Shown here: positions 1 through 64,000 of the stretch, one piece after another
How the letters are laid out: each line of letters opens with the position of its first letter
How positions within the stretch are numbered: the first letter of the stretch is position 1
From: Candidatus Dojkabacteria bacterium
Lineage (GTDB): Bacteria > Patescibacteriota > Dojkabacteria > SC72
Assembly: GCA_040765985.1 (NCBI GenBank)
Contig: JAXGRK010000001.1
Location: 8,513 to 72,512 of the forward strand
Reading direction: 5' to 3'
Length of the DNA stretch: 64,000 nt
Made by a program: the position numbers and the translations under genes
The notes under the pieces: generated by a model
What the model saw: the letters and a program-made list of their open reading frames with translations, nothing else
Told to the model about the DNA's origin: nothing
Databases searched by the model: none

Positions 1-2523
1 CTCAGAGTTTTTAGCTAAAAATAACGGAAACTGATATCCATTTAAAGATACCTCTTTATCAGTTTCCTTGTTGCTAAGTACTTCTCCTCTAATTTCATTA
101 TCTTTCGAAAACATTTTTTCCTGTTCAAAACTTTCTAATATCTCATTGGCTCTTTTAATAACTTTATCCGGTAATCCAGCCATTTTAGCAACATATATAC
201 CGTAGCTTCTATCAGTGCCTCCCTGTACAATCTTTCTTAAAAAGATAACTGTTCCTTCGGTTAGATCCTCTTCAACCAACACATTGTAATTCTTCACTTT
301 ATCTGGAATCTTTTCTGATAACTTTAAAAGCTCGTGGTAATGTGTTGCAAATAAAGTTCTTGCTTTAATATCAGTAACTAAGTATTCCGCTAAAGCCCAA
401 GCAATACTAACCCCATCGTAGGTACTGGTACCTCTACCGACTTCATCTAGTACTATCAAGCTGTATTTGGTAGCATTATTAACAATATTCGCTGCCTCAT
501 CCATCTCTACCATAAAGGTACTTCTACCTCGAGATAGATCATCTGATGCTCCAACTCTTGTAAATATTCTATCAACTATTGAAAGATCCATATTTTTAGC
601 AGGTACATAACAACCTATCTGTGCTAATAGAACTAAACTTGCTACTTGTCGTATATATGTAGATTTACCAGACATATTAGGACCAGTTAAAATAGACATA
701 GAGTTTTTATTAAAATCAAGGTAGGTATCATTTGAAATAAATTCTTCATCGTTTATTCTCTCTACAATTGGGTGTCTTCCTTGTTCAATTTTAATCAAAC
801 CCTCCTTCTCACCCATATCGAATATGTTTGGTTTACAGTAATCTCTTTCTATTGCAATTTTAGCAAAGCCAGATAGTATATCTATAAATGATATATATTC
901 TGACAAATCTTGAAGTTCTTTAATATATTCAATCAAAGATTCTCTAAACTCGGTAAACAGTTTGTATTCTAACCCATTTAGTTTCTCTTGAGCGTTAAGG
1001 ATGATATCTTCTTTCTGTTTTAACTCTTCTGTAATATATCTCTCACAGTTAACCAATGTTTGTTTTCTAATATATCTATCTGGGACTTTTTCTTGCTGGG
1101 CTTTAGTGACCTCAATATAGTAACCAAATACTCTATTAAAACCAATCTTTAAACTGTTGATTCCTGTCTCTTTCTTCTCATCTTCTTCAAATGTTTTGAT
1201 CCATCCCTTACTATCACCAGTCAAACTCCTTAATTCTTCTACTTCTTTGTTGTATGAAGATTTAATAATGCCACCTTCGAGTATAGTTGGAGGAGGAGTA
1301 TCTACAATACAATCATCTATTTGCTTTATTAATTTTTCAAGTACCAAGTCATATTTCGCCAACTCATTACTTATTTCTAAGAAATTTGACACCTCATTTC
1401 GTAAAAGATTAATATTTTCTAAAGAATTTTGAAGTGCTTTAATATCTCTTCCATTTGCTCTCCCTAAACCGATCTTTCCAGTAATTCTACTAATATCATT
1501 TACATTAGATAATAAATCTTTCACCTTATACACACTATTACTATTCGAAACAAACAAATCAATGATATTTAGTCTATCGTTAATCTCTTTTTTATCAATT
1601 AAAGGATTAAGCATCCATGAATACAAGGTTCTTTTACCCATCTGAGTACTGGTTTCATCTATAACAGAAAAAAGAGAACCCGAGATATCACCTGTATAAC
1701 CATTAGAGATAAGCTCAAGATTTCTAATGGTAGCCCTATCTAAAATCATATTAGAAGTTAAGTTCCTTCTTTTTGGTTTTTTGATATGAGATGGCTCCAT
1801 TAACTGGGTTTCTTGAATGTGTTTAATAACCATAGCTATTGCACAAATGCTTACATCTTTACCCTCTAAACCAAGAGCTTGAACATTTGAAATATCAAAG
1901 AATTCTTTAATTAGTTCCTCTGAATATTTTTCATTCTGTAATGTTTTTGGTAGAAATTGGATTGGGAGAGTAGGGAAGTGTAGCTCTTTTTCGTTCTCTA
2001 AAAGCAGTATCTCAACAGGGTCATAAGAGGAAAGAACTGTTTCTATATTCTTTGGAGAGTACTTCATTTCAATCCATATAAATTCTCCTGTGGTAATATC
2101 ACATATTGATACACCCAAAGAATCTTTAGCTTTGCAAAAAGCACACATGTAGTTGCTCTTTACAGAATCAGAGATATCCATTGTCGCAGGAGTAATGATT
2201 CTAGTAACACCCCTTTTGACAATCCCTTTAGCCAACTTGGGATCTTCTAATTGGTCAACTATTACAACACAGTATCCTGCTTTAACTAATTTCGGAAGAT
2301 ATTGATCAATTGCTTTGTGAGGAAAACCAGCTAACGGAGTTGCATTGCTATTTTTATCTCTAGCAGTTAAAGTGATATTTAATGCCTTAGAGGATATCTT
2401 AGCATCCTCACCAAAGGTTTCATAAAAATCACCCATTCTAAAAAGTACTATTTTATCAGGATACTGTTTCTTAAAACGAATATACTGATCCATCATTGGC
2501 GTTTGTTTAATATCAGGTTCCAT
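1..2523 (-). CDS. mutS: DNA mismatch repair protein MutS; the C-terminal end runs off the left window edge
   Basis: Own translation of the minus strand from the ATG at 2523-2521 gives MEPDIKQTPMMDQYIRFKKQYPDKIVLFRMGDFYETFGEDA. Walker A TGPNMSGKSTYIRQ, LDEVGRGTSTYDG and FATHYHEL lie further down. The frame stays open to position 1, so it has no in-window stop and is absent from the ORF track. Confidence 0.95.
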   Translation of the reverse strand, partial: MEPDIKQTPMMDQYIRFKKQYPDKIVLFRMGDFYETFGEDAKISSKALNITLTARDKNSNATPLAGFPHKAIDQYLPKLVKAGYCVVIVDQLEDPKLAKGIVKRGVTRIITPATMDISDSVKSNYMCAFCKAKDSLGVSICDITTGEFIWIEMKYSPKNIETVLSSYDPVEILLLENEKELHFPTLPIQFLPKTLQNEKYSEELIKEFFDISNVQALGLEGKDVSICAIAMVIKHIQETQLMEPSHIKKPKRRNLTSNMILDRATIRNLELISNGYTGDISGSLFSVIDETSTQMGKRTLYSWMLNPLIDKKEINDRLNIIDLFVSNSNSVYKVKDLLSNVNDISRITGKIGLGRANGRDIKALQNSLENINLLRNEVSNFLEISNELAKYDLVLEKLIKQIDDCIVDTPPPTILEGGIIKSSYNKEVEELRSLTGDSKGWIKTFEEDEKKETGINSLKIGFNRVFGYYIEVTKAQQEKVPDRYIRKQTLVNCERYITEELKQKEDIILNAQEKLNGLEYKLFTEFRESLIEYIKELQDLSEYISFIDILSGFAKIAIERDYCKPNIFDMGEKEGLIKIEQGRHPIVERINDEEFISNDTYLDFNKNSMSILTGPNMSGKSTYIRQVASLVLLAQIGCYVPAKNMDLSIVDRIFTRVGASDDLSRGRSTFMVEMDEAANIVNNATKYSLIVLDEVGRGTSTYDGVSIAWALAEYLVTDIKARTLFATHYHELLKLSEKIPDKVKNYNVLVEEDLTEGTVIFLRKIVQGGTDRSYGIYVAKMAGLPDKVIKRANEILESFEQEKMFSKDNEIRGEVLSNKETDKEVSLNGYQFPLFLAKNSE

Positions 2524-2575
2524 TCCCTATTATACAGAAGAATGCATAGTGAAAACTATATGCCTTTGAAAAGAT

Positions 2576-5133
2576 TTACTTTTTCCCAAGAATTATTTTC
2601 GATTCTTCTTCAGATACTAACCTTCTCATATCCTTAATAGTTTTTGGCATTACAGAGACTCCGTAAACACCCTTTCTAACACTGTATCTTACAAGTTCCG
2701 GACTGTCATCACAAAGGACAACAATCTCTTTGGAAGGGGATTTAGAAATATCACACACTGTATCTACTACTTTAAGAGAGTTACCAATTCCTAAATCATA
2801 CTTTCCTTTGGTATCATCAAACTTGTTTCCTTGCATTACTCTAATGATTCTAGGCATATCTATGATTAGTCCATCAATCTTCGAACCAAGTATCTCATCT
2901 GCGAGGATAATATCTGTTGGGTTATCAAGTATTGCATAGATTCTAAATGATGCAGTTCTTCTAAAACCACCTGCTAAAAGTGCCTTCTTGAAAAGATTCA
3001 TAGAAGATACATTCATTGGAGCATAGATACCGATATCCACATTTCTTCTTTTGTTAATATTTCTTACTCTAAGTAATATTTTAATAACTCTACTTAGTAA
3101 CTCTCTATTGGAAAGATAGTGGGCAAGACCATGTACAGAATCATCTATTTCCGAATTTTCAAATTGTTTTCCTTTAGTAAGTGATCTAAAACTAGATACT
3201 CTTAAAGACCCAAGAGCAAGTACTACTTGATTACCCTCGGCCAAATCAACATATTCACATATCTTGTCTCCAATCTGTTTGGAGTATTCTACAAACTTTT
3301 TCTCCTCAACATACGCAAGTAAATGCCTTCCATTCTCAAAAAGAATTTTATCTAAATCTACATAGACAAGTCCATGGGAATTTCCCACTAAATCAACAAT
3401 CGTTTCTTTCTCATCTTGTGGATTGATAAAGACCTTAGTAGCACATGGTGGCAAATTCATATCATGAGGAATCTTGTATTGTTCACCGGTATTTATTTCG
3501 GTTTCTTGAGTTTTCTCTTGTTCATTCTTAAGCAAATCAATTCCTGAAAGAGTTTCTTCTTTGTATGCTTGTATAACTGGATGAGTAGGGGACTGCTCTG
3601 TTTCTTTCTCAACATATATACTTCCCGTATTCCCATCTAACCTTACTAACTGGCCATTTTTAACATAGACGAGGCATTTACTGCACCAACAACGGCAGGG
3701 ATATCAAATTCTCTACACAATATTGCGATATCACTAGTTATACCTCCACTTTCTAATATTACACCCCAGAATTAATTGATTAGAGATTCCATATCTGAGA
3801 AGTACTCTTTTATTAACAGTATGTCCTTTTATTTATACCTTCCAAACTGCTTTTATTCACAACCTTAACACTTCCAACTACGACACCAAAACTTGCCCCA
3901 AGACCTTTGATTAGAAAATCATCAATATTACTTACCTGTTTATTTTCTTCCTCCTTTTCTTTTCTAATTGTACCTCTAGCAACACTAATCAACTTTTCAA
4001 TCAACGGACTATATTCATGTTTATTTCCTGAACAATTTTTTGTGCATTTTGTAGTGTCTTATCATCCAATCTCCCTATACCTTGGTATTTTTCTAAGCAC
4101 CATTTTAAAACCTCTCCAGAGTATCAAAGCTCTTGGCATTTCCTATGCTTTGGCTAAGTACATATCTTTCATACAAGTCTTTGCTCTGCAACACCCATAC
4201 CTTTCCTCCAGACATCACCCACTCAATATTCTGAGCTCGTCTTAATTTGTTTTCAACAATTAAAGATATTTTAGCTATTTCTCTTAGATATCCATCATCT
4301 ACTTTCTGACGATGACTCCATGCAGTAGATATTTTTACTTTCTCAGTACCATCTTTGTTGTTTTGATTCTTGTTAACAACTCTAATTTTCATCAATCCTG
4401 AGGCGAAATTTTTTTCTCTAATACAGATAAATCTCTTTTGTTCAAAAGATATGTATCAGGAGTTAGCTCTCTAAAGATATGGTATCCCTAACCCGAATAC
4501 TGCCTCTACACTCAATTTGGATTGATCCTGAGTGATAGGGTCAACAGTAAAAGCAACACCCGACACCTCTGCTTGAATCATCTTTTGTACAACAACTCCA
4601 AGTTTTACATCTGCCAGATTTATACCCTTAGAAGATGCGTAAGCAACATCATCTGTAAGCAAAGAGGCGTATATTCTTTTAACAGATTCCAGTAATTTTT
4701 TTCCTCCTCTTACATTTAACTCCGTAGAGAAAATCCCTGAGAAAGAAACTTCAGGATTAGAAGGAAATATTACAGATGATCGTACGGATACCCAGGCATC
4801 CGTAAATCCAGAAATTCTTGCATATGCAGACACAATATCTTCAATCTCCTCTATTTCAAATTCAGTTTTAAGTAATGATTTTAATACCTCGGATTGATCA
4901 GGATTATCCTCTTTTTCAAAAAGAGATTTGGCATCTCTAGAAAGAGTTCTTGAAATGAAGTTTTCAAAAACAGAAGACGAAATCACAAAGAAATCTGGTA
5001 TTGGAATATCCATATCCTTTAACTCAAAAAGCGAGAGACCCTTTCTTCCTATTGTAGACTCTTTTAATTTAGAGTAAACATGGTCCTCCCAGAAGTAAAC
5101 AGATCTTTTCTTTTGTGATGTAATATCAGACAT
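2576..5133 (-). CDS. PEP-utilising enzyme (phosphoenolpyruvate synthase / pyruvate,water dikinase-like); reading frame interrupted several times
   Basis: The domains are collinear but split across frames. 4471-5133 is the ATP-grasp PPDK_N-like N-terminus. 4105-4395 reads NIEWVMSGGKVWVLQSK. 3813-4004 reads GLGASFGVVVGSVKVV. An untracked segment at ~3660-3760 reads ESGGITSDIAILCREFDIPAVVGA (swivel domain). 2576-3535 is the PEP-utilizer TIM-barrel C-domain. Confidence 0.8.
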
Positions 5134-5169
5134 CTCGGGCAGAGTGTATTAAGATTAAATTCAAAATAC

Positions 5170-6324
5170 TTAACTAATGCTACCTTTCGCCTCGATTTTT
5201 TGCAAGTCAACATAAAACTCATAGCATATTTTCCCTATTACAATAGCAGGGACAGAAAGAATTGCACCCCATACTCCGAAGAGTATTAGGAAGATAATTG
5301 CAGAAAAAAGTACTAACATCGGCTTAACTCCAGCTGCACCTGCCATTACTTTAGGAATAATGAAATTGTTTTCTAACTGTTGATACACCATGAAGATTAG
5401 TAAGATAATAACTGCCGGAATAGGGCCTTTTGTAATTAAAACAATTAAAAGTGGTGGAATAGAGGCGACAGTTGCCCCTAGCGAAGGAATTGCGGAAAAC
5501 AACGCTCTCAATACAGCCATTGGTAATGCAAAGGGAACTCCAAATATCATCAAAATTACACCTAATACTGTCCCTGCAATAGTACTTACTACTGCCTGGC
5601 CTAAAAGCCAACTACCTAATTTACCCTCTAAATCAAGTACCAATTTTTTTACTCTGTTTCTTTTTTCATCTGCAGTAATTCTAATTAAACCAAAATCTAA
5701 TATTTTGTTATGATCAATAACTAAATAAACGGAAAAAATTAGAGATGCAGAGACAAGAGAAACCCAACCAAATACCCCACCCAATGTTGAAGCCATACTC
5801 TCGAAGCTATCTACGGAGGTAAATTTTTCAAACCAATTTAACATTGCCCTATACACTGTATTAGAATCAATTTTTACTTCACCAAACTCTATAGCAGAGA
5901 TATTTGAGGTAAAACTTTTTACCCATACTGGAATACTCGCGGAAAGGTTATCAACTTGGTTGATAAAAGGAATAACTATTACAGCAATAATCCCAAACAT
6001 TAGTAATACTCCAACAATATATGTTATTGCAATAGATAAGTTTCTAGATATTTTTCGTTTTTGTAACCAATTTATAACGGGCAAAACAGAAGACATGATT
6101 ACAACACTTAAAAAGAGAAAGACTGCTATAGAGATAAGCTGTTGACCAAAATATATTAGACCTAATATTCCCAATACTGTAATTATCAACTTCCAAGAAA
6201 ACTCGACTACAAATATCGGTTTTTCATCTTTTTTTGAGTCAGTATTTTTTTTAAATTCGTTTATTTCAGTCATATTACTGTTTTCCTTTTTCCTATTTTC
6301 ATTTATATTCAATATTTTTATCAT
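5170..6324 (-). CDS. AI-2E family transporter (PerM/UPF0118-like membrane protein)
   Basis: 384-aa ORF with multiple TM helices and the C-terminal pattern MVYQQLENNFIIPKVMAGAAGVKPMLVLFSAI typical of the family. The true start may be the internal MTEINEF. Confidence 0.85.
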   Translation of the reverse strand: MIKILNINENRKKENSNMTEINEFKKNTDSKKDEKPIFVVEFSWKLIITVLGILGLIYFGQQLISIAVFLFLSVVIMSSVLPVINWLQKRKISRNLSIAITYIVGVLLMFGIIAVIVIPFINQVDNLSASIPVWVKSFTSNISAIEFGEVKIDSNTVYRAMLNWFEKFTSVDSFESMASTLGGVFGWVSLVSASLIFSVYLVIDHNKILDFGLIRITADEKRNRVKKLVLDLEGKLGSWLLGQAVVSTIAGTVLGVILMIFGVPFALPMAVLRALFSAIPSLGATVASIPPLLIVLITKGPIPAVIILLIFMVYQQLENNFIIPKVMAGAAGVKPMLVLFSAIIFLILFGVWGAILSVPAIVIGKICYEFYVDLQKIEAKGSIS

Positions 6325-6375
6325 AAATATCTAAATTCCAATATATATCTTATTATTATATCAACTATTATTAAA

Positions 6376-7470
6376 CTATACAGTATTCTTTTTAAAATTA
6401 CTCATTGGGATTAATTTAGCAGCTACTATCGAAGATATCGGAACAACTAATAAAATACCTATACTTGAAGTAATAGTTCGAACAATCTCTTCAGCAATAA
6501 AATCAATTTTTAAAATATTTCCTACACCACCACTGCTGTATGTAAGCAGCATTACGACTGCCAAACTAGAACCAGCATAAGCAATAAAGAGGGTATTTAT
6601 CATAGAGGATATATGGTCTCTTCCAATATTCATTGCTTGAGTATATAACTCCTTTGTAGTTAATTGATTATTTGCTCTATATAACTCTTGTATAGCAGAT
6701 ACTTGACTCATTACAACATCATCTAACACACCCATAGCACCAATTAAAATACTGATAAAAAACAAATCTCCTAAATTAACAGTACCCTCGGTTTGACTAA
6801 AAAGTAAGAAGGCCTCCTCACTTCCAGAACCATCTACATTAACTATATTGCCAAATACTTTTGCAAAAAGGCCAACAAAAAGTATTCCAATAATCGTTGA
6901 TATAACAGCTACTGTACTTTTTCTATTTAACCCATGAGATGCATACATAATTACAACAAGTGTAACTAGTACCGTAGATATCCCTATAAATATTACATCT
7001 GAACCATTGAGTATTTTAGGAACAGCCCATACATAAAGAACAAAAATTGTAAAAGCCAAACTAATTAAAGATCCCAACCCTTGTTTTCTACCAATAATTA
7101 GAGCAAAAAAAGAAAAATACTACAAGAAGTAAAATCGATGAGTTACGATCATACCCTGTTACACTCCATTCTTCATTCCCAAATTCATCACTTAAAAAGA
7201 TACAAACACCTTATCTCCTTCAAGAAATTTTGATTTTCCTGTTTCTGAAAGAATAGGGGACATAATTTCCTCTTTGCCAGAATCAGAAAGTTTTACAGTA
7301 TATTGAAAACATGTATATGTTTGTTCAAACTGTTCTGAGCAAGGTACTTGTTTAATATCTGCAATAACTCCTTTAAAAGATTCTTCATTTTGCTGAGCGA
7401 ATACTCTTAATGGTAAAAGGAAGAGAAAGGAATAGACCAATATCAATATTAGTAATAACTTTTTATTCAT
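6376..7470 (-). CDS. YibE/F family membrane protein, split by two homopolymer frameshifts
   Basis: ORF 7192-7470 (signal peptide MNKKLLLILILVYSFLF plus the N-domain) continues as LSDEFGNEEWSVTGYDRNSSILLLVVFFFF..ALIIGRKQGLGS into ORF 6376-7077 once T-runs near 7195 and 7105 are corrected. The core reads GAMGVLDDVVMSQVSAIQEL. Confidence 0.75.
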
Positions 7471-7538
7471 ACTTTTTATTATACAAGAAAAAGAGAGGTT
7501 TTCACCTCTCTTAATTCTTAATCCAATATCAAAGCAAC

Positions 7539-8397
7539 CTATCTTTTGTTTTTTAAGTATACAACTGTAGAGCTACTCATAAATGCTATCAAAGCAAGTA
7601 ATCCAAACAACATCATTAAGTTGTTACCTATCAATTCATCAAATGTCCCCGCTGCTTGTGGAATATTTTCATCTATTACAGCATCCTCGTTAACACTTCC
7701 CGTAGGAAGTAAGTTACTCTTACTTTCTCATCAAGTAAAGTTTCATTTCCAGCTAAATCAGTTATATATATTGAGAAAACATCTTACCCTCATCTAACTG
7801 TATCCCCTCTATTCTAAAAGCTCCATCTTTATCTGAAAGTCCACCAAAACTCTCAGTACCTCTTTTTACCTCAATTGTTGCATTGGGTTCTGTTGTACCC
7901 AATAAAATGTATGTATCCTTGTTCGTTTCTTCTCCGTATTTAAGCGTTACAGTATCCTGATTTGGTGAAGTTCTATCGATTACTCCAGTCATTATATCTG
8001 ATTTTGAAGATATATTTCTATTTGGGAACCCTTAACACCCGCTACAGAAAAATTATAACTACCTTCATCCTCTGCGATATATTCATAGGAGAACTTTGAA
8101 TCATCATCTACTTTAACATCTCCAAACTTTTCATCACCTAAAAATATGAAAACATTATCATATCCAGCAGCACTACCTTTAATTAAGATTTTATCTCCAT
8201 TAGTTAGTAGATGTAATTTCTTCTAATTTTGGTGATTCTAAAGTTGATCGAGTAGGGTTCTTCTCTAAATTTAATATATGAAAAATACCGAAAGCAACCA
8301 AAAGTACTCCTAAACCAATGAATACAGAACCCACCAATCTAGAAATTCTCTCTTGATTTGCAGGTACGGGTTGTTTAATCTCAACTTAACTAATCAT
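7539..8397 (-). CDS. Membrane-anchored surface protein with Ig-like beta-sandwich repeats; frameshifted
   Basis: Own translation shows an N-terminal TM (LVGSVFIGLGVLLVAFGIF) and repeats such as GDKILIKGSAAGYDNVFIFLGDEKFGDVKVDDDSKFSYEY and TTEPNATIEVKRGTESFGGLSDKDGAFRIEGIQL. The C-terminus reads IPQAAGTFDELIGNNLMMLFGLLALIAFMSSSTVVYLKNKR. At least three frame breaks. Confidence 0.55.
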
Positions 8398-8548
8398 ACT
8401 TTCTTTATTTTGAGATTTTTGGCATTCTTTTTATTTTCTTTTTTCTTTGCCACTCTGACCTATATTATAATTTATATACTCATATATCATAGCATAAAAC
8501 AAAAAACAAAATAGTGCAAGATATACATTAAACTGATAAAATAATGAT

Positions 8549-9238
8549 ATGAGGAAAATATTAAAAATACTTTTGACAACAATATTAATCGCACCACTCT
8601 TGATACCAGTAGGGTACTTTGTAATTTACCCTAATTACAATAAAGTAATCGGACCTATAAAAAGATTTGATATACAAAGGAGTGCCGGGAAATAACGTTT
8701 CAAATTTTACTATGTTAGTTCCAACCCAAGACCAAATCCTTGGTCAACAGATTGAGAATCCCTTGGGAAAAAGTATAGAAGAGAGTATTGGTAAGGATAC
8801 GATATTAGATACAAAAGTTTTAGAAGCTTTAGCTACAAAAGTTCTAATCAACTCAATAGAGGTAGAAGGAAATATATTTGAGGGTTTAGATCCCAATACA
8901 ATGAATAAAGGGTTTTGGCATTTTCCTCATCTAATCTCCTGGTCAGAAAGGAAATACCGTTATCATTGGGCATCGATATGCCAAGCTACCTCCGAATAAG
9001 GATACTTTCTTTAATTTAGACAAAGTAAAAAGTAGGGGATAGAATTGAAATCTTACAATTGGATTCAAAATATACGTATATTGTAACTGAAACTAAAATC
9101 GTAGAAAAAAATGATATATCTGTCTTACAAGATTACTCTGATTACAGAATAACTTTAGTAACTTGCTCGCCTCTGTGGTCATCAGATCAAAGATTGGTAG
9201 TGATAGGTAAACTGGACAAATTATATAAAAATACATAA
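8549..9238 (+). CDS. Sortase family transpeptidase, frameshifted
   Basis: N-terminal TM MRKILKILLTTILIAPLLIPVGYF. After frame correction: GFWHFP..GNTVIIGHR (catalytic His) and YRITLVTCSPLWSSDQRLVV (TLxTC catalytic Cys). Confidence 0.8.
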
Positions 9239-9275
9239 AATACAATACTTCTTTTAATTTAAAATAGTGAATACT

Positions 9276-10304
9276 ATGCATACTAGAAAAGATATAAATG
9301 AGTTTACAACTGAATTAACTATGACTATTCCTCACGATAGTTTTAAACACTCATACGATTTAATGTTAAAAGATTACTCTAAGGATTTGGATATTAAAGG
9401 TTTTAGGAAAGGCAAAGTACTCTACAGATTTAGTTAGTGACCAAGTTAAAGAGATTGTTAAGTTTGAAACTTTTGAGAAACTAGCCCCTATGTATATAAA
9501 TACAGCAATATCAAAAGAAAAAATTAGAACAATTGCTCCCCCTATGTATAAAGAGATTCCTAAAATATTAGATGGCATAGATACATCCTTTACAATTACT
9601 GTTACAACAATGCCCAAATTTACATTGGGGAATATGAAAAAGGTGAAGGTAGAGAAAAAGAAAGAAGCTGTTTTAGAAAGTGAGATTGAAAGCGCTATAC
9701 AAGATTTAAAAACATCTCAGAAAACAAAACTAAAGAGATAAATGACCAATGGGCACAAGAGATAGGGAAAGTAATAGATGCAAAAGAAGTTAAGACATTA
9801 GACCAACTAAGAAAGAAGATTGAAAATGCCTACAGATTCAAAAAGACCACTATCAAATGCACAAGCTACAAGATGAAGCACTAAAAGCAATCCTTGAATC
9901 TAAGATTGAGATTCCTCAAGCGCTATAGATTTTGAAGCTCAAGAGAGAGAAAGATCCTTTAATGAAGATATGAAGAGCAAGGCAGTAAATATCGATGATT
10001 TTCTTAAGGCAAAATGAAATTACAATTGAAAAAATGAGAGAGCTATGGCAAGCAGATGCAAAAGAGGCAATTCAAACAGATGTGTTTCTCGCTATACGCA
10101 GATACTAAAAATGTTACAGTAACAGACGAAGAATTAGATAAAAAGGTTGAAGATATTAAAAAGCAAAGACCTGATGCAGATAAAAATATATTTAGTAACC
10201 CACAGTGGAAAGAATATATTAAAAAAGTAGAAGTGAAAGAGAAAGCATTTAGAATATTTATAGAGGAAGTACTAGGTAAAGATTTTTTAGATGAACATAA
10301 TTAA
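9276..10304 (+). CDS. tig: Trigger factor, interrupted by roughly four to five frameshifts or stops
   Basis: [19 protein letters not shown]...[10 protein letters not shown] is followed in another frame by [24 protein letters not shown], and later by the C-terminal fragment 10056-10304. It lies directly upstream of clpP, the conserved tig-clpP synteny. Confidence 0.8.
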
Positions 10305-10309
10305 AATAT

Positions 10310-10894
10310 ATGTCATTTTTAATACCAACAGTAATTGAAAAAGAAAGAGAAGGGGATAGAGCATATGATATATACTCTAGATTACTTAAAGATAGGATAA
10401 TATTTGTAGGTGGCCCTATTGAAACAGACATGGCTAACACTGTAATAGCTCAGTTACTCTTTTTAGAGAAGGAAAACCCCAATGAAGATATTCAGATGTT
10501 TATCAACTCTCCTGGAGGAGTAGTAAATGCAGGTATGGCAATATTAGATACTATGAACTATATCAAATGTGATATCTCCACGATTGCTGTAGGAGTAGCC
10601 GCATCAATGGGTTCTTTTTTACTTACACACGGTACAAAAGGGAAAAGATTTGCACTTCCAAATAGTAAGATTCATATCCATCAACCACTAGGTGGATTAG
10701 AGGGACAGGCAAGTGATATCGCTATTGAGGCAGAGGAGATATTAAAAACAAGAGAACTTCTTTACAAAATGCTATCCAAACAAACAGGTCAAAGTATTAA
10801 ACAGATAGAGAAAGATGCAGATAGAGATAAGTACTTTACAGCTCAAGAGGCAAAAGAGTATGGATTAATAGATAAGGTTATTAGTAAAAGATAG
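10310..10894 (+). CDS. clpP: ATP-dependent Clp protease proteolytic subunit ClpP
   Basis: 194-aa ORF reading [21 protein letters not shown]...[18 protein letters not shown]...AASMGSFLL...IHQPLGG, which contains the Ser-His catalytic context. Confidence 0.97.
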
Positions 10895-10959
10895 TTTTTC
10901 ATTTGAAATTAGGATACTTTTCGGGCATACTTTAATGTATAAATCGGCTTTTTAAAAGT

Positions 10960-11972
10960 ATGCTTAAGAAAATTACATTAATAATTGGACTCTTTCTTTT
11001 ACAACTTCTCACAGCATTCCAACACCAACAGTTACTTTCAGTGTTGGAGAGGCAGAATTGACAGAGGGTATATCTTTAACAAGCACAGATAATGTTAATT
11101 GGATTACTCAGTATACGGTATTAGATAACGATACAAATGGTTTAATATCATTCTCAATATCTTCACCAAATCTATATACAACCTTTACAGAAACAACAGA
11201 TCTTTCCAGAGTAACTATTGATACATTAGCACCAAGTACCCCCATATCTTCACCAATTTCTGGTATATATGCAACAGCGCAGAGTGTCTCCCTAGCATCT
11301 ACCGGTCATTCAGTTATTCATTTTACTTTAGATGGTTCAATTCCTTCCTGTACACAGGGTAATGTATATCTACTTCCATTTGCAGTTTCTACATCTAAAA
11401 TTGTTAAATCCATAGCTTGTGATTTGGCATCCAACCAATCCTCTTTGCTTACTCTCTCGATATCAATATTCCCAGATACTTTTACCTTAGATACAACCAC
11501 CGAAGACGAGGAGGAGATTCAATTAGAAGAGAGTGAAGTCATTCAGAACATTTTAGAAACTGGAGGTGATAGTACCGAAGAAGATAAAGTGATTCCAATT
11601 TTCAAAGTAAGAATATTAGATAATAAATACAATCCCATACCAAACCTTCCTATTACAATCAATTCTAAACCTCAAACTACCAAAACAGATATAAATGGTA
11701 TAGCGGTATTTACCAATATCCCATTTGGTACTCATACATTAATATATTCATACAAAGATACACAGTATTCAGAAAAAATTAGTGCAAATGAAGAGTATAT
11801 TAAGGAGAATAACATTGTAGAGATATTAGATATTGTGACTAAAGAGGAGGGGAATATAAATACATATTTAATACCTATTGGTATTTTTGTATTTATACTC
11901 CTAATATTCATAATAGTAAGAGGGATAGTTAAAAACAAAAAGAAAATTGATAAAGAAGAGGTTTCAGTATAA
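10960..11972 (+). CDS. Secreted, C-terminally anchored surface protein; one N-terminal frameshift
   Basis: ATG at 10960 gives the signal peptide MLKKITLIIGLFLLQLLTAF and then shifts into ORF 11058-11972. It contains a carboxypeptidase-regulatory-like beta-sandwich (TDINGIAVFTNIPFGTHTLIYSY). The C-terminus is YLIPIGIFVFILLIFIIVRGIVKNKKK. Confidence 0.6.
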
Positions 11973-11988
11973 AATAATCACTGTTTAG

Positions 11989-12062
11989 GGGCGATTAGCT
12001 CAGCTGGTTAGAGCATCACATTGACATTGTGGAGGTCACAGGTTCGAGTCCCGTATCGCCCA
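11989..12062 (+). tRNA. tRNA-Val (anticodon GAC)
   Basis: Hand-folded cloverleaf. Acceptor GGGCGAT/ATCGCCC plus discriminator A; D-arm GCTC-AGCTGGTTA-GAGC; anticodon arm TCACA-TTGACAT-TGTGG; T-arm ACAGG-TTCGAGT-CCCGT with one A-C mismatch. No encoded CCA. Confidence 0.9.
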
Positions 12063-12093
12063 TTGACCTATTAAGATACCACTTGAATAGGAA

Positions 12094-12570
12094 TTACTTC
12101 TTATTAAATTTAACAAATTTAATATCCTCAAATTTCAATTTTCTAGAATCTATCTTTCTATATAGCTCTTTTATAAACTTTGGGGAATTCTCTAAAAGTT
12201 CAATATTTATATTTACTTCATCTCTATCTAATTGTATTGGAATAACAGTAATAGCACTATCTGATCTTTCGATAAAATATATCTCCTGCTTAAGAAGAGG
12301 ATTATAAGGAACTTTATCTACTCCACAGTAATCACAGAGGCAATCATAAGTCTCCATATCAGATATTGATTTCCTTTGAACTTTTAATAGTCTATCAGGC
12401 AAATCTTGATTTAAAGATAAAAAATCTAAATAATTGTGAACCTCTTGGGTACTTACTCCCATTAGTTGAAAATCTACATAACCATCATCCCCATACTCTA
12501 ACATCGATGATATTTCGGTTCTTAATCTATCTAGAGCTTCTTGTTTATACTCTTTTTCAAATGGAGACAT
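12094..12570 (-). CDS. Hypothetical protein (158 aa)
   Basis: Intact ORF with no family I recognise. It contains a CLCDYCG motif. Confidence 0.5.
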   Translation of the reverse strand: MSPFEKEYKQEALDRLRTEISSMLEYGDDGYVDFQLMGVSTQEVHNYLDFLSLNQDLPDRLLKVQRKSISDMETYDCLCDYCGVDKVPYNPLLKQEIYFIERSDSAITVIPIQLDRDEVNINIELLENSPKFIKELYRKIDSRKLKFEDIKFVKFNKK

Positions 12571-12651
12571 ATATATTTAGTATTAAAAATAAATAATAGG
12601 GATATTATACTAAAAATATGTATAAAATAAAGATATCTGTAAAATCAATAA

Positions 12652-13602
12652 CTACTTAAGCAATTGCTCTACTTTTGATAATAATTCATCAATACTTTGA
12701 GAATCCATAAAATCCCTCCTTATCTCATTAGAACCAGTAAAACCGTATATATAAGATTTAACAAATTTTTTCAAAATATTAAAATCCTTTGTATCCCCCC
12801 AAGTTTCTTTAAACAGAAGAATATGTCTCTTAAACATTTGGTAAGCATCTAAAATTGGGATACTTTCATTACCACTAAATATCCATGGATTGGCTATCGC
12901 TGCTCTACCAATCATCACCCCATCTGTTTTATATTTTAAAGCATATTGCTTAGCTTGTTTAAGAGATTGAATACCCCCATTTCCAAATATTAATGTCTTC
13001 TTACCCATTTCATTTCTCAAATCAACGCAAGGTACAATTCTACTCCATTTAATCTGTTTAGATCTAAAACCAATTGCTGTTCTACAATGAATTGTGAGAG
13101 CATCAAGATCCTGTTCAAGTAAAAACTTAATCCATTCCATATCGTAATCATCCCATCCCAATCTTGTTTTAACAGAGACAGGTAGATCCCCACCTCCTTC
13201 TTTTGTGCTTTCAATAATCTCTTTTACATACTCCCTATCTGCCTTTATCATTCCACTACCATTAAAATTAGAAATTATCTTTCTTACAGAGCACCCCATA
13301 TTTATATCTATACCATCAAAGCCCAAATTTTTAACAAATCTTGCGGCATAGTAGTAATTATCTGGGTTAATACCCCACAGCTGAGCAATAATTGGCTTTT
13401 CTGACAAGTTATATTTTAATCTGTGCATTACCTTATCCCTACCCATACTATTTAACCCCTCCACATTAACAAACTCTGTATAAAAAATATCTGGCTTCTG
13501 AATTGCTCCAACCATCTGTCTAAATACAGTATCAGTTACATCCTCCATAGGAGCAAGGGAAAGTATTGGTTTTTTTAATGTGTTGTATATATTCATATAC
13601 AC
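12652..13602 (-). CDS. dus: tRNA-dihydrouridine synthase
   Basis: LAPMEDVTDTVFRQMV, GFDGIDINMGCSVRKI and TIHCRTA match a Dus-family FMN TIM barrel. Confidence 0.9.
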   Translation of the reverse strand: MYMNIYNTLKKPILSLAPMEDVTDTVFRQMVGAIQKPDIFYTEFVNVEGLNSMGRDKVMHRLKYNLSEKPIIAQLWGINPDNYYYAARFVKNLGFDGIDINMGCSVRKIISNFNGSGMIKADREYVKEIIESTKEGGGDLPVSVKTRLGWDDYDMEWIKFLLEQDLDALTIHCRTAIGFRSKQIKWSRIVPCVDLRNEMGKKTLIFGNGGIQSLKQAKQYALKYKTDGVMIGRAAIANPWIFSGNESIPILDAYQMFKRHILLFKETWGDTKDFNILKKFVKSYIYGFTGSNEIRRDFMDSQSIDELLSKVEQLLK

Positions 13603-13677
13603 AATTGTATCATATAACCAAAAGCTTGAAAAAATATGTAAATTACAATAAACTTGTTATGTATTAGTTCCTAAAAT

Positions 13678-14082
13678 ATGATACAAAAAAATACATTAAC
13701 AAATAATGGAGGACAACAACTATTAAACGAAAATAGTATCGATAGTACTCTAAGTATTCTAGTCTACTCTATCAAAGGATTTTTAGATTGGTGGTATGTT
13801 AAAATGCTAATTTGGCATCTCAAAATGGTTGAAAGAGTATCTGTACTGGCTGATGACAACTTATCTATCTCCTTACTACTTAAAAATTTCTTTCTTCCTT
13901 GGCATAGAGATTACTCATTTATTGGATATGTATTTGGGATTTTGATTAAAATATTCTACTTACCACTGGCTATAATCACCTATTTAATCATCTGTACAGT
14001 ATACATATCTATTCTCATTACTTGGTTACTATTACCCCCAGCTACAGTATTCTTTATATTAAGATCACTCTTAACACTTTAA
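13678..14082 (+). CDS. Hypothetical polytopic membrane protein
   Basis: 134-aa ORF with hydrophobic segments (FIGYVFGILIKIFYLPLAIITYLIICTVYISILITWLLL). No family recognised. Confidence 0.4.
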   Translation: MIQKNTLTNNGGQQLLNENSIDSTLSILVYSIKGFLDWWYVKMLIWHLKMVERVSVLADDNLSISLLLKNFFLPWHRDYSFIGYVFGILIKIFYLPLAIITYLIICTVYISILITWLLLPPATVFFILRSLLTL

Positions 14083-14301
14083 TGTCAATTGATTACGGAT
14101 GGCAAAATAGGACAGTAATTGGGCACCATGAAAAGGATAGTAATATTTTTAAACTAATCCTTGGAGATTTACCCATATTAACAAAAGAATCTGATGCTCT
14201 ATTCCTTATAACTAGAGATCAATTTTTAGTATATCAACACCACAAATATCTAATATAATAACGAATTATCTAAAATACAAAAGGTATATGACAATATTAG
14301 A

Positions 14302-14562
14302 TTGATTGCCAATATCTTCCTTATACCCGGCCTAGTTATTGCACTCGGATATCTTTTAAGACAAATCGGGGTATTAGATAAGATTCAAATTGTTAAAGAT
14401 TTCATCTCTAGTCCAATAGCTGACATTCTATTTGGGTTATCAATATTAAATGTGTTTGTACTTTGGCATGACTACTACAAAGACAAGAGTCATCCAGTTA
14501 GATTACCTAAGGCAGAAAAAATTTCTTTAAATGATCTTGAAGAGATTAAAAATAGGATTTAA
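14302..14562 (+). CDS. Small two-TM membrane ORF, possibly the N-terminal part of the following Clp ATPase
   Basis: MIANIFLIPGLVIALGYLL...ILFGLSILNVFVLW. It overlaps the next ORF start by 32 nt across an A5 run, so a frameshift fusion is possible. Confidence 0.35.
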   Translation: MIANIFLIPGLVIALGYLLRQIGVLDKIQIVKDFISSPIADILFGLSILNVFVLWHDYYKDKSHPVRLPKAEKISLNDLEEIKNRI

Positions 14563-16791
14563 ATTCGGAAGATATGCTCATTTAGAAGCTATCAATTTTG
14601 TAAATGAACAGACCTTAGACATCATCTGTAATAATACGAAAAACAAGGAGGTAGAGATATCTGATATCTTTATCGAATTACTCGCTTACCCCGAAATACA
14701 AGATATATTTCAAAGAGCAAACATCTCAATAAACGAGAATGTGTTTAAAGAAAACGGTGTAACAAAAATAACATTACCTAAATATTCATATACAGCAATA
14801 AGGAGCTTAGTAATATACTCTCAACGAAGCTCTTCTAACTTCTCTAGAGAGATTCAACCGAAACATCTTTTACTTGCACTTTTTAATGTGTTTCCCGTAT
14901 TAGAATTAGTTTTAACTTCTCAAAGCTCTTCAATTGATATTTTAAGAGAGATTGTTAGATATCAATCATATGAGCAGAATAAAAAGAAACGAACAAAATA
15001 TTTTAATCCCAATGTCGAATATTACAGAAAAGGTGGTATCGCTAAACAGTGGGTATATGGATATACATTCATACTAAATCATTTTGCTAAAAATATTAAC
15101 GAGATAGTATCTAGAGATAGGGATATATATGGTATTGGACATGAGGAGGAGATTGAATCTCTAGTATCTGTATTGGGTAAAGTCTCAAACAGGAATGCCC
15201 TTTTCATTGGTGAACCAGGCGTGGGTAAATCAAGTATAGTTCTAGGTATTGCTCAAAGGATTAACAGTGGGGACGTACCATTACAAATTAAAGATAAACG
15301 TATTTTACAATTAGATATAAACGGCTTAATTGCACATGCCTCTAATAATTCAAACTTGGAATATCTCATATCAAAAGCAATGAGAGAATTAGAAAATGCG
15401 GGAGATGTAATTCTTTACATTGATGAAATTCAAGAGTTAATTCCCTCAAAAGCAAGTGAAAGTGGCCACTCTCTTGCAGGAATACTTCTCCATACATATT
15501 AAACAGTAAGTTCCCAATTCTGGTACCGTAAACCACTCTGATTACAAAAAATATTTCTACAGTATGGAATCCTTAAGACAATCATTTACAAATATAGAGA
15601 TAAAAGAGATCTCTGCTTCAGATGCACTCCAAATACTTGAAACTAAAATATCTGAATTAGAAAAAAACTTCGGAATATATATTACCTTTCCTGCCCTAAT
15701 AAGTGCTGTAGAGTTAGCACAAAGGTACAACAAAGAAAAAGAAATTACCAAGTAGTGGAGTTATGCTAATTGAAGAGGCATGTTCTTGGGCTCAGGCCAG
15801 TGGGGTGACAATACTGACTGCAGAACATGTATCTAAGGTCCTCTCAAATCAGAAAGGCATCCCCATAGGAAATATTAATCCTCAACAGAGTACACATCTA
15901 ATGAAATTAGAGGAGAATATGAAGAAGAAAATTGTTGGACAAGAAGATGCAATACAAGCTTTGGTTGAGGCACTCAGAAGAGCCCAAGCAGATATTCGTA
16001 ATCCTAATAAACCAATAGGTGCGTTTCTTTTCATGGGTCCTACAGGTGTTGGTAAAACACATATATCCAAAGTCCTTGCAAAAGAGTATTTTGGTAATTC
16101 TACAGATATGATTAGAATTGATATGTCTGAATACAAGGAGATAAATAGTGTAGAGAAATTCTTAGGAGGAAGTAGTGATTCTAGTTTACTCGGCAAAGCA
16201 TCTATCTCCCTTATCGATAAAATTAAAAGTAATCCATATACTGTAGTCCTTTTTGATGAGATGGAGAAAGCTCACCCACAAATACTTGATCTTTTCTTAC
16301 AGCTATTCGACGAAGGGAGATTGACTAGTACTTTAGGAGAAACTGTTGATTTCACTCATAGCATTATCATTTGTACAAGCAATATTGGAAGTAGCATTTT
16401 ACTCAATCTCCTAAATGACCGAAATGTAACTTGGCAAGAGGCAAAAGATAGGGCATTGATTGAATTAAGACAGGCCATAAAACCAGAACTTCTTAATAGA
16501 TTTGATAAGGTATTAGTATTTCAACCACATAATATTGATAATCTATCTAAAATATCTCAACTTCTCTTGCAAGAATTAGCTCAAAGATTAACCGAAAAGA
16601 GTATAAAATTAACATGGGGAAATATAATACCACAATTAATTGCAAGTAAAGCAAACGAACCAGGTCTTGGTGCTAGACCAATAAAAAGATATATACAGGA
16701 CAACATAGAAGGGAATATTGCAAAAGAGATGATAGAAGGAAAAATAGCGTCTGGCCAAGAGATAGATATTAAAGAGGGATGGATAATATAA
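14531..16791 (+). CDS. Clp/Hsp100 family double-AAA+ ATPase (ClpA/ClpB-like), split into three ORFs by frameshifts
   Basis: D1 Walker A GEPGVGKSSIVLGIAQRI and Walker B ILYIDEIQEL. D2 IVGQEDAIQALVEALRRA, GPTGVGKTHISKVLA and VVLFDEMEKAHP. Frame breaks lie near 15500-15560 and 15755-15763. Confidence 0.85.
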
Positions 16792-16853
16792 TAATTGTTG
16801 CAAGAATTGATATATTAAAATATAATACAAAGTTTAATCTTGTATAAATAGAT

Positions 16854-17036
16854 ATGGGAGCATTACCAAAAAGAAAAATATCGAAAGGTAGAAAGAACAG
16901 AAGAAGAGCTCAAGACTTTCTAAGTAAGCCACAGATGTCTAGATGTCCTAAGTGTGGTAAAGTCAAAAGACCTCATTTTGTTTGCGAGTTCTGTGGTTAC
17001 TACGGAGATGGTAAAGATTTAAAAAGTAATAAATAG
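16854..17036 (+). CDS. rpmF: 50S ribosomal protein L32
   Basis: MGALPKRKISKGRKNRRRAQ plus the zinc ribbon CPKCG...CEFCG. Confidence 0.9.
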   Translation: MGALPKRKISKGRKNRRRAQDFLSKPQMSRCPKCGKVKRPHFVCEFCGYYGDGKDLKSNK

Positions 17037-17050
17037 TAAATCTTTAATAA

Positions 17051-17482
17051 ATGAAGAAATCAAATGATCCGAGACATTTATCTAGAGGACTTGCATTACA
17101 GTCTCTTTTCTCAAGTGATTTTAAATTCAATAGTGAAGCAGTAGTGGATTTTACTGTTTCAGAGCTATCTGTTATAGATGAAATAGAGACATATAATCAG
17201 GAATTGTATGAGAAGTTAGTGATAGGGGTTAAAGATAAACATTCAGAGATAGATGAGATAATAACAAAGTACGCACCTCAATGGCCGATTACACAAATGA
17301 AACTTGTAGACTTACAAATATTGAGAATAGCTATCTTTGAGGGCTTTATAGCAGATATAACACCACCCAAAGTTGCAATTGATGAAGCAATAGAATTAGC
17401 AAAAGAGTTTGGGGGAGATAGTAGTAGTAAATTTGTAAATGGAGTACTAGGAGCTATATATGAAAAAGAAAGAAATGGATAG
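17051..17482 (+). CDS. nusB: Transcription antitermination factor NusB
   Basis: RGLALQSLF...[28 protein letters not shown] is the typical NusB C-terminus. Confidence 0.9.
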
Positions 17483-18170
17483 TATAAAAGAATTTCAAAT
17501 TAAAATAGGAGTAACCTTTGTTAATAAGAGTAATTTAATTGAGGCACTTACTCACAGATCATATTTAAATGAACATAAAGAGATTAACTCTCATAATGAA
17601 AGATTGGAATTTCTTGGAGATGCTGTCTTAGAGTTAGTTGTTTCTGATTATCTTTTTCATAAATATCCCCACAGACCTGAAGGTGAGTTAACAAGTTTTA
17701 GATCTGCTTTAGTTAAAACAGAAAGTTTAGCAGATACTGCAAAAGAAATTGGTATTGGTGATAACATCCTATTATCAAAAGGGGAAGAGGATACAGGTGG
17801 TAGAACTAAAAACTTTCTTCTTGCAAATACTTTTGAGGCCATTATTGGTTCAATTTATATTGATCAAGGATATGACTCCTGTAAAGAATTTATACATAGA
17901 TTTTTAATCAAGAAATTGGATAGTATTGTTAAACATAGATTAGATATTGATAGTAAAACAAAAATACAAGAGATCATTCAACAAGATTTTAAAGTAACAC
18001 CTGTATATGAGGTAACCAATGAAAATGGTCCCGACCATGATAAAGAATTTACTGTAGTAATTAAGGTTAATGATAAAGTTATAGGGAAGGGAGTAGGGAG
18101 TAGTAAGCAGAGGGCCGAAGAAGAAGCAGCAACAAAAGGAATAGAGTATTTAGAAAGTAAATCAAATTAA
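17460..18170 (+). CDS. rnc: Ribonuclease III
   Basis: [32 protein letters not shown] signature plus a C-terminal dsRBD ([12 protein letters not shown]). Confidence 0.95.
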
Positions 18171-18209
18171 CTTGAATATTGCGATATCATCTGTTAAAAT
18201 AACTCTGCT

Positions 18210-18509
18210 ATGTTAAAAATAAGACTAAAAAGAACAGGAAGAAGTAGACAACCACATTACAGAATAGTGGTTATGGAAAGTGCTCTACCAAGAGATGGAA
18301 AAAGTGTTGAGGAAATAGGGTACTATAACCCTAGAACAAATCCAACCACTTTTGAAGTTGATAAAGAACAGGCAGCGAAATGGCTATCTAAAGGTGCACA
18401 ACCTTCTGATACTATAGCTCAGTACTTTGTAAAGCTTGGATTGCTCAAAGAGTTAAAGAGGGGCTCTAAGAAACCTAGTACTGCAAAGAAAGAGAAGAAA
18501 AAAGAATAA
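18210..18509 (+). CDS. rpsP: 30S ribosomal protein S16
   Basis: MLKIRLKRTGRSRQPHYRIVV..GYYNPRT. A TTGAAT-17 nt-TAAAAT promoter-like element lies at 18172-18200. Confidence 0.95.
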   Translation: MLKIRLKRTGRSRQPHYRIVVMESALPRDGKSVEEIGYYNPRTNPTTFEVDKEQAAKWLSKGAQPSDTIAQYFVKLGLLKELKRGSKKPSTAKKEKKKE

Positions 18510-18597
18510 CTCTTCCTTCAAATCTGACTCCTAGTAAAATTCCTCTAGTAATAGTATAATTTTTCTAATAGATCTTAATTTAGTTTATTCTAAATAT

Positions 18598-18891
18598 ATG
18601 AAAGAATTACTAGAACATATAGTTAAATCAATTGTAAACTATCCAGATGATATTTCAATTGATGAGAGAGAGAGTGTTGATTTCCCTGGTTTAACAATTC
18701 TTACAATAGATGTTAATGAAAATGATAAAGGGGTTATCATTGGTAGAAAAGGAAGAACAATTAACTCTATAAGAGATATCATTACAATAAGTGCAATAAG
18801 GAACAATAAAAGGGTAAGAGTAATACTTAAGGATGATAAAGCACCTCAAGAGAGTAACCAAGAAGAGGACATGTTAGAAGATAATATTTAA
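18598..18891 (+). CDS. KH-domain RNA-binding protein (YlqC/UPF0109-like)
   Basis: DKGVIIGRKGRTINSIRDI is a KH GxxG loop. The gene follows rpsP, as in the conserved synteny. Confidence 0.85.
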   Translation: MKELLEHIVKSIVNYPDDISIDERESVDFPGLTILTIDVNENDKGVIIGRKGRTINSIRDIITISAIRNNKRVRVILKDDKAPQESNQEEDMLEDNI

Positions 18892-19601
18892 TCCAAACTC
18901 TCCGCTTTTCGTTTTAATATCTCCATTACATCTTCATACTCTGTATATAATTGGAATGGAGCGTAGATATCAAGATTGATATCTTCTTCCGCCAGATAGT
19001 ATCCGCTAACATCTAATGAGATATTCCATGTTTCCCCTGCTTCTACGTCCTGTCTTGCAGAGATTTCAACATTTTGCAACCGTAACATATATGGAGATAC
19101 ATTTTGGACATTCTCTAAGAATTTCAGTACATTCTCGTAATTACCACTATACTCAACAGGTCCTGAAACAGCATTAAGAGCATCTGCCGAAGAAAGTTCA
19201 GAAACACTCAAATCTAAAGATATAGCCAATTCATTTAAATAGAGTAGTAGATCAGAAACAAGTAATTTTTTAGGTATTACCTTTCTTGCAGTTACAACAT
19301 CTTCATTAAGTTGATCATCATCCAACTTATCTAATCTGTTATTCAATTTTTCCAACTGTTCAATTTTTTCATTACTAACCTTAATCTCATCTTGATACTC
19401 AAGGGCGGCATTAATCATAGGGATAAACACTCCAAAAGAAAGGATGATAAATACAACTCCAGAAGCAATAGGTATTATTAAATCACCAAAACCAAGCTTA
19501 CCCTTTTTTGACTTCTCACTTATCTGTGTTAACTCTTCTTCTTTCTTTTTACTCGCTTTTGTACTTATTAATCCCATATTACTGATTCTTAAAATTTTCA
19601 A
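18888..19601 (-). CDS. pilO: Type IV pilus assembly protein PilO-like
   Basis: Single TM (LIIPIASGVVFIILSFGVFIPMI) followed by a coiled coil (IEQLEKLNNRLDKLDDDQL). It lies immediately after pilN and overlaps it by 23 nt. Confidence 0.6.
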   Translation of the reverse strand: MKILRISNMGLISTKASKKKEEELTQISEKSKKGKLGFGDLIIPIASGVVFIILSFGVFIPMINAALEYQDEIKVSNEKIEQLEKLNNRLDKLDDDQLNEDVVTARKVIPKKLLVSDLLLYLNELAISLDLSVSELSSADALNAVSGPVEYSGNYENVLKFLENVQNVSPYMLRLQNVEISARQDVEAGETWNISLDVSGYYLAEEDINLDIYAPFQLYTEYEDVMEILKRKAESLD

Positions 19602-20265
19602 ATATTAATTTCCCTTCAAAAGAAAATGTTGCACCATTTTCACTTTTGTTTACTGAAGAAAGATTTATGGTCTCAATATTTTCATTTATTCCAAAGAGAT
19701 ACCACAATCTAGATATCTGTTCAAAATCTGGTCCATTACCAGATAACTCAAAAGTTAAATCCTCAGATATGACAATATTTCGATATGTAATACCACTTAC
19801 CTTACCTGCAATTTCATTTAGAAACTCTATAATCTCTTTATGCGAAAAAGCGTTTTTCTTAACATTTTCATAAAGATCTATTCTTGTTAAGATAAGATTA
19901 TTGGATTCTATCTTATCAATTTTAGAATTTGCCTCCTTTTCAATTTTAGCTAGAGTACTCTTCTTAAAATTCAATTGCGTTTTAGATAGTATATTAAAAC
20001 CAACAATACCTAGTGCAATTGCAGATAAAGTAATAATACTTAGTAAAGATCCAATATTTAAAGTATTCTTTTTCTTAACATGAATCTTTTCCTCTTTTGT
20101 TAGAGAAGGTATTAAATTAAAACCCTCTTCAACCTGATTACCGATTGGCTCTGCCAATGTTGGTTTGTTAGTAGATAATACTGATGGGCTGTTAGTATCA
20201 GGAACAACCGGCTGATTCTGTTTCACTGTATTTGTATTTATATTTTTTACTTCTTGGTTATTCAT
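19579..20265 (-). CDS. pilN: Type IV pilus assembly protein PilN-like
   Basis: An INLLP-type PilM-binding motif (GFNLIPSL) precedes a single TM (LLSIITLSAIALGIVGFNIL). It overlaps pilM by 8 nt. Confidence 0.7.
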   Translation of the reverse strand: MNNQEVKNINTNTVKQNQPVVPDTNSPSVLSTNKPTLAEPIGNQVEEGFNLIPSLTKEEKIHVKKKNTLNIGSLLSIITLSAIALGIVGFNILSKTQLNFKKSTLAKIEKEANSKIDKIESNNLILTRIDLYENVKKNAFSHKEIIEFLNEIAGKVSGITYRNIVISEDLTFELSGNGPDFEQISRLWYLFGINENIETINLSSVNKSENGATFSFEGKLIFENFKNQ

Positions 20266-21286
20266 CTTTTAAAGCCAATCCAATTGCTACAGAATATGAA
20301 GGTCCATATTTTGCAATTAGATTTTTAAATTTATTTTCTACTAATACATTTAACCACGGATTTGCAATTTGTGCATCAACCCCTAGTGATTTAGAAACAT
20401 ACTCTGTTAAACCCGGGAGTAGGGCACCATCTCCATTTAAAAGATATGACATAGGAGGGGCACTCATTGTCTTGTTTTTGTAAACTCTACACCTCTTCTA
20501 ACCTCTATCATAATTGATTCAACAATAGGCATCAGAGCGCTGTATATCTTTACCATCAGCAGCATTCTGTAGTAATCCATAACCAAGTTTAAATTCTTCT
20601 GCCCGGTTATAATCAAAACTAAATTTGTTCACAATGGCTTGTGTTAAAGAATCAGAACCAATGGATATACTTTGAGAAAAAACTAATGCACCATTAGTCA
20701 TAATACTCATATCTGTACTATTCGCACCAAAATCTAACATTACACAATCTTTTTTACCCATAGATCTAAACATTGCTCTACCCATTGCAACAGATTCTGT
20801 TTCTATTGCAATTAGTTCTAAATTGGCAAAGTTAGCAACATTCATATATATATCAACAATCTTTCTTGGTGCAGCAACAAGTAACACTCTAGGAGCGTTT
20901 CTCTCCTCGTTAAAACCAATTACAACATAACTCATCTGTACCTCATCTATTGGTACAGGTATATACTGTTTGGCTTCATAATATAAAGCTTGTTTAAGTT
21001 CTTCTTTTTTAACACCTGGAAACTCTAGAAATCTTGTAAATACAGAAAACTCAGGTAAAGCCATTACAACTTTAGAATTCCTTATCTTAGAATTTGAATA
21101 GAGTAATTTAAGAGCTTCACCTAATTTCTTTTGATCTTGTCTCTCTTCACTGTTAATTACTCCTTTTGGGGTTAACTGAGTACCTAAGTTGACAAGCTGT
21201 GGCTTGGAAAGTATGTTCTTTAATTCTACGGCTTTTACACTATGTGTTCCAAAATCTATGCCTACATGGTCGGGCAGCTTTGCCAT
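20258..21286 (-). CDS. pilM: Type IV pilus assembly ATPase-fold protein PilM, split by two frameshifts
   Basis: VGIDFGTHSVKAVEL actin-like N-terminus (ORF 20519-21286). The middle segment MPIVESIMIEVRRGVEF is in another frame. The C-terminus LLNGDGALLPGLTEYVSKSLG is ORF 20258-20467. One break lies in an A5 run near 20480. Confidence 0.85.
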
Positions 21287-21335
21287 ATTCTTGGACAGTT
21301 AAATTATGACTCACATATATAATAGCAGAAATATA

Positions 21336-24300
21336 TTAAGGTTTAAAACCTACTTCTGTTTTTTGTAATGTGTATGTATTACCAAAAAACTGTTCTGCTA
21401 ATATGCCGTATTTAGGATGATAGTCTATAACTAAGACAGGGAATCTTAATCTCTCTTCTAATCGAAGATATCTCAAGATTTGTATACTAGGATTTGTACT
21501 ACTGTCTAGAGACAGGAGCCCTCCATCCATATACAAACCGTCAATTATTTCTCCATAGTCTAATTCATCAGGAGAGAACAGATTTTCATTTCTAATATCA
21601 TCAAAGTAGAAGGATTCTCCTGGATTTATATTAATTATCCTAAATGCGTAATACAGTACTCTATCTAATAAATTATCCCTTATACCTGTAATATCTATTG
21701 ATACAGGAACCCATTCGTTTGCATTGGGAATTGTAACATTGAATGTTCTTTCTGAATAAGTACTTTCTCCGAATTGGAATTGAACGGATGCACCTGCCTG
21801 TGTTGATCTTATCCAAAATGTTATTAAATCATAATTAGACATATTTCGAGAGACAGATTTTTGAGTCCATACAACATCATCTAGTGAAGCAGGGATATCA
21901 TATCCACTTACAACATTATCAACGTAAAAAGTATTTGTAGAATCTGCATTTAATATTGTTATTATTAATTGTGATATTGAATCTTTGTTTACATTAGATA
22001 CCCCAGAGAGATCTAAAGTAACTCTTTGATATGTATTTGCAGATACCACATTAGGGATAATCTGTGTTACAGTTCCCCCTGAGTCTTTAATACCAATTGA
22101 GACATTACTTCCTGTTCTATTAGACCTCATATAGAAGGATAGGTATGTATTACCAGAGAGATTCAATGGAGTAGGGAAGGTTTTAACTGCAGTTTTATTT
22201 AATGATACTGTTTGGTCTGCAACAACCTTAAGAGCGTATGAGCCCTGTTGTACAATAGTTGGTTCATGATAGACCATTACACCACTACTTGTAGAATATC
22301 TAACGATAACGACACCAGAACCACCGTAACCACCTCTGACATTATATGACCCTGCATTACCACCACCTCCTCCTCCTGTATTTGCTGCTCCACTATATCT
22401 TGCATTTCCACCTCCACCTAAACCACCTAGGCCTCCTTTAGCAATATCCAAAGCACCACCACCACCTCCACCTCCATAATACTTTAGGGTTCCAGATATG
22501 GAGTTTGCAACACCAATACCTCCATCACCACCATTTCTCAAAGTTGTAGATAAATAATTTGCATTTTGACCACCTGCACCAGCTCCACCACCACCACCTC
22601 CTCCCCACCCCCTATACGCCCAGGTTGACCAGGTTGTCACACCATTTCCACCGCTGTTTCCTTGTCCAGCAACTCCAGCTCCACCACGACCGTAAGGGGT
22701 ACCATAGCCACCCGAGCCACCACCACCCGAGCCACCTAAATTTCCATTTTCCGATTCGATGGTAACAGCATGATCTCCACCAGCTCCTCCTCCTCTTGCC
22801 ACAAGAGTAGAAAAGGTAGAGTTTTGACCATTTGAAGCACCATCGTACGAATAGCTACGACCACCAGCTCCTACTGTAATATTTACATATGTTCCTGAAG
22901 ATACAGGAAAAGAAGGGTTGTAGATAACTCCTCCGGCACCACCACCACCACCACCACAGTCATTACCACCACCACCTCCTCCTCCACCAACAACCAATAC
23001 CTGCACATTCCCTCCCCTAGTAATAGTGAATCTTCCTCCGGAATTAAATGTGTGAACTACATCACTTCCTACATTTGTAACTATTCCACCAGTTGCAATA
23101 ACCCCCTCTCCAACTCCTGTATAATAGGCAGCTTGAGCCAATGCATCTGTTGAATACTCCATTAAATCTATAGTTTCAGATGAGCTAGTATAATTATCTG
23201 CAGCAGTAACTTTTATTGAACCTGTTTCTTCAGTATATAGGGATGGATTTAATTCTTGTGATAAAATTGTATTAACAGAATCCGTACTTTGCCATACAGT
23301 AACATCATCTGCATCATCAATAACATCAGGATCCCCTTGTGGTAATTTATTATCTTCATGCTCTATGAGTAATTTCTCCATCTGCTAATATATATGCATT
23401 CAACACGTCATAGAGAAGGAATTCTTACTAGATGCGTTGCTACCTTCAGAGATAATTACATCACCTTTTACTATGAATATACATCCAAGAGAATCATCTT
23501 GCTTTACTTGATGATTACGAACATCTGGACTGATTGTTAAATTTCCTTCAACAAATATTGCTGCTTTCCTATTACAAATGAAAGTCTCTTTAGAAGCGTT
23601 GACTGAAAGATTTCCCGGTACTTTCAATACACAGAATTCTTGATTTTGTCCTCCACAAGCTCCTGTACCATTTAAATTACTCTCAATTGTTGATGTAGCA
23701 GGACTTATTTCTATTAAACTAGACATTTTAGTTTTGTCCCTCTCGTAAGCCCTTAAGAAATTGTCATAGAAACTTGTTACTTTTGTTTGTGGATAGTTTT
23801 TAATATTGTAACTTTTAGTAAATGGGCTATTTACAAGAGAACTAGGTGAAGTAGAGGATTGTCCTTGTGCAAAGAGTTCACTTGAAAGATCAGCAAGATT
23901 GTAGAGTAGTGACCCTGAATCACCAATAGGTGGAAGAATACCTGCCCATCCAGGATCCTCTGTAAATGTTTTTGTTGAGAATGTAGACCCATCTAAAGAG
24001 TAGACCAAACCACCATCTGTTACTAACCAATCATTTATATCAAATATACTTTGATCATATTGTGGCATAGAGACATTACCTGCATCATCAAATGCTGTTA
24101 AGTAAAATATGAGTATTCCCTCTCTATTCTCTCCAATATTTATAGTAATACTTCCAGTATGAGATGCAGTACCCATATTCGGATCCACTCTAAATGCCCA
24201 ACCAGTATCTAAATTACCAATTACTCCACCCAGCGAAGTACTTAGAGTAGGGGAGAATGTTCCTCCCAAACCATATTTTAAAGTTACTCCAGAGGAAGCT

Positions 24301-25982
24301 TGTATTATGGATATATCTCCAACATCTGCTAACGATGCAGTAGTGTAAATGTTTCCGACAATTGAGTACAAGCTTTTTTCATCAGTAGCTTGCCACTCTA
24401 TTTTAATTGTATTTCCTATTACAGATGAAATAGATGGGGTGTTGTTAATAAATTGAATTGTAGGAGCTATCTTATCAACAGTCCATTTATTTCCCATCCA
24501 ACCAGCACTTGGATTAGAGAATGCCCAATCTCTAGCATATGTTTGTGCTACTGCTGGTTCAGATCTATATCTCAATTTATTTACAGGCCAGTAATCAATT
24601 TGTGGTGTTGCTGGATTATCCTGAACAGTAGTTCGCCAATTTTCTGACACAGGGAATGTATAATTATTGTATGGAGTAAAACTAAATGTATCTAAACCCA
24701 TAAGTAGTACATCGTAAGTTGTTTGAGATACACTTTCTGTTAATATACTAGGATCTGAAAATCTTAAGCTAAATTCCATTGTAACTGTATTTCCAAGAGG
24801 AGAGATAGGAGAGATAGGAGAGGTGATTCTTACTTCTACCATATTTCCTCTATTAGGACCCGGTATCATGAATGAACGGTTAATATCATCATACATTGCT
24901 TTAGTCCATACTGCTGGGTCTACAGCCCAACTTGGAACATAAGGGACCCATACTCCTCCTTCTTTTACCATCATAAAGCCCCAACTGTTGTTTGCGGGTG
25001 CATCTGGTGCGGCTGTTGTTGATATCCATATTGGTGTATTTACTTCTCCAGTTAAAGATTGGTCTCTAAACCATACTCCTAGGGCTTCAATATCGTTAGC
25101 ACCGTTAATATCAGTATAGCTAGCAATCATTTTTACCGGTTCATTTAGATTCCCACTGTTTGTTGTTAATTGTGGTATTCCTGTATGCGTATTACTAAGA
25201 AAACCGTATCCATTTGCAGGGTCGTTATCTATTACTAATGTCTCAACTGGTTGGGAAGATACTGGTTCATAACAATCTCCATATTTATATACATCACAAA
25301 TATTAAACGTATATTTAAAATTAGGAAGTATCATATTAGGAGCTCCTACTGGGTTACTTTCCAATAAAGGAGAAGGGCATGCTGGAAGAGCAGGGGGTTC
25401 TTCACAGTAACATGTTCTGTATCTTGTACTACAATTACCATCGATAGGGGTATTTTGGCATGATTTGTATTGTGGGTAATCTCCCCATCCTATATCATCA
25501 TTTTTTAAGGGATCACAATCCGGAAGAGTACATAAATAGCAGTAACAGCTTTTAGAATTACAATTGTCATCACACCCATCTCCGTTATCACAACAGATTT
25601 CTAATTTTTTCCAAAGGTCTCCTGTATTTGTAGTTGTAGTATTTGCAGGACAGGTAGGAGTACCAGGGGTACAATCATCACAAGCACGTGTACTTGTATC
25701 ACAACAAGGACAACTAGTACGTGTTCCATCACACGTCATACCACTTGTACCACCAATGCAATTATCAGATGAACCCGAACAATCATACCAATCCTGAGTG
25801 TCAACACAAAAGCCAGGATACCCATCGTATGCTCCATAATGATTAGATGATGCACACCACCCACCTGATTGATCACAAGCGTAGGGTAAACAGTTCTCAG
25901 AATAAACTTTTTTCAATATCAAATATAAGTAATGAAAATATTACGAAAAAGAAAATTTTAATAAAACAAATTGTTTATTCAT
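21336..25982 (-). CDS. Giant (~1500 aa) pilus-locus surface protein B: TM anchor, Cys-rich stalk, conserved core, ~600-aa insertion with a Gly-rich domain and CBM-like modules, and a conserved C-terminal module. Reconstructed from two ORFs plus an N-terminal piece
   Basis: ORFs 23400-25922 and 21336-23381 are bridged in the third frame by LNAYILADGEI, which matches VNAYILGDGQI of paralog A. Upstream, the ATG at 25982 gives MNKQFVLLKFSFFVIFSLLIF once T/A homopolymers are corrected. See findings. Confidence 0.6.
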
Positions 25983-26942
25983 TGTTTAGAAAAAATCCCA
26001 CAGATTGTTTAGCAATAGATATCTTAACATATTCATCAATTTCTTTATCAAGTATATACTCATCTAAATTATCTTTTCTACTACACATACCCTCTGGTAA
26101 CTTCTTATCATTACAGTAGCTATTTATCTGTTCTTGATTGATAATCGTACCCATTGGTAAGTAAGAACAAGACATAACATAGGATTTAGAGATATCAATT
26201 TCAGAGATATTTTGGTATTTATTACAATCTCTTCTAAAGATTCATTAAGATAGTAGAATTTATCTACTCTAATGTTCTTTTCCATAAGTACATTATTAAC
26301 ACTTGTAAAAATATCCATTACAATCTCATGTTTTCAACAGATATAGAATCAATTTTTACATTAAGAAAATTAATATATTTTATTTCTATACCTTCTAGAG
26401 GATTTCTTGAATTGTATAAATAATAACCCTTTATCTCTTTATCAACATCTTTCTGTAATCTTACATTCTTTATATATATATTCAACTCATCAAACGCAGA
26501 GTAATTTTATTAACACCCTCATCATCTATTAACTCCATTGATATATTAGATACTTTATACGATATAGGGAAAAGAGAGTATATTTAAATGTAATATGCAT
26601 AGGAACCTTTAAAGTAGTATCTAATACTGGATCACTAATATTTAATATCTTAGAATTTTGACACACTTCTAAAGGTATTTGTATTGGTATATTCATTGTT
26701 TAATACCCATAAATCTAAACAGTTCTTTCCATCCCTTTCCTCTGTTTTCAATACAAAAGTATCACACTGTATTGATACAGTAAAAAGTTTCTTCTCTACT
26801 GTACATATATCCATTAAAGATTCATAACTAGTTAGTTTAGGAGTATTTCCAAACCATCCCATTAAATATGAAAGGAGTAGGGATGTAAGGATAACGAATG
26901 TTAAAAGAAGAGATACGTATAATGTTTTTTCTTAATAGTCAT
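25975..26942 (-). pseudogene. Hypothetical membrane-anchored protein; heavily fragmented reading frame
   Basis: ATG at 26942 gives MTIKKK, then after a shift TLYVSLLLTFVILTSLLLSYLMGWFGNTPKL (ORF 26650-26862). Further fragments are 26124-26318 and 25975-26175. No family recognised. Confidence 0.35.
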
Positions 26943-27008
26943 GCATATATTTATGTATATCTTAATACAAACTAAACTGGTTTTGCAATTTTAATACTAC
27001 AAGATTTC

Positions 27009-29390
27009 TTAATACGGCTTTACCCCTATCTCTGTCTTTTGCATTACAAGAGAACCACCAAAAAGGGTTCTAGCCAATACACCGTATTTAGAGTGATGAT
27101 CTACAACTAAAACAGGATACTTTAATCTATCCTCTAATTTCAAATTCCTATTAACAATTAATCCATCGGGCCTTAGTGTATGAAGCCCACCATTTATGTA
27201 AATACCATCATATATTGTTGAGGATGATTCTTTGGTTATATCTATCTGCCCATCTCCTAATATATATGCATTCACTTCATCATATTCAACTATTAAACCT
27301 TCTGTTGCATTTGAGTTTGTAGAAGATTTGATTCCTTCACCAATTCTAATATTTCCACCTACAACAAATATACAAGCATCCCTATTAAAATTCCCACTCC
27401 GTATTCTCCCTTGAATATTTAAATCCCCTGAAACAAAGAATACTGCTCTTCCATCACATATGAAATCGGTTGATACTGTTAAAGAAGATTTATTAAGATA
27501 CCCAATATCATCAAAACCAATTCCGTATTTTGAAGAGAGTGTTCCTGATAGAGAGGTAGTATCGATATTTTTCAAATTTTGAATAGAGCTTTTTCTTCTA
27601 TCAAACAACCCCTTGAGAGTAGGGTAGTATCCATTTATATCTTGTAATGTATACGGCCTAACCATATATGCCTTGGTCAGAAGAGATTTAACAGGAGTTT
27701 CTAGTATCCCATCACTTTTAATTCCTACTAGCTCTGTAGAGATATCTGAATATTCATAATTAACCCTATTAAGATACTCTTTAACATCCCAGGTCCCAGG
27801 GGATGAAGTAAATTGTCTTATCGGTACATCCACAGCGTTGGCATAGAGGAGTCCTCCCTGGGTTATTATCCAATCTCTAAAATCTAAATTATCAGAAAGG
27901 TATCCTACATTTCCACCCACATCAAATACTGTAACCGAGAATTTCAAAGCTCCTTGTCCATTATCACCAACATCTATTTTAAGAGACCCACTCCTACAAT
28001 CACCCTCTATTTTAAGCATGAAGCCACCCCTTAAATCACCCGTAAGTATTGTTCCTTCTTCACTTAAAGAGTAAGAGAGCGGTAATTTAGAAGAAAGTGT
28101 TCCTGTACCCGTAAATTCAACAACTGTAATGGGTTTTATATTTATAAAGCCAGGTAAGTATGTTGCATTGATTACAACATACTTCAAAGCGAGGTTTTCA
28201 TCTGATGACCAGTTAAGAGTAACCATTGTTTTTTCAGATTCAACAACAGTAACAGTACTTGCAGAAACAATCGGTCTTGTTAAATCTATATTCCAATCTT
28301 TGTTCGTATTTACCCAATTTTTATATATTCTAATCTGTTCATTTCCATATATTTTTTGAATGATATTTTTTACAGCTGTATATGAATTGTAGTTATCGTA
28401 AGGTGTAAAACCGAATGTGTCATTACCTTGTAAAAAGACGTAGTATTTTCCATCTTTCACACTCAATTCCTGATTATTAAAACCAATATTGAAATCTACA
28501 ACAACAGAGCTATTTACCTCTTTAATACTGTTAATCACAATGTTAACCATTCTTTTTCCAGTGGGACCTGATATGTAGAAATCTGTATTTGATGTGGTAG
28601 GTAACCATCTGTCTCCAGCATCATCACCATCTCCGACAATTCCTGGGATGTATGGTTTCCATGTAGCACCTTCTCTGTGCATTAGAAAACCGAATTCACC
28701 ATTTGAACGTGTTTGTCTAATTTGTGCAGCACTACTATTATTTAAATCTATATACACAGGAGTAATGGGGGAAGTATTAGTTTGACTAAACCATATATAC
28801 ATTGCTTCTATCTCTGCAGATGTAGTATCGGTAAATGTAGCAACCATTCTAATTGGTTCGTTTACACTATCATCTACAGTTGTACTTTTAACACCAGCAC
28901 CAGTGTAAGTATCTGAGATAAACCCTAATGTAGTAGGGGTATTTTCAGGATATATTTGTAAAGAACTCAATGGCTGATCACTAGGTATCTCATAACAGTT
29001 CTGTAGTGTTTAATTGGCTTAGAACATCCACCTTTATCGGTACAAGAGTATATATTCTTTAAAGCCCATACATTAGCAGTACCAGTTGTAGGAAAAGAGC
29101 ATGCAGGGAGTTTACATCTAACACATGGGGGGAGTACTCCCTCCTCCTCCACCATCAACAATAGGGGCACAACCTGGACAAGGAATAATTATTTTACCAC
29201 TATTTCCAGCACCTTCTATAGTTTCACAACCCGGCCCTTCTCTTGAGTAACAACATCCTGCAAACATAAGCCCCCAAGTTCCACCATCCAACTCTCCAGC
29301 ATGTACATCTTCTTTAATAGAAAAGTAGAATATGATTATTGTTACAAAAGTAAATATTAGAAATCTTGTTATATCTCTCCTAATTTTCAT
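27009..29390 (-). CDS. Pilus-locus surface protein A (~790 aa), shorter paralog of protein B: TM anchor, Cys-rich region, conserved core and C-terminal module. Two frameshifts near the N-terminus
   Basis: ORF 29118-29390 (MKIRRDITRFLIFTFVTIIIFYF, CCYSREGPGCE, IIPCPGCAP) joins ORF 28967-29170 (PPCVRCKLPAC) across a C6 run at ~29125. That joins ORF 27009-28970 via CYEIPSDQPLSSLQIYPEN. Confidence 0.6.
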
Positions 29391-31086
29391 TTATTTTATC
29401 TATCAGATAAATAAAATAGTAAGAATCTAACATATCTGCAAAAGAAGAAATCGCTATTCCATCTTCCCAATTTTGTTCAACTCTCCATACAAAATATCCA
29501 TATTCATCTAATTTTTCTAAGCTGTTTTCATTCTTACTAAATATTGGATCTGCTCTATATAACTCATACGTATTTAATTTCGGAGCTACAGAACTTAGAT
29601 AGTAATGATTGTAGAAAGAATCATACAAAATACTTTTCGATACATCAGGATACGAATTTAATGTTGCCTCTGCACATATTAGTTTCTTAGCAATATTTAA
29701 AGAACAGTACTCATCCTTTAATATACCGTTACATAATGAAGAGAAATCAGGTAAGGATGTAAATATTGATTCAATTTTGCTTGTTAATGTTAAATCGTTG
29801 TATTCCGATTTCATATCTTCAGATCCCTTTAGGAGATGACACTTACCCATAACTGTAGGATATGCGTTCTCTAATTTTTCAGAGTTAGAAAAGTAGGAAT
29901 ATATTTGATTCTTAGTATACTTTTGACCGTTAAGACCTAAAAGATCTATAAGGGAGTTGTAATATATCATCTCAGAAGGTAAAGAGAGTAGGTAGCTATT
30001 CCCACTTCCTAAAGTATCATAACCGTAGTAATCTTTTACTTTCTCATCATAAGTTAGAAGTTGATAATCTAGAACATTCTTACAATGATTAAAAGAAGAT
30101 GATTTAATCTCATTACATAGTTGTGTAGAACACTCACTCAGATTGTTTACCGTGTTATATGCAAATTGGCAATCATAGAATGATTGTTTAATATCATCAG
30201 TAGAGTAGGAGTTTATGGTTTGCATATATGACATTAAATCAATCTCTTCATAGTCAATATATTTCCTATTTATCATTTCAGAAATTGTATAAAGCATTAA
30301 CTGAATAGTAGAACTATCAGAACTATCAATTTTATCTGTGATAAATGTAGTACTCATTTTATATGTTCCATCGGGTACAGCTAACTGTGTTGTTCTAAGT
30401 TTAAAAGAATCTTTGTTAAAATATCCAAAATCATCTGTAATGAAATAATTAAACAGACCTCGAACTAGAGGATCTTTATTGATTGAATCATAGTACAATA
30501 CTTTTTCTTCTAAACTTTTATCCGTTAATTCAACACTCCATTGTGTTAAATCTCTGTTAATTAAACAGTTTCCACGACCACAAGATGTATTGATATCAAA
30601 GAGATTAGAGTAAGCTTTCTTTACAACACAGAAAGAGAAATCGAAAAAGTATTTTAAATCTTTCTCAACCCTATATACAAATTTAATCACAAGGGGCTCA
30701 TTAAATTCTAGTCTAGAGAAATCAAATTCTCCTTTGTTTTTTGCTAAAGCAATTGTAAATCTTGACTCATCTCTACTTTGATAGTAAGTATCAAAATTAA
30801 ATGGAACTCCCGTAATAGTATATTCATTATTTATCTCTGAATACTCTTCCAATATTATCGGAAACTGATACTCAATATATTTCTCATCTCGCTTAGGGAA
30901 ATCATTTCTAACCTTTTGTGCTAGTTGATTACTATCTAAATTTATAAACATTGATACATACGGTCTATCACTTCTCATTGATATGAATGAAAATAGCAAC
31001 CAAGAAATTAATAATAGCATTAAGAAAGCAAAAACTATTGCCCCTAATCTCACAAAAGTCCTTTTCTGTAGTTTATTTTCTTTCAC
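29380..31086 (-). CDS. Hypothetical N-terminally anchored protein (568 aa) inside the pilus operon
   Basis: Intact ORF with TM LGAIVFAFLMLLLISWLLFSFI and then a large Cys-containing domain. Its stop overlaps the protein A start by 11 nt. No family recognised. Confidence 0.6.
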   Translation of the reverse strand: MKENKLQKRTFVRLGAIVFAFLMLLLISWLLFSFISMRSDRPYVSMFINLDSNQLAQKVRNDFPKRDEKYIEYQFPIILEEYSEINNEYTITGVPFNFDTYYQSRDESRFTIALAKNKGEFDFSRLEFNEPLVIKFVYRVEKDLKYFFDFSFCVVKKAYSNLFDINTSCGRGNCLINRDLTQWSVELTDKSLEEKVLYYDSINKDPLVRGLFNYFITDDFGYFNKDSFKLRTTQLAVPDGTYKMSTTFITDKIDSSDSSTIQLMLYTISEMINRKYIDYEEIDLMSYMQTINSYSTDDIKQSFYDCQFAYNTVNNLSECSTQLCNEIKSSSFNHCKNVLDYQLLTYDEKVKDYYGYDTLGSGNSYLLSLPSEMIYYNSLIDLLGLNGQKYTKNQIYSYFSNSEKLENAYPTVMGKCHLLKGSEDMKSEYNDLTLTSKIESIFTSLPDFSSLCNGILKDEYCSLNIAKKLICAEATLNSYPDVSKSILYDSFYNHYYLSSVAPKLNTYELYRADPIFSKNENSLEKLDEYGYFVWRVEQNWEDGIAISSFADMLDSYYFIYLIDKINEN

Positions 31087-31093
31087 TCGTTAC

Positions 31094-31477
31094 CTATCCA
31101 AAAAACTTACTTAACTCTTTTACTAATCCCTCATAGTCCAAATCTGTTTTAACAAGATATGATGTAGCTCCAATATTAAACGCCTCTTTAACTACAGATT
31201 CGCTTGTCATATTTGTAAGTATGACAATAGGCATTTTCCCATATTTATCCTCATTGTTTTTAACAGTTTTAAGTACTTCTAAACCATCAACCCCAGGCAT
31301 CATTAAATCTAATAGTACCAAATCTATCTGATCAACATTATTTGCTAAAAGATCAAGAGCTTGATAGCCATCCAAAGCTTTCATTGGAATATATCCTGCT
31401 GTCTCCACCAACTCTGCGTAAGAATCTAAAAGAGGTGCTTCATCTTCAACTATCAGTATTTTTTTTGTATCAGCCAT
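31094..31477 (-). CDS. Single-domain response regulator (CheY/PilH-like receiver)
   Basis: KILIVEDE...DLVLLDLMMPGVDG...PIVILT...YLVK carries the receiver acidic pocket, phospho-Asp, Thr and Lys positions. Confidence 0.9.
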   Translation of the reverse strand: MADTKKILIVEDEAPLLDSYAELVETAGYIPMKALDGYQALDLLANNVDQIDLVLLDLMMPGVDGLEVLKTVKNNEDKYGKMPIVILTNMTSESVVKEAFNIGATSYLVKTDLDYEGLVKELSKFFG

Positions 31478-31496
31478 TAAAATAAATATTTAAAAA

Positions 31497-32414
31497 TTAA
31501 TTTGGGTTTAAAGTCCCATTTGAGTTATAAATTGTATAATCGAATAGGGATGAGTAACCCATGTTATTTACACTTGGGATAACAACCTGTTTTTCTCTAG
31601 TATCACCTTTACATGTAACTTTTGCCCTAACTACATAGTTACTAAAAATATCACCACACTGCGCATTTGGAATAACTGCTACCCCTAATTTCTCTTTCAA
31701 AGGAAGTAACCTAAATTCATAAAGAGAGTTTTGTGCAAGAGAGTACATATCAAGAGTCATAACATCACCCGAAGAGAAGTACCCAGCAATAGAGTCCGTT
31801 GGAGCTACAGATGGAGTACTACAATCTCCTAAACAGTACAATTGCATATCCTCAAGCTTGTAAGGAGTTACATTAACTCCATCCATATATACATATTTAG
31901 TAGTAAAAAGATGATCCCCATCGCCCCTTGTAGTTAAGTTTAAATCAACCTTACAACCATCCGGTACTGTTACATTTGATGTATTTAAAGCAACAACATC
32001 TCCAACATTGTATTCTATAACGGAAGTTTCATCTGCATAAGAGAGCGTAACTTCCAAAGACGAACCCGTTTCTGGTGGTTCACACCAACCAGTTATAGTA
32101 CCCACCCCATCAAGTATACTTGTGTCTATCTCACCATCACTTAAAAATACTTTTAATGCAGATATGTTATCAAATCTCTTGGGATTTTCAGTACTTAAAG
32201 TAGCAGTCATTAGTGATTGTGTAGAAGGTAAATCGGCTGATACAAATACATCTAATAAGCTATCTGCTTGTTCTAATGCCCTTTGAGACTCTCTAGTATC
32301 AACAATCTCTGCTGAATTCCTAATCATTCTTGAATACAAAGAGGCCCCAATCACAGTAGCAACTACAAGAACTATCATAATTATTGCTATTGCCTGTCCT
32401 GAGTATTTTTTCAT
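31497..32414 (-). CDS. PilX-like minor pilus protein
   Basis: The likely start MKKYSGQAIAIIMIVLVVATVIGASLY gives a PilX_N-like hydrophobic N-terminus without Glu5. It lies directly after three prepilin-type genes. Confidence 0.55.
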   Translation of the reverse strand: MKKYSGQAIAIIMIVLVVATVIGASLYSRMIRNSAEIVDTRESQRALEQADSLLDVFVSADLPSTQSLMTATLSTENPKRFDNISALKVFLSDGEIDTSILDGVGTITGWCEPPETGSSLEVTLSYADETSVIEYNVGDVVALNTSNVTVPDGCKVDLNLTTRGDGDHLFTTKYVYMDGVNVTPYKLEDMQLYCLGDCSTPSVAPTDSIAGYFSSGDVMTLDMYSLAQNSLYEFRLLPLKEKLGVAVIPNAQCGDIFSNYVVRAKVTCKGDTREKQVVIPSVNNMGYSSLFDYTIYNSNGTLNPN

Positions 32415-32454
32415 ATTATTTATATTACAAATATAATAATAAATTATCAATTTA

Positions 32455-33159
32455 CTAATATCGTGTCAATGCTTCTGTTGATATAACAAGCTGTCTTGAG
32501 ACATCTCTGGTTACTGGAAAGGCATCTGAAACAGGCCAAAATAGTGGTGTAACAGTTGAGTTTATAACAAACATACTATTCTTATCATCCCCTATATCAA
32601 CATACTGTATAGTAAAATCTTTAACATCCACTGAAAAAGAATTTAAAATTGTAATAACTGCATTCTGATCAAAACAAACAGAGTGATCCGTAAGATTTGG
32701 ATTAGTTGCCTTAACTAAATATCCATATCCATTCGCATCTTTAAAATATCCTAAACATGTCCAAACTGGAAAACCGTAAATTTTTACATGTATTTCATTC
32801 CCATTGTATGTACTTGTATCTCCAATAGATATTAAATCTTCCCCATAAATATCACCTATATTAGAGATATCCGTAGTCAGTATCATAGGCAAACCAGATT
32901 CAACAGAAAATGTTCTTTCTAATGATGAATTGTAAAGATACACATCATCTAACTGTGCATTAGAAACACTTCTGTTAAATATATCCATCATGTAATTAAT
33001 ATCACTTCGGGCTAAGTTTTTACTGTTCGCAGTATTAGAGGCCTTAATTACCGTATTTAGGGTGGTTGCAACAAGTATCATTACTACAGAAAGAATCATG
33101 ATAGTAAGAAGCATTTCTACTAAACTAAATCCCATATATTTTAAATATTTCTGTTTCAT
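32455..33159 (-). CDS. Type IV minor pilin (PilW-like)
   Basis: Prepilin signal KYMG|FSLVEMLLTIMILSVV with Glu at +5. Confidence 0.75.
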   Translation of the reverse strand: MKQKYLKYMGFSLVEMLLTIMILSVVMILVATTLNTVIKASNTANSKNLARSDINYMMDIFNRSVSNAQLDDVYLYNSSLERTFSVESGLPMILTTDISNIGDIYGEDLISIGDTSTYNGNEIHVKIYGFPVWTCLGYFKDANGYGYLVKATNPNLTDHSVCFDQNAVITILNSFSVDVKDFTIQYVDIGDDKNSMFVINSTVTPLFWPVSDAFPVTRDVSRQLVISTEALTRY

Positions 33160-33164
33160 ATTCT

Positions 33165-33692
33165 TTACTTATTTATAACTGCTAAATACGAATAGTCCCT
33201 AACATCACTATCTGTTGTAGCTTGACCATCTACCCTTTTAGAACCAACAATAATTTCAACTATTATCTTGTCAACGTCATTGCTAGATACACAAAATATC
33301 CTAAAATAATGACTATCTAAATCGTTTGGATTTACCAATCGAGTTTTATAACTATCTCGATTTCTCACGAGATCTTCCTTAGTAGATACAGGATTTATAT
33401 CTATCTGATCACTATCCTGTGTACTAAATCCATAACAAGAAGTTTCAGCTAAATCTCTAAATTGCTTATCTTCCTCTGGTAATGTTGCATCCCTTATCGC
33501 AATTTTTTGTAAGTCTACTGCGGTAGATACCGCGTGTGCTGCTAGCGCATCTTGAATGTCTAACTGGTGTAATTTTTGTAGAGTAGAAGCCGAAATACCC
33601 ATTAGTACAACACCCACTATACCGGATACTGATATTGCTATCAGTGCTTCTACAAAGCCCAATCCTTTATATTTTTTCTTTAATATTTTCAT
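33165..33692 (-). CDS. Type IV minor pilin (PilV-like)
   Basis: Prepilin-like N-terminus KKYKG|LGFVEALIAISVSGIV. Confidence 0.7.
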   Translation of the reverse strand: MKILKKKYKGLGFVEALIAISVSGIVGVVLMGISASTLQKLHQLDIQDALAAHAVSTAVDLQKIAIRDATLPEEDKQFRDLAETSCYGFSTQDSDQIDINPVSTKEDLVRNRDSYKTRLVNPNDLDSHYFRIFCVSSNDVDKIIVEIIVGSKRVDGQATTDSDVRDYSYLAVINK

Positions 33693-33735
33693 TTATTCTC
33701 GATAAGAGTTAATTTCGCCCTTAATACCATATCTC

Positions 33736-34542
33736 TCATATGCTACCCCATTTAATTCTATACAATTTTCCCCCCTCGACACATCCAGGATCTAAACTTG
33801 AATACACATGATGAATTACCGTACCAGAAACAGGATAAACAGAGATTAAATCAAATTTAGAACTATAATCTCTGTTAAATACAATATCTAATACTTCAAC
33901 TCGATCCAGAGTATTACCAATATAATCACCATTAGTTGCATAATTAAGAAGAGTACCACCGTTATCATAAAGAAATGCTCTTCCGGTAATTGCTTCAAAT
34001 ACCAAATATCTTGCATCACTTATTATCTCAATATTATCTACTTCTGTAAGAATATTACTCATAATATCTTCTTGGGTATAAACCAATGAATTCTTACCAT
34101 CAACACAATTGGTGGTCGTATTTAGTGGAAGATATCCATTTTGATACAATGGGTCATAATTTTGTGTTATTCGATAACCGACAGGATTATTACTATCCCA
34201 ACTTAAAATTTTTGATTTAGTAATTTCGTTTCCAAAATCTTCAAAAGGAGAGCACCATTTAAAGAAAAGTGATCTGTTATTAGTAGGTTGGGCATATTTT
34301 TCGAAATCTATTCCTATTCCATATATCCAATTACTATCATCTCCCTTTTTGAATAGCATTGCCTTTAACCTAGCACTACGAATATCTTGCTTAATTGTTT
34401 CAACCGTCTCTCTGGCTATCATTGTTTCTCTTGTACTTAAATAGCCGCCAAAACCCATTGCTCCAAGAATTATAAAGATTGCAATAACAACTAGAAGCTC
34501 TAAAAGAGTATAGGATTGAAATCTTTTCATCATACTTTTCAT
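33736..34542 (-). CDS. Type IV minor pilin (FimT/GspH-like)
   Basis: MKRFQS|YTLLELLVVIAIFIILG: a class III signal with Ser instead of Gly at -1. Confidence 0.65.
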   Translation of the reverse strand: MKSMMKRFQSYTLLELLVVIAIFIILGAMGFGGYLSTRETMIARETVETIKQDIRSARLKAMLFKKGDDSNWIYGIGIDFEKYAQPTNNRSLFFKWCSPFEDFGNEITKSKILSWDSNNPVGYRITQNYDPLYQNGYLPLNTTTNCVDGKNSLVYTQEDIMSNILTEVDNIEIISDARYLVFEAITGRAFLYDNGGTLLNYATNGDYIGNTLDRVEVLDIVFNRDYSSKFDLISVYPVSGTVIHHVYSSLDPGCVEGGKLYRIKWGSI

Positions 34543-34622
34543 GGACAGTTTTTAATAAGTATAGATATATATAATTTAACAAATATTTGTGAACTACTCA
34601 ATAGATTTGAAAAGTGAAGTCT

Positions 34623-35391
34623 CTATCCTAGCAAGAATATTCTGTTTAGAATATCTGTAACTGGCTGATTAAATAGAAATAGTAGTACTAAAGAGCCGTA
34701 CATAAAGGGGAGTAGGGGTATCTGGGATTTAAGTGAGGCATTTTTAAGTATGATATTTACAATTGAAAAAAGGGAAGTAGATATTAGAAATATATATATA
34801 AATCCTGTATATAAAGTAATATCTAAAAAGATACTCAACCCTATTAGTACTAAAATATCACCTATACCGAATGGTTTTTTCATAATTTTCCCTATGGCAA
34901 GTATAAAGATAAAGAGTATCAATCCAATGATAAGGGCTGTTTGTGGTATAGAATTTTCAATTAGTAAAGTGACGAAGAAGAAAAAACAACAGAGAATATT
35001 AAAAATGTATTTACCAATATTTGGGGTACTCCTTTATATATCCTATCAAAGTACGAAAACGAGAAAAAAATATCAATACTATATATAAAATATATGGTAA
35101 GGAGAAAAAATATATACTACTAAAACCAACACCAAGAAGTATTTCAGATATTGGGTAATATATTGGTACTTTATATCCACATTTTGAACATTTACCTTTA
35201 AATATTATAAAAGATATGACAGGTATTAACTCATATGAAGTTAAATACTTTCCACACTTCTCACAGTGAGAGCCCTTAATAAAGATATCTGGATATTTAT
35301 ATCCATTATCTATTCTATATAGTAGGGCGTTAAAAAAACTGGCTAGTACTAAGCCAAGTATAAATGTTAAGAATGTAAAATATATATGCAT
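34623..35391 (-). CDS. pilD: Prepilin peptidase PilD (A24 family), split by a frameshift
   Basis: ORF 35011-35391 holds the N-terminal domain with CEKCG...CSKCG. ORF 34623-34922 holds the C-terminal A24 half (FGIGDILVLIGL). They are bridged near 35000-35020. Confidence 0.85.
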
Positions 35392-35420
35392 TACATATTA
35401 TACATATCTATTATAGGAGA

Positions 35421-35442
35421 AACCCCCTCAGAGGAGGGGGTT
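35421..35442 (-). terminator. GC-rich hairpin between pilA and pilD (possible attenuator or terminator after the major pilin gene)
   Basis: aaccccctc-agag-gagggggtt forms a 9-bp stem in otherwise AT-rich DNA. Downstream on the minus strand is TCTCCTATAA, only a weak U-tract. Confidence 0.45.
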
Positions 35443-35468
35443 ATTTTCATAAATAAGATTGTCAATTT

Positions 35469-36041
35469 TTAATTCGTATATGTTCCAGTATTGTTACCAA
35501 AATCATTAGTTTCGTTACTCCAATCTTGAATTGACATCCATGTAGCAGCAGTACTCGTACCTGGGAAACCATCTGTAGGAACATCAGCATCAATGTCTTT
35601 AGAATCAATACCTGCAGCTGAAGGAACTGTTGCGTTGATACCATTTCCTGTACAATAGTAACCTCTTTCATCTTCATCTCCTACCCCTCCAAGAGACACA
35701 CAAACTACTGCTGATTTAGTATCTGTCCAATAGTAAAATGTTGTATCTGTTCCACCTTCAAATTCCCCAGCAGAAAGGTATTCCTCTAAACAGGGGTCTC
35801 CACAAGCGACATCATTTGCTAAAGCTGAATCCCAATCAGTAACTTCCGGATACTCTCTAAAATCGGTCATATATGCTTGAGCTGCGACAAATAATTTGTC
35901 AGCTGCATCTTGATGTGCAACATCGTTTGCCCTATTGATTGCAAACCTACCTGCAGTAATACCTACCGCCATAAGTATAATGATTATACCCATTACGATA
36001 AGCATTTCTACTAGCGTAAAACCTGAATATTTTCTATTCAT
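35469..36041 (-). CDS. pilA: Type IV major pilin candidate (PilA)
   Basis: MNRKYSG|FTLVEMLIVMGIIIILMAVGI is a canonical class III signal with Glu5. 190 aa with Cys pairs in the C-terminal region, followed by a strong hairpin. Confidence 0.85.
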   Translation of the reverse strand: MNRKYSGFTLVEMLIVMGIIIILMAVGITAGRFAINRANDVAHQDAADKLFVAAQAYMTDFREYPEVTDWDSALANDVACGDPCLEEYLSAGEFEGGTDTTFYYWTDTKSAVVCVSLGGVGDEDERGYYCTGNGINATVPSAAGIDSKDIDADVPTDGFPGTSTAATWMSIQDWSNETNDFGNNTGTYTN

Positions 36042-36079
36042 AGTGTTTAATAAAAAATATAATAATTTATATATATAAG

Positions 36080-37319
36080 TTATACGAATAAATTCATAAA
36101 GTCAACAACCATACCCATTACCTCTGAAAGTTGGAACATAGGCATATATATACCTAAAGATATGAAAGCAATTGCCAAACCCATCAATATTAAAAATACC
36201 GGTTCCAATATTGTAGACATATTTTCAGTAGCAACATCTACCTCGTCTTTGTAATACTCTGCAACCTTTGCTAAAACATTATCTAACTCTCCAGTCTCTT
36301 CCCCAACCGCTATCATACTACTTACAATTAGAGGGTAGTATTCACTTCTTGCAATTGGTAAGGCCAAAGAGCCACCTTTCTCAACCTCTCTTTTTGCTTC
36401 TAAAACTACCTCTTTAAACATTCTATTGCTTAATGATAGGGCAGTTAGATCTAACGCTTTTATTATTGATAACCCACTACTAAGAAGTAACCCTAACAAT
36501 CTAGTGAATTGAGCAATCTGCATCTTAGTAATGATGATACCAACAATAGGCATTTTAACTAATAATCTGTCCTTAGTTCGTGCACCCCTAGGAGTATCAA
36601 CCCATACCTTAAAACCGATTACCATACCTAAAATCACAATTATTAGAGCCCACCAATACCCAACAAAGAAATTACTCATATCCATTAAAAACTGTGTTAT
36701 CCATGGTAACTCAGCATCAAACTCAGAATATATGTCACTCATAGAAGGTACTAAAACAAACATCATTAAAAGCATTACTCCTACAATAACAACTAATAAA
36801 ATCATAGGGTAGGTAAGTGCTCCTTTTAATTTTGCCTTCAGTTTTTTACTTTCCTCTAACTCAACGGCCAATTTATCTAAAATCTCGTCTAAATTACCAC
36901 TAGATTCCCCTGCTTCTATAAGATTGATAGCAACATCATCAAATACTTCATCTGCTTGTCTAAATGATTCTGCTAAACTTTTACCTGACTCAAGAGATAT
37001 TCTTACCTGAGATACTATCCTTCTAAAGGCAGCATTTGAAACTTGTTGTTCCATTACTTGTAAGCCCCTACTTAAAGGCAACCCAGCACCAACCATAGTA
37101 GCAAGCTGTCTCATAAATATTACTTTCTTTCATAGGAATACCTCCTATGTTTATCTGTCCAAGCTCTTCCCAATCTATTGTGGCTTGCTCTTTTATACTT
37201 ACTACAACCAACCCCTTATCTTGGAGAATTTCAGCCAATGCTTCTGCATCTCTTGCCTCAAGTTTGCCACTTATTTCTTTCCCTTTATTATCTCTTGCCG
37301 AGTAATTAAATTTTGCCAT
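36080..37319 (-). CDS. pilC: Type IV pilus platform protein PilC (GspF family), one frameshift
   Basis: ORF 37068-37319 (MAKFNYSARDNKGKEISGKLEA) joins ORF 36080-37114 (RQLATMVGAGLPLSRGLQVM...) near 37110-37130. Two T2SSF repeats. Confidence 0.9.
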
Positions 37320-37320
37320 A

Positions 37321-38442
37321 TTAACTCTTTAATAATCTTAATACTTCTTCAGGAAATACTGCGTACTCCTGAGCTTTTTGAACAGATATAACTCCCTCTC
37401 TAACCAGATTCACCAAAGATTTCTCCAAAGAGACCATACCTATATCAGAACTTGTTCTAATTACATTATCAATTTGATGTGTTTTACTCTCTCTAATCAA
37501 ATTCCTTATTGCAGGATTAGCAATCATAATTTCTGAAACAGCCCTTCTTCCTCCTTTATCTAAAGGAATCAATCTCTGAGCAACAATCGCTTCTAAAATA
37601 TTAGAAAGTTGTAACCTAATCTGTGGTTGTTGATTGTTTGGAAATACATCAATCATTCTATCAACAGTTTGGGCAGAATTGTTTGTATGAAGTGTAGCAA
37701 ATACCAGATGACCTGTTTCTGCTAACGTAATTGCAGCTGCAATTGTTTCATAATCTCTCATTTCTCCAACCAAAATGACATCAGGATCCTGTCTAAGTGC
37801 ACTTCTTAAAGCAATAGACCAAGAGTGCGTATCATCATTCATTTCCCTTTGATCTATTAAAGATTTTTTACCTTCAAATACATATTCAATAGGGTCTTCA
37901 ATTGTTACTATATGAGCAAATCTTGTTGTATTAATTTCTTCCAATATTGCAGCTAATGTAGTACTTTTACCATGTCCTGTTGGACCAGTTACTAAGATAA
38001 ATCCCTGCTTTAATTGTGCAAATTGGTGATATATGTTTGGCAACATAAGCTCATCTAGATTCCTTACTCGAGAAGGAATAAGACGAAACGCAGCGGCCAT
38101 ATTCTTCATCGTGTAATAGGCATTTATTCTAAACCTAGCAGGCATATCTCCCTCATGGAAGTATGCTAAATCGACCTCTCTGTTTACCTCTAGTAACTCT
38201 TTTTTCTCGTCTGTAAGAATAGGGAGAATTAACTTCTCTGCATCTTCGGGAGTAATTACCTTATCACTAATCTCTTTAAGCTCTCCATCAATTCTAATAA
38301 TTGGAGGGTATCCTACTGAGATGTGTAAATCCGAAGCGTTGTTTTGAATTGCATATTTTAAAAGTCCATCTATTTCTGTAGTTTCAGACAAAATTACAGG
38401 TGACTGTTGCATATCAGAATCATCATCAATAGGGGTCGCCAA
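37321..38442 (-). CDS. pilT: Twitching-motility retraction ATPase PilT
   Basis: ASDLHI, GPTGHGKSTTLAAIL, VTIEDPIEYVF, QDPDVILVGEMRD and TGHLVFATLHT. The start is either the TTG at 38442 or the ATG at 38412. Confidence 0.92.
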   Translation of the reverse strand: MATPIDDDSDMQQSPVILSETTEIDGLLKYAIQNNASDLHISVGYPPIIRIDGELKEISDKVITPEDAEKLILPILTDEKKELLEVNREVDLAYFHEGDMPARFRINAYYTMKNMAAAFRLIPSRVRNLDELMLPNIYHQFAQLKQGFILVTGPTGHGKSTTLAAILEEINTTRFAHIVTIEDPIEYVFEGKKSLIDQREMNDDTHSWSIALRSALRQDPDVILVGEMRDYETIAAAITLAETGHLVFATLHTNNSAQTVDRMIDVFPNNQQPQIRLQLSNILEAIVAQRLIPLDKGGRRAVSEIMIANPAIRNLIRESKTHQIDNVIRTSSDIGMVSLEKSLVNLVREGVISVQKAQEYAVFPEEVLRLLKS

Positions 38443-38444
38443 AT

Positions 38445-38933
38445 TTACTTTCTTAGGATCTCTTTCAATGCCTTGGGTACTTTCTGGTCAGGAATAATAT
38501 CTTGTAAGTTATTATCAACAATATCCTTTAAAGTACCATCCGGATTGAGATTGTTAATAGGGTTCGCCTCTTGAATATTACTTAAATCTTCATTGGCCAT
38601 AGAGGGTATATTTAAAGTAGAAGGAGAGGGTAAAGGAATTTCTGGTTCCGGAATAACAGGTTGTTGGGTTTGCGGAACAGATTGAACCTGAGTATTTGTA
38701 TCAACCATTGGTTGTACTTGAGTTGAAGGAGCGGGAGGGGTAATATTTGAATTATTATCCCCATTCAAGCCATTTATTTGTGAAGCTAAATCTTGAAGTA
38801 TTTTTTCATCAGATGGAGAAGTTGTTGGTTGAACAACACTCGTTGTTGAGCTACTTTGAGAAACATTTGGTACCATACCCTGATTTATATCTGGATATGG
38901 AATTGTAGTATTTTGGGCAGTACTATTATCCAT
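38445..38933 (-). CDS. Low-complexity Pro/Gln/Thr/Asn-rich protein (162 aa)
   Basis: Intact ORF between pilB and pilT. Its stop lies 2 nt before the pilT TTG. No TM and no recognisable domain. Confidence 0.5.
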   Translation of the reverse strand: MDNSTAQNTTIPYPDINQGMVPNVSQSSSTTSVVQPTTSPSDEKILQDLASQINGLNGDNNSNITPPAPSTQVQPMVDTNTQVQSVPQTQQPVIPEPEIPLPSPSTLNIPSMANEDLSNIQEANPINNLNPDGTLKDIVDNNLQDIIPDQKVPKALKEILRK

Positions 38934-38985
38934 TGTTTTTTATTATATCCTAAAATTTATTCCTTTGACACTCTAAGGACTTCCT

Positions 38986-40754
38986 CTATTGTAGTGACCC
39001 TTCCAAAACCTTCAAGAAGCCATCTTGAATCATTGTAATCATACCGTTTTCTTTCGCTTCCCTTTCGATATCTTGAGCAGTAACATTCTGCATTATCATT
39101 CTACTAATTTTTTCAGTAATATCTAAGACCTCAAATATACCAATTCTACCAGAGTACCCAGAACCACCGCACCTATCACAACCCGCACCTTTGTAAATAT
39201 AAATGATGGGTTGCCCATCCGGTCCTACCTCAGGAACCTTAAGCACTGCAGAACCTTCCTCTGCCTTAGCTTTCTTCGCATTTATTACCTGTGTTAAATA
39301 TTTAACTAAATCAAAACTCTTTATCTCAGTAAGCGATTTAACTAAATCTTTTAACTCTTCCGTAGAAGCAGGAACTGCTTGAATACAGTGCGTACATATT
39401 CTTCTTGGTAAACGTTGAGCAGCCAAAACACGAAGTGTAGAAGCAAGTAGATACGGTTCCATACCCATATCTAGAAGTCTTGGTACCGCGGCAGGAGCAC
39501 TGTTAGTGTGAAGAGTTGAAAGTACTAAATGACCAGTAAGAGAGGCCTGAATAGCGAGCTCTGCAGTTTCTTGATCTCTAATCTCACCTACCATTACCAC
39601 ATCAGGGTCTTGTCTTAATACAGATCTTAAACCATTAGCAAATGTTAATCCGACATCTGGATTTATTTGTACCTGGGTAACACCAGGGACTCTGATCTCA
39701 ACTGGATTTTCTAAAGAGATGATGTTGACACTTGGATCATTTACTTTAATAAGGGAGCATGCAAGCGTTCGAGTCTTACCACTACCAGTAGGTCCAGTAA
39801 CTAAAACAATACCGTTGGTTACACTAAGAGCATCTAAAAATATCTTGTAAGCATTACCCCTCAAACCAGTTGATTCCAATGTAATACCAGAAGTATCTGA
39901 TTCGAGTAAACGCATAACTATCTTCTCTCCATAAATCATTGGCATCACAGATACACGAATGTCTACTTTGACATTTTTAACTTTAACTTGAAATCTACCA
40001 TCCTGAGGAACTCTCTTTTCATCTATTTTCAAATTAGACATTATCTTAACACGAGAAATAACTGCAGGACCAAGTGTCTTTGGTAAAGAAAGTCGCTCTG
40101 TCATCATTCCGTGTATTCTAAACCTAACTCTAAGACGACTCTCCATTGGCTCTATATGTACATCAGAACTTTTAGAGGTAACAGCATACTGCATTATCGA
40201 GTTTACTATTCTAGCAACAGGAGCATTCTTTAAATCAATACTATCTATTAAGCCAGGATCTTCACTAATTTCTTGAACAGGTACATCAACATCTTCCAAT
40301 GCTTCCGTAACCTCAGTACTCATTACATCACCAATCCTTCTGTCAAGAATGAAGTTAACACCATCTTCTGTTGTAATATATACAACCAATTTAGTGTTAG
40401 ATGGATATTTTCTTTGAAGTGCCTGTGTTGCCTGAATATCAAAAGGATCAACCATAGCAAGCTTTACATAATCATCACCTCTTTCAAAGGGTACAGTCCT
40501 ATACTTTCTTAAATTGTCAATGGGAACTTCTGCAATGATACTCTCGGAAACACTCGCTTCAGTTAAATCAACATAGGGTATATTGAACAAAGCAGATTTC
40601 GCCTTAACAATTGCTAGTTCGTCTGCAAGTTTCATCTCTTATGATAGATTCCTCACTCTTAGGAGATCTACTTCTTTCTACCTGTACACGGATAGCATCT
40701 GTGTCAGTAATAACTCCTTGTTTTTGTAAATATGTAAGCAGTGTTTCTCGAGCC
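38986..40754 (-). CDS. pilB: Type IV pilus extension ATPase PilB (GspE family), one N-terminal frameshift
   Basis: GPTGSGKTRTL, LENPVEI, RQDPDVVMVGEIRD, TGHLVLSTLHT, and the C-terminal zinc motif CTHC...CDRCGGSG. The GTG at 40754 gives MARETLLTYLQKQGVITDTDAIRV, which joins ORF 38986-40635 near 40640. Confidence 0.92.
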
Positions 40755-40833
40755 ACAATTTATAAGCCAGTAAATTAATCTTAGATAATAATAACAGTAT
40801 CACAAATTACTTGCACGACCTATAACTTGATAT

Positions 40834-41890
40834 TTATCTATCTGAGTAATACCTTACCCTCCTATATAAATCTAAAACTCTAACAAGCATATATTTAACT
40901 CTAGAGTAGGGGAAATCCATACATCTTTGATATCTTACTAGATAACCCCCAAAGCCCCTCTTAAAATTTGAATAACCATATCTTGGTGCTGTGGGCTTGT
41001 ATTTCTCATCAGGTAGTACATCCCAAGAATTAAAAATATTTAAATCCCTCTGCCTGTGCTTGTAAAATACATTCCCATCTAAGTAACATTGGTGCTCTTA
41101 ATTTACTTTCGATACCTGTTTGACAGCTATACAAGCAGGATACTTCATCTCCAAAAAGGACAGTACTAACATTGCAAGTGGTTGACCTTTGTATTCCGCT
41201 ATTGCTAAGCGTATCTCATTATCATTTCCCAAATATTCAAACTGTTTAATATAGTATTGTGAATTGTTAATAACAAAATCCTTTTATCTGAACTCTCCTG
41301 TAAATATTTTGTAAAGAGTTCCCACTCATTAACATCTTTAGAAAATCTTACTGTAACACCAGACCTTTTTGCTTTACGAATATATGTGGGATAGTTTTTT
41401 CCCATACCGTGTTCTAAACACCATTTCATTTGATCATCTTGGGTACCCTGAACTAAATCTAAAAACCAAGGCGTCTCTGGTTGAACATAGTTAATACATT
41501 TTTGAAAGCCTCCATACTTAGTGGTACCTCTGAAACAGAATTACTACTTTGTATGCTAGGATCTATCTTCAAAAAAAGATACTCTTTATCTTTAAAATAC
41601 TCCCTTAACTTGTTTAACACATCTTCGTACACAATTCTGCTTATCTCTTTTAATATTGGACCTCTTGAGCAGTATATATATTTCCCAAATGTTTGAGATA
41701 CTTCATAACAGTAGGCAGTAGCTATCAATTCATCTCCGTTGTAAAAGCCCAACCTATATGTTTTTCTTCCTAAACCACTTTCTTGATAAATACTCCAATT
41801 ATACGATTGCATAAAATTACAGTTAGGACTACGCTTAACAAAATCATCAAAAACCTTTTGTTTATCCAACTCTTTGATATCTAAATTCAT
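40834..41890 (-). CDS. FemAB-family peptidoglycan bridge aminoacyltransferase, fragmented
   Basis: ORF 41459-41890 reads NFMQSYNWSIYQESG...YCSRGPI (FemAB N-terminus). 41205-41429 and further fragments continue in other frames. The end coordinate is uncertain. Confidence 0.7.
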
Positions 41891-41936
41891 TCGTATATAT
41901 GATTAATTTAACTGTTTTTATGATAAAATCTAATAT

Positions 41937-42614
41937 ATGACATACCTTATTCTAGGAAATAATCAAGAAAATATAAAGGAGGAAGTAAAAAGATTGATTA
42001 GTAAGCTTTGGGAAAAGCAATTTGATTTTGATACTGCTTCAAACAACCCAGATATGCATATCCTCAAATCTAAAAATATTAAAAGTATAGGAATTCAAGA
42101 TGTTAAAGATTTACAAAATGAAATGATATTCTCTCCATATTTAGAAAAAGTACAAATAGCACTAATTCCCCAAGCCGAGAAATTAACCACTGAAGCACAA
42201 AACTCACTCCTAAAAGTTCTTGAAGATGGTTCCGATAGCAACGCATATATACTCACTACTAGTAGTGAAAAAGTATACTACCAACTGTTCTTTCTAGATC
42301 AATGAAAATATATTTAAAGGATGGAAAGATAGAAAGAGCAGAGTATACTTACCATACAATTCTACAAAAAACTCTACTTGAAGCATTTGTAGAGATAGAA
42401 AAGATCTCAAAAGACAAAGTAGAAAACTGAAGAATTTTTAAGAGATTTAGAATTTTACTACCAAGATATTTTGAAAGAGAATATTAAAGAGGGTAAGGGT
42501 ACACAATCTGTTTTATATTATATAAAACAGATTCTAAAAACAAGAGACAGAATTAGTGCAAATGGAAACAAAAGATTGTTACTTGAGAATCTTTTTCTTG
42601 TATTAACATCATAA
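41937..42614 (+). CDS. holB: DNA polymerase III delta-prime-like clamp-loader subunit, frameshifted
   Basis: PDMHILKS...IGIQDVKDLQNEM...AQNSLLKVLEDGSDSNAYILTTS. The frame is lost near 42290. The end is approximate. Confidence 0.6.
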
Positions 42615-42701
42615 TTTGACTATTCACTTTCTGCCCTATAATATATAGAATATACATTGGGCTTAAAAAATATTGTACTTACTAATTTAAAAATATAGAT
42701 A

Positions 42702-44624
42702 ATGGTAAAAAAGAGTGATTACGGTGCCTCAAATATCCAAGTTTTACAAGGATTAGAAGCAGTAAGAAAAAGACCAGCCATGTACATTGGGTCTACAGAT
42801 AGAGTTGGTTTACACCATATATTTACGGAGATATTAGACAACTCTGTAGATGAAGCAATAGCTGGATACTGTAGTAGAATATGGGTCAAACTTTTCAAAG
42901 ATGGTTCCATCTCTATTAAAGATAATGCTAGGGGTATTCCAGTAGAGATGCATCCCCAAACAAAGGTATCTACACTTGAAACAGTTATGACCAATCTTCA
43001 TGCAGGTGGTAAATTCGATGATGGTGCTTACAAAGTATCAGGTGGTTTACACGGAGTAGGTATGAAGTGTACAAACGCTCTCTCAGAGTGGATGATTACA
43101 ACTGTAAAAAGAGATGGAGGTATATATCAACAGGAGTATAGAAGGGGTATCCCACAGCATCCTGTTAAAAAGGTTGGAAGTATACAGAATGAAACTGGTA
43201 CAGAGCACAGATTTTTACCAGATGATCAGATTTTTACTGAAACTGATTTTGATTTTAAAGAGATTGTTAGAAAGTGTAGACAACATGCATACCTAACTGC
43301 CGGCTTAAGAATATCTATTGAAGATGAGAGAGTAGGGGAGGGTCACAGTAACAAGATATACGACCTTTACTTTGAAGATGGTATTAAATCGTATGTTCTG
43401 TTTATGAACATAGATGAGAAATTAGTTAACGAAATACCCTTCTATGTTAACAAAGAGCAGGACGAAGTAGTTGTAGAGGCAGCTATACAGTACACAAATA
43501 GTATGGATGAGAATGTTAAATGTTACACCAACAACATTATCAATCCAGAGGGAGGAACTCATTTAGCTGGTTTCAGAACAGCGCTTACAAGTGCAATAAA
43601 TACATATGCTCAAAAATCGGAACTCTTAAAGGGCTTAACTACAACTCTAAACGGTGATGATGTAAGGGAGGGGTTAACTGCTGTTGTTTCTGTTAAAGTC
43701 GCAGACCCTCAGTTTGAGGGACAGACTAAGATTAAACTAAATAACCCAGAGGTTAAAAATGCCGTTTCCAAAGTAATTAGAGATCAACTCCTCATTTACT
43801 TTGATGAACATCCTAAAGAGGCAAAAGCCATAATTGATAAAGCAATACTCTCTTACAAAGCAAAAGCTGCTGCTAAGGCAGCAAGAGATGCTGTAATAAG
43901 GAAGAGTGCATTAGAGAGTACAACACTCCCTGGTAAATTAGCAGACTGTATCAGTAGTGATCCAAAAGATTGTGAACTTTACATTGTAGAGGGAGATTCT
44001 GCAGGTGGAAGTGCAAAACAGGGAAGGGATAGACATACACAGGCAGTATTACCACTTAGAGGTAAGATAATTAATACACATAAGTATAGAGTAGACAGAG
44101 TATTGGGTAATAACGAATTTAAGGATATTACAACAGCACTAGGTGTAGGGATAGGTACTACTTTAGATATTAGTAAATTGAGATATCATAAAGTAATAAT
44201 TATGAGTGACGCTGATGTAGATGGTTTACATATAACGACATTAGTATTAACCCTGCTATTTAGATTCTTTAAGCCCTTAATAGATGGCGGATATATATAT
44301 GTAGCACAGCCACCATTACATAAGGTAGAAATTGGTAAAAAGAAATACTACTTTTTAAATGATAATGAGAAAGATATATTTGTTAAAAAAGCAAAAGAAA
44401 ATGGTAAAACTCCTGTAGCTAACAGATTTAAAGGATTAGGAGAGATGAACCCTGAACAGTTATGGGAAACAACTATGAATCCAGAAACAAGAGCATTAAA
44501 ACAGGTTAATATAGAAGATGCAGAGGAAGCAGAAAAGGTATTTGAGATGTTAATGGGTAATGAGGTTCCCCCAAGAAGAAGATTTATACAGAAATACGCT
44601 AAGAAGGCAATTTTAGATATTTAA
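42702..44624 (+). CDS. gyrB: DNA gyrase subunit B
   Basis: YGASNIQVLQGLEAVRKRPAMYIG, GGLHGVG, LYIVEGDSAGGSAKQGRDR and IMSDADVDGLHI. Confidence 0.98.
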   Translation: MVKKSDYGASNIQVLQGLEAVRKRPAMYIGSTDRVGLHHIFTEILDNSVDEAIAGYCSRIWVKLFKDGSISIKDNARGIPVEMHPQTKVSTLETVMTNLHAGGKFDDGAYKVSGGLHGVGMKCTNALSEWMITTVKRDGGIYQQEYRRGIPQHPVKKVGSIQNETGTEHRFLPDDQIFTETDFDFKEIVRKCRQHAYLTAGLRISIEDERVGEGHSNKIYDLYFEDGIKSYVLFMNIDEKLVNEIPFYVNKEQDEVVVEAAIQYTNSMDENVKCYTNNIINPEGGTHLAGFRTALTSAINTYAQKSELLKGLTTTLNGDDVREGLTAVVSVKVADPQFEGQTKIKLNNPEVKNAVSKVIRDQLLIYFDEHPKEAKAIIDKAILSYKAKAAAKAARDAVIRKSALESTTLPGKLADCISSDPKDCELYIVEGDSAGGSAKQGRDRHTQAVLPLRGKIINTHKYRVDRVLGNNEFKDITTALGVGIGTTLDISKLRYHKVIIMSDADVDGLHITTLVLTLLFRFFKPLIDGGYIYVAQPPLHKVEIGKKKYYFLNDNEKDIFVKKAKENGKTPVANRFKGLGEMNPEQLWETTMNPETRALKQVNIEDAEEAEKVFEMLMGNEVPPRRRFIQKYAKKAILDI

Positions 44625-44642
44625 TTTTTTAATATATATAAA

Positions 44643-45050
44643 ATGTTCGAGGAGACAAAAAAAGAAATCAGGGACGATTCCGAATATAAACAGAATCGAG
44701 AGTTACTTTTAAGGAAATTACTTGGAGAGCGTGTTCCTAATCATAATTCACAAATAATCTCTATACTTAAAGAAGATTCTAATGTTAACCCATATAATCT
44801 AATCAGCGAATATTTAAACAAATCGGAGGAAGCAAAAATCGGCTTGGAAGATAGAGAAACATATATTGACATTCATATACATGATTTAGATGGACAAGAA
44901 GCATCTGTAATTGGTATTGGTACAAATCCAAATGATAAAACAATTGAAGTTGTAACAAGTAAAACCTATGACGAATTAAAACAGTATTTGACTGATTATG
45001 AAGTCCTAGAATCCGATATTAATTCACAATTAGATAAAAACGCAATATAA
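44643..45050 (+). CDS. Hypothetical acidic protein (135 aa) wedged between gyrB and gyrA
   Basis: Intact ORF. Its stop lies 1 nt before the gyrA ATG. No family recognised. Confidence 0.6.
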   Translation: MFEETKKEIRDDSEYKQNRELLLRKLLGERVPNHNSQIISILKEDSNVNPYNLISEYLNKSEEAKIGLEDRETYIDIHIHDLDGQEASVIGIGTNPNDKTIEVVTSKTYDELKQYLTDYEVLESDINSQLDKNAI

Positions 45051-45051
45051 A

Positions 45052-47865
45052 ATGCTAGAAAATGAGAAAGAAAATACAATTAGAGAAGCAGAAGAGATTG
45101 TAGAGATAGAAAATAGAGATTCCTCTTTAGATAGCACATCTCCTGAAGATAAAGATATCGATTTTGATGTCACATTTAAACCAGGAGAGGTTACTCATCG
45201 CTCTATCATTGATGAGATGAAATCTAACTACATAGATTACTCTATGTCTGTAATAGTATCTCGTGCACTACCTGAAGTAAAAGATGGTCTAAAGCCATCT
45301 CAAAGAAGAATACTTGTTGCAATGAATGATCTTGCGCTCTCACCTTCCTCTCATTTTAGAAAATGTGCAAAAATAGCAGGTGATACATCTGGTAACTACC
45401 ATCCACACGGTGAAAGTGTTGTATATCCAACCTTAGTTAAACTTGCTCAAACCTTTAATACAAGATACATACTAGTAGATGGACAGGGAAACTTTGGATC
45501 TATTGATGGTGATCCTGCAGCTGCAATGAGATACACAGAGGCAAGAATGGGTAAGATTACTCCTGAACTTTTGAAAGATTTAAATAAAGGGACTGTTACA
45601 TTTGTTCCAAACTATGATGGTACCCGGCTAGAACCAACTGTATTACCTGCACTTTTCCCTAATCTTTTAGCAAACGGTAGTCAAGGTATTGCTGTAGGTA
45701 TGGCAACACAGATTCCTCCTCATAACCTTGGAGAGTTAATAGATGCTCTACAAGAGATGATTAAGAGAAAGAACAGATGGGAGGGTGTGGCAATATACAA
45801 TGAACTAAGAAAAGTAAAAGAATCTAAAGAGGTAATTCCACAAACTCTAAATTCAAAACCAGAGAATTACTTAGAAAACTATGTTGATACAAAAGCACTA
45901 GATTACCATCTAGAGATACAAAAGATTATTGACAGAATTGAAAAGAGTAAGGAAGTCATATATCCCGATTTCAAATCTGAAATATCTCCTGAAGAGTTAA
46001 TCGAAATTATTCCAGGTCCAGATTTTCCAACAGGAGGAACAATCTATGATCGTGATGAGATATTAAACGCTTACGCAACAGGTAGAGGTAAAATACTACA
46101 AAGAGCACAGGCATCTATAGTAGAGGGTCATAACGGTAGATACCAGATTGTAATTACAGAGATTCCTTACCAAGTTAACAAAGCATACATGATTGAAAAG
46201 GTTGCCGATTTAGTAAGGGATAAAAAGATTACAGGCATTGCAGATATTAGAGACGAATCGAATAAAGATGGTATTAGAGTAGTAGTAATTCTTAAAAAAG
46301 ATGCTCAACCGAAGGCAGTTCTTAACAAACTCTTTAAGTATACAGAGATGCAAAAAACCTTTAATGCAAATATGATTGCATTAGTAGATCAAGAACCAAT
46401 AACGCTTTCTATAAAAAGAATGCTTGAGCTATTCCTTTCGTTTAGAATAACTGTAACTGTAAGAAGATATGAATACGATTTGGCAGAGGCAAGATATCAT
46501 GCTCATATATTAGAGGGCTTACTTAAAGCCCTAGATTTCCTTGATGAAGTAATTGCAACTATTCGTGGTTCTAAAACACAAGAGACTGCAAAAACAAACT
46601 TAATGGATAAGTTTAAGTTTACAGAGGTTCAGGCACAAGCAATATTAGATATGCAACTTCGAAGGTTAGCTGCACTGGAGAGAATGAAATTACAAAATGA
46701 TTATAAAGAGACTAAAGAGAAAATTATTGAGTACAACTCGATATTAGATAGCCAAGATAGAATACTGGAAATCATTAGTAAAGACTTAGAGATAATAAAA
46801 GAGACATATGGAGATAAAAGAAAAACAAAGGTAGTAAAAGGAAAGGTAAATGAAATCTCAGAAGAGGATATGATTGCACAGGAAGAGACCCTAATTACAA
46901 TTACACATTCTGGTTATGTAAAAAGAGTCCCACCTTCTACATACCAAATTCAAAAACGAGGAGGAAAGGGGGTATCCGGTGGTGATACTAAAGAGGGTGA
47001 CTTTATAGAACACGTCCTTTTATGTAACACCCACGATGAGTTACTTCTGTTTACAAACAAAGGTAGGGTATTTAGTACAAGAATATTCGAAATTCCAGAG
47101 TATGGTAGAACTGCAAAGGGTATACCTTTAATAAATCTTGTTCAATTAGATCAAAACGAAATTATTACTTCCATACTAACAAGAGATCCAAAGGGTGGGG
47201 TAATGGGTTCAGAAGAGATACAAGAGGATCAAGAGACAGGTGGAGTAGTAAATAAAAAAGATTTTAAATATTTCTTAATGGTTACTAAGGGTGGAATAGT
47301 TAAGAAAACGAATTTAAATGATTTTACCAAAATTAGAGCTAATGGTTTAACAGCAATCAAATTAGAAATAAATGATGAGCTTACATGGGTCAAACCAACA
47401 ACAGGAGATGATGAAATCATATTAGTAACTGCCGAGGGTAAATCTATTAGATTTAGTGAACATGATGTAAGACCACTTGGTAGAAGTACTAGAGGTGTAA
47501 CTGCAATGAAATTCAAATCACAATCTGACTTCATCGTAGGTATGGGTGTAATAAGAGAGAACGAGAATAGAATATTTACACTCTCAGAACATGGATATGG
47601 AAAAATGACAAAACTATCCGAATATACAAAACAAAAAAGAGGTGGTACAGGTATATTTACATTCAGGGTTACTTCAAAAACTGGTAAAGTTTCAGTAGCA
47701 AGAATTCTAGATCATCCGAAAGCTGAAATGGTTGTAATTTCAGAAAAATCTAAAGTAATTAGATCATCAATAGATGCCATTCCAACTCTTGGAAGACAGA
47801 CAAGCGGAGTAAAGATAATGAATGTAGGAGAAGGGGATAAAATAGCTACAATGGCTATACTTTAA
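45052..47865 (+). CDS. gyrA: DNA gyrase subunit A (937 aa, with extra segments)
   Basis: YSMSVIVSRALPEVKDGLKPSQRRIL, HPHGESVVYPTLV, AAMRYTEARM, and C-terminal beta-pinwheel repeats. Confidence 0.98.
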   Translation: MLENEKENTIREAEEIVEIENRDSSLDSTSPEDKDIDFDVTFKPGEVTHRSIIDEMKSNYIDYSMSVIVSRALPEVKDGLKPSQRRILVAMNDLALSPSSHFRKCAKIAGDTSGNYHPHGESVVYPTLVKLAQTFNTRYILVDGQGNFGSIDGDPAAAMRYTEARMGKITPELLKDLNKGTVTFVPNYDGTRLEPTVLPALFPNLLANGSQGIAVGMATQIPPHNLGELIDALQEMIKRKNRWEGVAIYNELRKVKESKEVIPQTLNSKPENYLENYVDTKALDYHLEIQKIIDRIEKSKEVIYPDFKSEISPEELIEIIPGPDFPTGGTIYDRDEILNAYATGRGKILQRAQASIVEGHNGRYQIVITEIPYQVNKAYMIEKVADLVRDKKITGIADIRDESNKDGIRVVVILKKDAQPKAVLNKLFKYTEMQKTFNANMIALVDQEPITLSIKRMLELFLSFRITVTVRRYEYDLAEARYHAHILEGLLKALDFLDEVIATIRGSKTQETAKTNLMDKFKFTEVQAQAILDMQLRRLAALERMKLQNDYKETKEKIIEYNSILDSQDRILEIISKDLEIIKETYGDKRKTKVVKGKVNEISEEDMIAQEETLITITHSGYVKRVPPSTYQIQKRGGKGVSGGDTKEGDFIEHVLLCNTHDELLLFTNKGRVFSTRIFEIPEYGRTAKGIPLINLVQLDQNEIITSILTRDPKGGVMGSEEIQEDQETGGVVNKKDFKYFLMVTKGGIVKKTNLNDFTKIRANGLTAIKLEINDELTWVKPTTGDDEIILVTAEGKSIRFSEHDVRPLGRSTRGVTAMKFKSQSDFIVGMGVIRENENRIFTLSEHGYGKMTKLSEYTKQKRGGTGIFTFRVTSKTGKVSVARILDHPKAEMVVISEKSKVIRSSIDAIPTLGRQTSGVKIMNVGEGDKIATMAIL

Positions 47866-48065
47866 GTATCTAAGTAAGATATGACTGGAATATCCTCACC
47901 ACTATAAATGGGTTCATATTCTGATATTAAAGTTTTGTTCTCAATCCTTTTTAATATCTTTTCAATATCTTTATCACTTTTAGATATTTTTTTGTTTAAT
48001 ATTTTAAATTCATTTTGTATTAATATCTTTAATACAGCTATCTCGTTATTACTTTTTTTAATCAT
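47862..48065 (-). CDS. Small hypothetical protein (67 aa)
   Basis: ORF only. It overlaps the gyrA stop by 4 nt in a convergent arrangement. Weak support. Confidence 0.3.
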   Translation of the reverse strand: MIKKSNNEIAVLKILIQNEFKILNKKISKSDKDIEKILKRIENKTLISEYEPIYSGEDIPVISYLDT

Positions 48066-48112
48066 ATTTGAATATTTAATAATTTATATATTCTATTCTC
48101 ACATACCTAAAA

Positions 48113-48129
48113 ATATATTTCCTGACCTA
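48113..48129 (+). promoter_or_regulatory. Copy 1 of the conserved intergenic element ATATATTTCCTGACCTA
   Basis: Exact 17-mer repeated at 49417-49433; the flanks are also similar (cataccTaaaa / catacTcaaat). It lies in the divergent intergenic region upstream of the sortase gene. Confidence 0.45.
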
Positions 48130-48218
48130 ATATCTAATATTAGGTACTTGTATATATATCACTACAGTAATACCAGTTATTAACCTACACCAAGATACTT
48201 TTTCTAAATCATGTATAT

Positions 48219-48881
48219 GTGATAATGTATAGATATATGAAAAAGCAAGAGAAACTTTCTAAGCTATTAAATATATATCAAGGATTTGGTTTTCTTCTCA
48301 TCTTTATTACTCTAGTACTTGTAGCTATACCCATCTACCCATATATCTGGTATAGGATTAATCCAGATGCAGTAGGTGATGATGAAGAAAAAATTGTTAA
48401 AGTTATTACGGAAGAAGAAATTTCTCCTAAAGAAGATACCCCTATGGAAGAGAAACAACCACCTCCCTTTGATCCTAATCTCCCAGAGGGATATTTTGTC
48501 TTAATACCTAGTATTGAAGTTAATTCCCCGATAACAGCTACAAAGGACTACAAAAAAGCTCTACTTAAGGGCACATGGATAGTTTCTGATTACGGAACAC
48601 CCGAATTAGACGAATTACCCATAATATTAGCAGCTCATAGATTTGGATATACAAGTTGGAGTAATGAAAAAAGAAATCTAATATCCTTTTTTAATCTTCC
48701 TAAAACCGTAGTAGGAGAGAAAGTAAGTATATACTGGAACCAAAGAGAGTATATATATGAAATATATGCATTAGAAGAGAATACATATATCTCTGATTAT
48801 ACTGCAGATTTAATACTGTATACCTGTAAATATTATAACTCCCCAGAAAGAATATTTAGGTATGCAAATAGAGTTAACTAA
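48219..48881 (+). CDS. Sortase family transpeptidase (second copy)
   Basis: TM FGFLLIFITLVLVAIPIY, ILAAHRFGY (catalytic His) and DLILYTCKYY (TLxTC-type Cys). Confidence 0.8.
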   Translation: MIMYRYMKKQEKLSKLLNIYQGFGFLLIFITLVLVAIPIYPYIWYRINPDAVGDDEEKIVKVITEEEISPKEDTPMEEKQPPPFDPNLPEGYFVLIPSIEVNSPITATKDYKKALLKGTWIVSDYGTPELDELPIILAAHRFGYTSWSNEKRNLISFFNLPKTVVGEKVSIYWNQREYIYEIYALEENTYISDYTADLILYTCKYYNSPERIFRYANRVN

Positions 48882-49336
48882 GGTTTTATCTTAGTTTTAA
48901 TATCACCATAATTGTAATCAAAGATACTCATTCTTAAATCATCAATATCCATTTCAACCTTATCCAGCCGATCCCTATTATTATTTTCTCGAATATGATA
49001 TTTAGTTAGATTTCTCTCTAAAGTATCAAACCGTTTAAACATTTTTAAAAAGGTTAACTCATGAGACGTCAATCTTCTTTCAATTTCTTCAAACTTTTTA
49101 TCAACCTTGTCAAATCTTTTAAATATCTCCGTAAATATTAATTCATGCATTTCTAATCTTTTATCTATCTCATCAAATTTCTTATCTATCCTATCAAACC
49201 TCTCATCTATCTCATCAAATTTTTTATCTATCCTATCAAATCTCTCATCTATCTCACTAAATTTTTTGTCAAAATTATCAAACCTGCCCTTAAACAAATT
49301 CTCAATATTTTTTAAATCTTCTTTTGTTAAAGACAT
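48878..49336 (-). CDS. Coiled-coil repeat protein (152 aa)
   Basis: Repeats ERFDRIDKKFDEID x2-3, then KRFDKVDKKFEEIERRLTSHE and KRFDTLERNL. Confidence 0.6.
   Translation of the reverse strand: MSLTKEDLKNIENLFKGRFDNFDKKFSEIDERFDRIDKKFDEIDERFDRIDKKFDEIDKRLEMHELIFTEIFKRFDKVDKKFEEIERRLTSHELTFLKMFKRFDTLERNLTKYHIRENNNRDRLDKVEMDIDDLRMSIFDYNYGDIKTKIKP
49163..49288. repeat. 42-bp tandem repeat (two near-identical units plus one degenerate unit) inside the coiled-coil gene
   Basis: atctatctcatcaaatttcttatctatcctatcaaacctctc / atctatctcatcaaattttttatctatcctatcaaatctctc / degenerate third unit. In frame, 14 aa per unit. Confidence 0.8.
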
Positions 49337-49416
49337 TTTAATATATATTAAATTTTAAATATTTACGGGAAATCAGATTAAAGGTTTCTGGTATTTACTG
49401 TATACCATACTCAAAT

Positions 49417-49433
49417 ATATATTTCCTGACCTA
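49417..49433 (+). promoter_or_regulatory. Copy 2 of the conserved intergenic element ATATATTTCCTGACCTA
   Basis: Exact match to 48113-48129, about 35 nt upstream of the VanY-like gene start. Confidence 0.45.
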
Positions 49434-49466
49434 TATACCTATATCAAAATCTTGTAAAATATACCC

Positions 49467-50288
49467 ATGAAAAAAATACTCATTTACACAATATTACTGA
49501 TACTAATATTTTTCTTTTCAACTAAAACAGTAGACGTGATTATTGATAAAGAAACTGATGAAGAACAAGTGACAAAAAATAACCAATGGTTTGAGATATT
49601 TGTTAATGATGAAATGGAAATATCCAAACAGAAGACAGTTACCCCAAAAGAACCCACCACTTCAGAAAATCAATGGTGGAGATATCCTGAAACAATATAT
49701 ACAACAAAGAGAAGTGGAGATGACCTTTTAGTACTAGTAAACAAAGAGTACAAACTACCAAGTACATATGCACCGAAGGATTTAGTTAAAGCAAGTAATT
49801 CTGGTATTAGAAGAGGAGAAAACTACTACCTTCGAAATATCCTTATCCCTGATTTAACCAACATGGTTAATGATGCTAAAGCACAAGGTATAGATTTAAG
49901 TATTGTATCGGCATATAGATCGTATCAAACACAAGTAGATACATATAACAGGTGGTTAGCAAAGAATGATAATAATGTGGAGTATGTAGATACATTCTCA
50001 GCAAGACCAGGACATAGCCAGCATCAATTGGGTACAGTAATTGATTTTAGTTGTAGCGAAATAGGGGATGTACTAGGAGATTCATTTGCTAATACAAAAG
50101 CAAGTAAATGGTTAACAGAGAATGCGTATAAATACGGATTTGTGATATCATTTCCAAAGGGATATGAGAGTATTACAGGTTACAAGTTTGAGAGTTGGCA
50201 CTATAGATATATCGGGATTAATAATGCAAAAGACATTGTTGATACCGGACAAATACTCGAATTGTATTTAAGAGGGTATAACCCATAG
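49467..50288 (+). CDS. D-alanyl-D-alanine carboxypeptidase, VanY / peptidase M15B family
   Basis: Signal anchor, then SAYRSYQTQ, PGHSQHQLGTVIDF and ESWHYRYIG, the zinc-ligand motifs of M15B. Confidence 0.85.
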   Translation: MKKILIYTILLILIFFFSTKTVDVIIDKETDEEQVTKNNQWFEIFVNDEMEISKQKTVTPKEPTTSENQWWRYPETIYTTKRSGDDLLVLVNKEYKLPSTYAPKDLVKASNSGIRRGENYYLRNILIPDLTNMVNDAKAQGIDLSIVSAYRSYQTQVDTYNRWLAKNDNNVEYVDTFSARPGHSQHQLGTVIDFSCSEIGDVLGDSFANTKASKWLTENAYKYGFVISFPKGYESITGYKFESWHYRYIGINNAKDIVDTGQILELYLRGYNP

Positions 50289-50352
50289 TATAGACTTCTA
50301 GGGCTAGCTGTAGTATAATACTACTGCATTTAAATTAACTAGCCCTTTAAAT

Positions 50353-50586
50353 ATGAGGAAGTTATATGCAGTAATTTTAACTGTAACTACATCTTTCCTT
50401 ACAAATGTTTCAGCCATATATGCAGATGGAAATCCATATGGTCCTTATAACCCATATGATCATAAGCCAATACCAACTGGTTTTGAAGATACATCCATCT
50501 TCTATATTGCAGCTGTAATTACATTTACAACTGGAATGATTATATTGTCTACAGTTAAAAACCTAAAGGCAAAGCAATCTATCTAA
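50353..50586 (+). CDS. Small secreted protein with a C-terminal anchor (77 aa)
   Basis: Signal peptide MRKLYAVILTVTTSFLTNVSAIYA. The C-terminus is KPIPTGFEDTSIFYIAAVITFTTGMIILSTVKNLKAKQ. Confidence 0.5.
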   Translation: MRKLYAVILTVTTSFLTNVSAIYADGNPYGPYNPYDHKPIPTGFEDTSIFYIAAVITFTTGMIILSTVKNLKAKQSI

Positions 50587-50661
50587 TTAGGTAGATTGCC
50601 CCTTTGGGGCACACTGTCTAAATGCAAGTTTATTTCAATCAATATTTAAATATATATATCA

Positions 50662-51414
50662 ATGAAAATATCTTTGGTTATACCAACATACAAAAAACTT
50701 AAAGAAGTGTTAGACCAGTTAGAGAGGTTGTATGGATACCTTTCTAGAGTCAACCCTGATTTTGAACTCATCTTCGTAGTAGATGGGTATGTTGATAATA
50801 CTAAGGATATATTAATGCAATATATTAAAGAGAACAGATTAAAGAAAGCAATAGTTTTAGGTTATGTTAAAAACAAAGGTAAAGGGTATGCTATTAGATA
50901 CGGTATGAAAAGAGCTTCTGGAGATGTAATTGGTTTTGTAGATGCTGATACCGATATCCAAATTAGAACTTTAGCGTACGCATTAAAAGAGATTAAAAAA
51001 GATGATGTTATGGCTGTAATACCTTCTAAATTACATAAAGATTCTAATATTGAAATGACTTTAAAAAGAAAGATTTACTCTTACGGTTTAATATCTATTA
51101 ACAAAATATTTTTAAGATTACCTAAAAACACTACAGATGTAGGTTGTGGTCTTAAACTATTTAAGAAAGAGTTGATTAAAAGAATATTACCTAACTTAAA
51201 GATAAATAGGTTTGCAATAGACTCAGAGATATTAAACGAGATTGGTAAAGTAGGGTATAGTGTATCTGTAATACCATTCTTCTTAAACAAAAATAGGTCT
51301 GATTCTACATCAGCAAATATTAAAGAGGTTATTACTATGTTAAGAGATATCTTTGAGATATCTATGAAAGAGAGTAGGGTATATAACTCTAAATTACTCA
51401 AAGCGTATAGATAA
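50662..51414 (+). CDS. Family 2 glycosyltransferase (polyprenol-phosphate sugar transferase-like)
   Basis: KISLVIPTYKK, FVVDGYVDNT and GFVDADTD (DxD). Confidence 0.85.
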   Translation: MKISLVIPTYKKLKEVLDQLERLYGYLSRVNPDFELIFVVDGYVDNTKDILMQYIKENRLKKAIVLGYVKNKGKGYAIRYGMKRASGDVIGFVDADTDIQIRTLAYALKEIKKDDVMAVIPSKLHKDSNIEMTLKRKIYSYGLISINKIFLRLPKNTTDVGCGLKLFKKELIKRILPNLKINRFAIDSEILNEIGKVGYSVSVIPFFLNKNRSDSTSANIKEVITMLRDIFEISMKESRVYNSKLLKAYR

Positions 51415-51456
51415 CAAGAAGAGGAACATATACGCCCCCCTTACATTACATTAGTA

Positions 51457-52191
51457 CTATTTAAATAGTGTACCCTCTCTTTGTCTAATCTCGTGGGGAT
51501 GAAGATCCATACTCTCTTTTACAGATTGAATCTGTTTTCTTATATCATCAAGCGTATTTATATCCCTTGTGTCTAACTCCTTCCCAAACCTTTCAAGAAA
51601 ATCAAGGCCTATGAATATTTTCTTTTGTACTCCTTGACTAAGTTTATCAAAAGAATAATTCTGGTTAGTATTAATTATATTAAAAACCGACTTACTATCC
51701 TTAAGATCACGTAAATCAATCACTCCTCTTTTTGAAAAAGCAAGTCCATGAAATGCGAAATCTCTTGCTTCTAACAAATATTGACCAATATTATCATAAC
51801 CAACTTTTTCTCGTGCCAAAGGAAGTCTTTCATATCTCACTGCAAAGGATTTTTCGGTTCGTCTGAATTTAGTACGATTACTCTCAAAAATGCTTATACC
51901 AGCAACATATACTATCTCACCAGTTTCCTCATCAACTATTTCTTGTAAAGCATTTGGGAACTCTTTCTTTAACATTTCCATAACTTCACTATTGTATTTC
52001 TCTTCTTCATTAGTGAACCCGTTCTTTAATGCCCCCTCAAGTTTTAACGCACTCTCTCTACCACTATATCCTTCAACATAAGCAAGGTCACTAGCTATGT
52101 TCGGATCACTTATTCTACCTTCGTCGTAAAAGGGTTGTTGTGTTAGACTTTCTCCAGTATTATTTGCTTGGTCATTCATCATATCAATCAA
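51457..52191 (-). CDS. Unknown-function paralog P1 (244 aa)
   Basis: Shares EVMEMLKKEFPNALQEIVDEETGEIVYVAGISI and AFSKRGVIDLRD blocks with P2 and P3. Confidence 0.6.
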   Translation of the reverse strand: MIDMMNDQANNTGESLTQQPFYDEGRISDPNIASDLAYVEGYSGRESALKLEGALKNGFTNEEEKYNSEVMEMLKKEFPNALQEIVDEETGEIVYVAGISIFESNRTKFRRTEKSFAVRYERLPLAREKVGYDNIGQYLLEARDFAFHGLAFSKRGVIDLRDLKDSKSVFNIINTNQNYSFDKLSQGVQKKIFIGLDFLERFGKELDTRDINTLDDIRKQIQSVKESMDLHPHEIRQREGTLFK

Positions 52192-52277
52192 AAAAATTAT
52201 ATTAGTATAAGATATAATAATAAGGAGTATATTTCAAATATCTACGAAAGACCGTAGGTTATACAACTCTACATTAC

Positions 52278-53056
52278 TCAAAACGATAGATAGCTTTTAG
52301 GAGGAGGGAAACCTTCTTCCTCTTTTGTTATTTGTTCACCCTTAACAGCTTTGATTCTTTCTTCAATAGAATCTATACTGTTTAAGTCTATTTCAGGTTC
52401 AGATGGCTCATTTTTTACATCAGCAGCATAAGCATCTATTACAGAGAGTATCTTAAAAAGAATAACCTGATTCTCTTCTGATATATCTTTAAGGGAAACA
52501 GATTTTAATAGCGGGTTAAAAGCTCGATAGTCTCGAACACTTTGGATACCATGTTTTGAGAAAAATGTTTGACTGCTAAGATCACTAAGCGCTATTATTT
52601 CCCAATGTCCTCTCTCAAAAGAATCGCGTTTCTTAACATCTCCATATAAGCTTTCTAATTTCTTCCACATGGCGAGTCTCTCGGGTTTAATAAAACCTTT
52701 ATAATAATCGTTGTTTATAATATGAACCATGTCAACTTCTGGTAATACCCGAAGTCCAGAATAATAATACTTCTCTCCTGTTTCTGGATCTTGTCCTTCT
52801 TTGAGAGCATTGGGGAAATGTTCCTTGAGCAATTCAACAACCTCATTGTTGTCTCATCTTCTGTTAAACCTGTTTCAAACTCTTGTTTTTTAACTTCCTC
52901 ATATTTTAATGCACTATCTTTTCCACTCTTTTCAATATCCGCAAGTTCATGAGCTACTCCTGGATCTTGAACTTGTCCATATTCATTGTAAAAATTCGGT
53001 TGTTGCAAACTAACTGGAGGATTACCTTCTGTTGTGTTTATCTCCTGACTATCCAT
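52278..53056 (-). CDS. Unknown-function paralog P2, one frameshift
   Basis: ORF 52715-53056 (N-terminus QQPNFYNEYGQVQDPGVAHELADIE) joins ORF 52278-52832 (LLKEHFPNALKEGQDPETGEKYYYSGLRV, FFSKHGIQSVRD) near 52830-52860. Confidence 0.55.
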
Positions 53057-53128
53057 ACATATTTATTCTAATAAATTTATTATTAAACGATATAATAGAA
53101 GTTTATATTTGTCAAAAAACATATTCAA

Positions 53129-53157
53129 TTGACATCTCATAGTTAATATCTTACTAT
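53129..53157 (+). promoter_or_regulatory. Sigma-70-like promoter upstream of ORF 53187
   Basis: TTGACA (53129-53134), a 17-nt spacer, then TACTAT (53152-53157), about 30 nt before the ATG. Confidence 0.4.
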
Positions 53158-53186
53158 CAACATATTAAGTTAATTAGTGGAAATAT

Positions 53187-53591
53187 ATGGAAGGTGAAAA
53201 TTTAGGTTTAGAACAAGCAAAAGAAGCTGTAAAAGAAGCTTATGAAAAGAAATTTAATACAGATGGAACAGATGTAGGAAGAGTTAAAGATACTGATTAT
53301 GCAAAAACATTAGCAAAGGCAGAAGATGTTATTAGATCTGTAGATTTACAAAACCCAAGAATTCAACAAAGGGCTGAAAATATTACAAATGAAGCAGTAG
53401 TTGGACATATGAGAGAAGATGCCTTAGACCTTATTAGACAAAATTCCAAAGATAAATATCCTGATGCTAAGAAAACACACTATGAAATGGGACTCAATCC
53501 TTTGTTACACAAGATGTCTGAAAAAGAGTTATCAAATATAGTTGATAGACAAAGAATTGAAGAGAAAAGAAGAGAGAGAAGGAGTAATTAA
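53187..53591 (+). CDS. Hypothetical charged protein (134 aa)
   Basis: Intact ORF embedded between paralogs P2 and P3 on the opposite strand. No family recognised. Confidence 0.55.
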   Translation: MEGENLGLEQAKEAVKEAYEKKFNTDGTDVGRVKDTDYAKTLAKAEDVIRSVDLQNPRIQQRAENITNEAVVGHMREDALDLIRQNSKDKYPDAKKTHYEMGLNPLLHKMSEKELSNIVDRQRIEEKRRERRSN

Positions 53592-54310
53592 ATAATTCCT
53601 TTTAGTTTTCGGACTCTATCTCTAATTGATTCAGCATCACTTAATGATTCGTTATCTCCTCCAACAATATATTTCGTTTCTTCAAGATATGCTATTTCAT
53701 TTAGAAATACTAATATCTTTAATAGTCTTGCTTTTTTATCTCCCTCTATATCTTTAAACGAGAAAGCTTTTTCAACATTATTAGGATTATAACTGTCTGG
53801 ATCTCTCATTTTATAGCTAATCTCAATACCTTTTTTAGAAAAATACATTCCACTCTCAGTTCCATATATTAATGATTTTAAAATTGGATCATGTATATTC
53901 TCTCTAGAAATTTCACCCCATTTTTCAAATGCTTCAATCTCCTTTTCTGAGAGTCCATCAAATGGTACCATTCCTCGTGTGTAATTTAATAAATTACCGT
54001 TTCTTAATACAGATAAACTTAATCCTGTTTTGTAATATATATCTCCATTCTCTGTATCAGATGCTTTTTCAAATGCATATGGTAATTCTTGTTTTAATAC
54101 ATTTATTACTTCAATATCGTATCTCTCTTGTTCAGTATTCTCTATTTCGGATTGCCCATTTTCACCATTATTAGTAAATAATGCATCGGTAATTAACTCC
54201 CATTTTCTAAATTCTTTATCCCCTTCTTTTGTTCGCTTCATTTCAAGAAATTGCCTTGTTCTTTCATCTGTACTCTGATCATCTGCAATAATATTATCTT
54301 TAGGTTCCAT
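53588..54310 (-). CDS. Unknown-function paralog P3 (240 aa)
   Basis: EVINVLKQELPYAFEKASDTENGDIYYKTGLSL and YFSKKGIEISYK blocks shared with P1 and P2. Confidence 0.6.
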   Translation of the reverse strand: MEPKDNIIADDQSTDERTRQFLEMKRTKEGDKEFRKWELITDALFTNNGENGQSEIENTEQERYDIEVINVLKQELPYAFEKASDTENGDIYYKTGLSLSVLRNGNLLNYTRGMVPFDGLSEKEIEAFEKWGEISRENIHDPILKSLIYGTESGMYFSKKGIEISYKMRDPDSYNPNNVEKAFSFKDIEGDKKARLLKILVFLNEIAYLEETKYIVGGDNESLSDAESIRDRVRKLKGII

Positions 54311-54420
54311 AGTAATTTATTAAATATTTTATATTCGTAGATTATATCAAAATAGTATGAGATATCAATATTTGTTAACCTAATATATTAAGGTATGTAT
54401 TGCCCTAAGAGTGGGGGATA

Positions 54421-54449
54421 TTGATTCAAATATCGACTTATAGTATAAT
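54421..54449 (+). promoter_or_regulatory. Near-consensus sigma-70-like promoter module 1 in a 580-bp non-coding region
   Basis: TTGATT (54421-54426), a 17-nt spacer, then TATAAT (54444-54449). It shares TATAGTATAATATA with module 2. Confidence 0.4.
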
Positions 54450-54511
54450 ATATGTATCTTAATAATTAATTGCTCATTGAAAAAGAACCTAAGCCCACAT
54501 CAATAGATATA

Positions 54512-54540
54512 TTGATATTTATTCCAACCTATAGTATAAT
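54512..54540 (+). promoter_or_regulatory. Near-consensus sigma-70-like promoter module 2
   Basis: TTGATA (54512-54517), a 17-nt spacer, then TATAAT (54535-54540). Its -35 region TTGATATTTATTCCAACC recurs at 54800-54819 upstream of the GC-rich ORF. Confidence 0.4.
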
Positions 54541-54723
54541 ATAGTAGTTAATTGTTAATTAAAGTCTGCTCTTTAATAAATAATAAATTTTCATTCAATA
54601 CACATAAGTATTCATAGAGAGATATTCTCTTTTATATCTTTTATGAGTTCTTATGAACTCTAAGTTCTTTAAAAAGTTTTAAGTATATTATATAGACTTA
54701 TGTCTTATATATTTAAAACAAAA

Positions 54724-54735
54724 TAGCGTGTGATG
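54724..54735. repeat. Left arm of the 12-bp inverted repeat bounding the GC-rich islet
   Basis: tagcgtgtgatg at 54724-54735. Its exact reverse complement catcacacgcta lies at 55424-55435. Confidence 0.8.
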
Positions 54736-54894
54736 AAAATAGAGTAGAGTAGGTATTTTCAGATTTTTCAATCTGGATGGAATAGAGATATTAAATAAAT
54801 TGATATTTGTATTCCAACCAGATTATTCTCTAAAAGCACACCATTAGGTGTAAAATTTCTGGAATTTTAGAATATCCTAGCTTAGGAGAGCAAG

Positions 54895-55351
54895 ATGAGA
54901 ATACTACGATTTGTTGTTTTCGGAATTGTCGGACTCATACTATTGGTCGCAATGGTTTTTGGGCTCGTTGCTCTTAGGAAGGAAACTTGTCTTCAATACA
55001 AGAGCAGAATGCCAAGCATGTGAATGCCCTGGAATCGAAACAACCGATGTCGAGACACCCTCGGAGAATGGTATTTCCTGCGTAAAACGCATGGAAGTTG
55101 GCCAAGAATCCAGTTTCTTTACGGAAACTTGGGACTCCGAAACAAGAGTTTGGATTATCAAACAGAAATCGACCTGCATTGGTCCCTACTGTTTTGATTA
55201 CTCTGGATGTGAAAATCCTGAGGAAACAATCCAACCCTTCTGTGGCTTGGATATGAGCGCAACCCTGTTGATGGTGGAGTTTTTCGCATCTGCGAAAATT
55301 TCGAAGGGGATTGCTTCCGCTAAACCGAAGGGATACTTATCTAAACTCTAG
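54895..55351 (+). CDS. Small membrane-anchored Cys-rich protein (~150 aa) in a GC-rich islet; one frameshift
   Basis: AGGAG lies 6 nt upstream of the ATG at 54895. MRILRFVVFGIVGLILLVAMVFGLVAL (TM) shifts into ORF 54911-55351 (AECQACECPG...STCIGPYCFDYSGCENP...PFCG; 8 Cys). Confidence 0.5.
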
Positions 55352-55423
55352 CTTGGTTTTGGTACCTGGGATTATCTTTTACTTGTCTTTTGACATTTAA
55401 AAACCCCATTTACCACACAACCA

Positions 55424-55435
55424 CATCACACGCTA
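55424..55435. repeat. Right arm of the 12-bp inverted repeat bounding the GC-rich islet
   Basis: catcacacgcta is the exact reverse complement of 54724-54735. Confidence 0.8.
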
Positions 55436-55536
55436 GAGTCTTCTAGGATTAAATATTTATTAAAAATATATATCCTACTGATGAGTCTAAAGATATTGAA
55501 AAATATTAAAGACGAAAAGACAAAAAATATTACATT

Positions 55537-55565
55537 GAGGACATCTTAGGATGTCCTCTTTTTTT
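55537..55565. terminator. Rho-independent terminator, probably serving the convergent genes on both sides
   Basis: gaggacatc-ttag-gatgtcctc (9-bp stem) followed by TTTTTTT on the + strand. It lies exactly between the + ORF end region and the stop of minus gene 55564. Confidence 0.7.
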
Positions 55566-56387
55566 ATTTAAACAGTTTTCTAAACAATTCAAATACCTTC
55601 ATAAATAGAGTAGGGGGAAATATACTAAGTATATGTACTCCCACCTTTTGTATATTCCATATAACATATTCTCTTAAAGTTGGTTTAATATTTAATTCTT
55701 TATTAGCCCATTTACGAATATCATTGGTCTTTCTAAAATGATCTAACATCTTAGATTGAGACTCTGTTTTATACGTCATCCTATACTTTAAAACTCTATC
55801 CTCTAAATTATGAAACTCTCCTTTAGTACTAAGTATTAAGAAAAATTTAACATCTCAGCCTTCCACATATTCTCAGGATACAAACCAATATCTTCTACAG
55901 TACTTTTTCTTAAAAGTTACTGCTGGATATTAAAGGTTGAAAAAGAAATCTGTTCTTTTTAATATCTCTATCATCAATAGCGTACTCTCTATGACCAGTA
56001 ACAGTACCTTCTCATCAATAATGTCTATTTGACCACCTACTGCTACACAGTTAGGATTAGACTCAAGATACTGCACCTGTTTTCAATACGAGTAGGATAC
56101 ATAACATCATCCGCATCCATTCTAGCTATATATTTCCCTTTAGATTTCCCTTATACCAACATTTATTACATTACCTAAACCGTTTTGTTTTTCTACAGGT
56201 ATTACTGTTATCTTCTCCCCATACCTCTTTAATATCTCTAAAGTCCTATCCTCTGGTTATCATCTACCACAATTATCTCAATATCCTTATAAGTTTGATC
56301 TAAACAGCTATCTAAAGACTCTTTAATATACCTCTCTCCGTTATGTACAGGTATTACTATTGAAACCAAGGGATTACTTTTTTCCAT
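55564..56387 (-). pseudogene. Family 2 glycosyltransferase, reading frame broken many times
   Basis: ATG at 56387 gives MEKSNPLVSIVIPVHNGERYIKESLDSCLDQTYKDIEIIVVDD. Later come GKYIARMDADDVMYP (DxD) and ORF 55564-55779, each in different frames. Confidence 0.7.
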
Positions 56388-56663
56388 CTTTTCTCTCTTG
56401 AATAAATTTAATGGTGGTATGTACCAAAAGTAATATCAATGAATACCCAAAGTATGATAGTAGGATTTAAGAAATATATTACAGAAATAGAATCAAAATT
56501 AGTATTTGAAATATCCCACGCCTGTTTCCATCCATTTATACTTACTCTTGTATCTTTTTCTAATACTGATAGAAGTACACCATTTCTTTTTACTGCTACC
56601 CATCTGAAGACTTTGCTTGTAGTACTAGAAGATTCTCTTTGTCCTTAGGTATCTCTTCTTTGG

Positions 56664-59600
56664 TTACTTTTGTAATGTTGATTGAGATGATTTAAATACA
56701 TTCCTCATCTCATACTCAGAGTACTTTTCTTGTTTCTGTTGAATATACATTAGATTACTCCAAGAGGTAGGATACTCCATAAATACGAATTCGTTTAATA
56801 CATTCTCTGTTATTAGTTTGTAGCTACTACTACCGTATATTACGTTTAATAGCTTAGTATTATTTGCTCCATTTATTACATTTAAGTAAGAAGATGTTCC
56901 TGAGTCTCTTAACATCCTGAAACCAACATTTATCCTCTTTATCATATATTAGGCATAAAGAGGAGGGGATATTAGAGATACTCTTTCCTTTCCAATATAC
57001 AAAGTATTTTGTATTAGGTTTTGTAATTAAAAGATTTGCCGTTTGATTGATGTAGTCATTAGCTACTTTTGGTATAACCCATCTTTAACAGAAACTTCAT
57101 ATATCTTACTTTCAGAATCTAATCTGTTTGGTTGCCAAGCGAGATACTCTGAATTACTACCATTGTAAGAGTATCCCGATTGTCCATTTATAATTGGGAT
57201 ATGAATAGCATATGTATTACCATCATCTAAAAATACATCACTGGGTCTCCATTCCTCAGATGAAGACGAAGCAATCATTGGATTTACCAATGGAGCATAC
57301 TGTATCTCAACACTTCTAAACAGAACCTCTGAGGGTGTATCCTTTTTAATATTTGTTGCATAAAGTATTAGAGATACTCTCTCTCCCTCATTTATAACTG
57401 TGTCAAGGATATCTACACTTCCAAAAGATTATCAGTTAAAAAGAACTTCTCTTTATTTAGGCATGTCTTCTTACTTTCTGAATATATACAGTAACCAGGG
57501 TAATTACCTTTCTCTGTTTCCCAATTAAGTTTTACTCTTAAGATACCCATTGTTGTTGTATCTATTGGGATTCCAGTGTATACACAAGGGATTCCGTTGT
57601 TCCTTCTATACTAAGCCCAGATGATATCTCCTGGTGTTACAAATGTACTTTCAAGAACTTTTGTCACCAGAGCAATCACTACCTTTTGGTTTGAATTAGA
57701 AGGTATCATATCTATAGATCTGAAATCAGATTCTAATACTCCATATGTTGATGTGTTTTGATTAAAATCCATTCTCAGTTGTAACACCTTCCGACATCTT
57801 CGCTTTACTAAATACTGACCCCCCAATTACAAAGTAGTTGTATTCTCCATCAAACCTTCTAAATGGTTTAACTGAGTTATCCCCTTGTACATATGGATAT
57901 GATGGATAGAGGAGTAGTAGTTCCATTTGAATATATTGCTTCTATTGGAAGAGTATTAACAACATCTCTTGTTAAATTAGAAAACATATATGTACTGTAT
58001 CCTCGATACTCAAAATCTCCTACAATTTCATTGTTTTCAATTCTTAAATTCTTCAAATCCATTTCCAAGGGAGAAAGAGTAGGGTACCTAGATGCATCCT
58101 TAATGAAAGTATCCATTGAAGATATTTCAGAAAGTGATTCTGTAAAAACCCTCTCTGTCAAAGAAGGTACTTCAAAAAGAGAAAGCTTACCCTCTGACCA
58201 AACAAGTTTGTAATCAGAGAAAATACTTTTTACCTTCTCCTCATCTAAATCGAAAGCATATCCCTCCATTTCTACACTTGTATCAAAAAGAACATAGGAA
58301 ACATCATATCTTTGCATTAAATAAAGGAACTCTTCTTTGTTTTCAGATCTAACAGTATTTAATATCTCTAGTAATGCTTTCTCTCCAACATTTGAGCCAA
58401 CTGCTAAAGACATATCCATTACAGGATTGGGTATTATGTAAGATATAAATTGGGAGCCCCAGAAGCCCCATTCATACTCCCTAAAGTAGTTATTGTTAGA
58501 TGGAGGAGCGTAATATATTCTCCCCCTATCATCATTTTCCTCAAGATACTCTCCCAATTCAAAATACTCTTGGGGAATACTTACTGCCGCCCTATCTGCA
58601 AATATATCTCCTCTAAACATATACTCTGCGTATACCAATTGTAATATACATAGTAAAACAAAGGATGAGAGTATGTATAACCGTTTAGGAAATTTTTTAC
58701 CAACAAAAAATGCAAAAAACTTTATTAAATATACAGCTCCAAAAGTAGACAGTACTGTAATACATATTAAATATATCTGACCTAATTTAGAAAATGGCCA
58801 TCTTAATACCTGTTTGAATAGTGGGATATTTTCCTGCAACCATCCAAATACCTCTCCTAACGGTGGATTAAGAACCTTAATTAAGTATAGGGAGCCAAAT
58901 CCTAAAATACCCCAAAAAAGTAATTTGTAATTCTTTTTAAATATTCCAAATATTAATGCTATTAAAGAAAGAAATACTGGAATTAAACCAATTACTTTGT
59001 AAAAATCATATGACTGATATACTTCGGCCATAGGAAAGAGATATTTGTTTCCATCCATATCAAAGAGAGTTCTGTTATACATTCTTGCAGAGTTTATTAA
59101 TGTCTGAAAATCTGTTTCTAAATCTATTACACTAGCAGTTATTGTCCTATTTGTATATGAATCAATAATGTCTGAACTTGTTGATAGGGTGTAATGAATA
59201 AATGGTAATATCCAAAATAGTTGTGTAATTAAAAATACCCCCAGTGTAATCAAAATGTTTTTTACCTCTTTCTTTTTTTCTTTTTTTGAAATGAGATTAG
59301 TAAACAGTGTAAAAGCAACTAAAAAGATTAAATCAATAAAAAAGAGAGTCGCTATTACACTTGTTGCAGAGAAGAGTATGGAGGAAACAAACAGAAAGAA
59401 AAGGTTCCCCCAACTATTTTTCACAGAATATCTATAGATTGCTAAAAGTATTAAAGGCAAAAAACCGAAATTAACAATATATGGAGCCATGTTCTGATAG
59501 AAGAGCCACATAGTCCAAAGCGTAGAGAAATATATTACACCACTTAATAAGTACCCCCAATTAAAGTATCTTTTTAATTTACTTTTTTGGATTAAAATTC

Positions 59601-59967
59601 TTGTTAAACAAGCAATAGATACAGATCCAATTGCCATTGAGAAAAAGTAAAACAGTTGACCAATTAGCCAACTAGGTAAGAATGTATCAAAAACAGAATA
59701 TATACCCGATCTAAACACATCTGCCTGTTCACTCTCAGATGCAAATCCCAATACTCTGTATCCTCTCCATGCTGGAGATTCTAAATATCTGGATACAGAT
59801 AGAGTAGGGTTTAGCTCTGGTGAGTAGTTATCATTAGATAACAGGTACTTACCTGGTTGTAAAGAGAGTATACATATTGATAGTAAGAGTAGGATTAATA
59901 GTATTTCAGGAAATCTTTTTTCAAGAAATTTAACAATATTAATATATTTAACCTTAGGTAATTTCAT
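56664..59967 (-). CDS. Large polytopic GT-C-type glycosyltransferase-like membrane protein (DUF3367/AftD-like by recollection). The N-terminal 696 aa are intact; the C-terminal third is frameshifted
   Basis: ORF 57877-59967 has about 12 or more TM helices and an N-terminal DNYSPELNPTLSVSRYLESPAWRGYRVLGF motif. The extracytoplasmic continuation is recoverable from fragments 57611-57826, 57063-57290 and 56664-56945. Confidence 0.6.
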
Positions 59968-60122
59968 TATGTATAGATTATATCAAAAAGATATATATTT
60001 CTATCTAATAAATATATTTGACTTTATGTCCTTAAATTATTAACATGAATGTATATAAAACTGCCTATATATTGTTTATCTCTAATAGGTAAGTTACATT
60101 TTAATATTAGCTTATAAACAAA

Positions 60123-61643
60123 ATGGATTTCAATGATCAAGGGGAGATAATCAACGGTTCGAATCCTAAATCCGCAAATTACACACCCGAAGAAGAAAAA
60201 GCAATAAATGAAAATAGGGCAAAAGTAGAATATGATGCAACTCACGGAACAGATCCCTCTGAGAGAGCCCATTTTAGAACCCAAGATAATACAAGATTCG
60301 CCAGTAGTACAGATGAGGGAGCTCGTCTTCATTTTACGAATGACCAAATAGAAAAAGTTAAAGCAGAGATGGATAAAGATTTGGGTCAAAAAATTAATAC
60401 CGAGAAAGAATCTATGATAACTGATCCAAAAGATAAACACATTCAAGAATTAACAAACCAAGTTGGCAATTTAACAAATCAAGTCGGCGACTTAACAAAA
60501 CAAATTAGTACTTTGACAACTCTAATGATAGAACAGAGTAAAATATATAACAAAACAGAAGATTTACAAAAAGCACTCGATCCAAATGAAAAAAAACCGA
60601 TAAATCCACTAGAGCAAGTTCAAGTAGCATTAATTCCAGAACAGATTAAAAAGCAAGAGGAATTTGCTAAAGCAGTAGAAGAAGAAAGAATAGCACATGA
60701 TCCAACCTATACCAAAACACCCGAGGCAGTACCTATTACCCCTCAAGAAACAGATCCAAATCGAGAAAGGAAGGAGAGAAACTTGAAAAGGGCAGCTCTA
60801 ATTGCCGGAGCTGTAGTAGGTGGAGCAACTGGTATCGCTGGAGGTGCTCCAACGGCTGGTATTGGAGTATTAGCATGTATGGGTGCTGGTATTTTAAACA
60901 AAGGTATTGAGTTAATCGGTTCAAGAAGAATAACTAAACTATCAGAATTAGCAAAAAATTCTACAAATCCTGATGAAAAAGCTAGATTAGAAAAAAAAAT
61001 ACAAAATTGGGAAAAAGTAAAAAAGGGTACGGAATACGCTAGAAGTTTCTTAATTGGAGCGAAAGTAGGATTGCTTGCTTCTGGCCTATTTAGTGGAATA
61101 TTTATGGACGGACACGGATTGGCTTGGAATACTGGTGAAGTACTTACACCAGGAATTACAGAGAATGTTGTACCTGACCAAAATATAAACCCAAATACCA
61201 GATTAGAAACTGGTGTAGAAACACCAGACAGTGTAACCAGTACATTCCCCTCAGAAAATATCGGCGTGGATTTAACTGATGCTAGCTCATATGCCGGAAA
61301 TTCATTTATTAAAGATGGGTATGTAAACTTAGAAGGCAGTAGCTGGCACATGAATAGAGCATTCCCAAATGTACAAGATATACTTCCTGGTGGAGAATTA
61401 AATCATAGTAATTACACTGGTGGAGTACACGAAATGGCTGCACATTTACTAGGCAAGGATCTTGCAACTTACCAAATTGATGATACGCTACTCTCAAATC
61501 TAACAACTTATGATAAACACAGATTGCTTAATGAATATCTAAGTAATATTCAATCAGGAAATACAAATCCTAAATTACTTGAAATTCTTCAAAATATGTC
61601 AACCGAAGGTGCTCAAAAAATATTAAGTACCTTAGGAAAATAA
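60123..61643 (+). CDS. Hypothetical membrane protein with glycine-zipper TM pair (506 aa)
   Basis: Intact ORF with coiled coil LTNQVGNLTNQVGDLTKQISTL, TMs AALIAGAVVGGATGIAGGAPTAGIGVLACMGAGIL and LIGAKVGLLASGLFSGIF, then a ~180-aa C-terminal domain. Confidence 0.6.
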   Translation: MDFNDQGEIINGSNPKSANYTPEEEKAINENRAKVEYDATHGTDPSERAHFRTQDNTRFASSTDEGARLHFTNDQIEKVKAEMDKDLGQKINTEKESMITDPKDKHIQELTNQVGNLTNQVGDLTKQISTLTTLMIEQSKIYNKTEDLQKALDPNEKKPINPLEQVQVALIPEQIKKQEEFAKAVEEERIAHDPTYTKTPEAVPITPQETDPNRERKERNLKRAALIAGAVVGGATGIAGGAPTAGIGVLACMGAGILNKGIELIGSRRITKLSELAKNSTNPDEKARLEKKIQNWEKVKKGTEYARSFLIGAKVGLLASGLFSGIFMDGHGLAWNTGEVLTPGITENVVPDQNINPNTRLETGVETPDSVTSTFPSENIGVDLTDASSYAGNSFIKDGYVNLEGSSWHMNRAFPNVQDILPGGELNHSNYTGGVHEMAAHLLGKDLATYQIDDTLLSNLTTYDKHRLLNEYLSNIQSGNTNPKLLEILQNMSTEGAQKILSTLGK

Positions 61644-61667
61644 CTTAAATTATTAACGAATTTTTAA

Positions 61668-62092
61668 ATGGACTTTTCAACTGAAATTGAGAATTTAAAG
61701 AATGAATTAAAATCTCTAGGATTTGATGAGAGAAAACACATCAATTATTAGACCTTGCAGCAGAGGAGTTAATTGAAGAGGCATTAGACTTACTTGTAGA
61801 AAATACCGACGATACAACACTTGAAACGATATCTCAAGAGATGGAAAAGCCAATTACAACACCCCAAGAAGCCCAAGCTAAACTTACTATGATATTAGAA
61901 AAAGCGTATGGTACAGAGGCAGAGAATAAAAAGGGAGAGTTTATTGTTAATTACCTTAGAACAACTGTTGAAGATACAAAGAAAGCTAAAGATCTATATG
62001 ATAGATACCAATCAGGAGACCCAAGTGCGGTAGCTGCTATAAAAGCACAAGAAGGAGATTCTGACGCCCAGGAGATAATGGATAGAATGTAA
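61668..62092 (+). CDS. Hypothetical protein, one frameshift
   Basis: ATG at 61668 gives MDFSTEIENLKNELKSLGFDE and shifts in an A4 run (~61735) into the frame of ORF 61841-62092. Confidence 0.4.
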
Positions 62093-62096
62093 TCTT

Positions 62097-63515
62097 TTAC
62101 TTCAACGGATGATTCTTTTTAACAGTCTCTTCTGCAAACTTTTCACTTGCATGAACATACTTTGTTGTTGTATTTAAACTCTCATGACCAAGTAATATCT
62201 GCAGTGCTACAGCACTAGCCCCATCCTCTGCCATATATGTAGCAAAACCATGTCTTAAACTGTGTGCAGATGTAGGTATCTGTATACCTAATCTCTTTCT
62301 GTAATCTGCTATTTTTTCTTGGAAATAGTTAGTAGATAACCTGCAATTAGGTTTTTTACTTCTAATACCTACAAAGGGAACGAATAGGGCAGGGGAGTTG
62401 AATTTCTCTAAAAATTTATTCATCCTATACTCCTCAATCAATCTAATATATTTCCTATTCTCAGAATCAAAAACTTCTAAATTTAATCCTTCAGAATTCA
62501 TATCTCCCGGCAATGTTTCACGGTGTTTCATGTTTTTGTCCTTAACTCCAATATCTATAAACAACTTATCTACATTTCCCGGTTGTTCCTCTTTCTCCCT
62601 ATCTGAAAACGCATACTCTAATCTCAATTTCAAATATTTATTTAACCATCCCAAAGCCCTGTTTGTCATATATACAGCTCTCTCTTTTTTACCCTTTCCC
62701 ATTACATATATTTTACCCTCAACATTTAACTGTTCTATATTCATATTTATCAACTCTGATATCCTCATACCTGTTGCAAAAAGCATCTCTAACATGCACC
62801 TGTTTCTTAGCGCTACACGCTCATCTTTCTCAAACTCCATAGGTGCTTCTATCAATCTCGTCAAATCTTCTAAAGATGCAACCTTCTTAACTTTCTTTTC
62901 TCCTCTAACCATCTGAATTCCATCTGGAGGAATTGGAATATCATAATCAAAATCAATTCTAAACTTTAAATACGATCTAATTGCAGACAACATTCGATTT
63001 ATACTTCTAACATCTAAACCGTTTTTACTTCTGGATCTAGAATTAAGAGGCCTCTCTAAAATCCCCAACGAACCGTATACCTTACCGTAGACTTTTGTAA
63101 GAAAGTCCTCCTCATATACCTGTGGAGAACCCTCTGTACTAGTTTCATCATTTTCATCTTCATCCACAGGTCTATTCATACCACTTAAATTTTTTGATGC
63201 CCTTGCCGGGCCTCTAAGCGCTTTGACATCTGTTTGTATTGTCTTAAAGCCCTTTTCTACACATTTCTCCCTAATTCTATCCAAATCTTTCAAATGATTA
63301 CCACTCCCTAGATACCCTTTGTAATTTAATACATCTATCTTCGTTAACTTCTCAAACTTTATATTATTAAAATGTAAATATACACTAAATATGGAGAGAT
63401 CCCTGGCGTAACTAATAATGGTTTGAAAGCTGTACGCATTGTTTTGTAAATTTAAAAAATACATATCCTGATCAGGAAGTTTGGGGATATCATTTAATAG
63501 GAATGTTTTCTTCAT
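62097..63515 (-). CDS. Tyrosine recombinase, XerC/XerD-like, atypically long (472 aa) with two insertions
   Basis: N-terminal SAM-like core-binding domain (YSFQTIISYARDLSIFSVYL). Catalytic residues in ATGMRISEL, HSLRHGFAT and LLGHESLNTTTKYVH (R..HxxR..H..Y). Confidence 0.9.
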   Translation of the reverse strand: MKKTFLLNDIPKLPDQDMYFLNLQNNAYSFQTIISYARDLSIFSVYLHFNNIKFEKLTKIDVLNYKGYLGSGNHLKDLDRIREKCVEKGFKTIQTDVKALRGPARASKNLSGMNRPVDEDENDETSTEGSPQVYEEDFLTKVYGKVYGSLGILERPLNSRSRSKNGLDVRSINRMLSAIRSYLKFRIDFDYDIPIPPDGIQMVRGEKKVKKVASLEDLTRLIEAPMEFEKDERVALRNRCMLEMLFATGMRISELINMNIEQLNVEGKIYVMGKGKKERAVYMTNRALGWLNKYLKLRLEYAFSDREKEEQPGNVDKLFIDIGVKDKNMKHRETLPGDMNSEGLNLEVFDSENRKYIRLIEEYRMNKFLEKFNSPALFVPFVGIRSKKPNCRLSTNYFQEKIADYRKRLGIQIPTSAHSLRHGFATYMAEDGASAVALQILLGHESLNTTTKYVHASEKFAEETVKKNHPLK

Positions 63516-63544
63516 ATGTATATATTAACTTTTTAAAAAATAAA

Positions 63545-63558
63545 ATCAAAGTAGGGGA
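63545..63558. repeat. Left arm of the 14-bp inverted repeat next to the recombinase gene
   Basis: atcaaagtagggga at 63545-63558. Its exact reverse complement tcccctactttgat lies at 63955-63968. Confidence 0.8.
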
Positions 63559-63954
63559 CTTTTTTTAGTTTTCCCATAGATAAAAGAAATATAGGGGATA
63601 TGAATAATTTAAATAGGAATATAAAAGAAAAAATATTTTTTATTTTTATATATTTTTATCATTAAGTATTTAATATAAAACCTTAGCTACAAGTACTTCT
63701 CTGGGTCATACAGATATGTGACCGCATATAAGGATGATTATACTCGGTTATATGATATAAGAAATCATAACATATTGCAACATAGGGGATAGCACTCTAC
63801 CATAAGAGACATCGTTAGAATTACTTCGGTATAGATCCTCTCCTATTTAAATATTTATTCTCTTTATAATAAAATGTATTAGCACTTGGTTATCCACATT
63901 GATATTACTATAGGACCTGTGAAACTATGGGCTACTACTTGCTATAAGCCCTAC

Positions 63955-63968
63955 TCCCCTACTTTGAT
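63955..63968. repeat. Right arm of the 14-bp inverted repeat
   Basis: tcccctactttgat. It is preceded by ccctactc, the only minus-strand GAGTAGGG in the window. Confidence 0.8.
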
Positions 63969-64000
63969 ATTTCTATACTAAAATATTCAAAAAGAAATTT

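What the first reader, a model, noticed from the sequence alone, without database searches (positions are those of the whole stretch)
1968..59809. Strand-polarised, frame-independent 8-mer GAGTAGGG: candidate FtsK/SpoIIIE-orienting (KOPS/SRS-like) or Chi-like chromosome signal
Reading the + strand I find 16 exact GAGTAGGG copies. Their start positions are 1968, 3583, 8250, 18091, 20417, 22169, 24245, 26875, 27617, 34710, 40904, 43330, 51372, 55608, 58077 and 59802. There is only one exact copy on the - strand (63949-63956, at the far right edge). The base before the motif is a purine in 14 of 16 copies.

The copies sit inside genes of both orientations and in all three frames. The motif reads as P-T-L in mutS and the GT-C gene, P-L-L-P in pilD, F-P-Y-S in femAB, R-V-G-E in gyrB and G-V-G-S in rnc. 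Codon or protein constraints therefore cannot explain it.

For a G-rich 8-mer in DNA this AT-rich, my rough estimate is below one copy per strand; this was not formally computed. Known polar signals are strikingly similar: E. coli KOPS GGGNAGGG and B. subtilis SpoIIIE recognition sequence GAGAAGGG.
Basis: partly seen in the sequence, partly recalled or inferred. Interest (0 to 1): 0.8.

Follow-up and report, generated by a model that had tools for sequence, protein, structure and literature searches.

The report
Polar 8-mer pointing to a dif site
A short DNA word, GAGTAGGG, is repeated about every 4 kb in one orientation along this candidate-phylum (Dojkabacteria) chromosome and reverses exactly at a recombination site beside a Xer recombinase gene, which is how the signposts that guide chromosome unlinking at cell division behave in well-studied bacteria.

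Summary
GAGTAGGG occurs 16 times on the + strand and once on the - strand, against 0.2-1.9 copies per strand expected under Markov orders 0-4. It is the most strand-biased 8-mer in the window.

The window comes from a Candidatus Dojkabacteria (WS6, CPR/Patescibacteria) genome. Its right end holds a XerD-like tyrosine recombinase gene (62097-63515, -). About 200 bp upstream of that gene lies a 28-bp dif-like site (63721-63748).

In relatives, every exact motif copy but one points toward this site from both sides. The polarity holds to -18 kb on one side and +80 kb on the other. The lone - strand copy at 63949 is the first copy of the opposite arm.

The word belongs to the GAGNAGGG family of the B. 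subtilis SpoIIIE recognition sequence. The best explanation is therefore a KOPS/SRS-type guide that steers a DNA translocase to Xer/dif.

Two things remain open:
- No FtsK gene could be examined with these tools.
- Base skew at four-fold sites does not switch at the dif-like site, and on the window side the motif strand is the C-rich one.

This counts against a Chi signal or a compositional by-product. It also leaves the replication geometry unresolved. I class the finding as a new member of a known kind.

The parts
1968..1975 (+). GAGTAGGG copy, antisense in mutS (reads P-T-L)
3583..3590 (+). GAGTAGGG copy, antisense in the open frame of an unknown - strand gene
8250..8257 (+). GAGTAGGG copy in a stretch without long ORFs
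18091..18098 (+). GAGTAGGG copy, sense in rnc (RNase III, + strand)
20417..20424 (+). GAGTAGGG copy between two - strand pilus-cluster genes
22169..22176 (+). GAGTAGGG copy, antisense in the glycine-rich protein gene
24245..24252 (+). GAGTAGGG copy, antisense in an 840-aa gene of unknown function
26875..26882 (+). GAGTAGGG copy in a short open frame or intergenic stretch
27617..27624 (+). GAGTAGGG copy, antisense in a 653-aa gene of unknown function
34710..34717 (+). GAGTAGGG copy, antisense in the out-of-frame open stretch 34623-35033 that may be the rest of pilD
40904..40911 (+). GAGTAGGG copy upstream of pilB, in a short - strand open frame
43330..43337 (+). GAGTAGGG copy, sense in gyrB (+ strand). 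It is absent at the same place in the closest relative L001, which shows turnover
51372..51379 (+). GAGTAGGG copy, sense in a GT2 glycosyltransferase gene (+ strand)
55608..55615 (+). GAGTAGGG copy in a stretch with short ORFs only
58077..58084 (+). GAGTAGGG copy, antisense in a 696-aa gene of unknown function
59802..59809 (+). GAGTAGGG copy, antisense in the same 696-aa gene
62097..63515 (-). Xer-type tyrosine recombinase gene (472 aa). All six catalytic residues R-K-H-R-H-Y are present, with a ~95-aa insertion relative to E. coli XerD
   Evidence: orthologues lie next to the same site in more than 50 loci
63550..63557 (+). Inner arm: AAGTAGGG, one mismatch. It is the last copy pointing rightward, 164 bp from the dif-like site, and is exact GAGTAGGG at this place in about 20 related loci
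   Evidence: (inverted repeat I6)
63721..63748 (+). dif-like core site ACCGCATATAA-GGATGA-TTATACTCGGT. It has 11-bp arms that are 9/11 symmetric and a 6-bp spacer. The arms are invariant or nearly so in 55 loci, while the spacer varies
63879..63931 (+). Conserved DNA blocks between the dif-like site and the outer arm: ATTAGCA, a perfect DnaA-box-like TTATCCACA (63890-63898), and ACTATAGG / ACTATGGG repeats. Their role is unknown
63949..63964 (-). Outer arm: GAGTAGGG on the - strand followed by AAGTAGGG in tandem. These are the first copies pointing leftward, 201 bp from the dif-like site, at a conserved position in relatives

Best explanation
GAGTAGGG (preferred form RGAGTAGGG, a member of the GAGNAGGG family) is a chromosome-polarity signal of the KOPS/SRS type in Candidatus Dojkabacteria.

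Shown: copies are scattered about every 4 kb through genes and spacers, whatever the direction of the gene. All point toward one place. That place is a 28-bp dif-like recombination site 200 bp upstream of a XerD-like tyrosine recombinase gene at the right end of the window. On the far side of the site the orientation is reversed.

Inferred mechanism: a double-strand DNA translocase at the division septum reads the orientation of the word. By analogy this would be FtsK, acting through a sequence-reading winged-helix gamma domain. The translocase pumps DNA until it reaches the Xer-bound dif site, where chromosome dimers are resolved.

Two conserved inward-pointing copies 150-200 bp on either side of the site would load or steer the motor onto it from both directions.

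The shown steps are over-representation, polarity, the convergence point, the recombinase and its site, and conservation across the clade. The reader protein and the recombination reaction are inferred.
For: Enrichment and polarity in the window:
- 16:1 copies against about 1 expected.
- It is the most skewed 8-mer in the window.

Conservation across the clade:
- In 37 loci around gyrB, oriented like the window, the count is 53:1. Restricted to the 29 Dojkabacteria-like loci L001-L029 it is 50:1.
- Positions differ between species, so copies turn over while orientation is kept.

The flip at the recombinase:
- In 80 metagenome loci centred on the recombinase, the window side has 0 copies pointing away and 33 pointing toward the site.
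- The other side has 62 copies pointing toward the site. Most of its 20 opposite copies sit at -38 to -64, which is the inner arm on the window side of the site.
- Outside the arms the counts are 19:0 on the far side and 30-32:0 on the window side, at equal densities of about 1 per 11-12 kb.
- Polarity persists to 80 kb from the site on the window side (L125, L126) and to about 18 kb on the other side, including copies antisense in - strand genes (L127).
- The non-permissive orientation is depleted: 1 observed against about 7-9 expected, summed over the window, gyrB-locus and Xer-locus sets under Markov orders 1-4.

The convergence point:
- It holds an 11-6-11 site whose arms are invariant in 55 loci, including two whose recombinase is only 42-43% identical. 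Its spacer varies.
- The adjacent recombinase is most similar to XerD, XerC and XerA and keeps R-K-H-R-H-Y.

Comparison with known signals:
- The published KOPS prediction criteria are a skew of at least 90% and at least 1 copy per 40 kb in the dif region, plus over-representation. All are met. The B. subtilis SRS family is given there as GAGNAGGG (PMC3384302).

Independence from composition:
- On the window side the motif lies on the strand that is C-rich at four-fold sites, so compositional bias works against it.
Against: - No FtsK gene, gamma domain or any other reader was found. None lies in the 64-kb window or in any held flank (and the Pfam lists). The rest of the genome could not be reached.
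- Known KOPS lie on the leading, G-rich strand, and dif sits at the skew switch. Here four-fold-site skew keeps the same sign from -19 kb to +80 kb around the site. On the window side the motif strand is the C- and A-rich one.
- On the far side of the site, the over-representation of the exact word above a Markov-4 expectation is modest: 19 observed against 14 expected.
- Counts from related loci are not phylogenetically independent.
- Only one of the two expected polarity switches was seen.
Confidence: 0.75

Rival explanations
1. Chi-like signal. The word, or its complement, would be read on single-stranded DNA by an AddAB/RecBCD-type helicase-nuclease. It would be oriented so that enzymes entering at broken replication forks meet it in the active orientation.
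For: Chi sites are also over-represented, polar 5-8-mers spread through genes (PMC3384302). The density of 1 per 4 kb is Chi-like. A recombination gene cluster, ruvCAB, lies next to the flip point.
Against: Chi polarity must follow replication direction. Here the polarity reverses at the dif-like site, while two proxies of replication direction keep the same sign across it. The proxies are four-fold-site GC and AT skew, and the strand that carries most coding DNA.

The sequence is a KOPS/SRS-family word and resembles no known Chi. Conserved inward-pointing copies flank the dif-like site at fixed distances, which has no rationale for Chi. No AddAB/RecBCD domain was seen among the window proteins scanned.
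Confidence: 0.06
2. A polar guide for a different motor or process than FtsK. One candidate is the DUF8128 plus TrwB/VirD4-like ATPase of the FtsK-HerA superfamily, encoded 4-7 kb from the dif-like site in every genome. Another is an SMC-type or other chromosome-organising system.
For: The TrwB-like ATPase is conserved upstream of yebC-ruvCAB next to the site. No canonical FtsK was seen in any held DNA. The decoupling from skew is unlike classical KOPS.
Against: The word is nearly identical to the words read by FtsK and SpoIIIE gamma domains. According to PMC3384302, most bacteria possess an FtsK orthologue. The held DNA is only about 15% of a genome. The TrwB-like protein gave no Pfam match at E <= 0.001 to the FtsK motor or gamma-domain models.
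Confidence: 0.12
3. A by-product of strand compositional bias, codon usage or shared ancestry of repeats, with no function of its own.
For: Half of the copies share one reading frame built from favoured codons, CCT ACT. On the far side of the site the motif strand is also the coding and G-rich strand, and a Markov-4 model already predicts 14 of the 19 copies.
Against: The window shows 16 copies against at most 1.9 expected under orders 0-4. On the window side the word sits on the C-rich strand and mostly antisense to genes. The opposite orientation is depleted. The flanks are not conserved, so it is not a repeat element. Copies turn over between species while orientation is kept.
Confidence: 0.03
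4. A DNA uptake sequence for the type IV pilus and competence machinery encoded in the window, or a restriction-modification target kept in one orientation.
For: The window holds a large type IV pilus cluster. A Type ISP restriction enzyme gene occurs in one relative.
Against: From general knowledge, not tested here, uptake sequences are not replichore-polar and do not reverse at a dif site. Restriction targets are avoided rather than enriched 10-fold or more. The Type ISP gene is an insertion in one genome only.
Confidence: 0.02

Closest known systems
B. subtilis SRS (SpoIIIE recognition sequence, GAGAAGGG; family GAGNAGGG) and E. coli KOPS (GGGNAGGG)
   Same: It is an 8-mer with the same G-rich skeleton; GAGTAGGG is GAGNAGGG with N = T. 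It is over-represented, at least 90% polar near dif, spread through genes irrespective of transcription, and its arrows converge on the dif site.
   Different: T is strongly preferred at position 4, and a purine is preferred in front. The density is higher, 1 per 4 kb against about 1 per 12 kb. The host is an uncultivated CPR lineage of about 0.73 Mb and 33% G+C. On one side of dif the word lies on the C-rich strand, and the skew does not switch at dif. The reader protein was not seen.
Lactococcus XerS/difSL and Helicobacter XerH/difH single-recombinase modules
   Same: From general knowledge of these modules, a recombinase gene sits immediately next to its own dif site, and polar guide motifs converge on it. 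The arms of the site here are nearly palindromic, as expected for one recombinase. The L. lactis guide motif is GAAGAAG (PMC3384302).
   Different: This recombinase is closer in sequence to XerD, XerC and XerA than to XerS or XerH. It is 472 aa long, with a ~95-aa insertion and an N-terminal extension. The site is 28 bp, ACCGCATATAA-GGATGA-TTATACTCGGT, and keeps the canonical inner ATAA-N6-TTAT. Whether a second Xer exists elsewhere in the genome is unknown.
Chi sites (E. coli GCTGGTGG, B. subtilis AGCGG, L. lactis GCGCGTG)
   Same: They are over-represented, polar short words at kilobase spacing.
   Different: There is no sequence resemblance. The polarity here follows the dif-like site rather than the compositional proxies of replication direction.
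AIMS (architecture-imparting sequences, skewed octamers)
   Same: It is a skewed octamer whose polarity defines the two chromosome arms.
   Different: AIMS are defined statistically on whole genomes, with skew rising toward the terminus. That could not be computed here.

Membership tests
KOPS/SRS (FtsK/SpoIIIE-orienting polar sequences) | Significant over-representation over a Markov background | tested here: met
   Window: 16 observed against 0.19-1.9 expected under orders 0-4. gyrB loci: 50 against 4-12. Window side of the Xer loci: 32 against 2.4-4.7.
KOPS/SRS (FtsK/SpoIIIE-orienting polar sequences) | Skew of at least 90% and at least 1 copy per 40 kb in the dif region (criteria of PMC3384302) | tested here: met
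   16 of 16 copies point to the site over the 62 kb next to it, at 1 per 4 kb. The criteria were read.
KOPS/SRS (FtsK/SpoIIIE-orienting polar sequences) | Polarity of the two arms converges on the dif site | tested here: met
   The flip lies within a ~400-bp spacer that holds the dif-like site, across dozens of loci.
KOPS/SRS (FtsK/SpoIIIE-orienting polar sequences) | Sequence belongs to the G-rich octamer family GGGNAGGG / GAGNAGGG | tested here: met
   By direct comparison, GAGTAGGG is GAGNAGGG with N = T (Table 1 of PMC3384302).
KOPS/SRS (FtsK/SpoIIIE-orienting polar sequences) | Lies on the leading strand, with the switch coinciding with the GC-skew switch | tested here: inconclusive
   Four-fold-site skew keeps one sign from -19 kb to +80 kb around the site. 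On the window side the motif strand is C- and A-rich. Housekeeping genes there are co-oriented with the motif. The replication direction is unresolved without a whole genome.
KOPS/SRS (FtsK/SpoIIIE-orienting polar sequences) | Genome encodes FtsK/SpoIIIE with a winged-helix gamma domain that binds the word and orients translocation | not testable with these tools
   No FtsK was found in the window or in any held flank. The rest of the genome could not be fetched. Binding needs an experiment.
Xer/dif chromosome dimer resolution | Tyrosine recombinase of the Xer type with the catalytic R-K-H-R-H-Y residues | tested here: met
   The best solved relative is E. coli XerD (5e-24). NCBIfam XerD, XerC and XerA models match at 4e-51 to 5e-40, but below their trusted cut-offs. 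All six catalytic residues align.
Xer/dif chromosome dimer resolution | A 28-bp core site: two 11-bp inverted arms with inner ATAA/TTAT around a 6-bp spacer, with arms conserved and spacer free | tested here: met
   ACCGCATATAA-GGATGA-TTATACTCGGT at 63721-63748. One arm is invariant and the other nearly so in 55 loci. Spacer positions 13-16 vary.
Xer/dif chromosome dimer resolution | Single site per chromosome, in the replication terminus region | tested here: inconclusive
   There is one site per locus, always next to xer. No skew switch is seen within -19 kb to +80 kb. Copy number per genome was not testable.
Chi (AddAB/RecBCD regulatory sequence) | Orientation follows replication direction, on the leading strand of each replichore | tested here: not met
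   The motif reverses at the dif-like site, where compositional skew and the majority gene strand do not reverse.
Chi (AddAB/RecBCD regulatory sequence) | Cognate AddAB/RecBCD/AdnAB enzyme encoded | not testable with these tools
   None was seen among the window proteins scanned.
DNA uptake sequences (DUS/USS) | Abundant word with no replichore polarity, present on both strands | tested here: not met
   16:1 in the window and 115:1 summed over the window, gyrB-locus and Xer-locus sets, with the reversal at the dif-like site.

The most novel reading that the evidence does not exclude
In Dojkabacteria the segregation axis and the replication axis are naturally uncoupled. The segregation axis is the dif site plus the convergence of the guide motif. 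The replication axis is marked by base skew and gene-strand bias.

Replication forks would pass through the dif site, so the guide motif sits on the compositionally 'lagging' strand for at least 80 kb on one side. The alternative is that the mutational skew of this lineage is inverted relative to all studied bacteria.

Either case would give a natural experiment that separates selection on translocase guidance from replication-linked bias.
Probability: 0.35. Interest if true: 0.8.

Novelty: new member of a known kind. Interest (0 to 1): 0.6.

Why it matters
Guide motifs for FtsK-family translocases have been established experimentally in only a few cultivated bacteria (E. coli and relatives, B. 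subtilis, L. lactis). This finding gives a clear in-silico case in the Candidate Phyla Radiation, where cells are tiny, genomes are about 0.7 Mb and nothing is known about chromosome segregation.

It supplies three concrete items:
- the word, RGAGTAGGG;
- the dif site, ACCGCATATAA-N6-TTATACTCGGT;
- the recombinase, all conserved across a class-level clade.

These can be tested in vitro with heterologously expressed proteins, and they can orient and validate CPR genome assemblies.

The guide polarity reverses at dif while compositional skew does not. If that holds genome-wide, this lineage would separate two forces that are confounded in model bacteria. It would also show that selection for guidance to dif alone can maintain the polarity.

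Tried and rejected
1. Origin of replication at the flip point. It was considered because the spacer is AT-rich, holds a perfectly conserved TTATCCACA, and the window's skew looked origin-like. It was rejected for four reasons. DnaA boxes are not enriched (19 against 25.5 expected) and there is only one perfect box. No dnaA or dnaN lies within 10-20 kb in any genome. The skew does not switch there either. The spacer holds a dif-type site next to a Xer gene.

2. A structured RNA in the spacer. Rfam found only tRNA-Val in the window, and the alignment fold gave -2 kcal/mol.

3. Expression-linked codon bias as the cause of the four-fold-site asymmetry. It was considered because all housekeeping genes share the motif strand. 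It is unlikely to be the whole cause, because unknown, transporter and glycosyltransferase genes on that strand show the same bias.

4. De novo ranking of all polar 7- and 8-mers around dif. The result was dominated by coding-strand words from orthologous genes and is not usable as it stands.

5. Looking up the window's own GyrB gave no exact match. The window's Xer was found only on a 1.7-kb contig.

6. Fetching dnaA or ftsK of Dojkabacteria was not possible. Protein searches list only the best 120 relatives of the query, and no Dojkabacteria query for these proteins was available. The positions of dif in three large contigs, at fractions 0.72, 0.74 and 0.53 of contig length, gave no consistent clue to the origin.

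7. A scan of viral contigs for the dif-like site, to look for elements that exploit Xer, gave no hit.

8. Literature searches for the word, and for FtsK/dif in Dojkabacteria or CPR, found nothing relevant.
Full report
**Observation.** There are 16 GAGTAGGG copies on the + strand and one on the - strand at 63949. Dinucleotide-preserving shuffles give 1.14 on average for both strands together, and never more than 5. Markov models of order 0 to 4 built on the + strand predict 0.19 to 1.9 copies. Among all 8-mers of the window it has the largest strand difference, and AGAGTAGGG is 9:0. The base in front is a purine in 14 of 16 copies. Nothing else in the flanks is conserved, so it is not part of a longer repeat.

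The copies lie in genes of both directions. They read sense in rnc, gyrB and a GT2 gene, and antisense in mutS and several long - strand genes. The claim of frame independence is overstated. Eight copies share the frame xxC-CCT-ACT-Cxx in - strand genes, and the frame GAG-TAG-GGx is forbidden in co-oriented genes because TAG is a stop codon.

**Source.** The window's GyrB finds 77-97% identical proteins in metagenome-assembled genomes labelled Candidatus Dojkabacteria / candidate division WS6, some of them mislabelled Saccharibacteria. Two are near-complete single contigs of 724,554 and 733,750 bp. The window (33% G+C) is therefore about 9% of a ~0.73-Mb CPR genome. It carries the following genes:
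- mutS;
- a type IV pilus cluster;
- clpP, a ClpX-like AAA+ ATPase gene, and rnc;
- gyrB and gyrA;
- one tRNA.

**Conservation of polarity.** The 37 loci around gyrB are all oriented like the window. In them the word occurs 53 times on the gyrB strand and once on the other. Positions differ from species to species. For example, the gyrB copy of the window is absent from the 97%-identical relative L001. Copies are therefore gained and lost while orientation is kept.

**The flip point.** The last gene of the window (62097-63515, - strand) is a tyrosine recombinase. Its best solved relative is E. coli XerD (5e-24). NCBIfam XerD, XerC and XerA models match at 4e-51 to 5e-40, below their trusted cut-offs because of a ~95-aa insertion and an N-terminal extension. 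All six catalytic residues R-K-H-R-H-Y align.

I fetched 80 metagenome loci centred on orthologues of this gene.
- On the window side of the gene there are 0 copies in one orientation and 33 in the other.
- On the far side there are 62 copies in the reversed orientation.
- Most of the 20 apparent exceptions on the far side sit at -38 to -64 from the start codon. That puts them still on the window side of the spacer.

The arrows (5'-GAGTAGGG-3') thus converge on a ~400-bp spacer upstream of the recombinase gene. The window's single - strand copy (63949, followed in tandem by a one-mismatch copy) is the first copy of the opposite arm. The one-mismatch copy AAGTAGGG at 63550 is the last copy of the window's arm. 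The two form the inverted repeat found.

Outside these arms the exact word is 19:0 on the far side and 30-32:0 on the window side, at equal densities of 1 per 11-12 kb. Had the window's polarity simply continued, about 20 copies in the window's orientation would be expected on the far side. None is seen.

The polarity holds out to 80 kb from the site on the window side (mutS loci of the 724-kb and 760-kb contigs). On the far side it holds to about 18 kb, including copies that lie antisense in - strand genes (L127). Summed over the window, gyrB-locus and Xer-locus sets, the exact word is 115 toward the site and 1 away. The reverse orientation is depleted against expectation. These counts are not phylogenetically independent.

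**The site.** The alignment of the spacer from 42 sequences shows a few sharply conserved blocks. One is a 28-bp imperfect palindrome, in window coordinates 63721-63748: ACCGCATATAA-GGATGA-TTATACTCGGT. It has 11-bp arms that are 9/11 symmetric and a 6-bp spacer.

In 55 loci one arm is invariant and the other nearly so, while spacer positions 13-16 vary freely. Two of these loci have a recombinase only 42-43% identical to the window's. This is the signature of a tyrosine-recombinase core site, and it keeps the inner ATAA-N6-TTAT of canonical dif sites. A recombinase gene immediately next to its own, nearly palindromic site is, from general knowledge, the arrangement of the single-recombinase systems XerS/difSL and XerH/difH.

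**What it most likely is.** PMC3384302 gives criteria for KOPS prediction: over-representation, at least 90% skew in the dif region, and at least one copy per 40 kb there. It lists the B. subtilis motif family as GAGNAGGG. The word here is that family with N = T. It is 100% polar over the 62 kb next to the dif-like site and occurs once per 4 kb.

The most economical reading is a KOPS/SRS-type guide that steers a septal dsDNA translocase to Xer/dif. The conserved inward-pointing copies 150-200 bp on either side of the site would deliver the motor from both directions. The steps that are shown are statistical and comparative. The reader protein and the reaction are inferred.

**What does not fit.** Known KOPS lie on the G-rich leading strand, and dif lies at the skew switch. 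That is not what is seen here.

At four-fold degenerate sites in the window:
- + strand genes have GC skew -0.32 and AT skew +0.10 on their coding strand;
- - strand genes have 0.00 and -0.085 (Mann-Whitney p = 4e-4 and 2e-5).

The motif strand is therefore C- and A-rich whatever the gene direction. The same holds 57-80 kb from the site.

On the far side, once genes of both directions were available, the result was as follows (L127 and L128):
- genes pointing to the site have GC skew about 0;
- genes pointing away have GC skew -0.5 to -0.6.

The same absolute strand is thus G- and T-rich on both sides of the site. The compositional asymmetry does not switch where the motif switches. The strand carrying most coding DNA also stays the same across the site.

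Yet every housekeeping gene on the window side is co-oriented with the motif. These are tig, clpP, clpX, rnc, gyrB, gyrA, tRNA-Val, hisS, pheST, rplT, rpmI, infC and thrS. By the essential-gene rule, that would make the motif strand the leading one.

I could not resolve this conflict. dnaA, ftsK and the rest of the genome were out of reach. The positions of the site in three large contigs give no consistent clue.

A polarity that follows dif and not the compositional asymmetry is what a guide to dif predicts. It is not what a Chi site or a mutational by-product predicts.

**Rivals.**
- Chi-like signal: rejected on polarity and sequence.
- Compositional or codon artefact: rejected, because on the window side the word is enriched against the local composition and mostly antisense to genes.
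- Uptake sequence or restriction target: rejected on polarity and enrichment.
- Another motor: this remains open. A DUF8128 plus TrwB/VirD4-like ATPase of the FtsK-HerA superfamily is conserved 4-7 kb from the site.
- Origin of replication at the flip point: considered because of a conserved perfect DnaA box at 63890-63898. Rejected for four reasons: there is no box cluster, no dnaA lies nearby, there is no skew switch, and a Xer/dif module is present.

**Novelty and verdict.** No paper in the held library mentions this word as a signal, or Xer/dif/KOPS in Dojkabacteria or CPR. It is a new member of a known kind: a KOPS/SRS-family guide motif with its Xer/dif module in a candidate phylum. The apparent uncoupling of guide polarity from base skew is the part a specialist would find surprising, and it needs a whole-genome check.

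Noticed in passing
window 1-64000; L125, L126, L127, L128: Proxies of replication direction disagree. Four-fold-site GC and AT skew and the majority gene strand mark the window's - strand as leading. All housekeeping genes (tig, clpP, clpX, rnc, gyrBA, hisS, pheST, rplT, rpmI, infC, thrS) lie on the other strand. None of these proxies switches at the dif-like site.
   Followed up: partly
window 63879-63931: Conserved DNA blocks lie between the dif-like site and the outer motif arm: ATTAGCA, a perfect DnaA-box-like TTATCCACA, and two or three CCYRTAGT repeats. ATATGTTAYRAT lies just beside the site. No conserved RNA fold was found. They may be accessory or regulatory binding sites.
   Followed up: partly
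L039 3284-5758; L119 3211-5691; L047 57-2156: One or two paralogous ~800-aa ATPases with DUF8128 plus TrwB/VirD4-like domains (FtsK-HerA superfamily) are conserved 4-7 kb from the dif-like site, upstream of yebC-ruvC-ruvA-ruvB and a conserved ~275-aa protein of unknown function.
   Followed up: partly
window 34623-35391: The prepilin peptidase gene pilD looks split. The A24 N-terminal domain lies in 35011-35391 (-). An adjoining open stretch at 34623-35033, in another frame and without a Pfam match, may be the remainder. This could be a frameshift, a pseudogene or an assembly error.
   Followed up: no
window 7200-10300 and 55400-57900: Two stretches of 2.5-3 kb contain only ORFs shorter than 110 aa in a genome that is otherwise densely coded. 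Each holds one motif copy.
   Followed up: no
window 14531-16791: A 323-aa ORF has only a weak, C-terminally cut AAA domain. It sits directly upstream of a 342-aa ClpX-like ORF that shows no match to an N-terminal zinc-binding domain. This may be a split or rearranged gene.
   Followed up: no
window 49161-49285 and 21336-23381: A 21/42-bp tandem array lies in a short - strand ORF. CACCACC runs (GGT repeats on the - strand) rank among the most strand-biased words of the window; their position was not mapped, and the glycine-rich domain gene at 21336-23381 is the likely source.
   Followed up: no
L129 6096-9167: A Type ISP restriction-modification gene (N6_Mtase, MmeI_Mtase, Type_ISP_C) and a PIN-domain gene are inserted in the far-side flank of one relative only.
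   Followed up: no
L119, L125, L018 (JBMNHC010000001.1) compared with the window: Motif density differs several-fold between species: 1 per 4 kb in the window's genome against roughly 1 per 10-20 kb in the 724-kb genome. In the latter, other GAGNAGGG variants are less strictly polar, which suggests the preferred variant drifts within the clade.
   Followed up: partly

Follow-up and report, generated by a model that had tools for sequence, protein, structure and literature searches.

A candidate hammerhead ribozyme and a 12-nt inverted repeat around a probable hypervariable expression slot of Candidatus Dojkabacteria

The cargo gene and its neighbours

The DNA analysed was a 64,000-nucleotide stretch of a Candidatus Dojkabacteria genome (hereafter the window), in which a small gene, here called the cargo, occupies a slot between two GT2 glycosyltransferase genes. 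The left border of this variable slot is GT2a (50662..51414, Pfam PF00535; + strand, as are all features below unless stated otherwise), which was syntenic in all long loci. The right border is GT2b (55567..56387, - strand), a gene that is intact and 275 aa long in relatives and split between two frames here. The region of the repeat and hammerhead-like motif described below lies between convergent genes, the cargo on the + strand and GT2b on the - strand. The neighbours form a cell-envelope gene cluster with a sortase-like gene, VanY, the two GT2 genes and a membrane protein of ~1200 aa. A phage-integrase-family (tyrosine recombinase) gene is found at 62097-63515, ~7 kb downstream of the slot, and its synteny is conserved. 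The order gyrB-gyrA-...-GT2a-[slot]-GT2b-...-integrase of the window was also found in a 52-kb contig and in Dojkabacteria MAGs, and more than 40 related loci carried the same non-coding frame between two GT2 genes; the statement that the slot is the same covers the loci with flank long enough to judge. The contigs originate from anaerobic digesters or activated sludge in which Dojkabacteria are present.

The cargo of the window is a gene for a Cys-rich anchored protein, which we call family A (54895..55323), and comparison of its frame-corrected translation with intact homologues showed that it is disrupted. The membrane helix lies in a 42-aa ORF of the first frame (54895 to the TGA at 55021-55023); the reading then moves to the +1 frame for the Cys-rich part and returns to the first frame for the conserved C-terminus of the family (RICENFEGDC.R), whose TAA is at 55321-55323. 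As to the lesions, AGGA is duplicated in tandem within 54976-54985, TG is duplicated at 55241-55244 and 6 nt are deleted near 55232. A first-pass annotation of this DNA had described one ORF with eight cysteines in its ectodomain; in fact two frame changes are needed to read the gene, the annotation had joined two frames, and the last Cys that it quoted (PFCG) is an artefact of the second frameshift, family A having six invariant Cys. Its AGGAG ribosome-binding site was present at 54884-54888, 6 nt 5' of the ATG at 54895, and its proposal of a small anchored Cys-rich protein holds for family A, whose members are extracytoplasmic, and fails in the window, where the gene is frameshifted. Judging from these reading frames, the cargo gene of the window is probably a pseudogene inactivated by two small tandem duplications, and the frameshifts could be assembly errors. 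Decay in the window also affects the two genes 3' of the cargo, the frame itself being intact. Programmed frameshifting was rejected in favour of pseudogenisation, because the 4-nt AGGA tandem duplication accounts exactly for the length of the family and because at the second site TG is simply duplicated and a slippery heptamer is lacking. As a separate observation, the first frameshift site, CUU-AGG-A, resembles the Ty1 +1 site.

The frame-corrected protein was 74-77% identical end to end with its closest intact homologues (140-146 aa). Family A consists of an N-terminal TM helix followed by a domain of ~85 aa with six invariant Cys and the motifs FTETWD...RVW, GPYC and QPF, an architecture that the corrected protein fits. 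Searches with the family gave neither a Pfam match nor a PDB fold match, and it is an uncharacterised CPR family.

The conserved non-coding frame

Two promoter-like sites were localised upstream of the slot. P1 (TTGATT, 17 nt, TATAAT; 54421..54449) scored 10/12 in a consensus scan and was conserved in relatives, including the divergent L054 lineage, and P2 (TTGATA, 17 nt, TATAAT; 54512..54540) scored 11/12 and was near-invariant in 18 distinct loci, appearing as TTGACT, 17 nt, TATAAT in L054. Both lie upstream of a promoter-like copy that had been proposed at 54800; this sequence, TTGATATTTGTATTCCAACC, is a real partial copy of the one at 54512, and it is no conserved promoter, forming the 3' arm of a hairpin in the 5' UTR. 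From P2 to the left arm of the inverted repeat extends a conserved structured leader of about 180-190 nt (54547..54723), the transcription start being placed according to the consensus promoters, for which RNAalifold gave 50 pairs, 6 of them with compensatory changes. Leader and flank were 83-91% identical between loci at the nucleotide level, as compared with 75-84% for gyrA and gyrB, and arms plus flanks constituted the most conserved part, which is as AT-rich as the host genome. This conservation stopped sharply at the inner edges of both arms.

Inside the arms, the inner 5' UTR (54736..54894) contains the hairpin (54770-54784 with 54810-54824) and the AGGAG site, and the inner 3' UTR (55324..55423) contains a motif, AACTCTAGC at 55344-55352, complementary to the stretch in which the right arm ends and hammerhead helix III starts (see below). 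In the L054 lineage this motif covaries, GACUCUGUG occurring with CACUGAGUC. Several types of inner UTR exist, and the inner 5' and 3' UTR modules are mosaic, assorting independently of the cargo family.

The 12-bp inverted repeat reported by the first-pass annotation was confirmed as exact: the left arm, TAGCGTGTGATG (54724..54735), was found unchanged in about 35 loci, and the right arm, CATCACACGCTA (55424..55435), is its exact reverse complement. Even when one mismatch was tolerated, the window contained no match besides these two (0.12 expected) and thus none of the further copies that the annotation had proposed to look for. Both arms were exact in all first-round relatives, and the variant arms found in other loci keep their pairing by double changes or by G·U pairs. 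In the four arm haplotypes all of the cells (48/48) were standard pairs, including C-G to U-A and U-A to C-G double changes, and the three one-sided changes all gave G·U on the + strand and would be C·A mismatches on the other strand. A shuffle control of the arm covariation, which had only four haplotypes to work with, was not significant (95/500). The predicted pairing probability of the arms was 0.93 in the mRNA of the window and 0.93-0.99 in 16/17 loci, whatever the cargo, a result that is not independent evidence, since any 12-bp helix containing six G-C pairs should give it in an AU-rich RNA. That the arms covary and deviate only by G·U pairs of the + strand suggests that they are the 5' and 3' strands of a long-range RNA helix joining the two ends of the mRNA, and not transposon ends. 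From these sequence patterns we consider it likely that the repeat acts as an RNA helix, a role that the earlier annotation had missed. If transcription started downstream of 54735 the left arm would be left outside the mRNA; the tandem loci described below argue against such a start, because the arm there lies inside a polycistronic unit.

One base past the right arm begins a candidate type III hammerhead ribozyme (55436..55523), also missed previously, which was recognised by a full-length alignment to RF00008 and by a descriptor and is conserved in more than 40 loci. All the core bases were present (CUGAUGA at 55478-55484 and GAA at 55514-55516), and the three helices, of which I and II are loop-closed and III is open, were placed at 55438-55442 with 55517-55521 (helix III), 55444-55449 with 55472-55477 (helix I) and 55485-55488 with 55510-55513 (helix II), with 99.6% of cells paired. 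The closing pairs A15.1-U16.1 (U55442-A55517), 10.1-11.1 (G55485-C55513) and 1.1-2.1 (U55444-A55477) were found, as well as a U·C mismatch at 10.1-11.1 in L006. Cleavage is predicted after C55443, which occupies H17, a position that is A in L007 and L010 and never G. With its CUGA(U/A)GA and GAAA cores, its A15.1-U16.1 pair, C or A at H17, an open helix III and a cleavage site after UUC, the motif resembles the type III hammerhead (RF00008, clan CL00010); it differs in its score below the gathering level, in its CPR host and in adjoining a strand of a long-range helix by one base.

We also weighed whether some other cause, such as transcription-factor operators or a bidirectional terminator shared with GT2b, has kept the repeat and the hammerhead-like motif conserved, with neither cleavage nor 5'-3' pairing. 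The Rfam scores are compatible with this, because the match to RF00008 reached 19.6 bits (E 0.039 in a 121-nt search; gathering score 48.5) and that to RF00163 reached 20.5 bits (gathering threshold 34); these were the two meaningful matches, both sub-threshold, in an Rfam search of the region at E up to 10, the rest being miRNA and snoRNA noise. The long, AU-rich and interrupted helices I and II are atypical, and the RF00008 score is lowered by the long insertions of loops I and II. Covariation was also thin, most stem pairs being invariant and only one double change occurring among 15 pairs in the main lineage, and the position between two convergent genes would suit a shared terminator. Against this, the complete descriptor had a single match in the window, and 300 simulated windows together likewise gave one; core position 7, which the consensus leaves free, was the only one to vary between loci (U/A). 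Moreover, helix I has been rebuilt with three sequences (UAGGAU/AUCCUA, UAAGAGUA/UACUCUUA and UAAGAC/GUCUUA) and helix II changes from GUCU/AGAC to GUCC/GGAC (U-A to C-G) in divergent lineages. Finally, three tandem loci (L036, L040 and L042) repeat the motif between two cistrons where there is no terminator. Together with the absence of G at H17, these observations make such another cause improbable.

In the tandem loci two identical hammerheads flank a 545-nt unit coding for a 47-aa tail-anchored peptide. No second hammerhead was found in the window with covariance model R1, and no second ribozyme (twister, pistol, hatchet or HDV-like) was found upstream of the left arm. The intrinsic terminator (55537..55568; GAGGACATC, TTAG, GATGTCCTC and a T run) agreed with the first-pass description of a strong terminator, with a 9-bp stem at 55537-55558 followed by the T run, and relatives showed compensatory variants (GGGGATATC with GATGTCCCC, and GGGAAC with GTTCCC).

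Exchange of cargos and their base composition

The right-arm/hammerhead junction was present in 32 recovered loci, in which the arms are 712-977 nt apart. Their slots coded for small extracytoplasmic proteins, anchored in the membrane at the N-terminus, of five or more families unrelated to one another, and strains with 96-98% identical GT2b genes carried different cargo families. The cargo was on the promoter strand in all of the ~25 distinct assembled loci having both arms; two cassettes were present in the three tandem loci and one in the others. No empty slot was seen, all relatives being occupied. The arm-bounded unit is single-copy in the window and its related copies with enough flank were all in one syntenic slot, which does not agree with the MITE-like element suggested by the first-pass annotation. 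Nor was it a recent acquisition private to this genome, as had also been suggested, since in relatives the conserved syntenic place between these arms is taken by a homologue or by a different cargo, which refutes the suggestion by that annotation's own criterion. Delivery by recombination, the other suggestion, fits the five or more unrelated families, the differing cargos beside 96-98% identical GT2b and the mosaic inner UTRs. These comparisons support the view that cargos are exchanged among strains by recombination in or around the conserved frame, a pattern as would be expected for a surface protein under diversifying selection.

Alternatively, a site-specific recombinase, perhaps the tyrosine recombinase encoded downstream, could use the arms as its DNA sites and would either switch the gene on and off by inverting the cargo or exchange cassettes of different genomes by double crossover. 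The sharp stop of conservation at the inner edge of both arms and the unrelated cargos within near-identical flanks could be explained in this way, the integrase-family gene is kept in conserved synteny, and inversion would silence the gene because the promoters lie outside the arms. However, an inverted cargo was found in none of the ~25 two-arm loci, and the independence of UTR types from cargo indicates that exchange breakpoints also fall inside the arms. Furthermore, the asymmetries between arms are transitions that give G·U on the + strand, a rule for which protein half-sites would offer no reason. A tyrosine-recombinase site is made of two half-sites around a 6-8 bp spacer, a layout that the lone 12-mer does not have, and several genes separate the slot from the recombinase gene. 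We thus regard recombinase sites as an improbable explanation of the arms.

The jump in GC content claimed by the first-pass annotation was borne out (~0.44 against ~0.33): in 200-bp windows GC was 0.44-0.45 across 54900-55300 and 0.20-0.30 in the flanks, and the gene span 54895-55323 had 0.443 against a window mean of 0.329 (z 2.9), a value reached by 1.1% of 429-bp windows. The sole other region of this kind, at 22.0-22.9 kb, was rejected as a second islet, as it codes for a glycine-rich-domain protein with ordinary GC3. The check on codon usage that had been proposed gave a large deviation, the GC3 of the cargo being 0.40 against a background of 0.23 ± 0.03 and CGC making up 23% of Arg codons in cargo against 0.00 in the background. 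Every cargo had a GC3 of 0.32-0.55, as compared with 0.23 for the remaining genome, and CGN codons accounted for 74% of Arg codons in cargos and 12% elsewhere in the genome. High GC and GC3 were common to all cargo families in all lineages examined, including alleles only 42% identical to each other, and for this reason the high GC of the cargo is no mark of recent import.

Relatives of two cargo families were searched; the three matches named by source came from Dojkabacteria or Saccharibacteria MAGs, with no other donor seen among them, and the remainder were unnamed metagenome proteins. Phage genomes yielded no blastn match to 54300-56300 and viral contigs none to the family A profile or to the arm-hammerhead junction, and on these negative results a phage or mobile origin of the islet was rejected. 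Lineage-specific substitutions in family A were near balance (33 AT to GC and 42 GC to AT), whereas a fresh import decaying under the AT bias of the genome should show ~3 to 1 by our own estimate. Hence, although the compositional deviation is real and large, an exact inverted repeat brackets the unit and close strains differ in cargo, it is very unlikely that the islet is a recently acquired foreign mini-cassette, MITE-like or horizontally imported, with its GC from a GC-richer donor: the unit is single-copy and always in the same slot, its arms and flanks are as AT-rich as the host genome, all the families share the high GC, the substitutions do not show the expected decay, and neither the named relatives of the two families searched nor the viral contigs scanned for family A pointed to such a donor.

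High-expression codon bias as the source of the cargo GC3 was not supported either, because a pilin gene, presumably well expressed, had an ordinary GC3 of 0.215 and the Arg codons of the cargo are spread evenly over the six codons, with no shift towards a preferred one. GC-biased gene conversion or selection on RNA may be the cause. The genes of the slot pose a compositional puzzle, their GC3 being about twice that of the genome and the search of two families having shown no foreign donor; the frame model set out below does not account for the cargo GC3 or the CGN excess, and this counts against it.

A possible mRNA maturation frame and its relation to known systems

In our judgement it is rather probable that genomes of Candidatus Dojkabacteria have one hypervariable expression slot at a fixed position, that the islet is its cargo and that the frame around it serves mRNA maturation and stabilisation independently of the cargo. 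The upstream sigma-70-like promoters would transcribe the whole unit, and hammerhead cleavage after C55443 would then remove the ribozyme and the terminator, so that the mRNA would have ...CAUCACACGCUAGAGUCUUC as its 3' end, carrying a 2',3'-cyclic phosphate. The 12-bp helix between right and left arm would tie this 3' end to the 5' leader, and any inserted gene would thereby obtain a defined and protected mRNA whatever its sequence. A local helix, GACUCUAGC with GCUAGAGUC, competes with these structures, as it overlaps both helix III and the right arm, and may gate the cleavage. We know of no established function for natural bacterial hammerheads, and the combination of a fixed hammerhead, a covarying 5'-3' helix and a variable gene offers a testable hypothesis, namely ribozyme-defined, end-paired mRNAs.

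A more elaborate possibility, which we consider unlikely, is that the frame works as a cargo-agnostic RNA device: pairing of the arms would displace the inhibitory GACUCUAGC/GCUAGAGUC helix and license cleavage, the 545-nt unit of the tandem loci would be excised and ligated into a circular coding RNA, and the cargo GC would result from selection on the RNA. The mRNA would then mature only from a transcript that is complete and has both ends closed, the circular RNA would join ...GAGUCUUC to UAGGAUU, and the nearly unbiased, GC-rich codon usage of the cargos would reflect RNA-level selection. Such a circle would be comparable to viroid-like RNAs and retrozymes, with the difference that it is encoded on a bacterial chromosome.

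Pairing of 5' and 3' ends is known from fbi/tac of the hok mRNA, from flavivirus cyclisation sequences and from the processing stems flanking rRNA. The proposed frame resembles these in having a short conserved long-range helix regardless of the content between its strands. It is unrelated to them in sequence, however, the 3' strand is placed 8 nt before the predicted cut and the helix encloses interchangeable genes.

Bacterial hammerheads flanking single genes of varying identity, near integrases or prophages, were described by Perreault et al. 2011 (PMC3088659), and for two hammerheads flanking one cistron processing into single-gene mRNAs was proposed (PMC3088659). The loci studied here are alike in that the adjacent gene changes between genomes, an integrase-family gene is nearby and some loci have two hammerheads around one cistron; they differ in lying in a chromosomal cell-envelope cluster and not in a prophage, in their fixed frame and in a cargo that is a strain-variable surface protein. 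Our literature search gave no paper linking hammerheads to CPR/Patescibacteria, and among the matches listed for Dojkabacteria/WS6 none dealt with this locus.

Like integron cassettes, the cargos are promoterless exchangeable ORFs with an external fixed promoter and a tyrosine recombinase gene in the region. In contrast to integrons, no array was seen (one cassette, or two in three loci), the recombinase is 7 kb away and the 12-nt repeat on either side of a cassette behaves like an RNA helix; the mosaic inner modules, moreover, suggest homologous recombination. With invertible switches, such as E. coli fimS and the mpl promoters of Mycoplasma penetrans, the locus shares short inverted repeats that bracket a segment governing a variable surface protein, the promoters that we list lying outside the bracketed segment, whereas it shows one orientation in ~25 distinct loci and asymmetries that follow RNA wobble rules. 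Capsule and O-antigen loci are similar in their fixed position between conserved genes, their unrelated alleles in near-identical backgrounds and their mosaic nature; here, however, only one small gene varies, and the flanks that recombine belong to a conserved, proposed RNA-processing frame and not to the neighbouring genes.

For the biology of CPR bacteria, one hypervariable surface-protein locus in Dojkabacteria would be a candidate determinant of host or phage interaction. Dojkabacteria-type organisms are not yet cultivable. A natural frame of promoter, leader, clamp, ribozyme and terminator that is independent of its cargo would also be of interest as an expression module.

A fixed frame around exchangeable genes

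The 12-nt inverted repeat reported by the first-pass annotation was exact, with TAGCGTGTGATG at 54724-54735 and its reverse complement at 55424-55435, and these two arms were the only matches in 64 kb when one mismatch was allowed (0.12 expected). In all first-round relatives the pair bracketed a homologous gene, even where the alleles shared only 42-53% protein identity. The gene between the arms (the cargo) was found in the order gyrB, gyrA, VanY, the GT2 glycosyltransferase gene GT2a, cargo, GT2b (a second, convergent GT2 gene), a large membrane protein (~1200 aa) and a tyrosine recombinase. This order was shared by a 52-kb metagenome contig, by Candidatus Dojkabacteria MAGs and by every longer related locus, indicating that the position of the cargo is conserved by synteny and lies within a cluster of cell-envelope genes, in a CPR bacterium of ~33% GC; the first-pass annotation had named such a position as evidence against its own proposal of a recently acquired mini-cassette.

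Metagenome contigs were scanned with a 19-mer covering the right arm plus the first bases of the adjoining hammerhead, which gave 32 loci (related loci are numbered with L below) with the left arm 712-977 nt upstream wherever the contig extended far enough. The ORFs between the arms belonged to at least five unrelated families, none of which had a Pfam match. The cargos were small proteins in which an N-terminal cytoplasmic tail and a single membrane helix precede an extracytoplasmic domain at the C-terminus, this architecture being replaced by a lipoprotein signal in one lineage. Different families were present in loci whose GT2b was 96-98% identical, the inner 5'-UTR and 3'-UTR types were independent of the cargo family, and every locus with a flank long enough to judge lay in the same GT2a/GT2b slot, all of which indicated a cassette that varies between strains and recombines within a fixed frame. 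The idea of a recombination-delivered cassette was thus sustained, while a MITE-like or dispersed element was contradicted by the single slot, and a recent acquisition private to this genome by the sharing of slot, arms and homologues with relatives. The two cargo families searched had few relatives, those with a named source coming solely from Dojkabacteria or Saccharibacteria MAGs, and no donor taxon was seen for them. The cargo gene probably encodes a surface protein subject to diversifying selection, within an envelope-biogenesis cluster.

Other features of the neighbourhood were also recorded. A 220-aa protein between gyrA and VanY (48219-48881) had homologues with a Pfam sortase match in related loci; no LPXTG-type sorting signal was seen in the cargo C-termini inspected by eye. 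A 65-nt direct repeat, 80% identical (51341-51405 and 52221-52285), corresponded to a duplication of the GT2a 3'-end around an ORF at 51457-52191. The 3.4 kb segment from GT2a to the frame (51457-54310), which is a second variable segment within the same island, held four AT-rich ORFs with no Pfam match; these were absent from L001, some had distant homologues (26-34% identity) in L027, L033 and L046, and L033 carried further unrelated ORFs there. The window also had a type IV pilus cluster (35469-40635), typical for CPR bacteria, with a pilin bearing the N-methylation motif, a T2SSF platform protein and a T2SSE/MshEN ATPase.

Promoters, arms and predicted hammerhead

Two strong matches to sigma-70-type promoters were located upstream of the left arm, at 54421-54449 and 54512-54540, and both were kept in the divergent lineage of L054 despite its changed surrounding sequence. 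They resembled a tandem duplication (54421-54470 and 54512-54580), each with a TATAGTATAAT box followed some 20-30 nt later by TGCTC(A/T)TT; according to RNAalifold, the second of these motifs pairs with the A-run and the first bases of the left arm, which it may sequester. The supposed promoter-like copy at 54800 proved to be a partial duplicate of the -35 and spacer of the second promoter; it has no conserved -10 and makes up the 3' arm of a hairpin in the inner 5' UTR. The leader upstream of the left arm (~180 nt) was conserved, and RNAalifold gave it several hairpins in which some changes were compensatory. The non-coding flanks were more conserved (83-91% nucleotide identity) than gyrA and gyrB (75-84%), and this conservation stopped at the inner edge of each arm. 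The terminator was present as first described, at 55537-55558 followed by a T run.

Four arm haplotypes were recognised: TAGCGTGTGATG with CATCACACGCTA in the main group, left arm TAGTGTGTGATG in L040 and L042, left arm TAGTGTGTGGTG in L036, and TAGTGTGTGACG with CGTCACACACTG in the L051-L059 lineage. Standard pairs were found in all 48 arm cells of the four haplotypes. One pair changed on both sides from U-A to C-G and another from C-G via U·G to U-A, while every one-sided change gave a G·U on the + strand; such changes would be mismatches on the other strand or in protein-binding half-sites, and are G·U only in + strand RNA. This covariation is suggestive, not conclusive, of an RNA helix rather than DNA sites, because there were only four haplotypes and the shuffle control was not significant (95/500). 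When the inferred processed mRNA was folded from the start site to the predicted cleavage site (partition function), the probability of the 12-bp helix was 0.93-0.99 irrespective of the cargo, in 16 of the 17 loci folded. An invertible switch was disfavoured, since no inverted cargo was found among the loci examined.

A predicted type III hammerhead of 88 nt (55436-55523) begins one base past the right arm. It has the full layout: the helix III 5' strand GUCUU followed by C55443, after which cleavage is predicted, the helix I hairpin UAGGAU...AUCCUA, the core segment CUGAUGA, the helix II hairpin GUCU...AGAC, GAA, and the closing helix III strand AAGAC. RF00008 aligned over its whole length with 19.6 bits (E 0.039), short of the 48.5-bit gathering score on account of long insertions rich in AU, and RF00163 gave 20.5 bits in a wider Rfam scan. 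Our strict descriptor (core, A15.1-U16.1, H17 not G, three stems) matched this site alone in the window, and a single site in 300 windows simulated with the same first-order composition. The hammerhead was kept in more than 40 loci, its core varying at position 7 alone, which the hammerhead consensus leaves free, and H17 being C or A. Main-lineage stems were nearly invariant (one double change in 15 pairs); in divergent lineages helix I was rebuilt as UAAGAGUA/UACUCUUA or UAAGAC/GUCUUA and one helix II pair changed from U-A to C-G. Under the Rfam criterion the element would not be called as a member; under the literature's structural definition (PMC3088659) it qualifies as a predicted type III hammerhead, typical in structure and atypical in sequence.

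From the observed anatomy, conservation, cargo exchange and covariation of the frame, we propose that transcription would begin at the upstream promoters, that the hammerhead would cleave after C55443, eliminating its own sequence and the terminator, and that the 12-bp helix would tie the new 3' end to the leader, so that any cargo would gain a defined, end-protected mRNA. The 3'-UTR motif GACUCUAGC (AACTCTAGC at 55344-55352 in the window) pairs with GCUAGAGUC, and this pairing covaries in the divergent lineage of L054. The motif (G/A)ACUCUAGC is complementary to GCUAGAGUC at 55432-55440, which comprises the right arm end and the helix III 5' strand; this helix would exclude the arm pairing as well as the ribozyme fold, and could act as a competing conformer.

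Bacterial hammerheads flanking single variable genes near integrases, of unknown function, have been described (PMC3088659), and the arrangement in the window is similar, with the hammerhead beside a single variable gene and an integrase nearby. We found no description of a fixed chromosomal frame, a covarying 5'-3' helix adjoining the cleavage site, a CPR host, a strain-variable surface-protein cargo beside a hammerhead or a uniform cargo GC excess, and the literature search returned no paper linking hammerheads to CPR.

Tandem cassettes were seen in L036 (1-620), L040 (4720-5340) and L042. The first hammerhead of these loci had no terminator; after it came, in order, a leader of 75 nt, a left arm of variant sequence, an ORF for a 47-aa tail-anchored protein, the right arm and another hammerhead, this one with a terminator. 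The unit of ~545 nt bounded by the two predicted cleavage sites could circularise. In L040 an IS (DDE transposase, 356 aa) was inserted into the first hammerhead.

Base composition of the cargo genes

The GC jump noticed by eye was confirmed: GC was 0.44-0.45 across 54900-55300 versus 0.20-0.30 on either side (200-bp windows), and 0.443 over the gene span (54895-55323) versus a window mean of 0.329 (z 2.9), a value reached by 1.1% of equal-sized windows and elsewhere only at 22.0-22.9 kb. The latter peak (0.50 at 22000-23000) was rejected as a second islet: it belongs to a protein of 681 aa that has a glycine-rich domain (PF21722), and its GC2 of 0.48 with an ordinary GC3 of 0.195 indicates that amino-acid composition drives it.

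High GC is a property of any gene occupying the slot, cargo genes having 0.41-0.505 and the remainder of each locus 0.30-0.34. Codon usage deviated too, with a mean cargo GC3 of 0.415 (range 0.32-0.55) versus 0.233 ± 0.031 (maximum 0.309) in the rest of the genome, CGN making up 74% versus 12% and CGC 23% versus 0.00 of Arg codons, and TTA 11% versus 44% of Leu codons. In all loci (e.g. 54895-55323 in the window and 6037-6678 in L054) cargo codon usage was nearly unbiased, resembling that of a ~45% GC genome; Arg was spread across all six codons, against 69% AGA and almost no CGC or CGG in the rest of the genome.

Lineage-specific substitutions among alleles of the window's cargo family (family A, Cys-rich anchored proteins) were roughly balanced (33 AT to GC, 42 GC to AT; 7 and 14 in the window's allele alone), our estimate being ~3 to 1 for a newly imported gene that decays under the AT bias of this genome. 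Simple expression-linked bias is unlikely, because the pilin gene in the window had a GC3 of 0.215. The excess may reflect selection acting on the mRNA or, as another candidate, GC-biased gene conversion if the slot is a hotspot of recombination.

Apparent gene decay in the window

The islet gene has the AGGAG ribosome-binding site already noted (54884-54888, + strand, 6 nt before the ATG at 54895), but what was taken for one ORF was in fact broken by two frameshifts. The frame of this ATG encodes 42 aa with the membrane helix and stops at TGA 55021-55023, and the Cys-rich part is read in the +1 frame; intact homologues (136-160 aa) showed that the family C-terminus (...RICENFEGDC.R) is back in the first frame, with the stop TAA at 55321-55323. 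When the gene was aligned with its closest alleles at the nucleotide level, the lesions were identified as a duplication of AGGA to AGGAAGGA (54976-54985), a duplication of TG to TGTG (55241-55244) and a 6-nt in-frame deletion near 55232. The corrected protein aligned end to end with its closest relatives (74-77% identity) and shared six invariant Cys with them. The fourth proposed motif, PFCG, was an artefact of the frameshift.

Three consecutive genes of the window were broken: the cargo, GT2b (55567-56387, - strand), split across two frames and intact at 275 aa in relatives, and the last ~520 aa of the large membrane protein (56377-57917, - strand), spread over at least three frames and intact at 1194-1214 aa in relatives. 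An assembly error is a possible explanation of these apparent breaks. The three adjacent breaks look like the recent loss of a functional module, perhaps a surface protein plus the enzymes that modify it. The leader, arms, hammerhead and terminator were intact in the window, and its hammerhead sequence was identical to that of L033. Degenerate frames were seen in other loci: the hammerheads of L026 and L043 were truncated by junctions to other sequence, and L046 had core C3 changed to A and arms 455 nt apart, with a 63-aa ORF between them.

Follow-up and report, generated by a model that had tools for sequence, protein, structure and literature searches.

A probable chromosome dimer resolution locus of Dojkabacteria: a long Xer-like recombinase, an adjoining dif-like site and a converging guide motif

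Chromosome dimer resolution has been characterized for the XerCD, XerS, XerH and archaeal XerA recombinases, and location of dif next to the recombinase gene may be a hallmark of the single-recombinase XerS and XerH systems (PMC5357621). A survey of dif sites published in 2011 spanned 16 phyla, and dif was no further than 3% of the genome size away from the skew shift-point in the 641 organisms examined (PMC3025954). The guide motifs of such systems include the B. subtilis SRS family, GAGNAGGG, and the E. coli KOPS, GGGNAGGG (PMC3384302); the KOPS and SRS motifs described point from origin to terminus (PMC2680272). No published description of chromosome dimer resolution in the Candidate Phyla Radiation (CPR) was found in the literature.

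Analysis of a 64-kb window (the whole stretch of DNA under study) and its comparison with the genomes of ∼75 Dojkabacteria species, using ∼20 kb per genome around the locus, revealed an interval that is probably the chromosome dimer resolution locus of these CPR bacteria, comprising a long Xer protein, an adjoining dif-like site and a converging guide motif. The combination of dif, a single Xer and KOPS-like convergence is well supported, and it is very likely that the locus, with its one long Xer and 28-bp dif-like site, is where joined sister chromosomes are untangled in Dojkabacteria. A preliminary description of the window had placed a Xer-like recombinase directly beside a dif-like site, as in single-recombinase systems, and this arrangement is borne out by the comparative data. 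One relative, L002, whose recombinase is 98% identical and which is identical to the window over the final 40 nt, was used to look past position 64000.

The gene at 62097–63515 on the minus strand encodes a protein of 472 amino acids with a Phage_integrase domain (Pfam, 9.5e-33) and an N-terminal SAM-like domain, in agreement with its earlier assignment as a Xer-like tyrosine recombinase. XerD and XerC were the top-scoring NCBIfam families, at 174.2 bits (cut-off 329.6) and 166.9 bits (cut-off 335.15), respectively. Scores of 137.8 against a cut-off of 220 and of 89.3 against a cut-off of 267 were obtained with XerA (NF040815) and XerS (NF003462), and the protein lies below the curated cut-offs of every named Xer family. 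The matches to XerD (TIGR02225) and XerC (TIGR02224) were each broken in two by insertions, which, relative to XerD (about 300 amino acids), occupy approximately residues 87–160 and 297–392. The closest relative in the PDB was E. coli XerD (1a0p, 5e-24); the match to the XerH structure was weak (9e-12). Inspection of 46 homologues revealed that the catalytic-motif positions Arg-251, Lys-274, His-418, Arg-421, His-444 and Tyr-453 are invariant, and both this R-K-H-R-H/W-Y set and the two-domain layout are those of Xer recombinases. The position of the XerD “RQx” motif (as defined in PMC2958812) reads “TNY”, with “MTRQTFW” aligned to “LSTNYFQ”. An AlphaFold model was of low confidence (pLDDT 59, pTM 0.41), with both insertions of low confidence and unstructured or uncertain, and no separate arm-binding domain was visible in it.

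Full-length homologues of 445–476 amino acids, with 48–98% identity, were found throughout Dojkabacteria, and the gene order ruvC-ruvA-ruvB-unk275-(site)-xer was fixed in 59–66 loci. A conserved gene in such fixed synteny does not have the appearance of one borne by a mobile element. Nevertheless, gene content on the recombinase-side flank varies among loci, and this, together with weak matches of the recombinase to integron integrases (65 bits against a cut-off of 265), might be taken to indicate a mobile or integron-like element with its integrase and attachment site. That reading is very unlikely, given the class-wide occurrence of gene and site in fixed synteny to ruvCAB on one side, the XerD and XerC families as the highest-scoring matches, the absence of a second core or of bounding direct repeats within 10 kb, and a motif polarity that converges on the site at the scale of the chromosome, as described below.

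The dif-like core was located ∼205 bp upstream of the recombinase start codon, at 63721–63748 on the minus strand, where it reads ACCGAGTATAA-TCATCC-TTATATGCGGT (11 + 6 + 11 bp), the two arms being inverted repeats of each other with matches at all but 2 of the 11 positions. A conservation profile showed it to be the sole sharply conserved island of the intergenic region. With a threshold of at most 4 mismatches in the 22 arm positions, the core was present in 73 of 75 species, and its orientation relative to the recombinase gene was identical in all 73 carriers; it was absent within 10 kb in L049, L053 and L075. The arms are nearly invariant. By contrast, 16 variants of the central region were observed, with changes mostly at central positions 2–4, and core positions 2 and 27 co-vary (C..G to T..A). 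The core was single-copy within the 64-kb window and within each 20-kb locus. A site of ∼28 bp with two imperfect inverted arms of ∼11 bp and a centre of 6–8 bp is the known form of a Xer/dif site, and the core additionally has TATAA-N6-TTATAT in common with the dif site of Pyrococcus abyssi, with 17 of 28 identities by hand count (PMC2958812).

Two palindromes had been put forward as candidate core sites in the preliminary description. Both exist, at 63703–63724 and at 63751–63769 (TATGAT-N7-ATCATA), but the conserved core sits between them and overlaps the first by only 4 bp. The hairpin at 63703–63724 is lineage-specific, conservation dropping right outside the 28-bp core, and the palindrome at 63751–63769 lies within AT-rich DNA of just moderate conservation. 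A compensatory change is present in the former hairpin in L002.

The octamer GAGTAGGG occurs 17 times in the window, with 16 copies on the plus strand and 1 on the minus strand, compared with 1.14 expected, and a count of 17 was reached in 0 of 100 shuffles. All 16 plus-strand copies, which are dispersed between 1968 and 59809 at ∼1 per 3.9 kb, point rightward to the core, as originally noted, and the single minus-strand copy is at 63949–63956. Three of the 16 lie in plus-strand open reading frames, six in minus-strand open reading frames and seven outside open reading frames, and there is no flanking sequence common to them; the polarity is therefore no coding artefact. GAGTAGG was the top strand-skewed 7-mer in the window (22:1). 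Over the ∼75 Dojkabacteria species, strand counts for GAGTAGGG were 59:1 upstream of the intergenic region and 0:53 downstream, these counts being non-independent in that part of the copies are orthologous. A convergent motif pair at the intergenic borders encloses ∼400 bp just 5′ of the recombinase gene in these species, such that the previously proposed convergence on ∼400 bp of non-coding DNA extends well beyond the window.

Only few motif copies lie past the switch within the window itself, a caveat raised at the outset that is removed by the relatives. In L002, GAGTAGGG occurs in the 9.5 kb past the window end solely on the strand equal to the minus strand of the window, so that, with the class-wide count of 0:53, the anticipated minus-strand dominance past 64 kb is seen in relatives. 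In two further loci, for which ∼19 kb of the far side was covered, GAGTAGGG and RRGTAGGG variants outside the bracket were confined to the core-pointing strand. A G-rich 7–8-mer that is over-represented, shows almost complete strand skew in the vicinity of dif and switches polarity at dif is the established pattern of KOPS and SRS, and GAGTAGGG fits within the GAGNAGGG family and is one position off GGGNAGGG. Residence on the leading strand of both replichores, a further property of KOPS and SRS, does not extend to GAGTAGGG, the strand of which is G/T-rich and gene-rich on the far side and C/A-rich in the window body.

A search for an FtsK homologue in the window and in 86 loci (∼20 kb per genome), made with an approximate E. 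coli query, gave no match, which says little because the loci cover just ∼20 kb of each genome. A conserved neighbouring gene for an 823-residue ATPase was considered as FtsK and rejected, the protein being VirD4/TraD/TrwB-like and dissimilar to a likewise approximate E. coli FtsK C-terminal query.

Inverted repeats of 17 nt, at 63542–63558 and 63955–63971, bracket the core; they are 94% complementary and have 396 nt between them, and AAGTAGGGG is found in them at 63549–63557 (plus strand) and 63956–63964 (minus strand). The recombinase-side arm (63542–63558, plus strand), ∼30 nt 5′ of the recombinase start codon, carries the variant AAGTAGGGG pointing right toward the core, and its motif equivalent is present in 57 species, where it is 119–171 bp away from the core, with a median of 156 bp. 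The far-side arm (63949–63971, minus strand) consists of a tandem AAGTAGGG-GAGTAGGG pointing left toward the core. The equivalent far-side motif, which occurs as a doublet in 43 of 73 species, was found in 53 species at 398–511 bp 5′ of the recombinase start codon, and its median distance to the core is 207 bp (interquartile range 200–210). Across species, the inverted-repeat arms have just (A)GAGTAGGGG, about 10 bp, in common. The 14-bp inverted repeat reported earlier is thus real, and even extends to 17 nt, but it is no separate element: its arms are copies of the polar motif, and it represents the innermost convergent pair of that genome-wide motif.

A 17-nt inverted repeat around 396 bp, directly adjoining a tyrosine recombinase gene, is also what would be expected of a fimS-type invertible switch, in which the recombinase flips the ∼400-bp segment between the repeats and thereby switches a promoter, and weak NCBIfam matches to tyrosine-type DNA invertases (∼31 bits against a cut-off of ∼221) point in the same direction. 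The interior, however, was in one orientation in the assemblies of all 73 core-bearing species, the class-wide similarity of the arms is limited to the ∼10 bp of a motif that recurs genome-wide, and the middle of the interval, away from the repeats, is occupied by the core, whose 11-bp arms and 6-bp centre are of recombinase type. Inversion of the segment is accordingly considered exceedingly unlikely.

The remainder of the interval on the far side of the core comprises three elements. An AT-rich spacer (63749–63877, no strand assigned), which includes TATGAT-N7-ATCATA, is poorly conserved in sequence but conserved in length. It is followed by a conserved island, TGTGGATAA(C)-N5-TGCTAAT (63878–63898, minus strand), in which an exact TGTGGATAA is shared by 68 of 75 species, its median position being −153 from the core. 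This island contains a perfect DnaA-box 9-mer, TTATCCACA, on the plus strand at 63890–63898, the sole perfect copy in the window, after which comes an extended −10-like TGCTAAT at 63878–63884. Lastly, direct repeats of CCYATAG(T) (63908–63948, minus strand) are present in 2–3 copies with 17-bp spacing, here at 63908–63914 and 63925–63931 with a degenerate copy at 63942–63948, and their positions at approximately −183, −166 and at times −200 from the core are conserved in nearly all species. Judged by sequence, the CCYATAG repeats form a putative protein-binding accessory element, which may have a role as a module with the DnaA box.

That the interval is long for dif, and that it carries the additional CCYATAG, TGTGGATAA and extended −10-like TGCTAAT elements, raises the question of whether it instead serves in regulation or encodes a non-coding RNA, the palindrome being an operator or an RNA hairpin and the motif switch having some other cause. 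The core could form a hairpin, the co-variation at positions 2 and 27 would fit RNA as well, and the neighbouring hairpin has its compensatory change in L002. No RNA family was found in the intergenic region with Rfam at gathering or permissive thresholds, however, and no tRNA or tmRNA was detected (ARAGORN). RNAalifold analysis of 22 species revealed no conserved RNA structure bar the core palindrome and one small hairpin, the SCI being zero in the AT-rich parts and 0.2–0.28 in the left module and the flank of the core. Given also the dif-like appearance conferred by an 11 + 6 + 11 organization with TATAA/TTATA inner arms, a Xer neighbour and KOPS-like convergence, a regulatory region or RNA gene is unlikely. 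In a promoter scan, matches were no more numerous than in shuffles.

A single polarity, from 62 kb on one side of the site to 19 kb on the other, was seen in GC and AT skew at fourfold sites, in intergenic skew and in gene orientation, and strand composition corrected for gene orientation has equal polarity on both sides. Raw GC skew was still negative through the 9.5 kb beyond position 64000 in L002, and no skew extremum was found between −62 and +9.5 kb of the site; over that range the site does not, as is usual for dif, lie at a GC-skew shift-point. The preliminary description had proposed a replication terminus here and named a skew extremum elsewhere as the finding that would count against it, and locally the proposal fails on that point. 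It is doubtful that forks meet at the site; judging from the local strand composition, replication may pass through it. Since strand polarity is unchanged across the site, the motif is on the lagging-like strand in the window body.

A perfect DnaA-box 9-mer beside a length-conserved AT-rich stretch might alternatively mark the interval as oriC, with the polar motif pointing to the origin. TTATCCACA is perfect in 68 of 75 species and adjoins ∼120 bp of AT-rich DNA; gyrB and gyrA are 16–21 kb from the site and dnaB is ∼11–18 kb off on the opposite side; and the composition of the window body fits forks departing the site in that direction. There is, however, one DnaA box per region, and so no oriC-type cluster, and dnaA was absent within 62 kb on one side and 10 kb on the other in ∼75 species (approximate query). 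In two relatives extended to −19 kb, dnaB, prfA and rpmE were present, whereas dnaA was missing from the Pfam gene lists and neither a box cluster nor a reversal of motif or composition was seen. Genes that make up 98% of the coding DNA on the far side are transcribed toward the site, on a G- and T-rich strand, and would therefore all face forks departing from an origin head-on. No role at an origin is known for a dif-type core or for a Xer gene. Moreover, described KOPS and SRS run from origin to terminus (PMC2680272), whereas the motifs here converge on the site. An origin at this position is thus extremely improbable.

For a dimer resolution locus, the same composition data could tentatively be explained by an uncoupling of the dif/guide-motif junction from the junction of replication strand bias. 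It is possible, although the less probable case, that forks pass dif and come together 62 kb or more from it (at least ∼9% of a genome of 0.65–0.75 Mb), and that the KOPS-like motif is kept on the lagging strand against mutational bias. If so, Dojkabacteria would be the first bacterial lineage in which segregation and replication polarity are set around different points. An extreme form would be asymmetric or unidirectional replication tied to the DnaA-box and AT-rich module beside dif.

Dimer resolution at the locus can be envisaged by the following minimal model. Each of the two near-identical 11-bp core arms would take one recombinase protomer, and two sister sites would synapse as a tetramer. 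Strands would be cut and exchanged at the edges of the 6-bp central region, and a chromosome dimer would thereby become monomers. GAGTAGGG would steer a septal DNA translocase, presumably an FtsK-type motor, to dif, the innermost convergent copies being kept ∼207 and ∼156 bp from the core. Recombination activity of the recombinase/core pair is a prediction from sequence, the coupling of the polar motif to a translocase is likewise putative, and the involvement of just one recombinase is presumed, although the genome may hold another Xer, or a canonical dif, outside the sequence covered.

The locus offers a class-wide, testable system consisting of a 28-bp site, a long Xer with two lineage-specific insertions, a guide octamer and an accessory module. 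Assemblies of metagenome-derived CPR genomes could also be checked against a two-armed motif map and a dif that occurs once. Should the discordance with strand-composition polarity extend to whole genomes, it would bear on a long-standing question, namely whether replication terminates at dif and whether replication or segregation sets KOPS polarity.

The organization of the interval resembles that of cer, psi and lambda-type attP, in which a small core lies within a few hundred base pairs carrying repeats at fixed distances. About 180 bp of accessory sequence is present at cer and psi. The accessory proteins of cer and psi are ArgR and PepA (PMC5357621), and ArgR/PepA-type sites were not recognized here; cer, psi and attP are, in addition, plasmid or phage sites.

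With XerCD/dif and FtsK-KOPS of E. coli, and with SpoIIIE/SRS of B. subtilis, the locus has in common a G-rich octamer that is polar near dif and converges on it. The guide motif is ∼3-fold denser here, at 1 per 3.9 kb compared with 1 per 10–13 kb in the E. coli and B. subtilis systems. XerCD consists of two paralogues that act on distinct arms, whereas apparently one recombinase and near-identical arms are found here, and, unlike in XerCD/dif, no switch in strand composition falls at the site within the range covered.

The archaeal XerA/dif system of P. abyssi relies on just one recombinase, as is presumed here, and likewise has a 28-bp site, in which near-perfect inverted arms of 11 bp flank a spacer of 6 bp (PMC2958812). 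Comparison of the P. abyssi site, ATTGGATATAA-TCGGCC-TTATATCTAAA, with ACCGAGTATAA-TCATCC-TTATATGCGGT reveals inner arms of the same type and AT-rich flanks in both (PMC2958812). In Thermococcales, dif is apart from xerA and XerA works without FtsK (PMC5357621, PMC2958812), whereas the Dojkabacteria site lies beside its gene and is the point of convergence of a KOPS-like motif.

XerS/difSL of Streptococcus and Lactococcus and XerH/difH of Helicobacter and Campylobacter differ from the present locus in several details. The Dojkabacteria protein is longer (472 amino acids compared with 354–362 in XerS and XerH), the core is a 28-bp site of 11 + 6 + 11 bp rather than the 31-bp difSL with its 11-bp centre (PMC5357621), and the core arms are unlike the AGTTATGAAAA of difH. 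Neither the equivalog score of XerS nor a 31-bp site was observed, such that, of the features that define XerS/difSL, adjacency alone is common to both. The accessory module and the fixed-distance motif brackets have not been described for XerS or XerH systems. Both XerS/difSL and XerH/difH employ, as is presumed here, one recombinase that is longer than XerC and XerD, and site and gene form a module with near-symmetric arms of slight asymmetry (PMC5357621). In L. lactis, a KOPS guide motif converges on the site, as does the polar motif in Dojkabacteria (PMC3384302).

The octamer GAGTAGGG occurs 16 times on the + strand of the window and once on the − strand (∼1 copy per 3.9 kb), a total of 17 copies against 1.14 expected that was reached in 0 of 100 shuffles; the strand bias noted in the preliminary description is confirmed. 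Of the + copies, three fall within + ORFs, six within − ORFs and the remaining seven in no ORF, and their flanks share no common sequence, so coding is not the source of the polarity. Apart from this octamer, strong skew was seen only for 8-mers of CCACCACC-type repeats (14:0 on the + strand), which were rejected as a polar signal because they are coding repeats of a glycine-rich protein gene (Gly_rich_2; 21336–23381, − strand).

The strand preference reverses beyond the window. A closely related locus (L002), with a 98% identical recombinase and an exact match to the final 40 nt of the window, has every GAGTAGGG copy in the next 9.5 kb on the window's − strand. When one genome per species was scanned, 80 loci were returned; with the recombinase gene set to + for motif counts, 59 + copies and 1 − copy were found >520 bp upstream of the recombinase start codon, and 0 + and 53 − copies downstream of it. 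A + copy was present 398–511 bp upstream of the start codon in 53 loci and a − copy in the 88 bp directly upstream in 32 loci, with zero copies between these two arms. The polarity was unchanged in two more loci reaching 19 kb on the side away from the recombinase gene. Convergence on the site is a class-wide pattern, despite some copies being orthologous between species, so that the cross-species counts are not independent events. The inverted repeat described previously as 14 bp is present but is 17 nt long (63542–63558/63955–63971, 94% complementary, 396 nt apart), and on the − strand its distal arm reads as a tandem, AAGTAGGG-GAGTAGGG; given the cross-species convergence, its arms are the innermost of the converging copies of a polar motif that extends genome-wide. 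Other G-rich words noted on the recombinase-side flank of ∼75 loci also flip polarity at the site, including AGGGCAGG (26:0 and 2:56) and GCAGGGGA (18:0 and 0:82); some of these may represent versions of the guide motif particular to individual species, others conserved coding sequence.

Alignment of 75 intergenic regions revealed one sharply bounded conserved island, TAACCGAGTATAA-N6-CTTATATGCGGTC, a dif-like core of 11+6+11 bp located at 63721–63748 on the − strand. The 11-bp arms are nearly invariant and, as inverted repeats, agree at 9/11 positions. Changes in the 6-bp center (16 variants) are concentrated at center positions 2–4, and core positions 2 and 27 co-vary (C..G to T..A). The core was found in 73 of the 75 regions, once per locus and once in the window, always in the same orientation to the recombinase gene. 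The suggestion that a dif site adjoins a single Xer gene where polar motifs converge therefore stands, but the core sequences put forward for it (63703–63724 and 63751–63769) do not: the conserved core sits between them, and neither is conserved as a unit. The first of these, a hairpin GGTCATA-N6-TGTGACC, abuts the core and shows a compensatory double change in L002 (GGTCGTA...TACGACC, ∼9790–9815), but its conservation does not extend to more distant species. The 28-bp core was absent within 10 kb of three more divergent recombinase matches (L049, L053 and L075), and the DnaA-box 9-mer described below was also absent from L049 and L053 (58–59% recombinase identity over the full length). The match in L075 covers residues 134–472 only, at 66% identity, and L053 is the locus of the single wrongly oriented motif copy. 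These lineages may carry the site at another position, or their gene may be paralogous.

The ∼400-bp interval has a fixed geometry across species, with 207 bp (IQR 200–210) from the end of the distal motif to the core and 156 bp (IQR 151–163) from the start of the proximal motif to the core, whereas the AT-rich DNA in between is not conserved in sequence. On the distal side, two or three CCYATAG(T) direct repeats at 17-bp spacing are followed by a DnaA-box 9-mer and then TGCTAAT (63878–63948, − strand, and at the matching position in L002–L086). The 9-mer, TTATCCACA (63890–63898, read on +), is exact in 68/75 species and is the sole perfect copy in the 64-kb window. We take this module to be a putative accessory protein-binding element. 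There is no support for a purely regulatory or RNA-based reading: searches of the interval for RNA families and for a conserved RNA fold were negative, although some of its extra conserved DNA may be regulatory.

The adjoining gene (62097–63515, − strand) was correctly described as encoding a Xer-like tyrosine recombinase: family matches to XerD and XerC score best, although the protein falls below the curated cut-offs of XerD, XerC, XerA and XerS. Full-length homologues are 48–98% identical, those named being labelled Dojkabacteria or Patescibacteria, and the assigned catalytic residues Arg-251, Lys-274, His-418, Arg-421, His-444 and Tyr-453 are invariant in 46 homologues. There are two insertions relative to XerD, both of low AlphaFold confidence, and the position corresponding to the XerD RQx signature reads TNY.

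A class-wide block consisting of rluD-like, LytR_C, VirD4/TrwB-like ATPase, yebC, ruvC, ruvA, ruvB and unknown 275-aa genes, the site and the recombinase gene is conserved, with all genes co-oriented; the gene content of the other flank is variable. The recombinase gene thus behaves like a housekeeping gene, and this synteny, together with the single copy of the core, contradicts a mobile-element integrase. An invertible switch is likewise contradicted by the single orientation seen in all assemblies. In 66 loci, the distal motif arm follows directly after the end of the gene for the conserved 275-aa protein (L002 8715–9542 and orthologues), which has no Pfam or NCBIfam match. The 823-aa ATPase (DUF8128 + DUF87 + TrwB_AAD_bind; L002 3275–5746, beyond window position 64000), highly conserved at ∼75% identity in 48 loci, always lies 4.7–10 kb from the site, co-oriented with yebC and ruvCAB; this VirD4/TraD/TrwB/HerA-like protein near the putative resolution locus is of DNA-translocase type but is not FtsK. 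On the flank with the conserved block, dnaB is found ∼11–18 kb away from the site (L087 242–1558; L088 6577–7893), with rpmE, prfA and prmC just past it on the opposite strand (L088 1063–2532). No origin-like switch was seen near dnaB in these two loci, where GAGTAGGG and G-richness keep to one strand. Several features contradict the idea that the site is itself a replication origin: each region has one DnaA box, which is not an oriC-type cluster; dnaA is absent from the sequence reached; the motifs converge; and the far-flank genes are co-oriented.

On local evidence, the site is not, or not demonstrably, a replication terminus either. In the window, − genes have higher GC3 skew (Mann-Whitney p = 0.0017) and lower AT3 skew (p = 2e-5) than + genes, fourfold-site GC skew is −0.32 in + genes and −0.01 in − genes, and the + strand of intergenic DNA has a GC skew of −0.125. 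Throughout these 62 kb, the enrichment of the − strand in G and T therefore exceeds what coding can explain. Past the site, the same physical strand holds 98% of coding DNA and is likewise G- and T-rich. Among 23 species with both gene orientations on the recombinase side, asymmetry of matching sign was found in 22 for AT3 and in 17 for GC3. Over both flanks in ∼75 loci, composition polarity thus crosses the site unbroken while motif polarity flips, leaving the earlier terminus claim unsupported and placing GAGTAGGG on the C/A-rich, lagging-like strand in the window body. Inversion was rejected as the cause of this mismatch because it would flip motif and composition together. The distance from dif to the skew shift-point was ≤3% of genome size in 641 surveyed organisms (PMC3025954); 62 kb is ∼9% of a ∼0.7-Mb genome. 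The conflict between the two polarities is potentially important.

The window, of low GC content (∼32%) and from Candidatus Dojkabacteria (WS6, Candidate Phyla Radiation), also carries gyrB, gyrA, type IV pilus genes, clpP and one tRNA-Val. Several of its genes appear shortened or split relative to relatives or their own Pfam models, including the ORFs adjoining the recombinase (60123–62092; 83 and 506 aa versus 137 and 831 aa in L002, 11424–14359). The others (4471–5133, 14531–16791 and 41459–42305) include a 220-aa PPDK_N, a 122-aa holB-like and a 143-aa FemAB fragment and a Clp ATPase that spans two ORFs. Such genes could reflect assembly indels or genuine gene decay.

The locus is most likely a dimer-resolution module that uses one recombinase, as XerS and XerH systems do, but has a classical 28-bp core, toward which GAGTAGGG would orient an FtsK-type translocase; an FtsK gene was not found in the window and loci reached. 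Literature searches yielded no account of Xer/dif or of KOPS from Candidate Phyla Radiation bacteria; a survey published in 2011 examined dif sites in 16 phyla (PMC3025954). As in XerS/XerH modules, the recombination site adjoins the recombinase gene (PMC5357621), and the 11+6+11 geometry is that of dif generally. The archaeal dif, ATTGGATATAA-TCGGCC-TTATATCTAAA (PMC2958812), has the same inner arms (TATAA/TTATA) and shares 17/28 identities with the core by hand count. Finally, GAGTAGGG falls in the GAGNAGGG family listed for the SRS of Bacillus subtilis and is one substitution away from the KOPS of Escherichia coli, GGGNAGGG (PMC3384302), but is denser than either.
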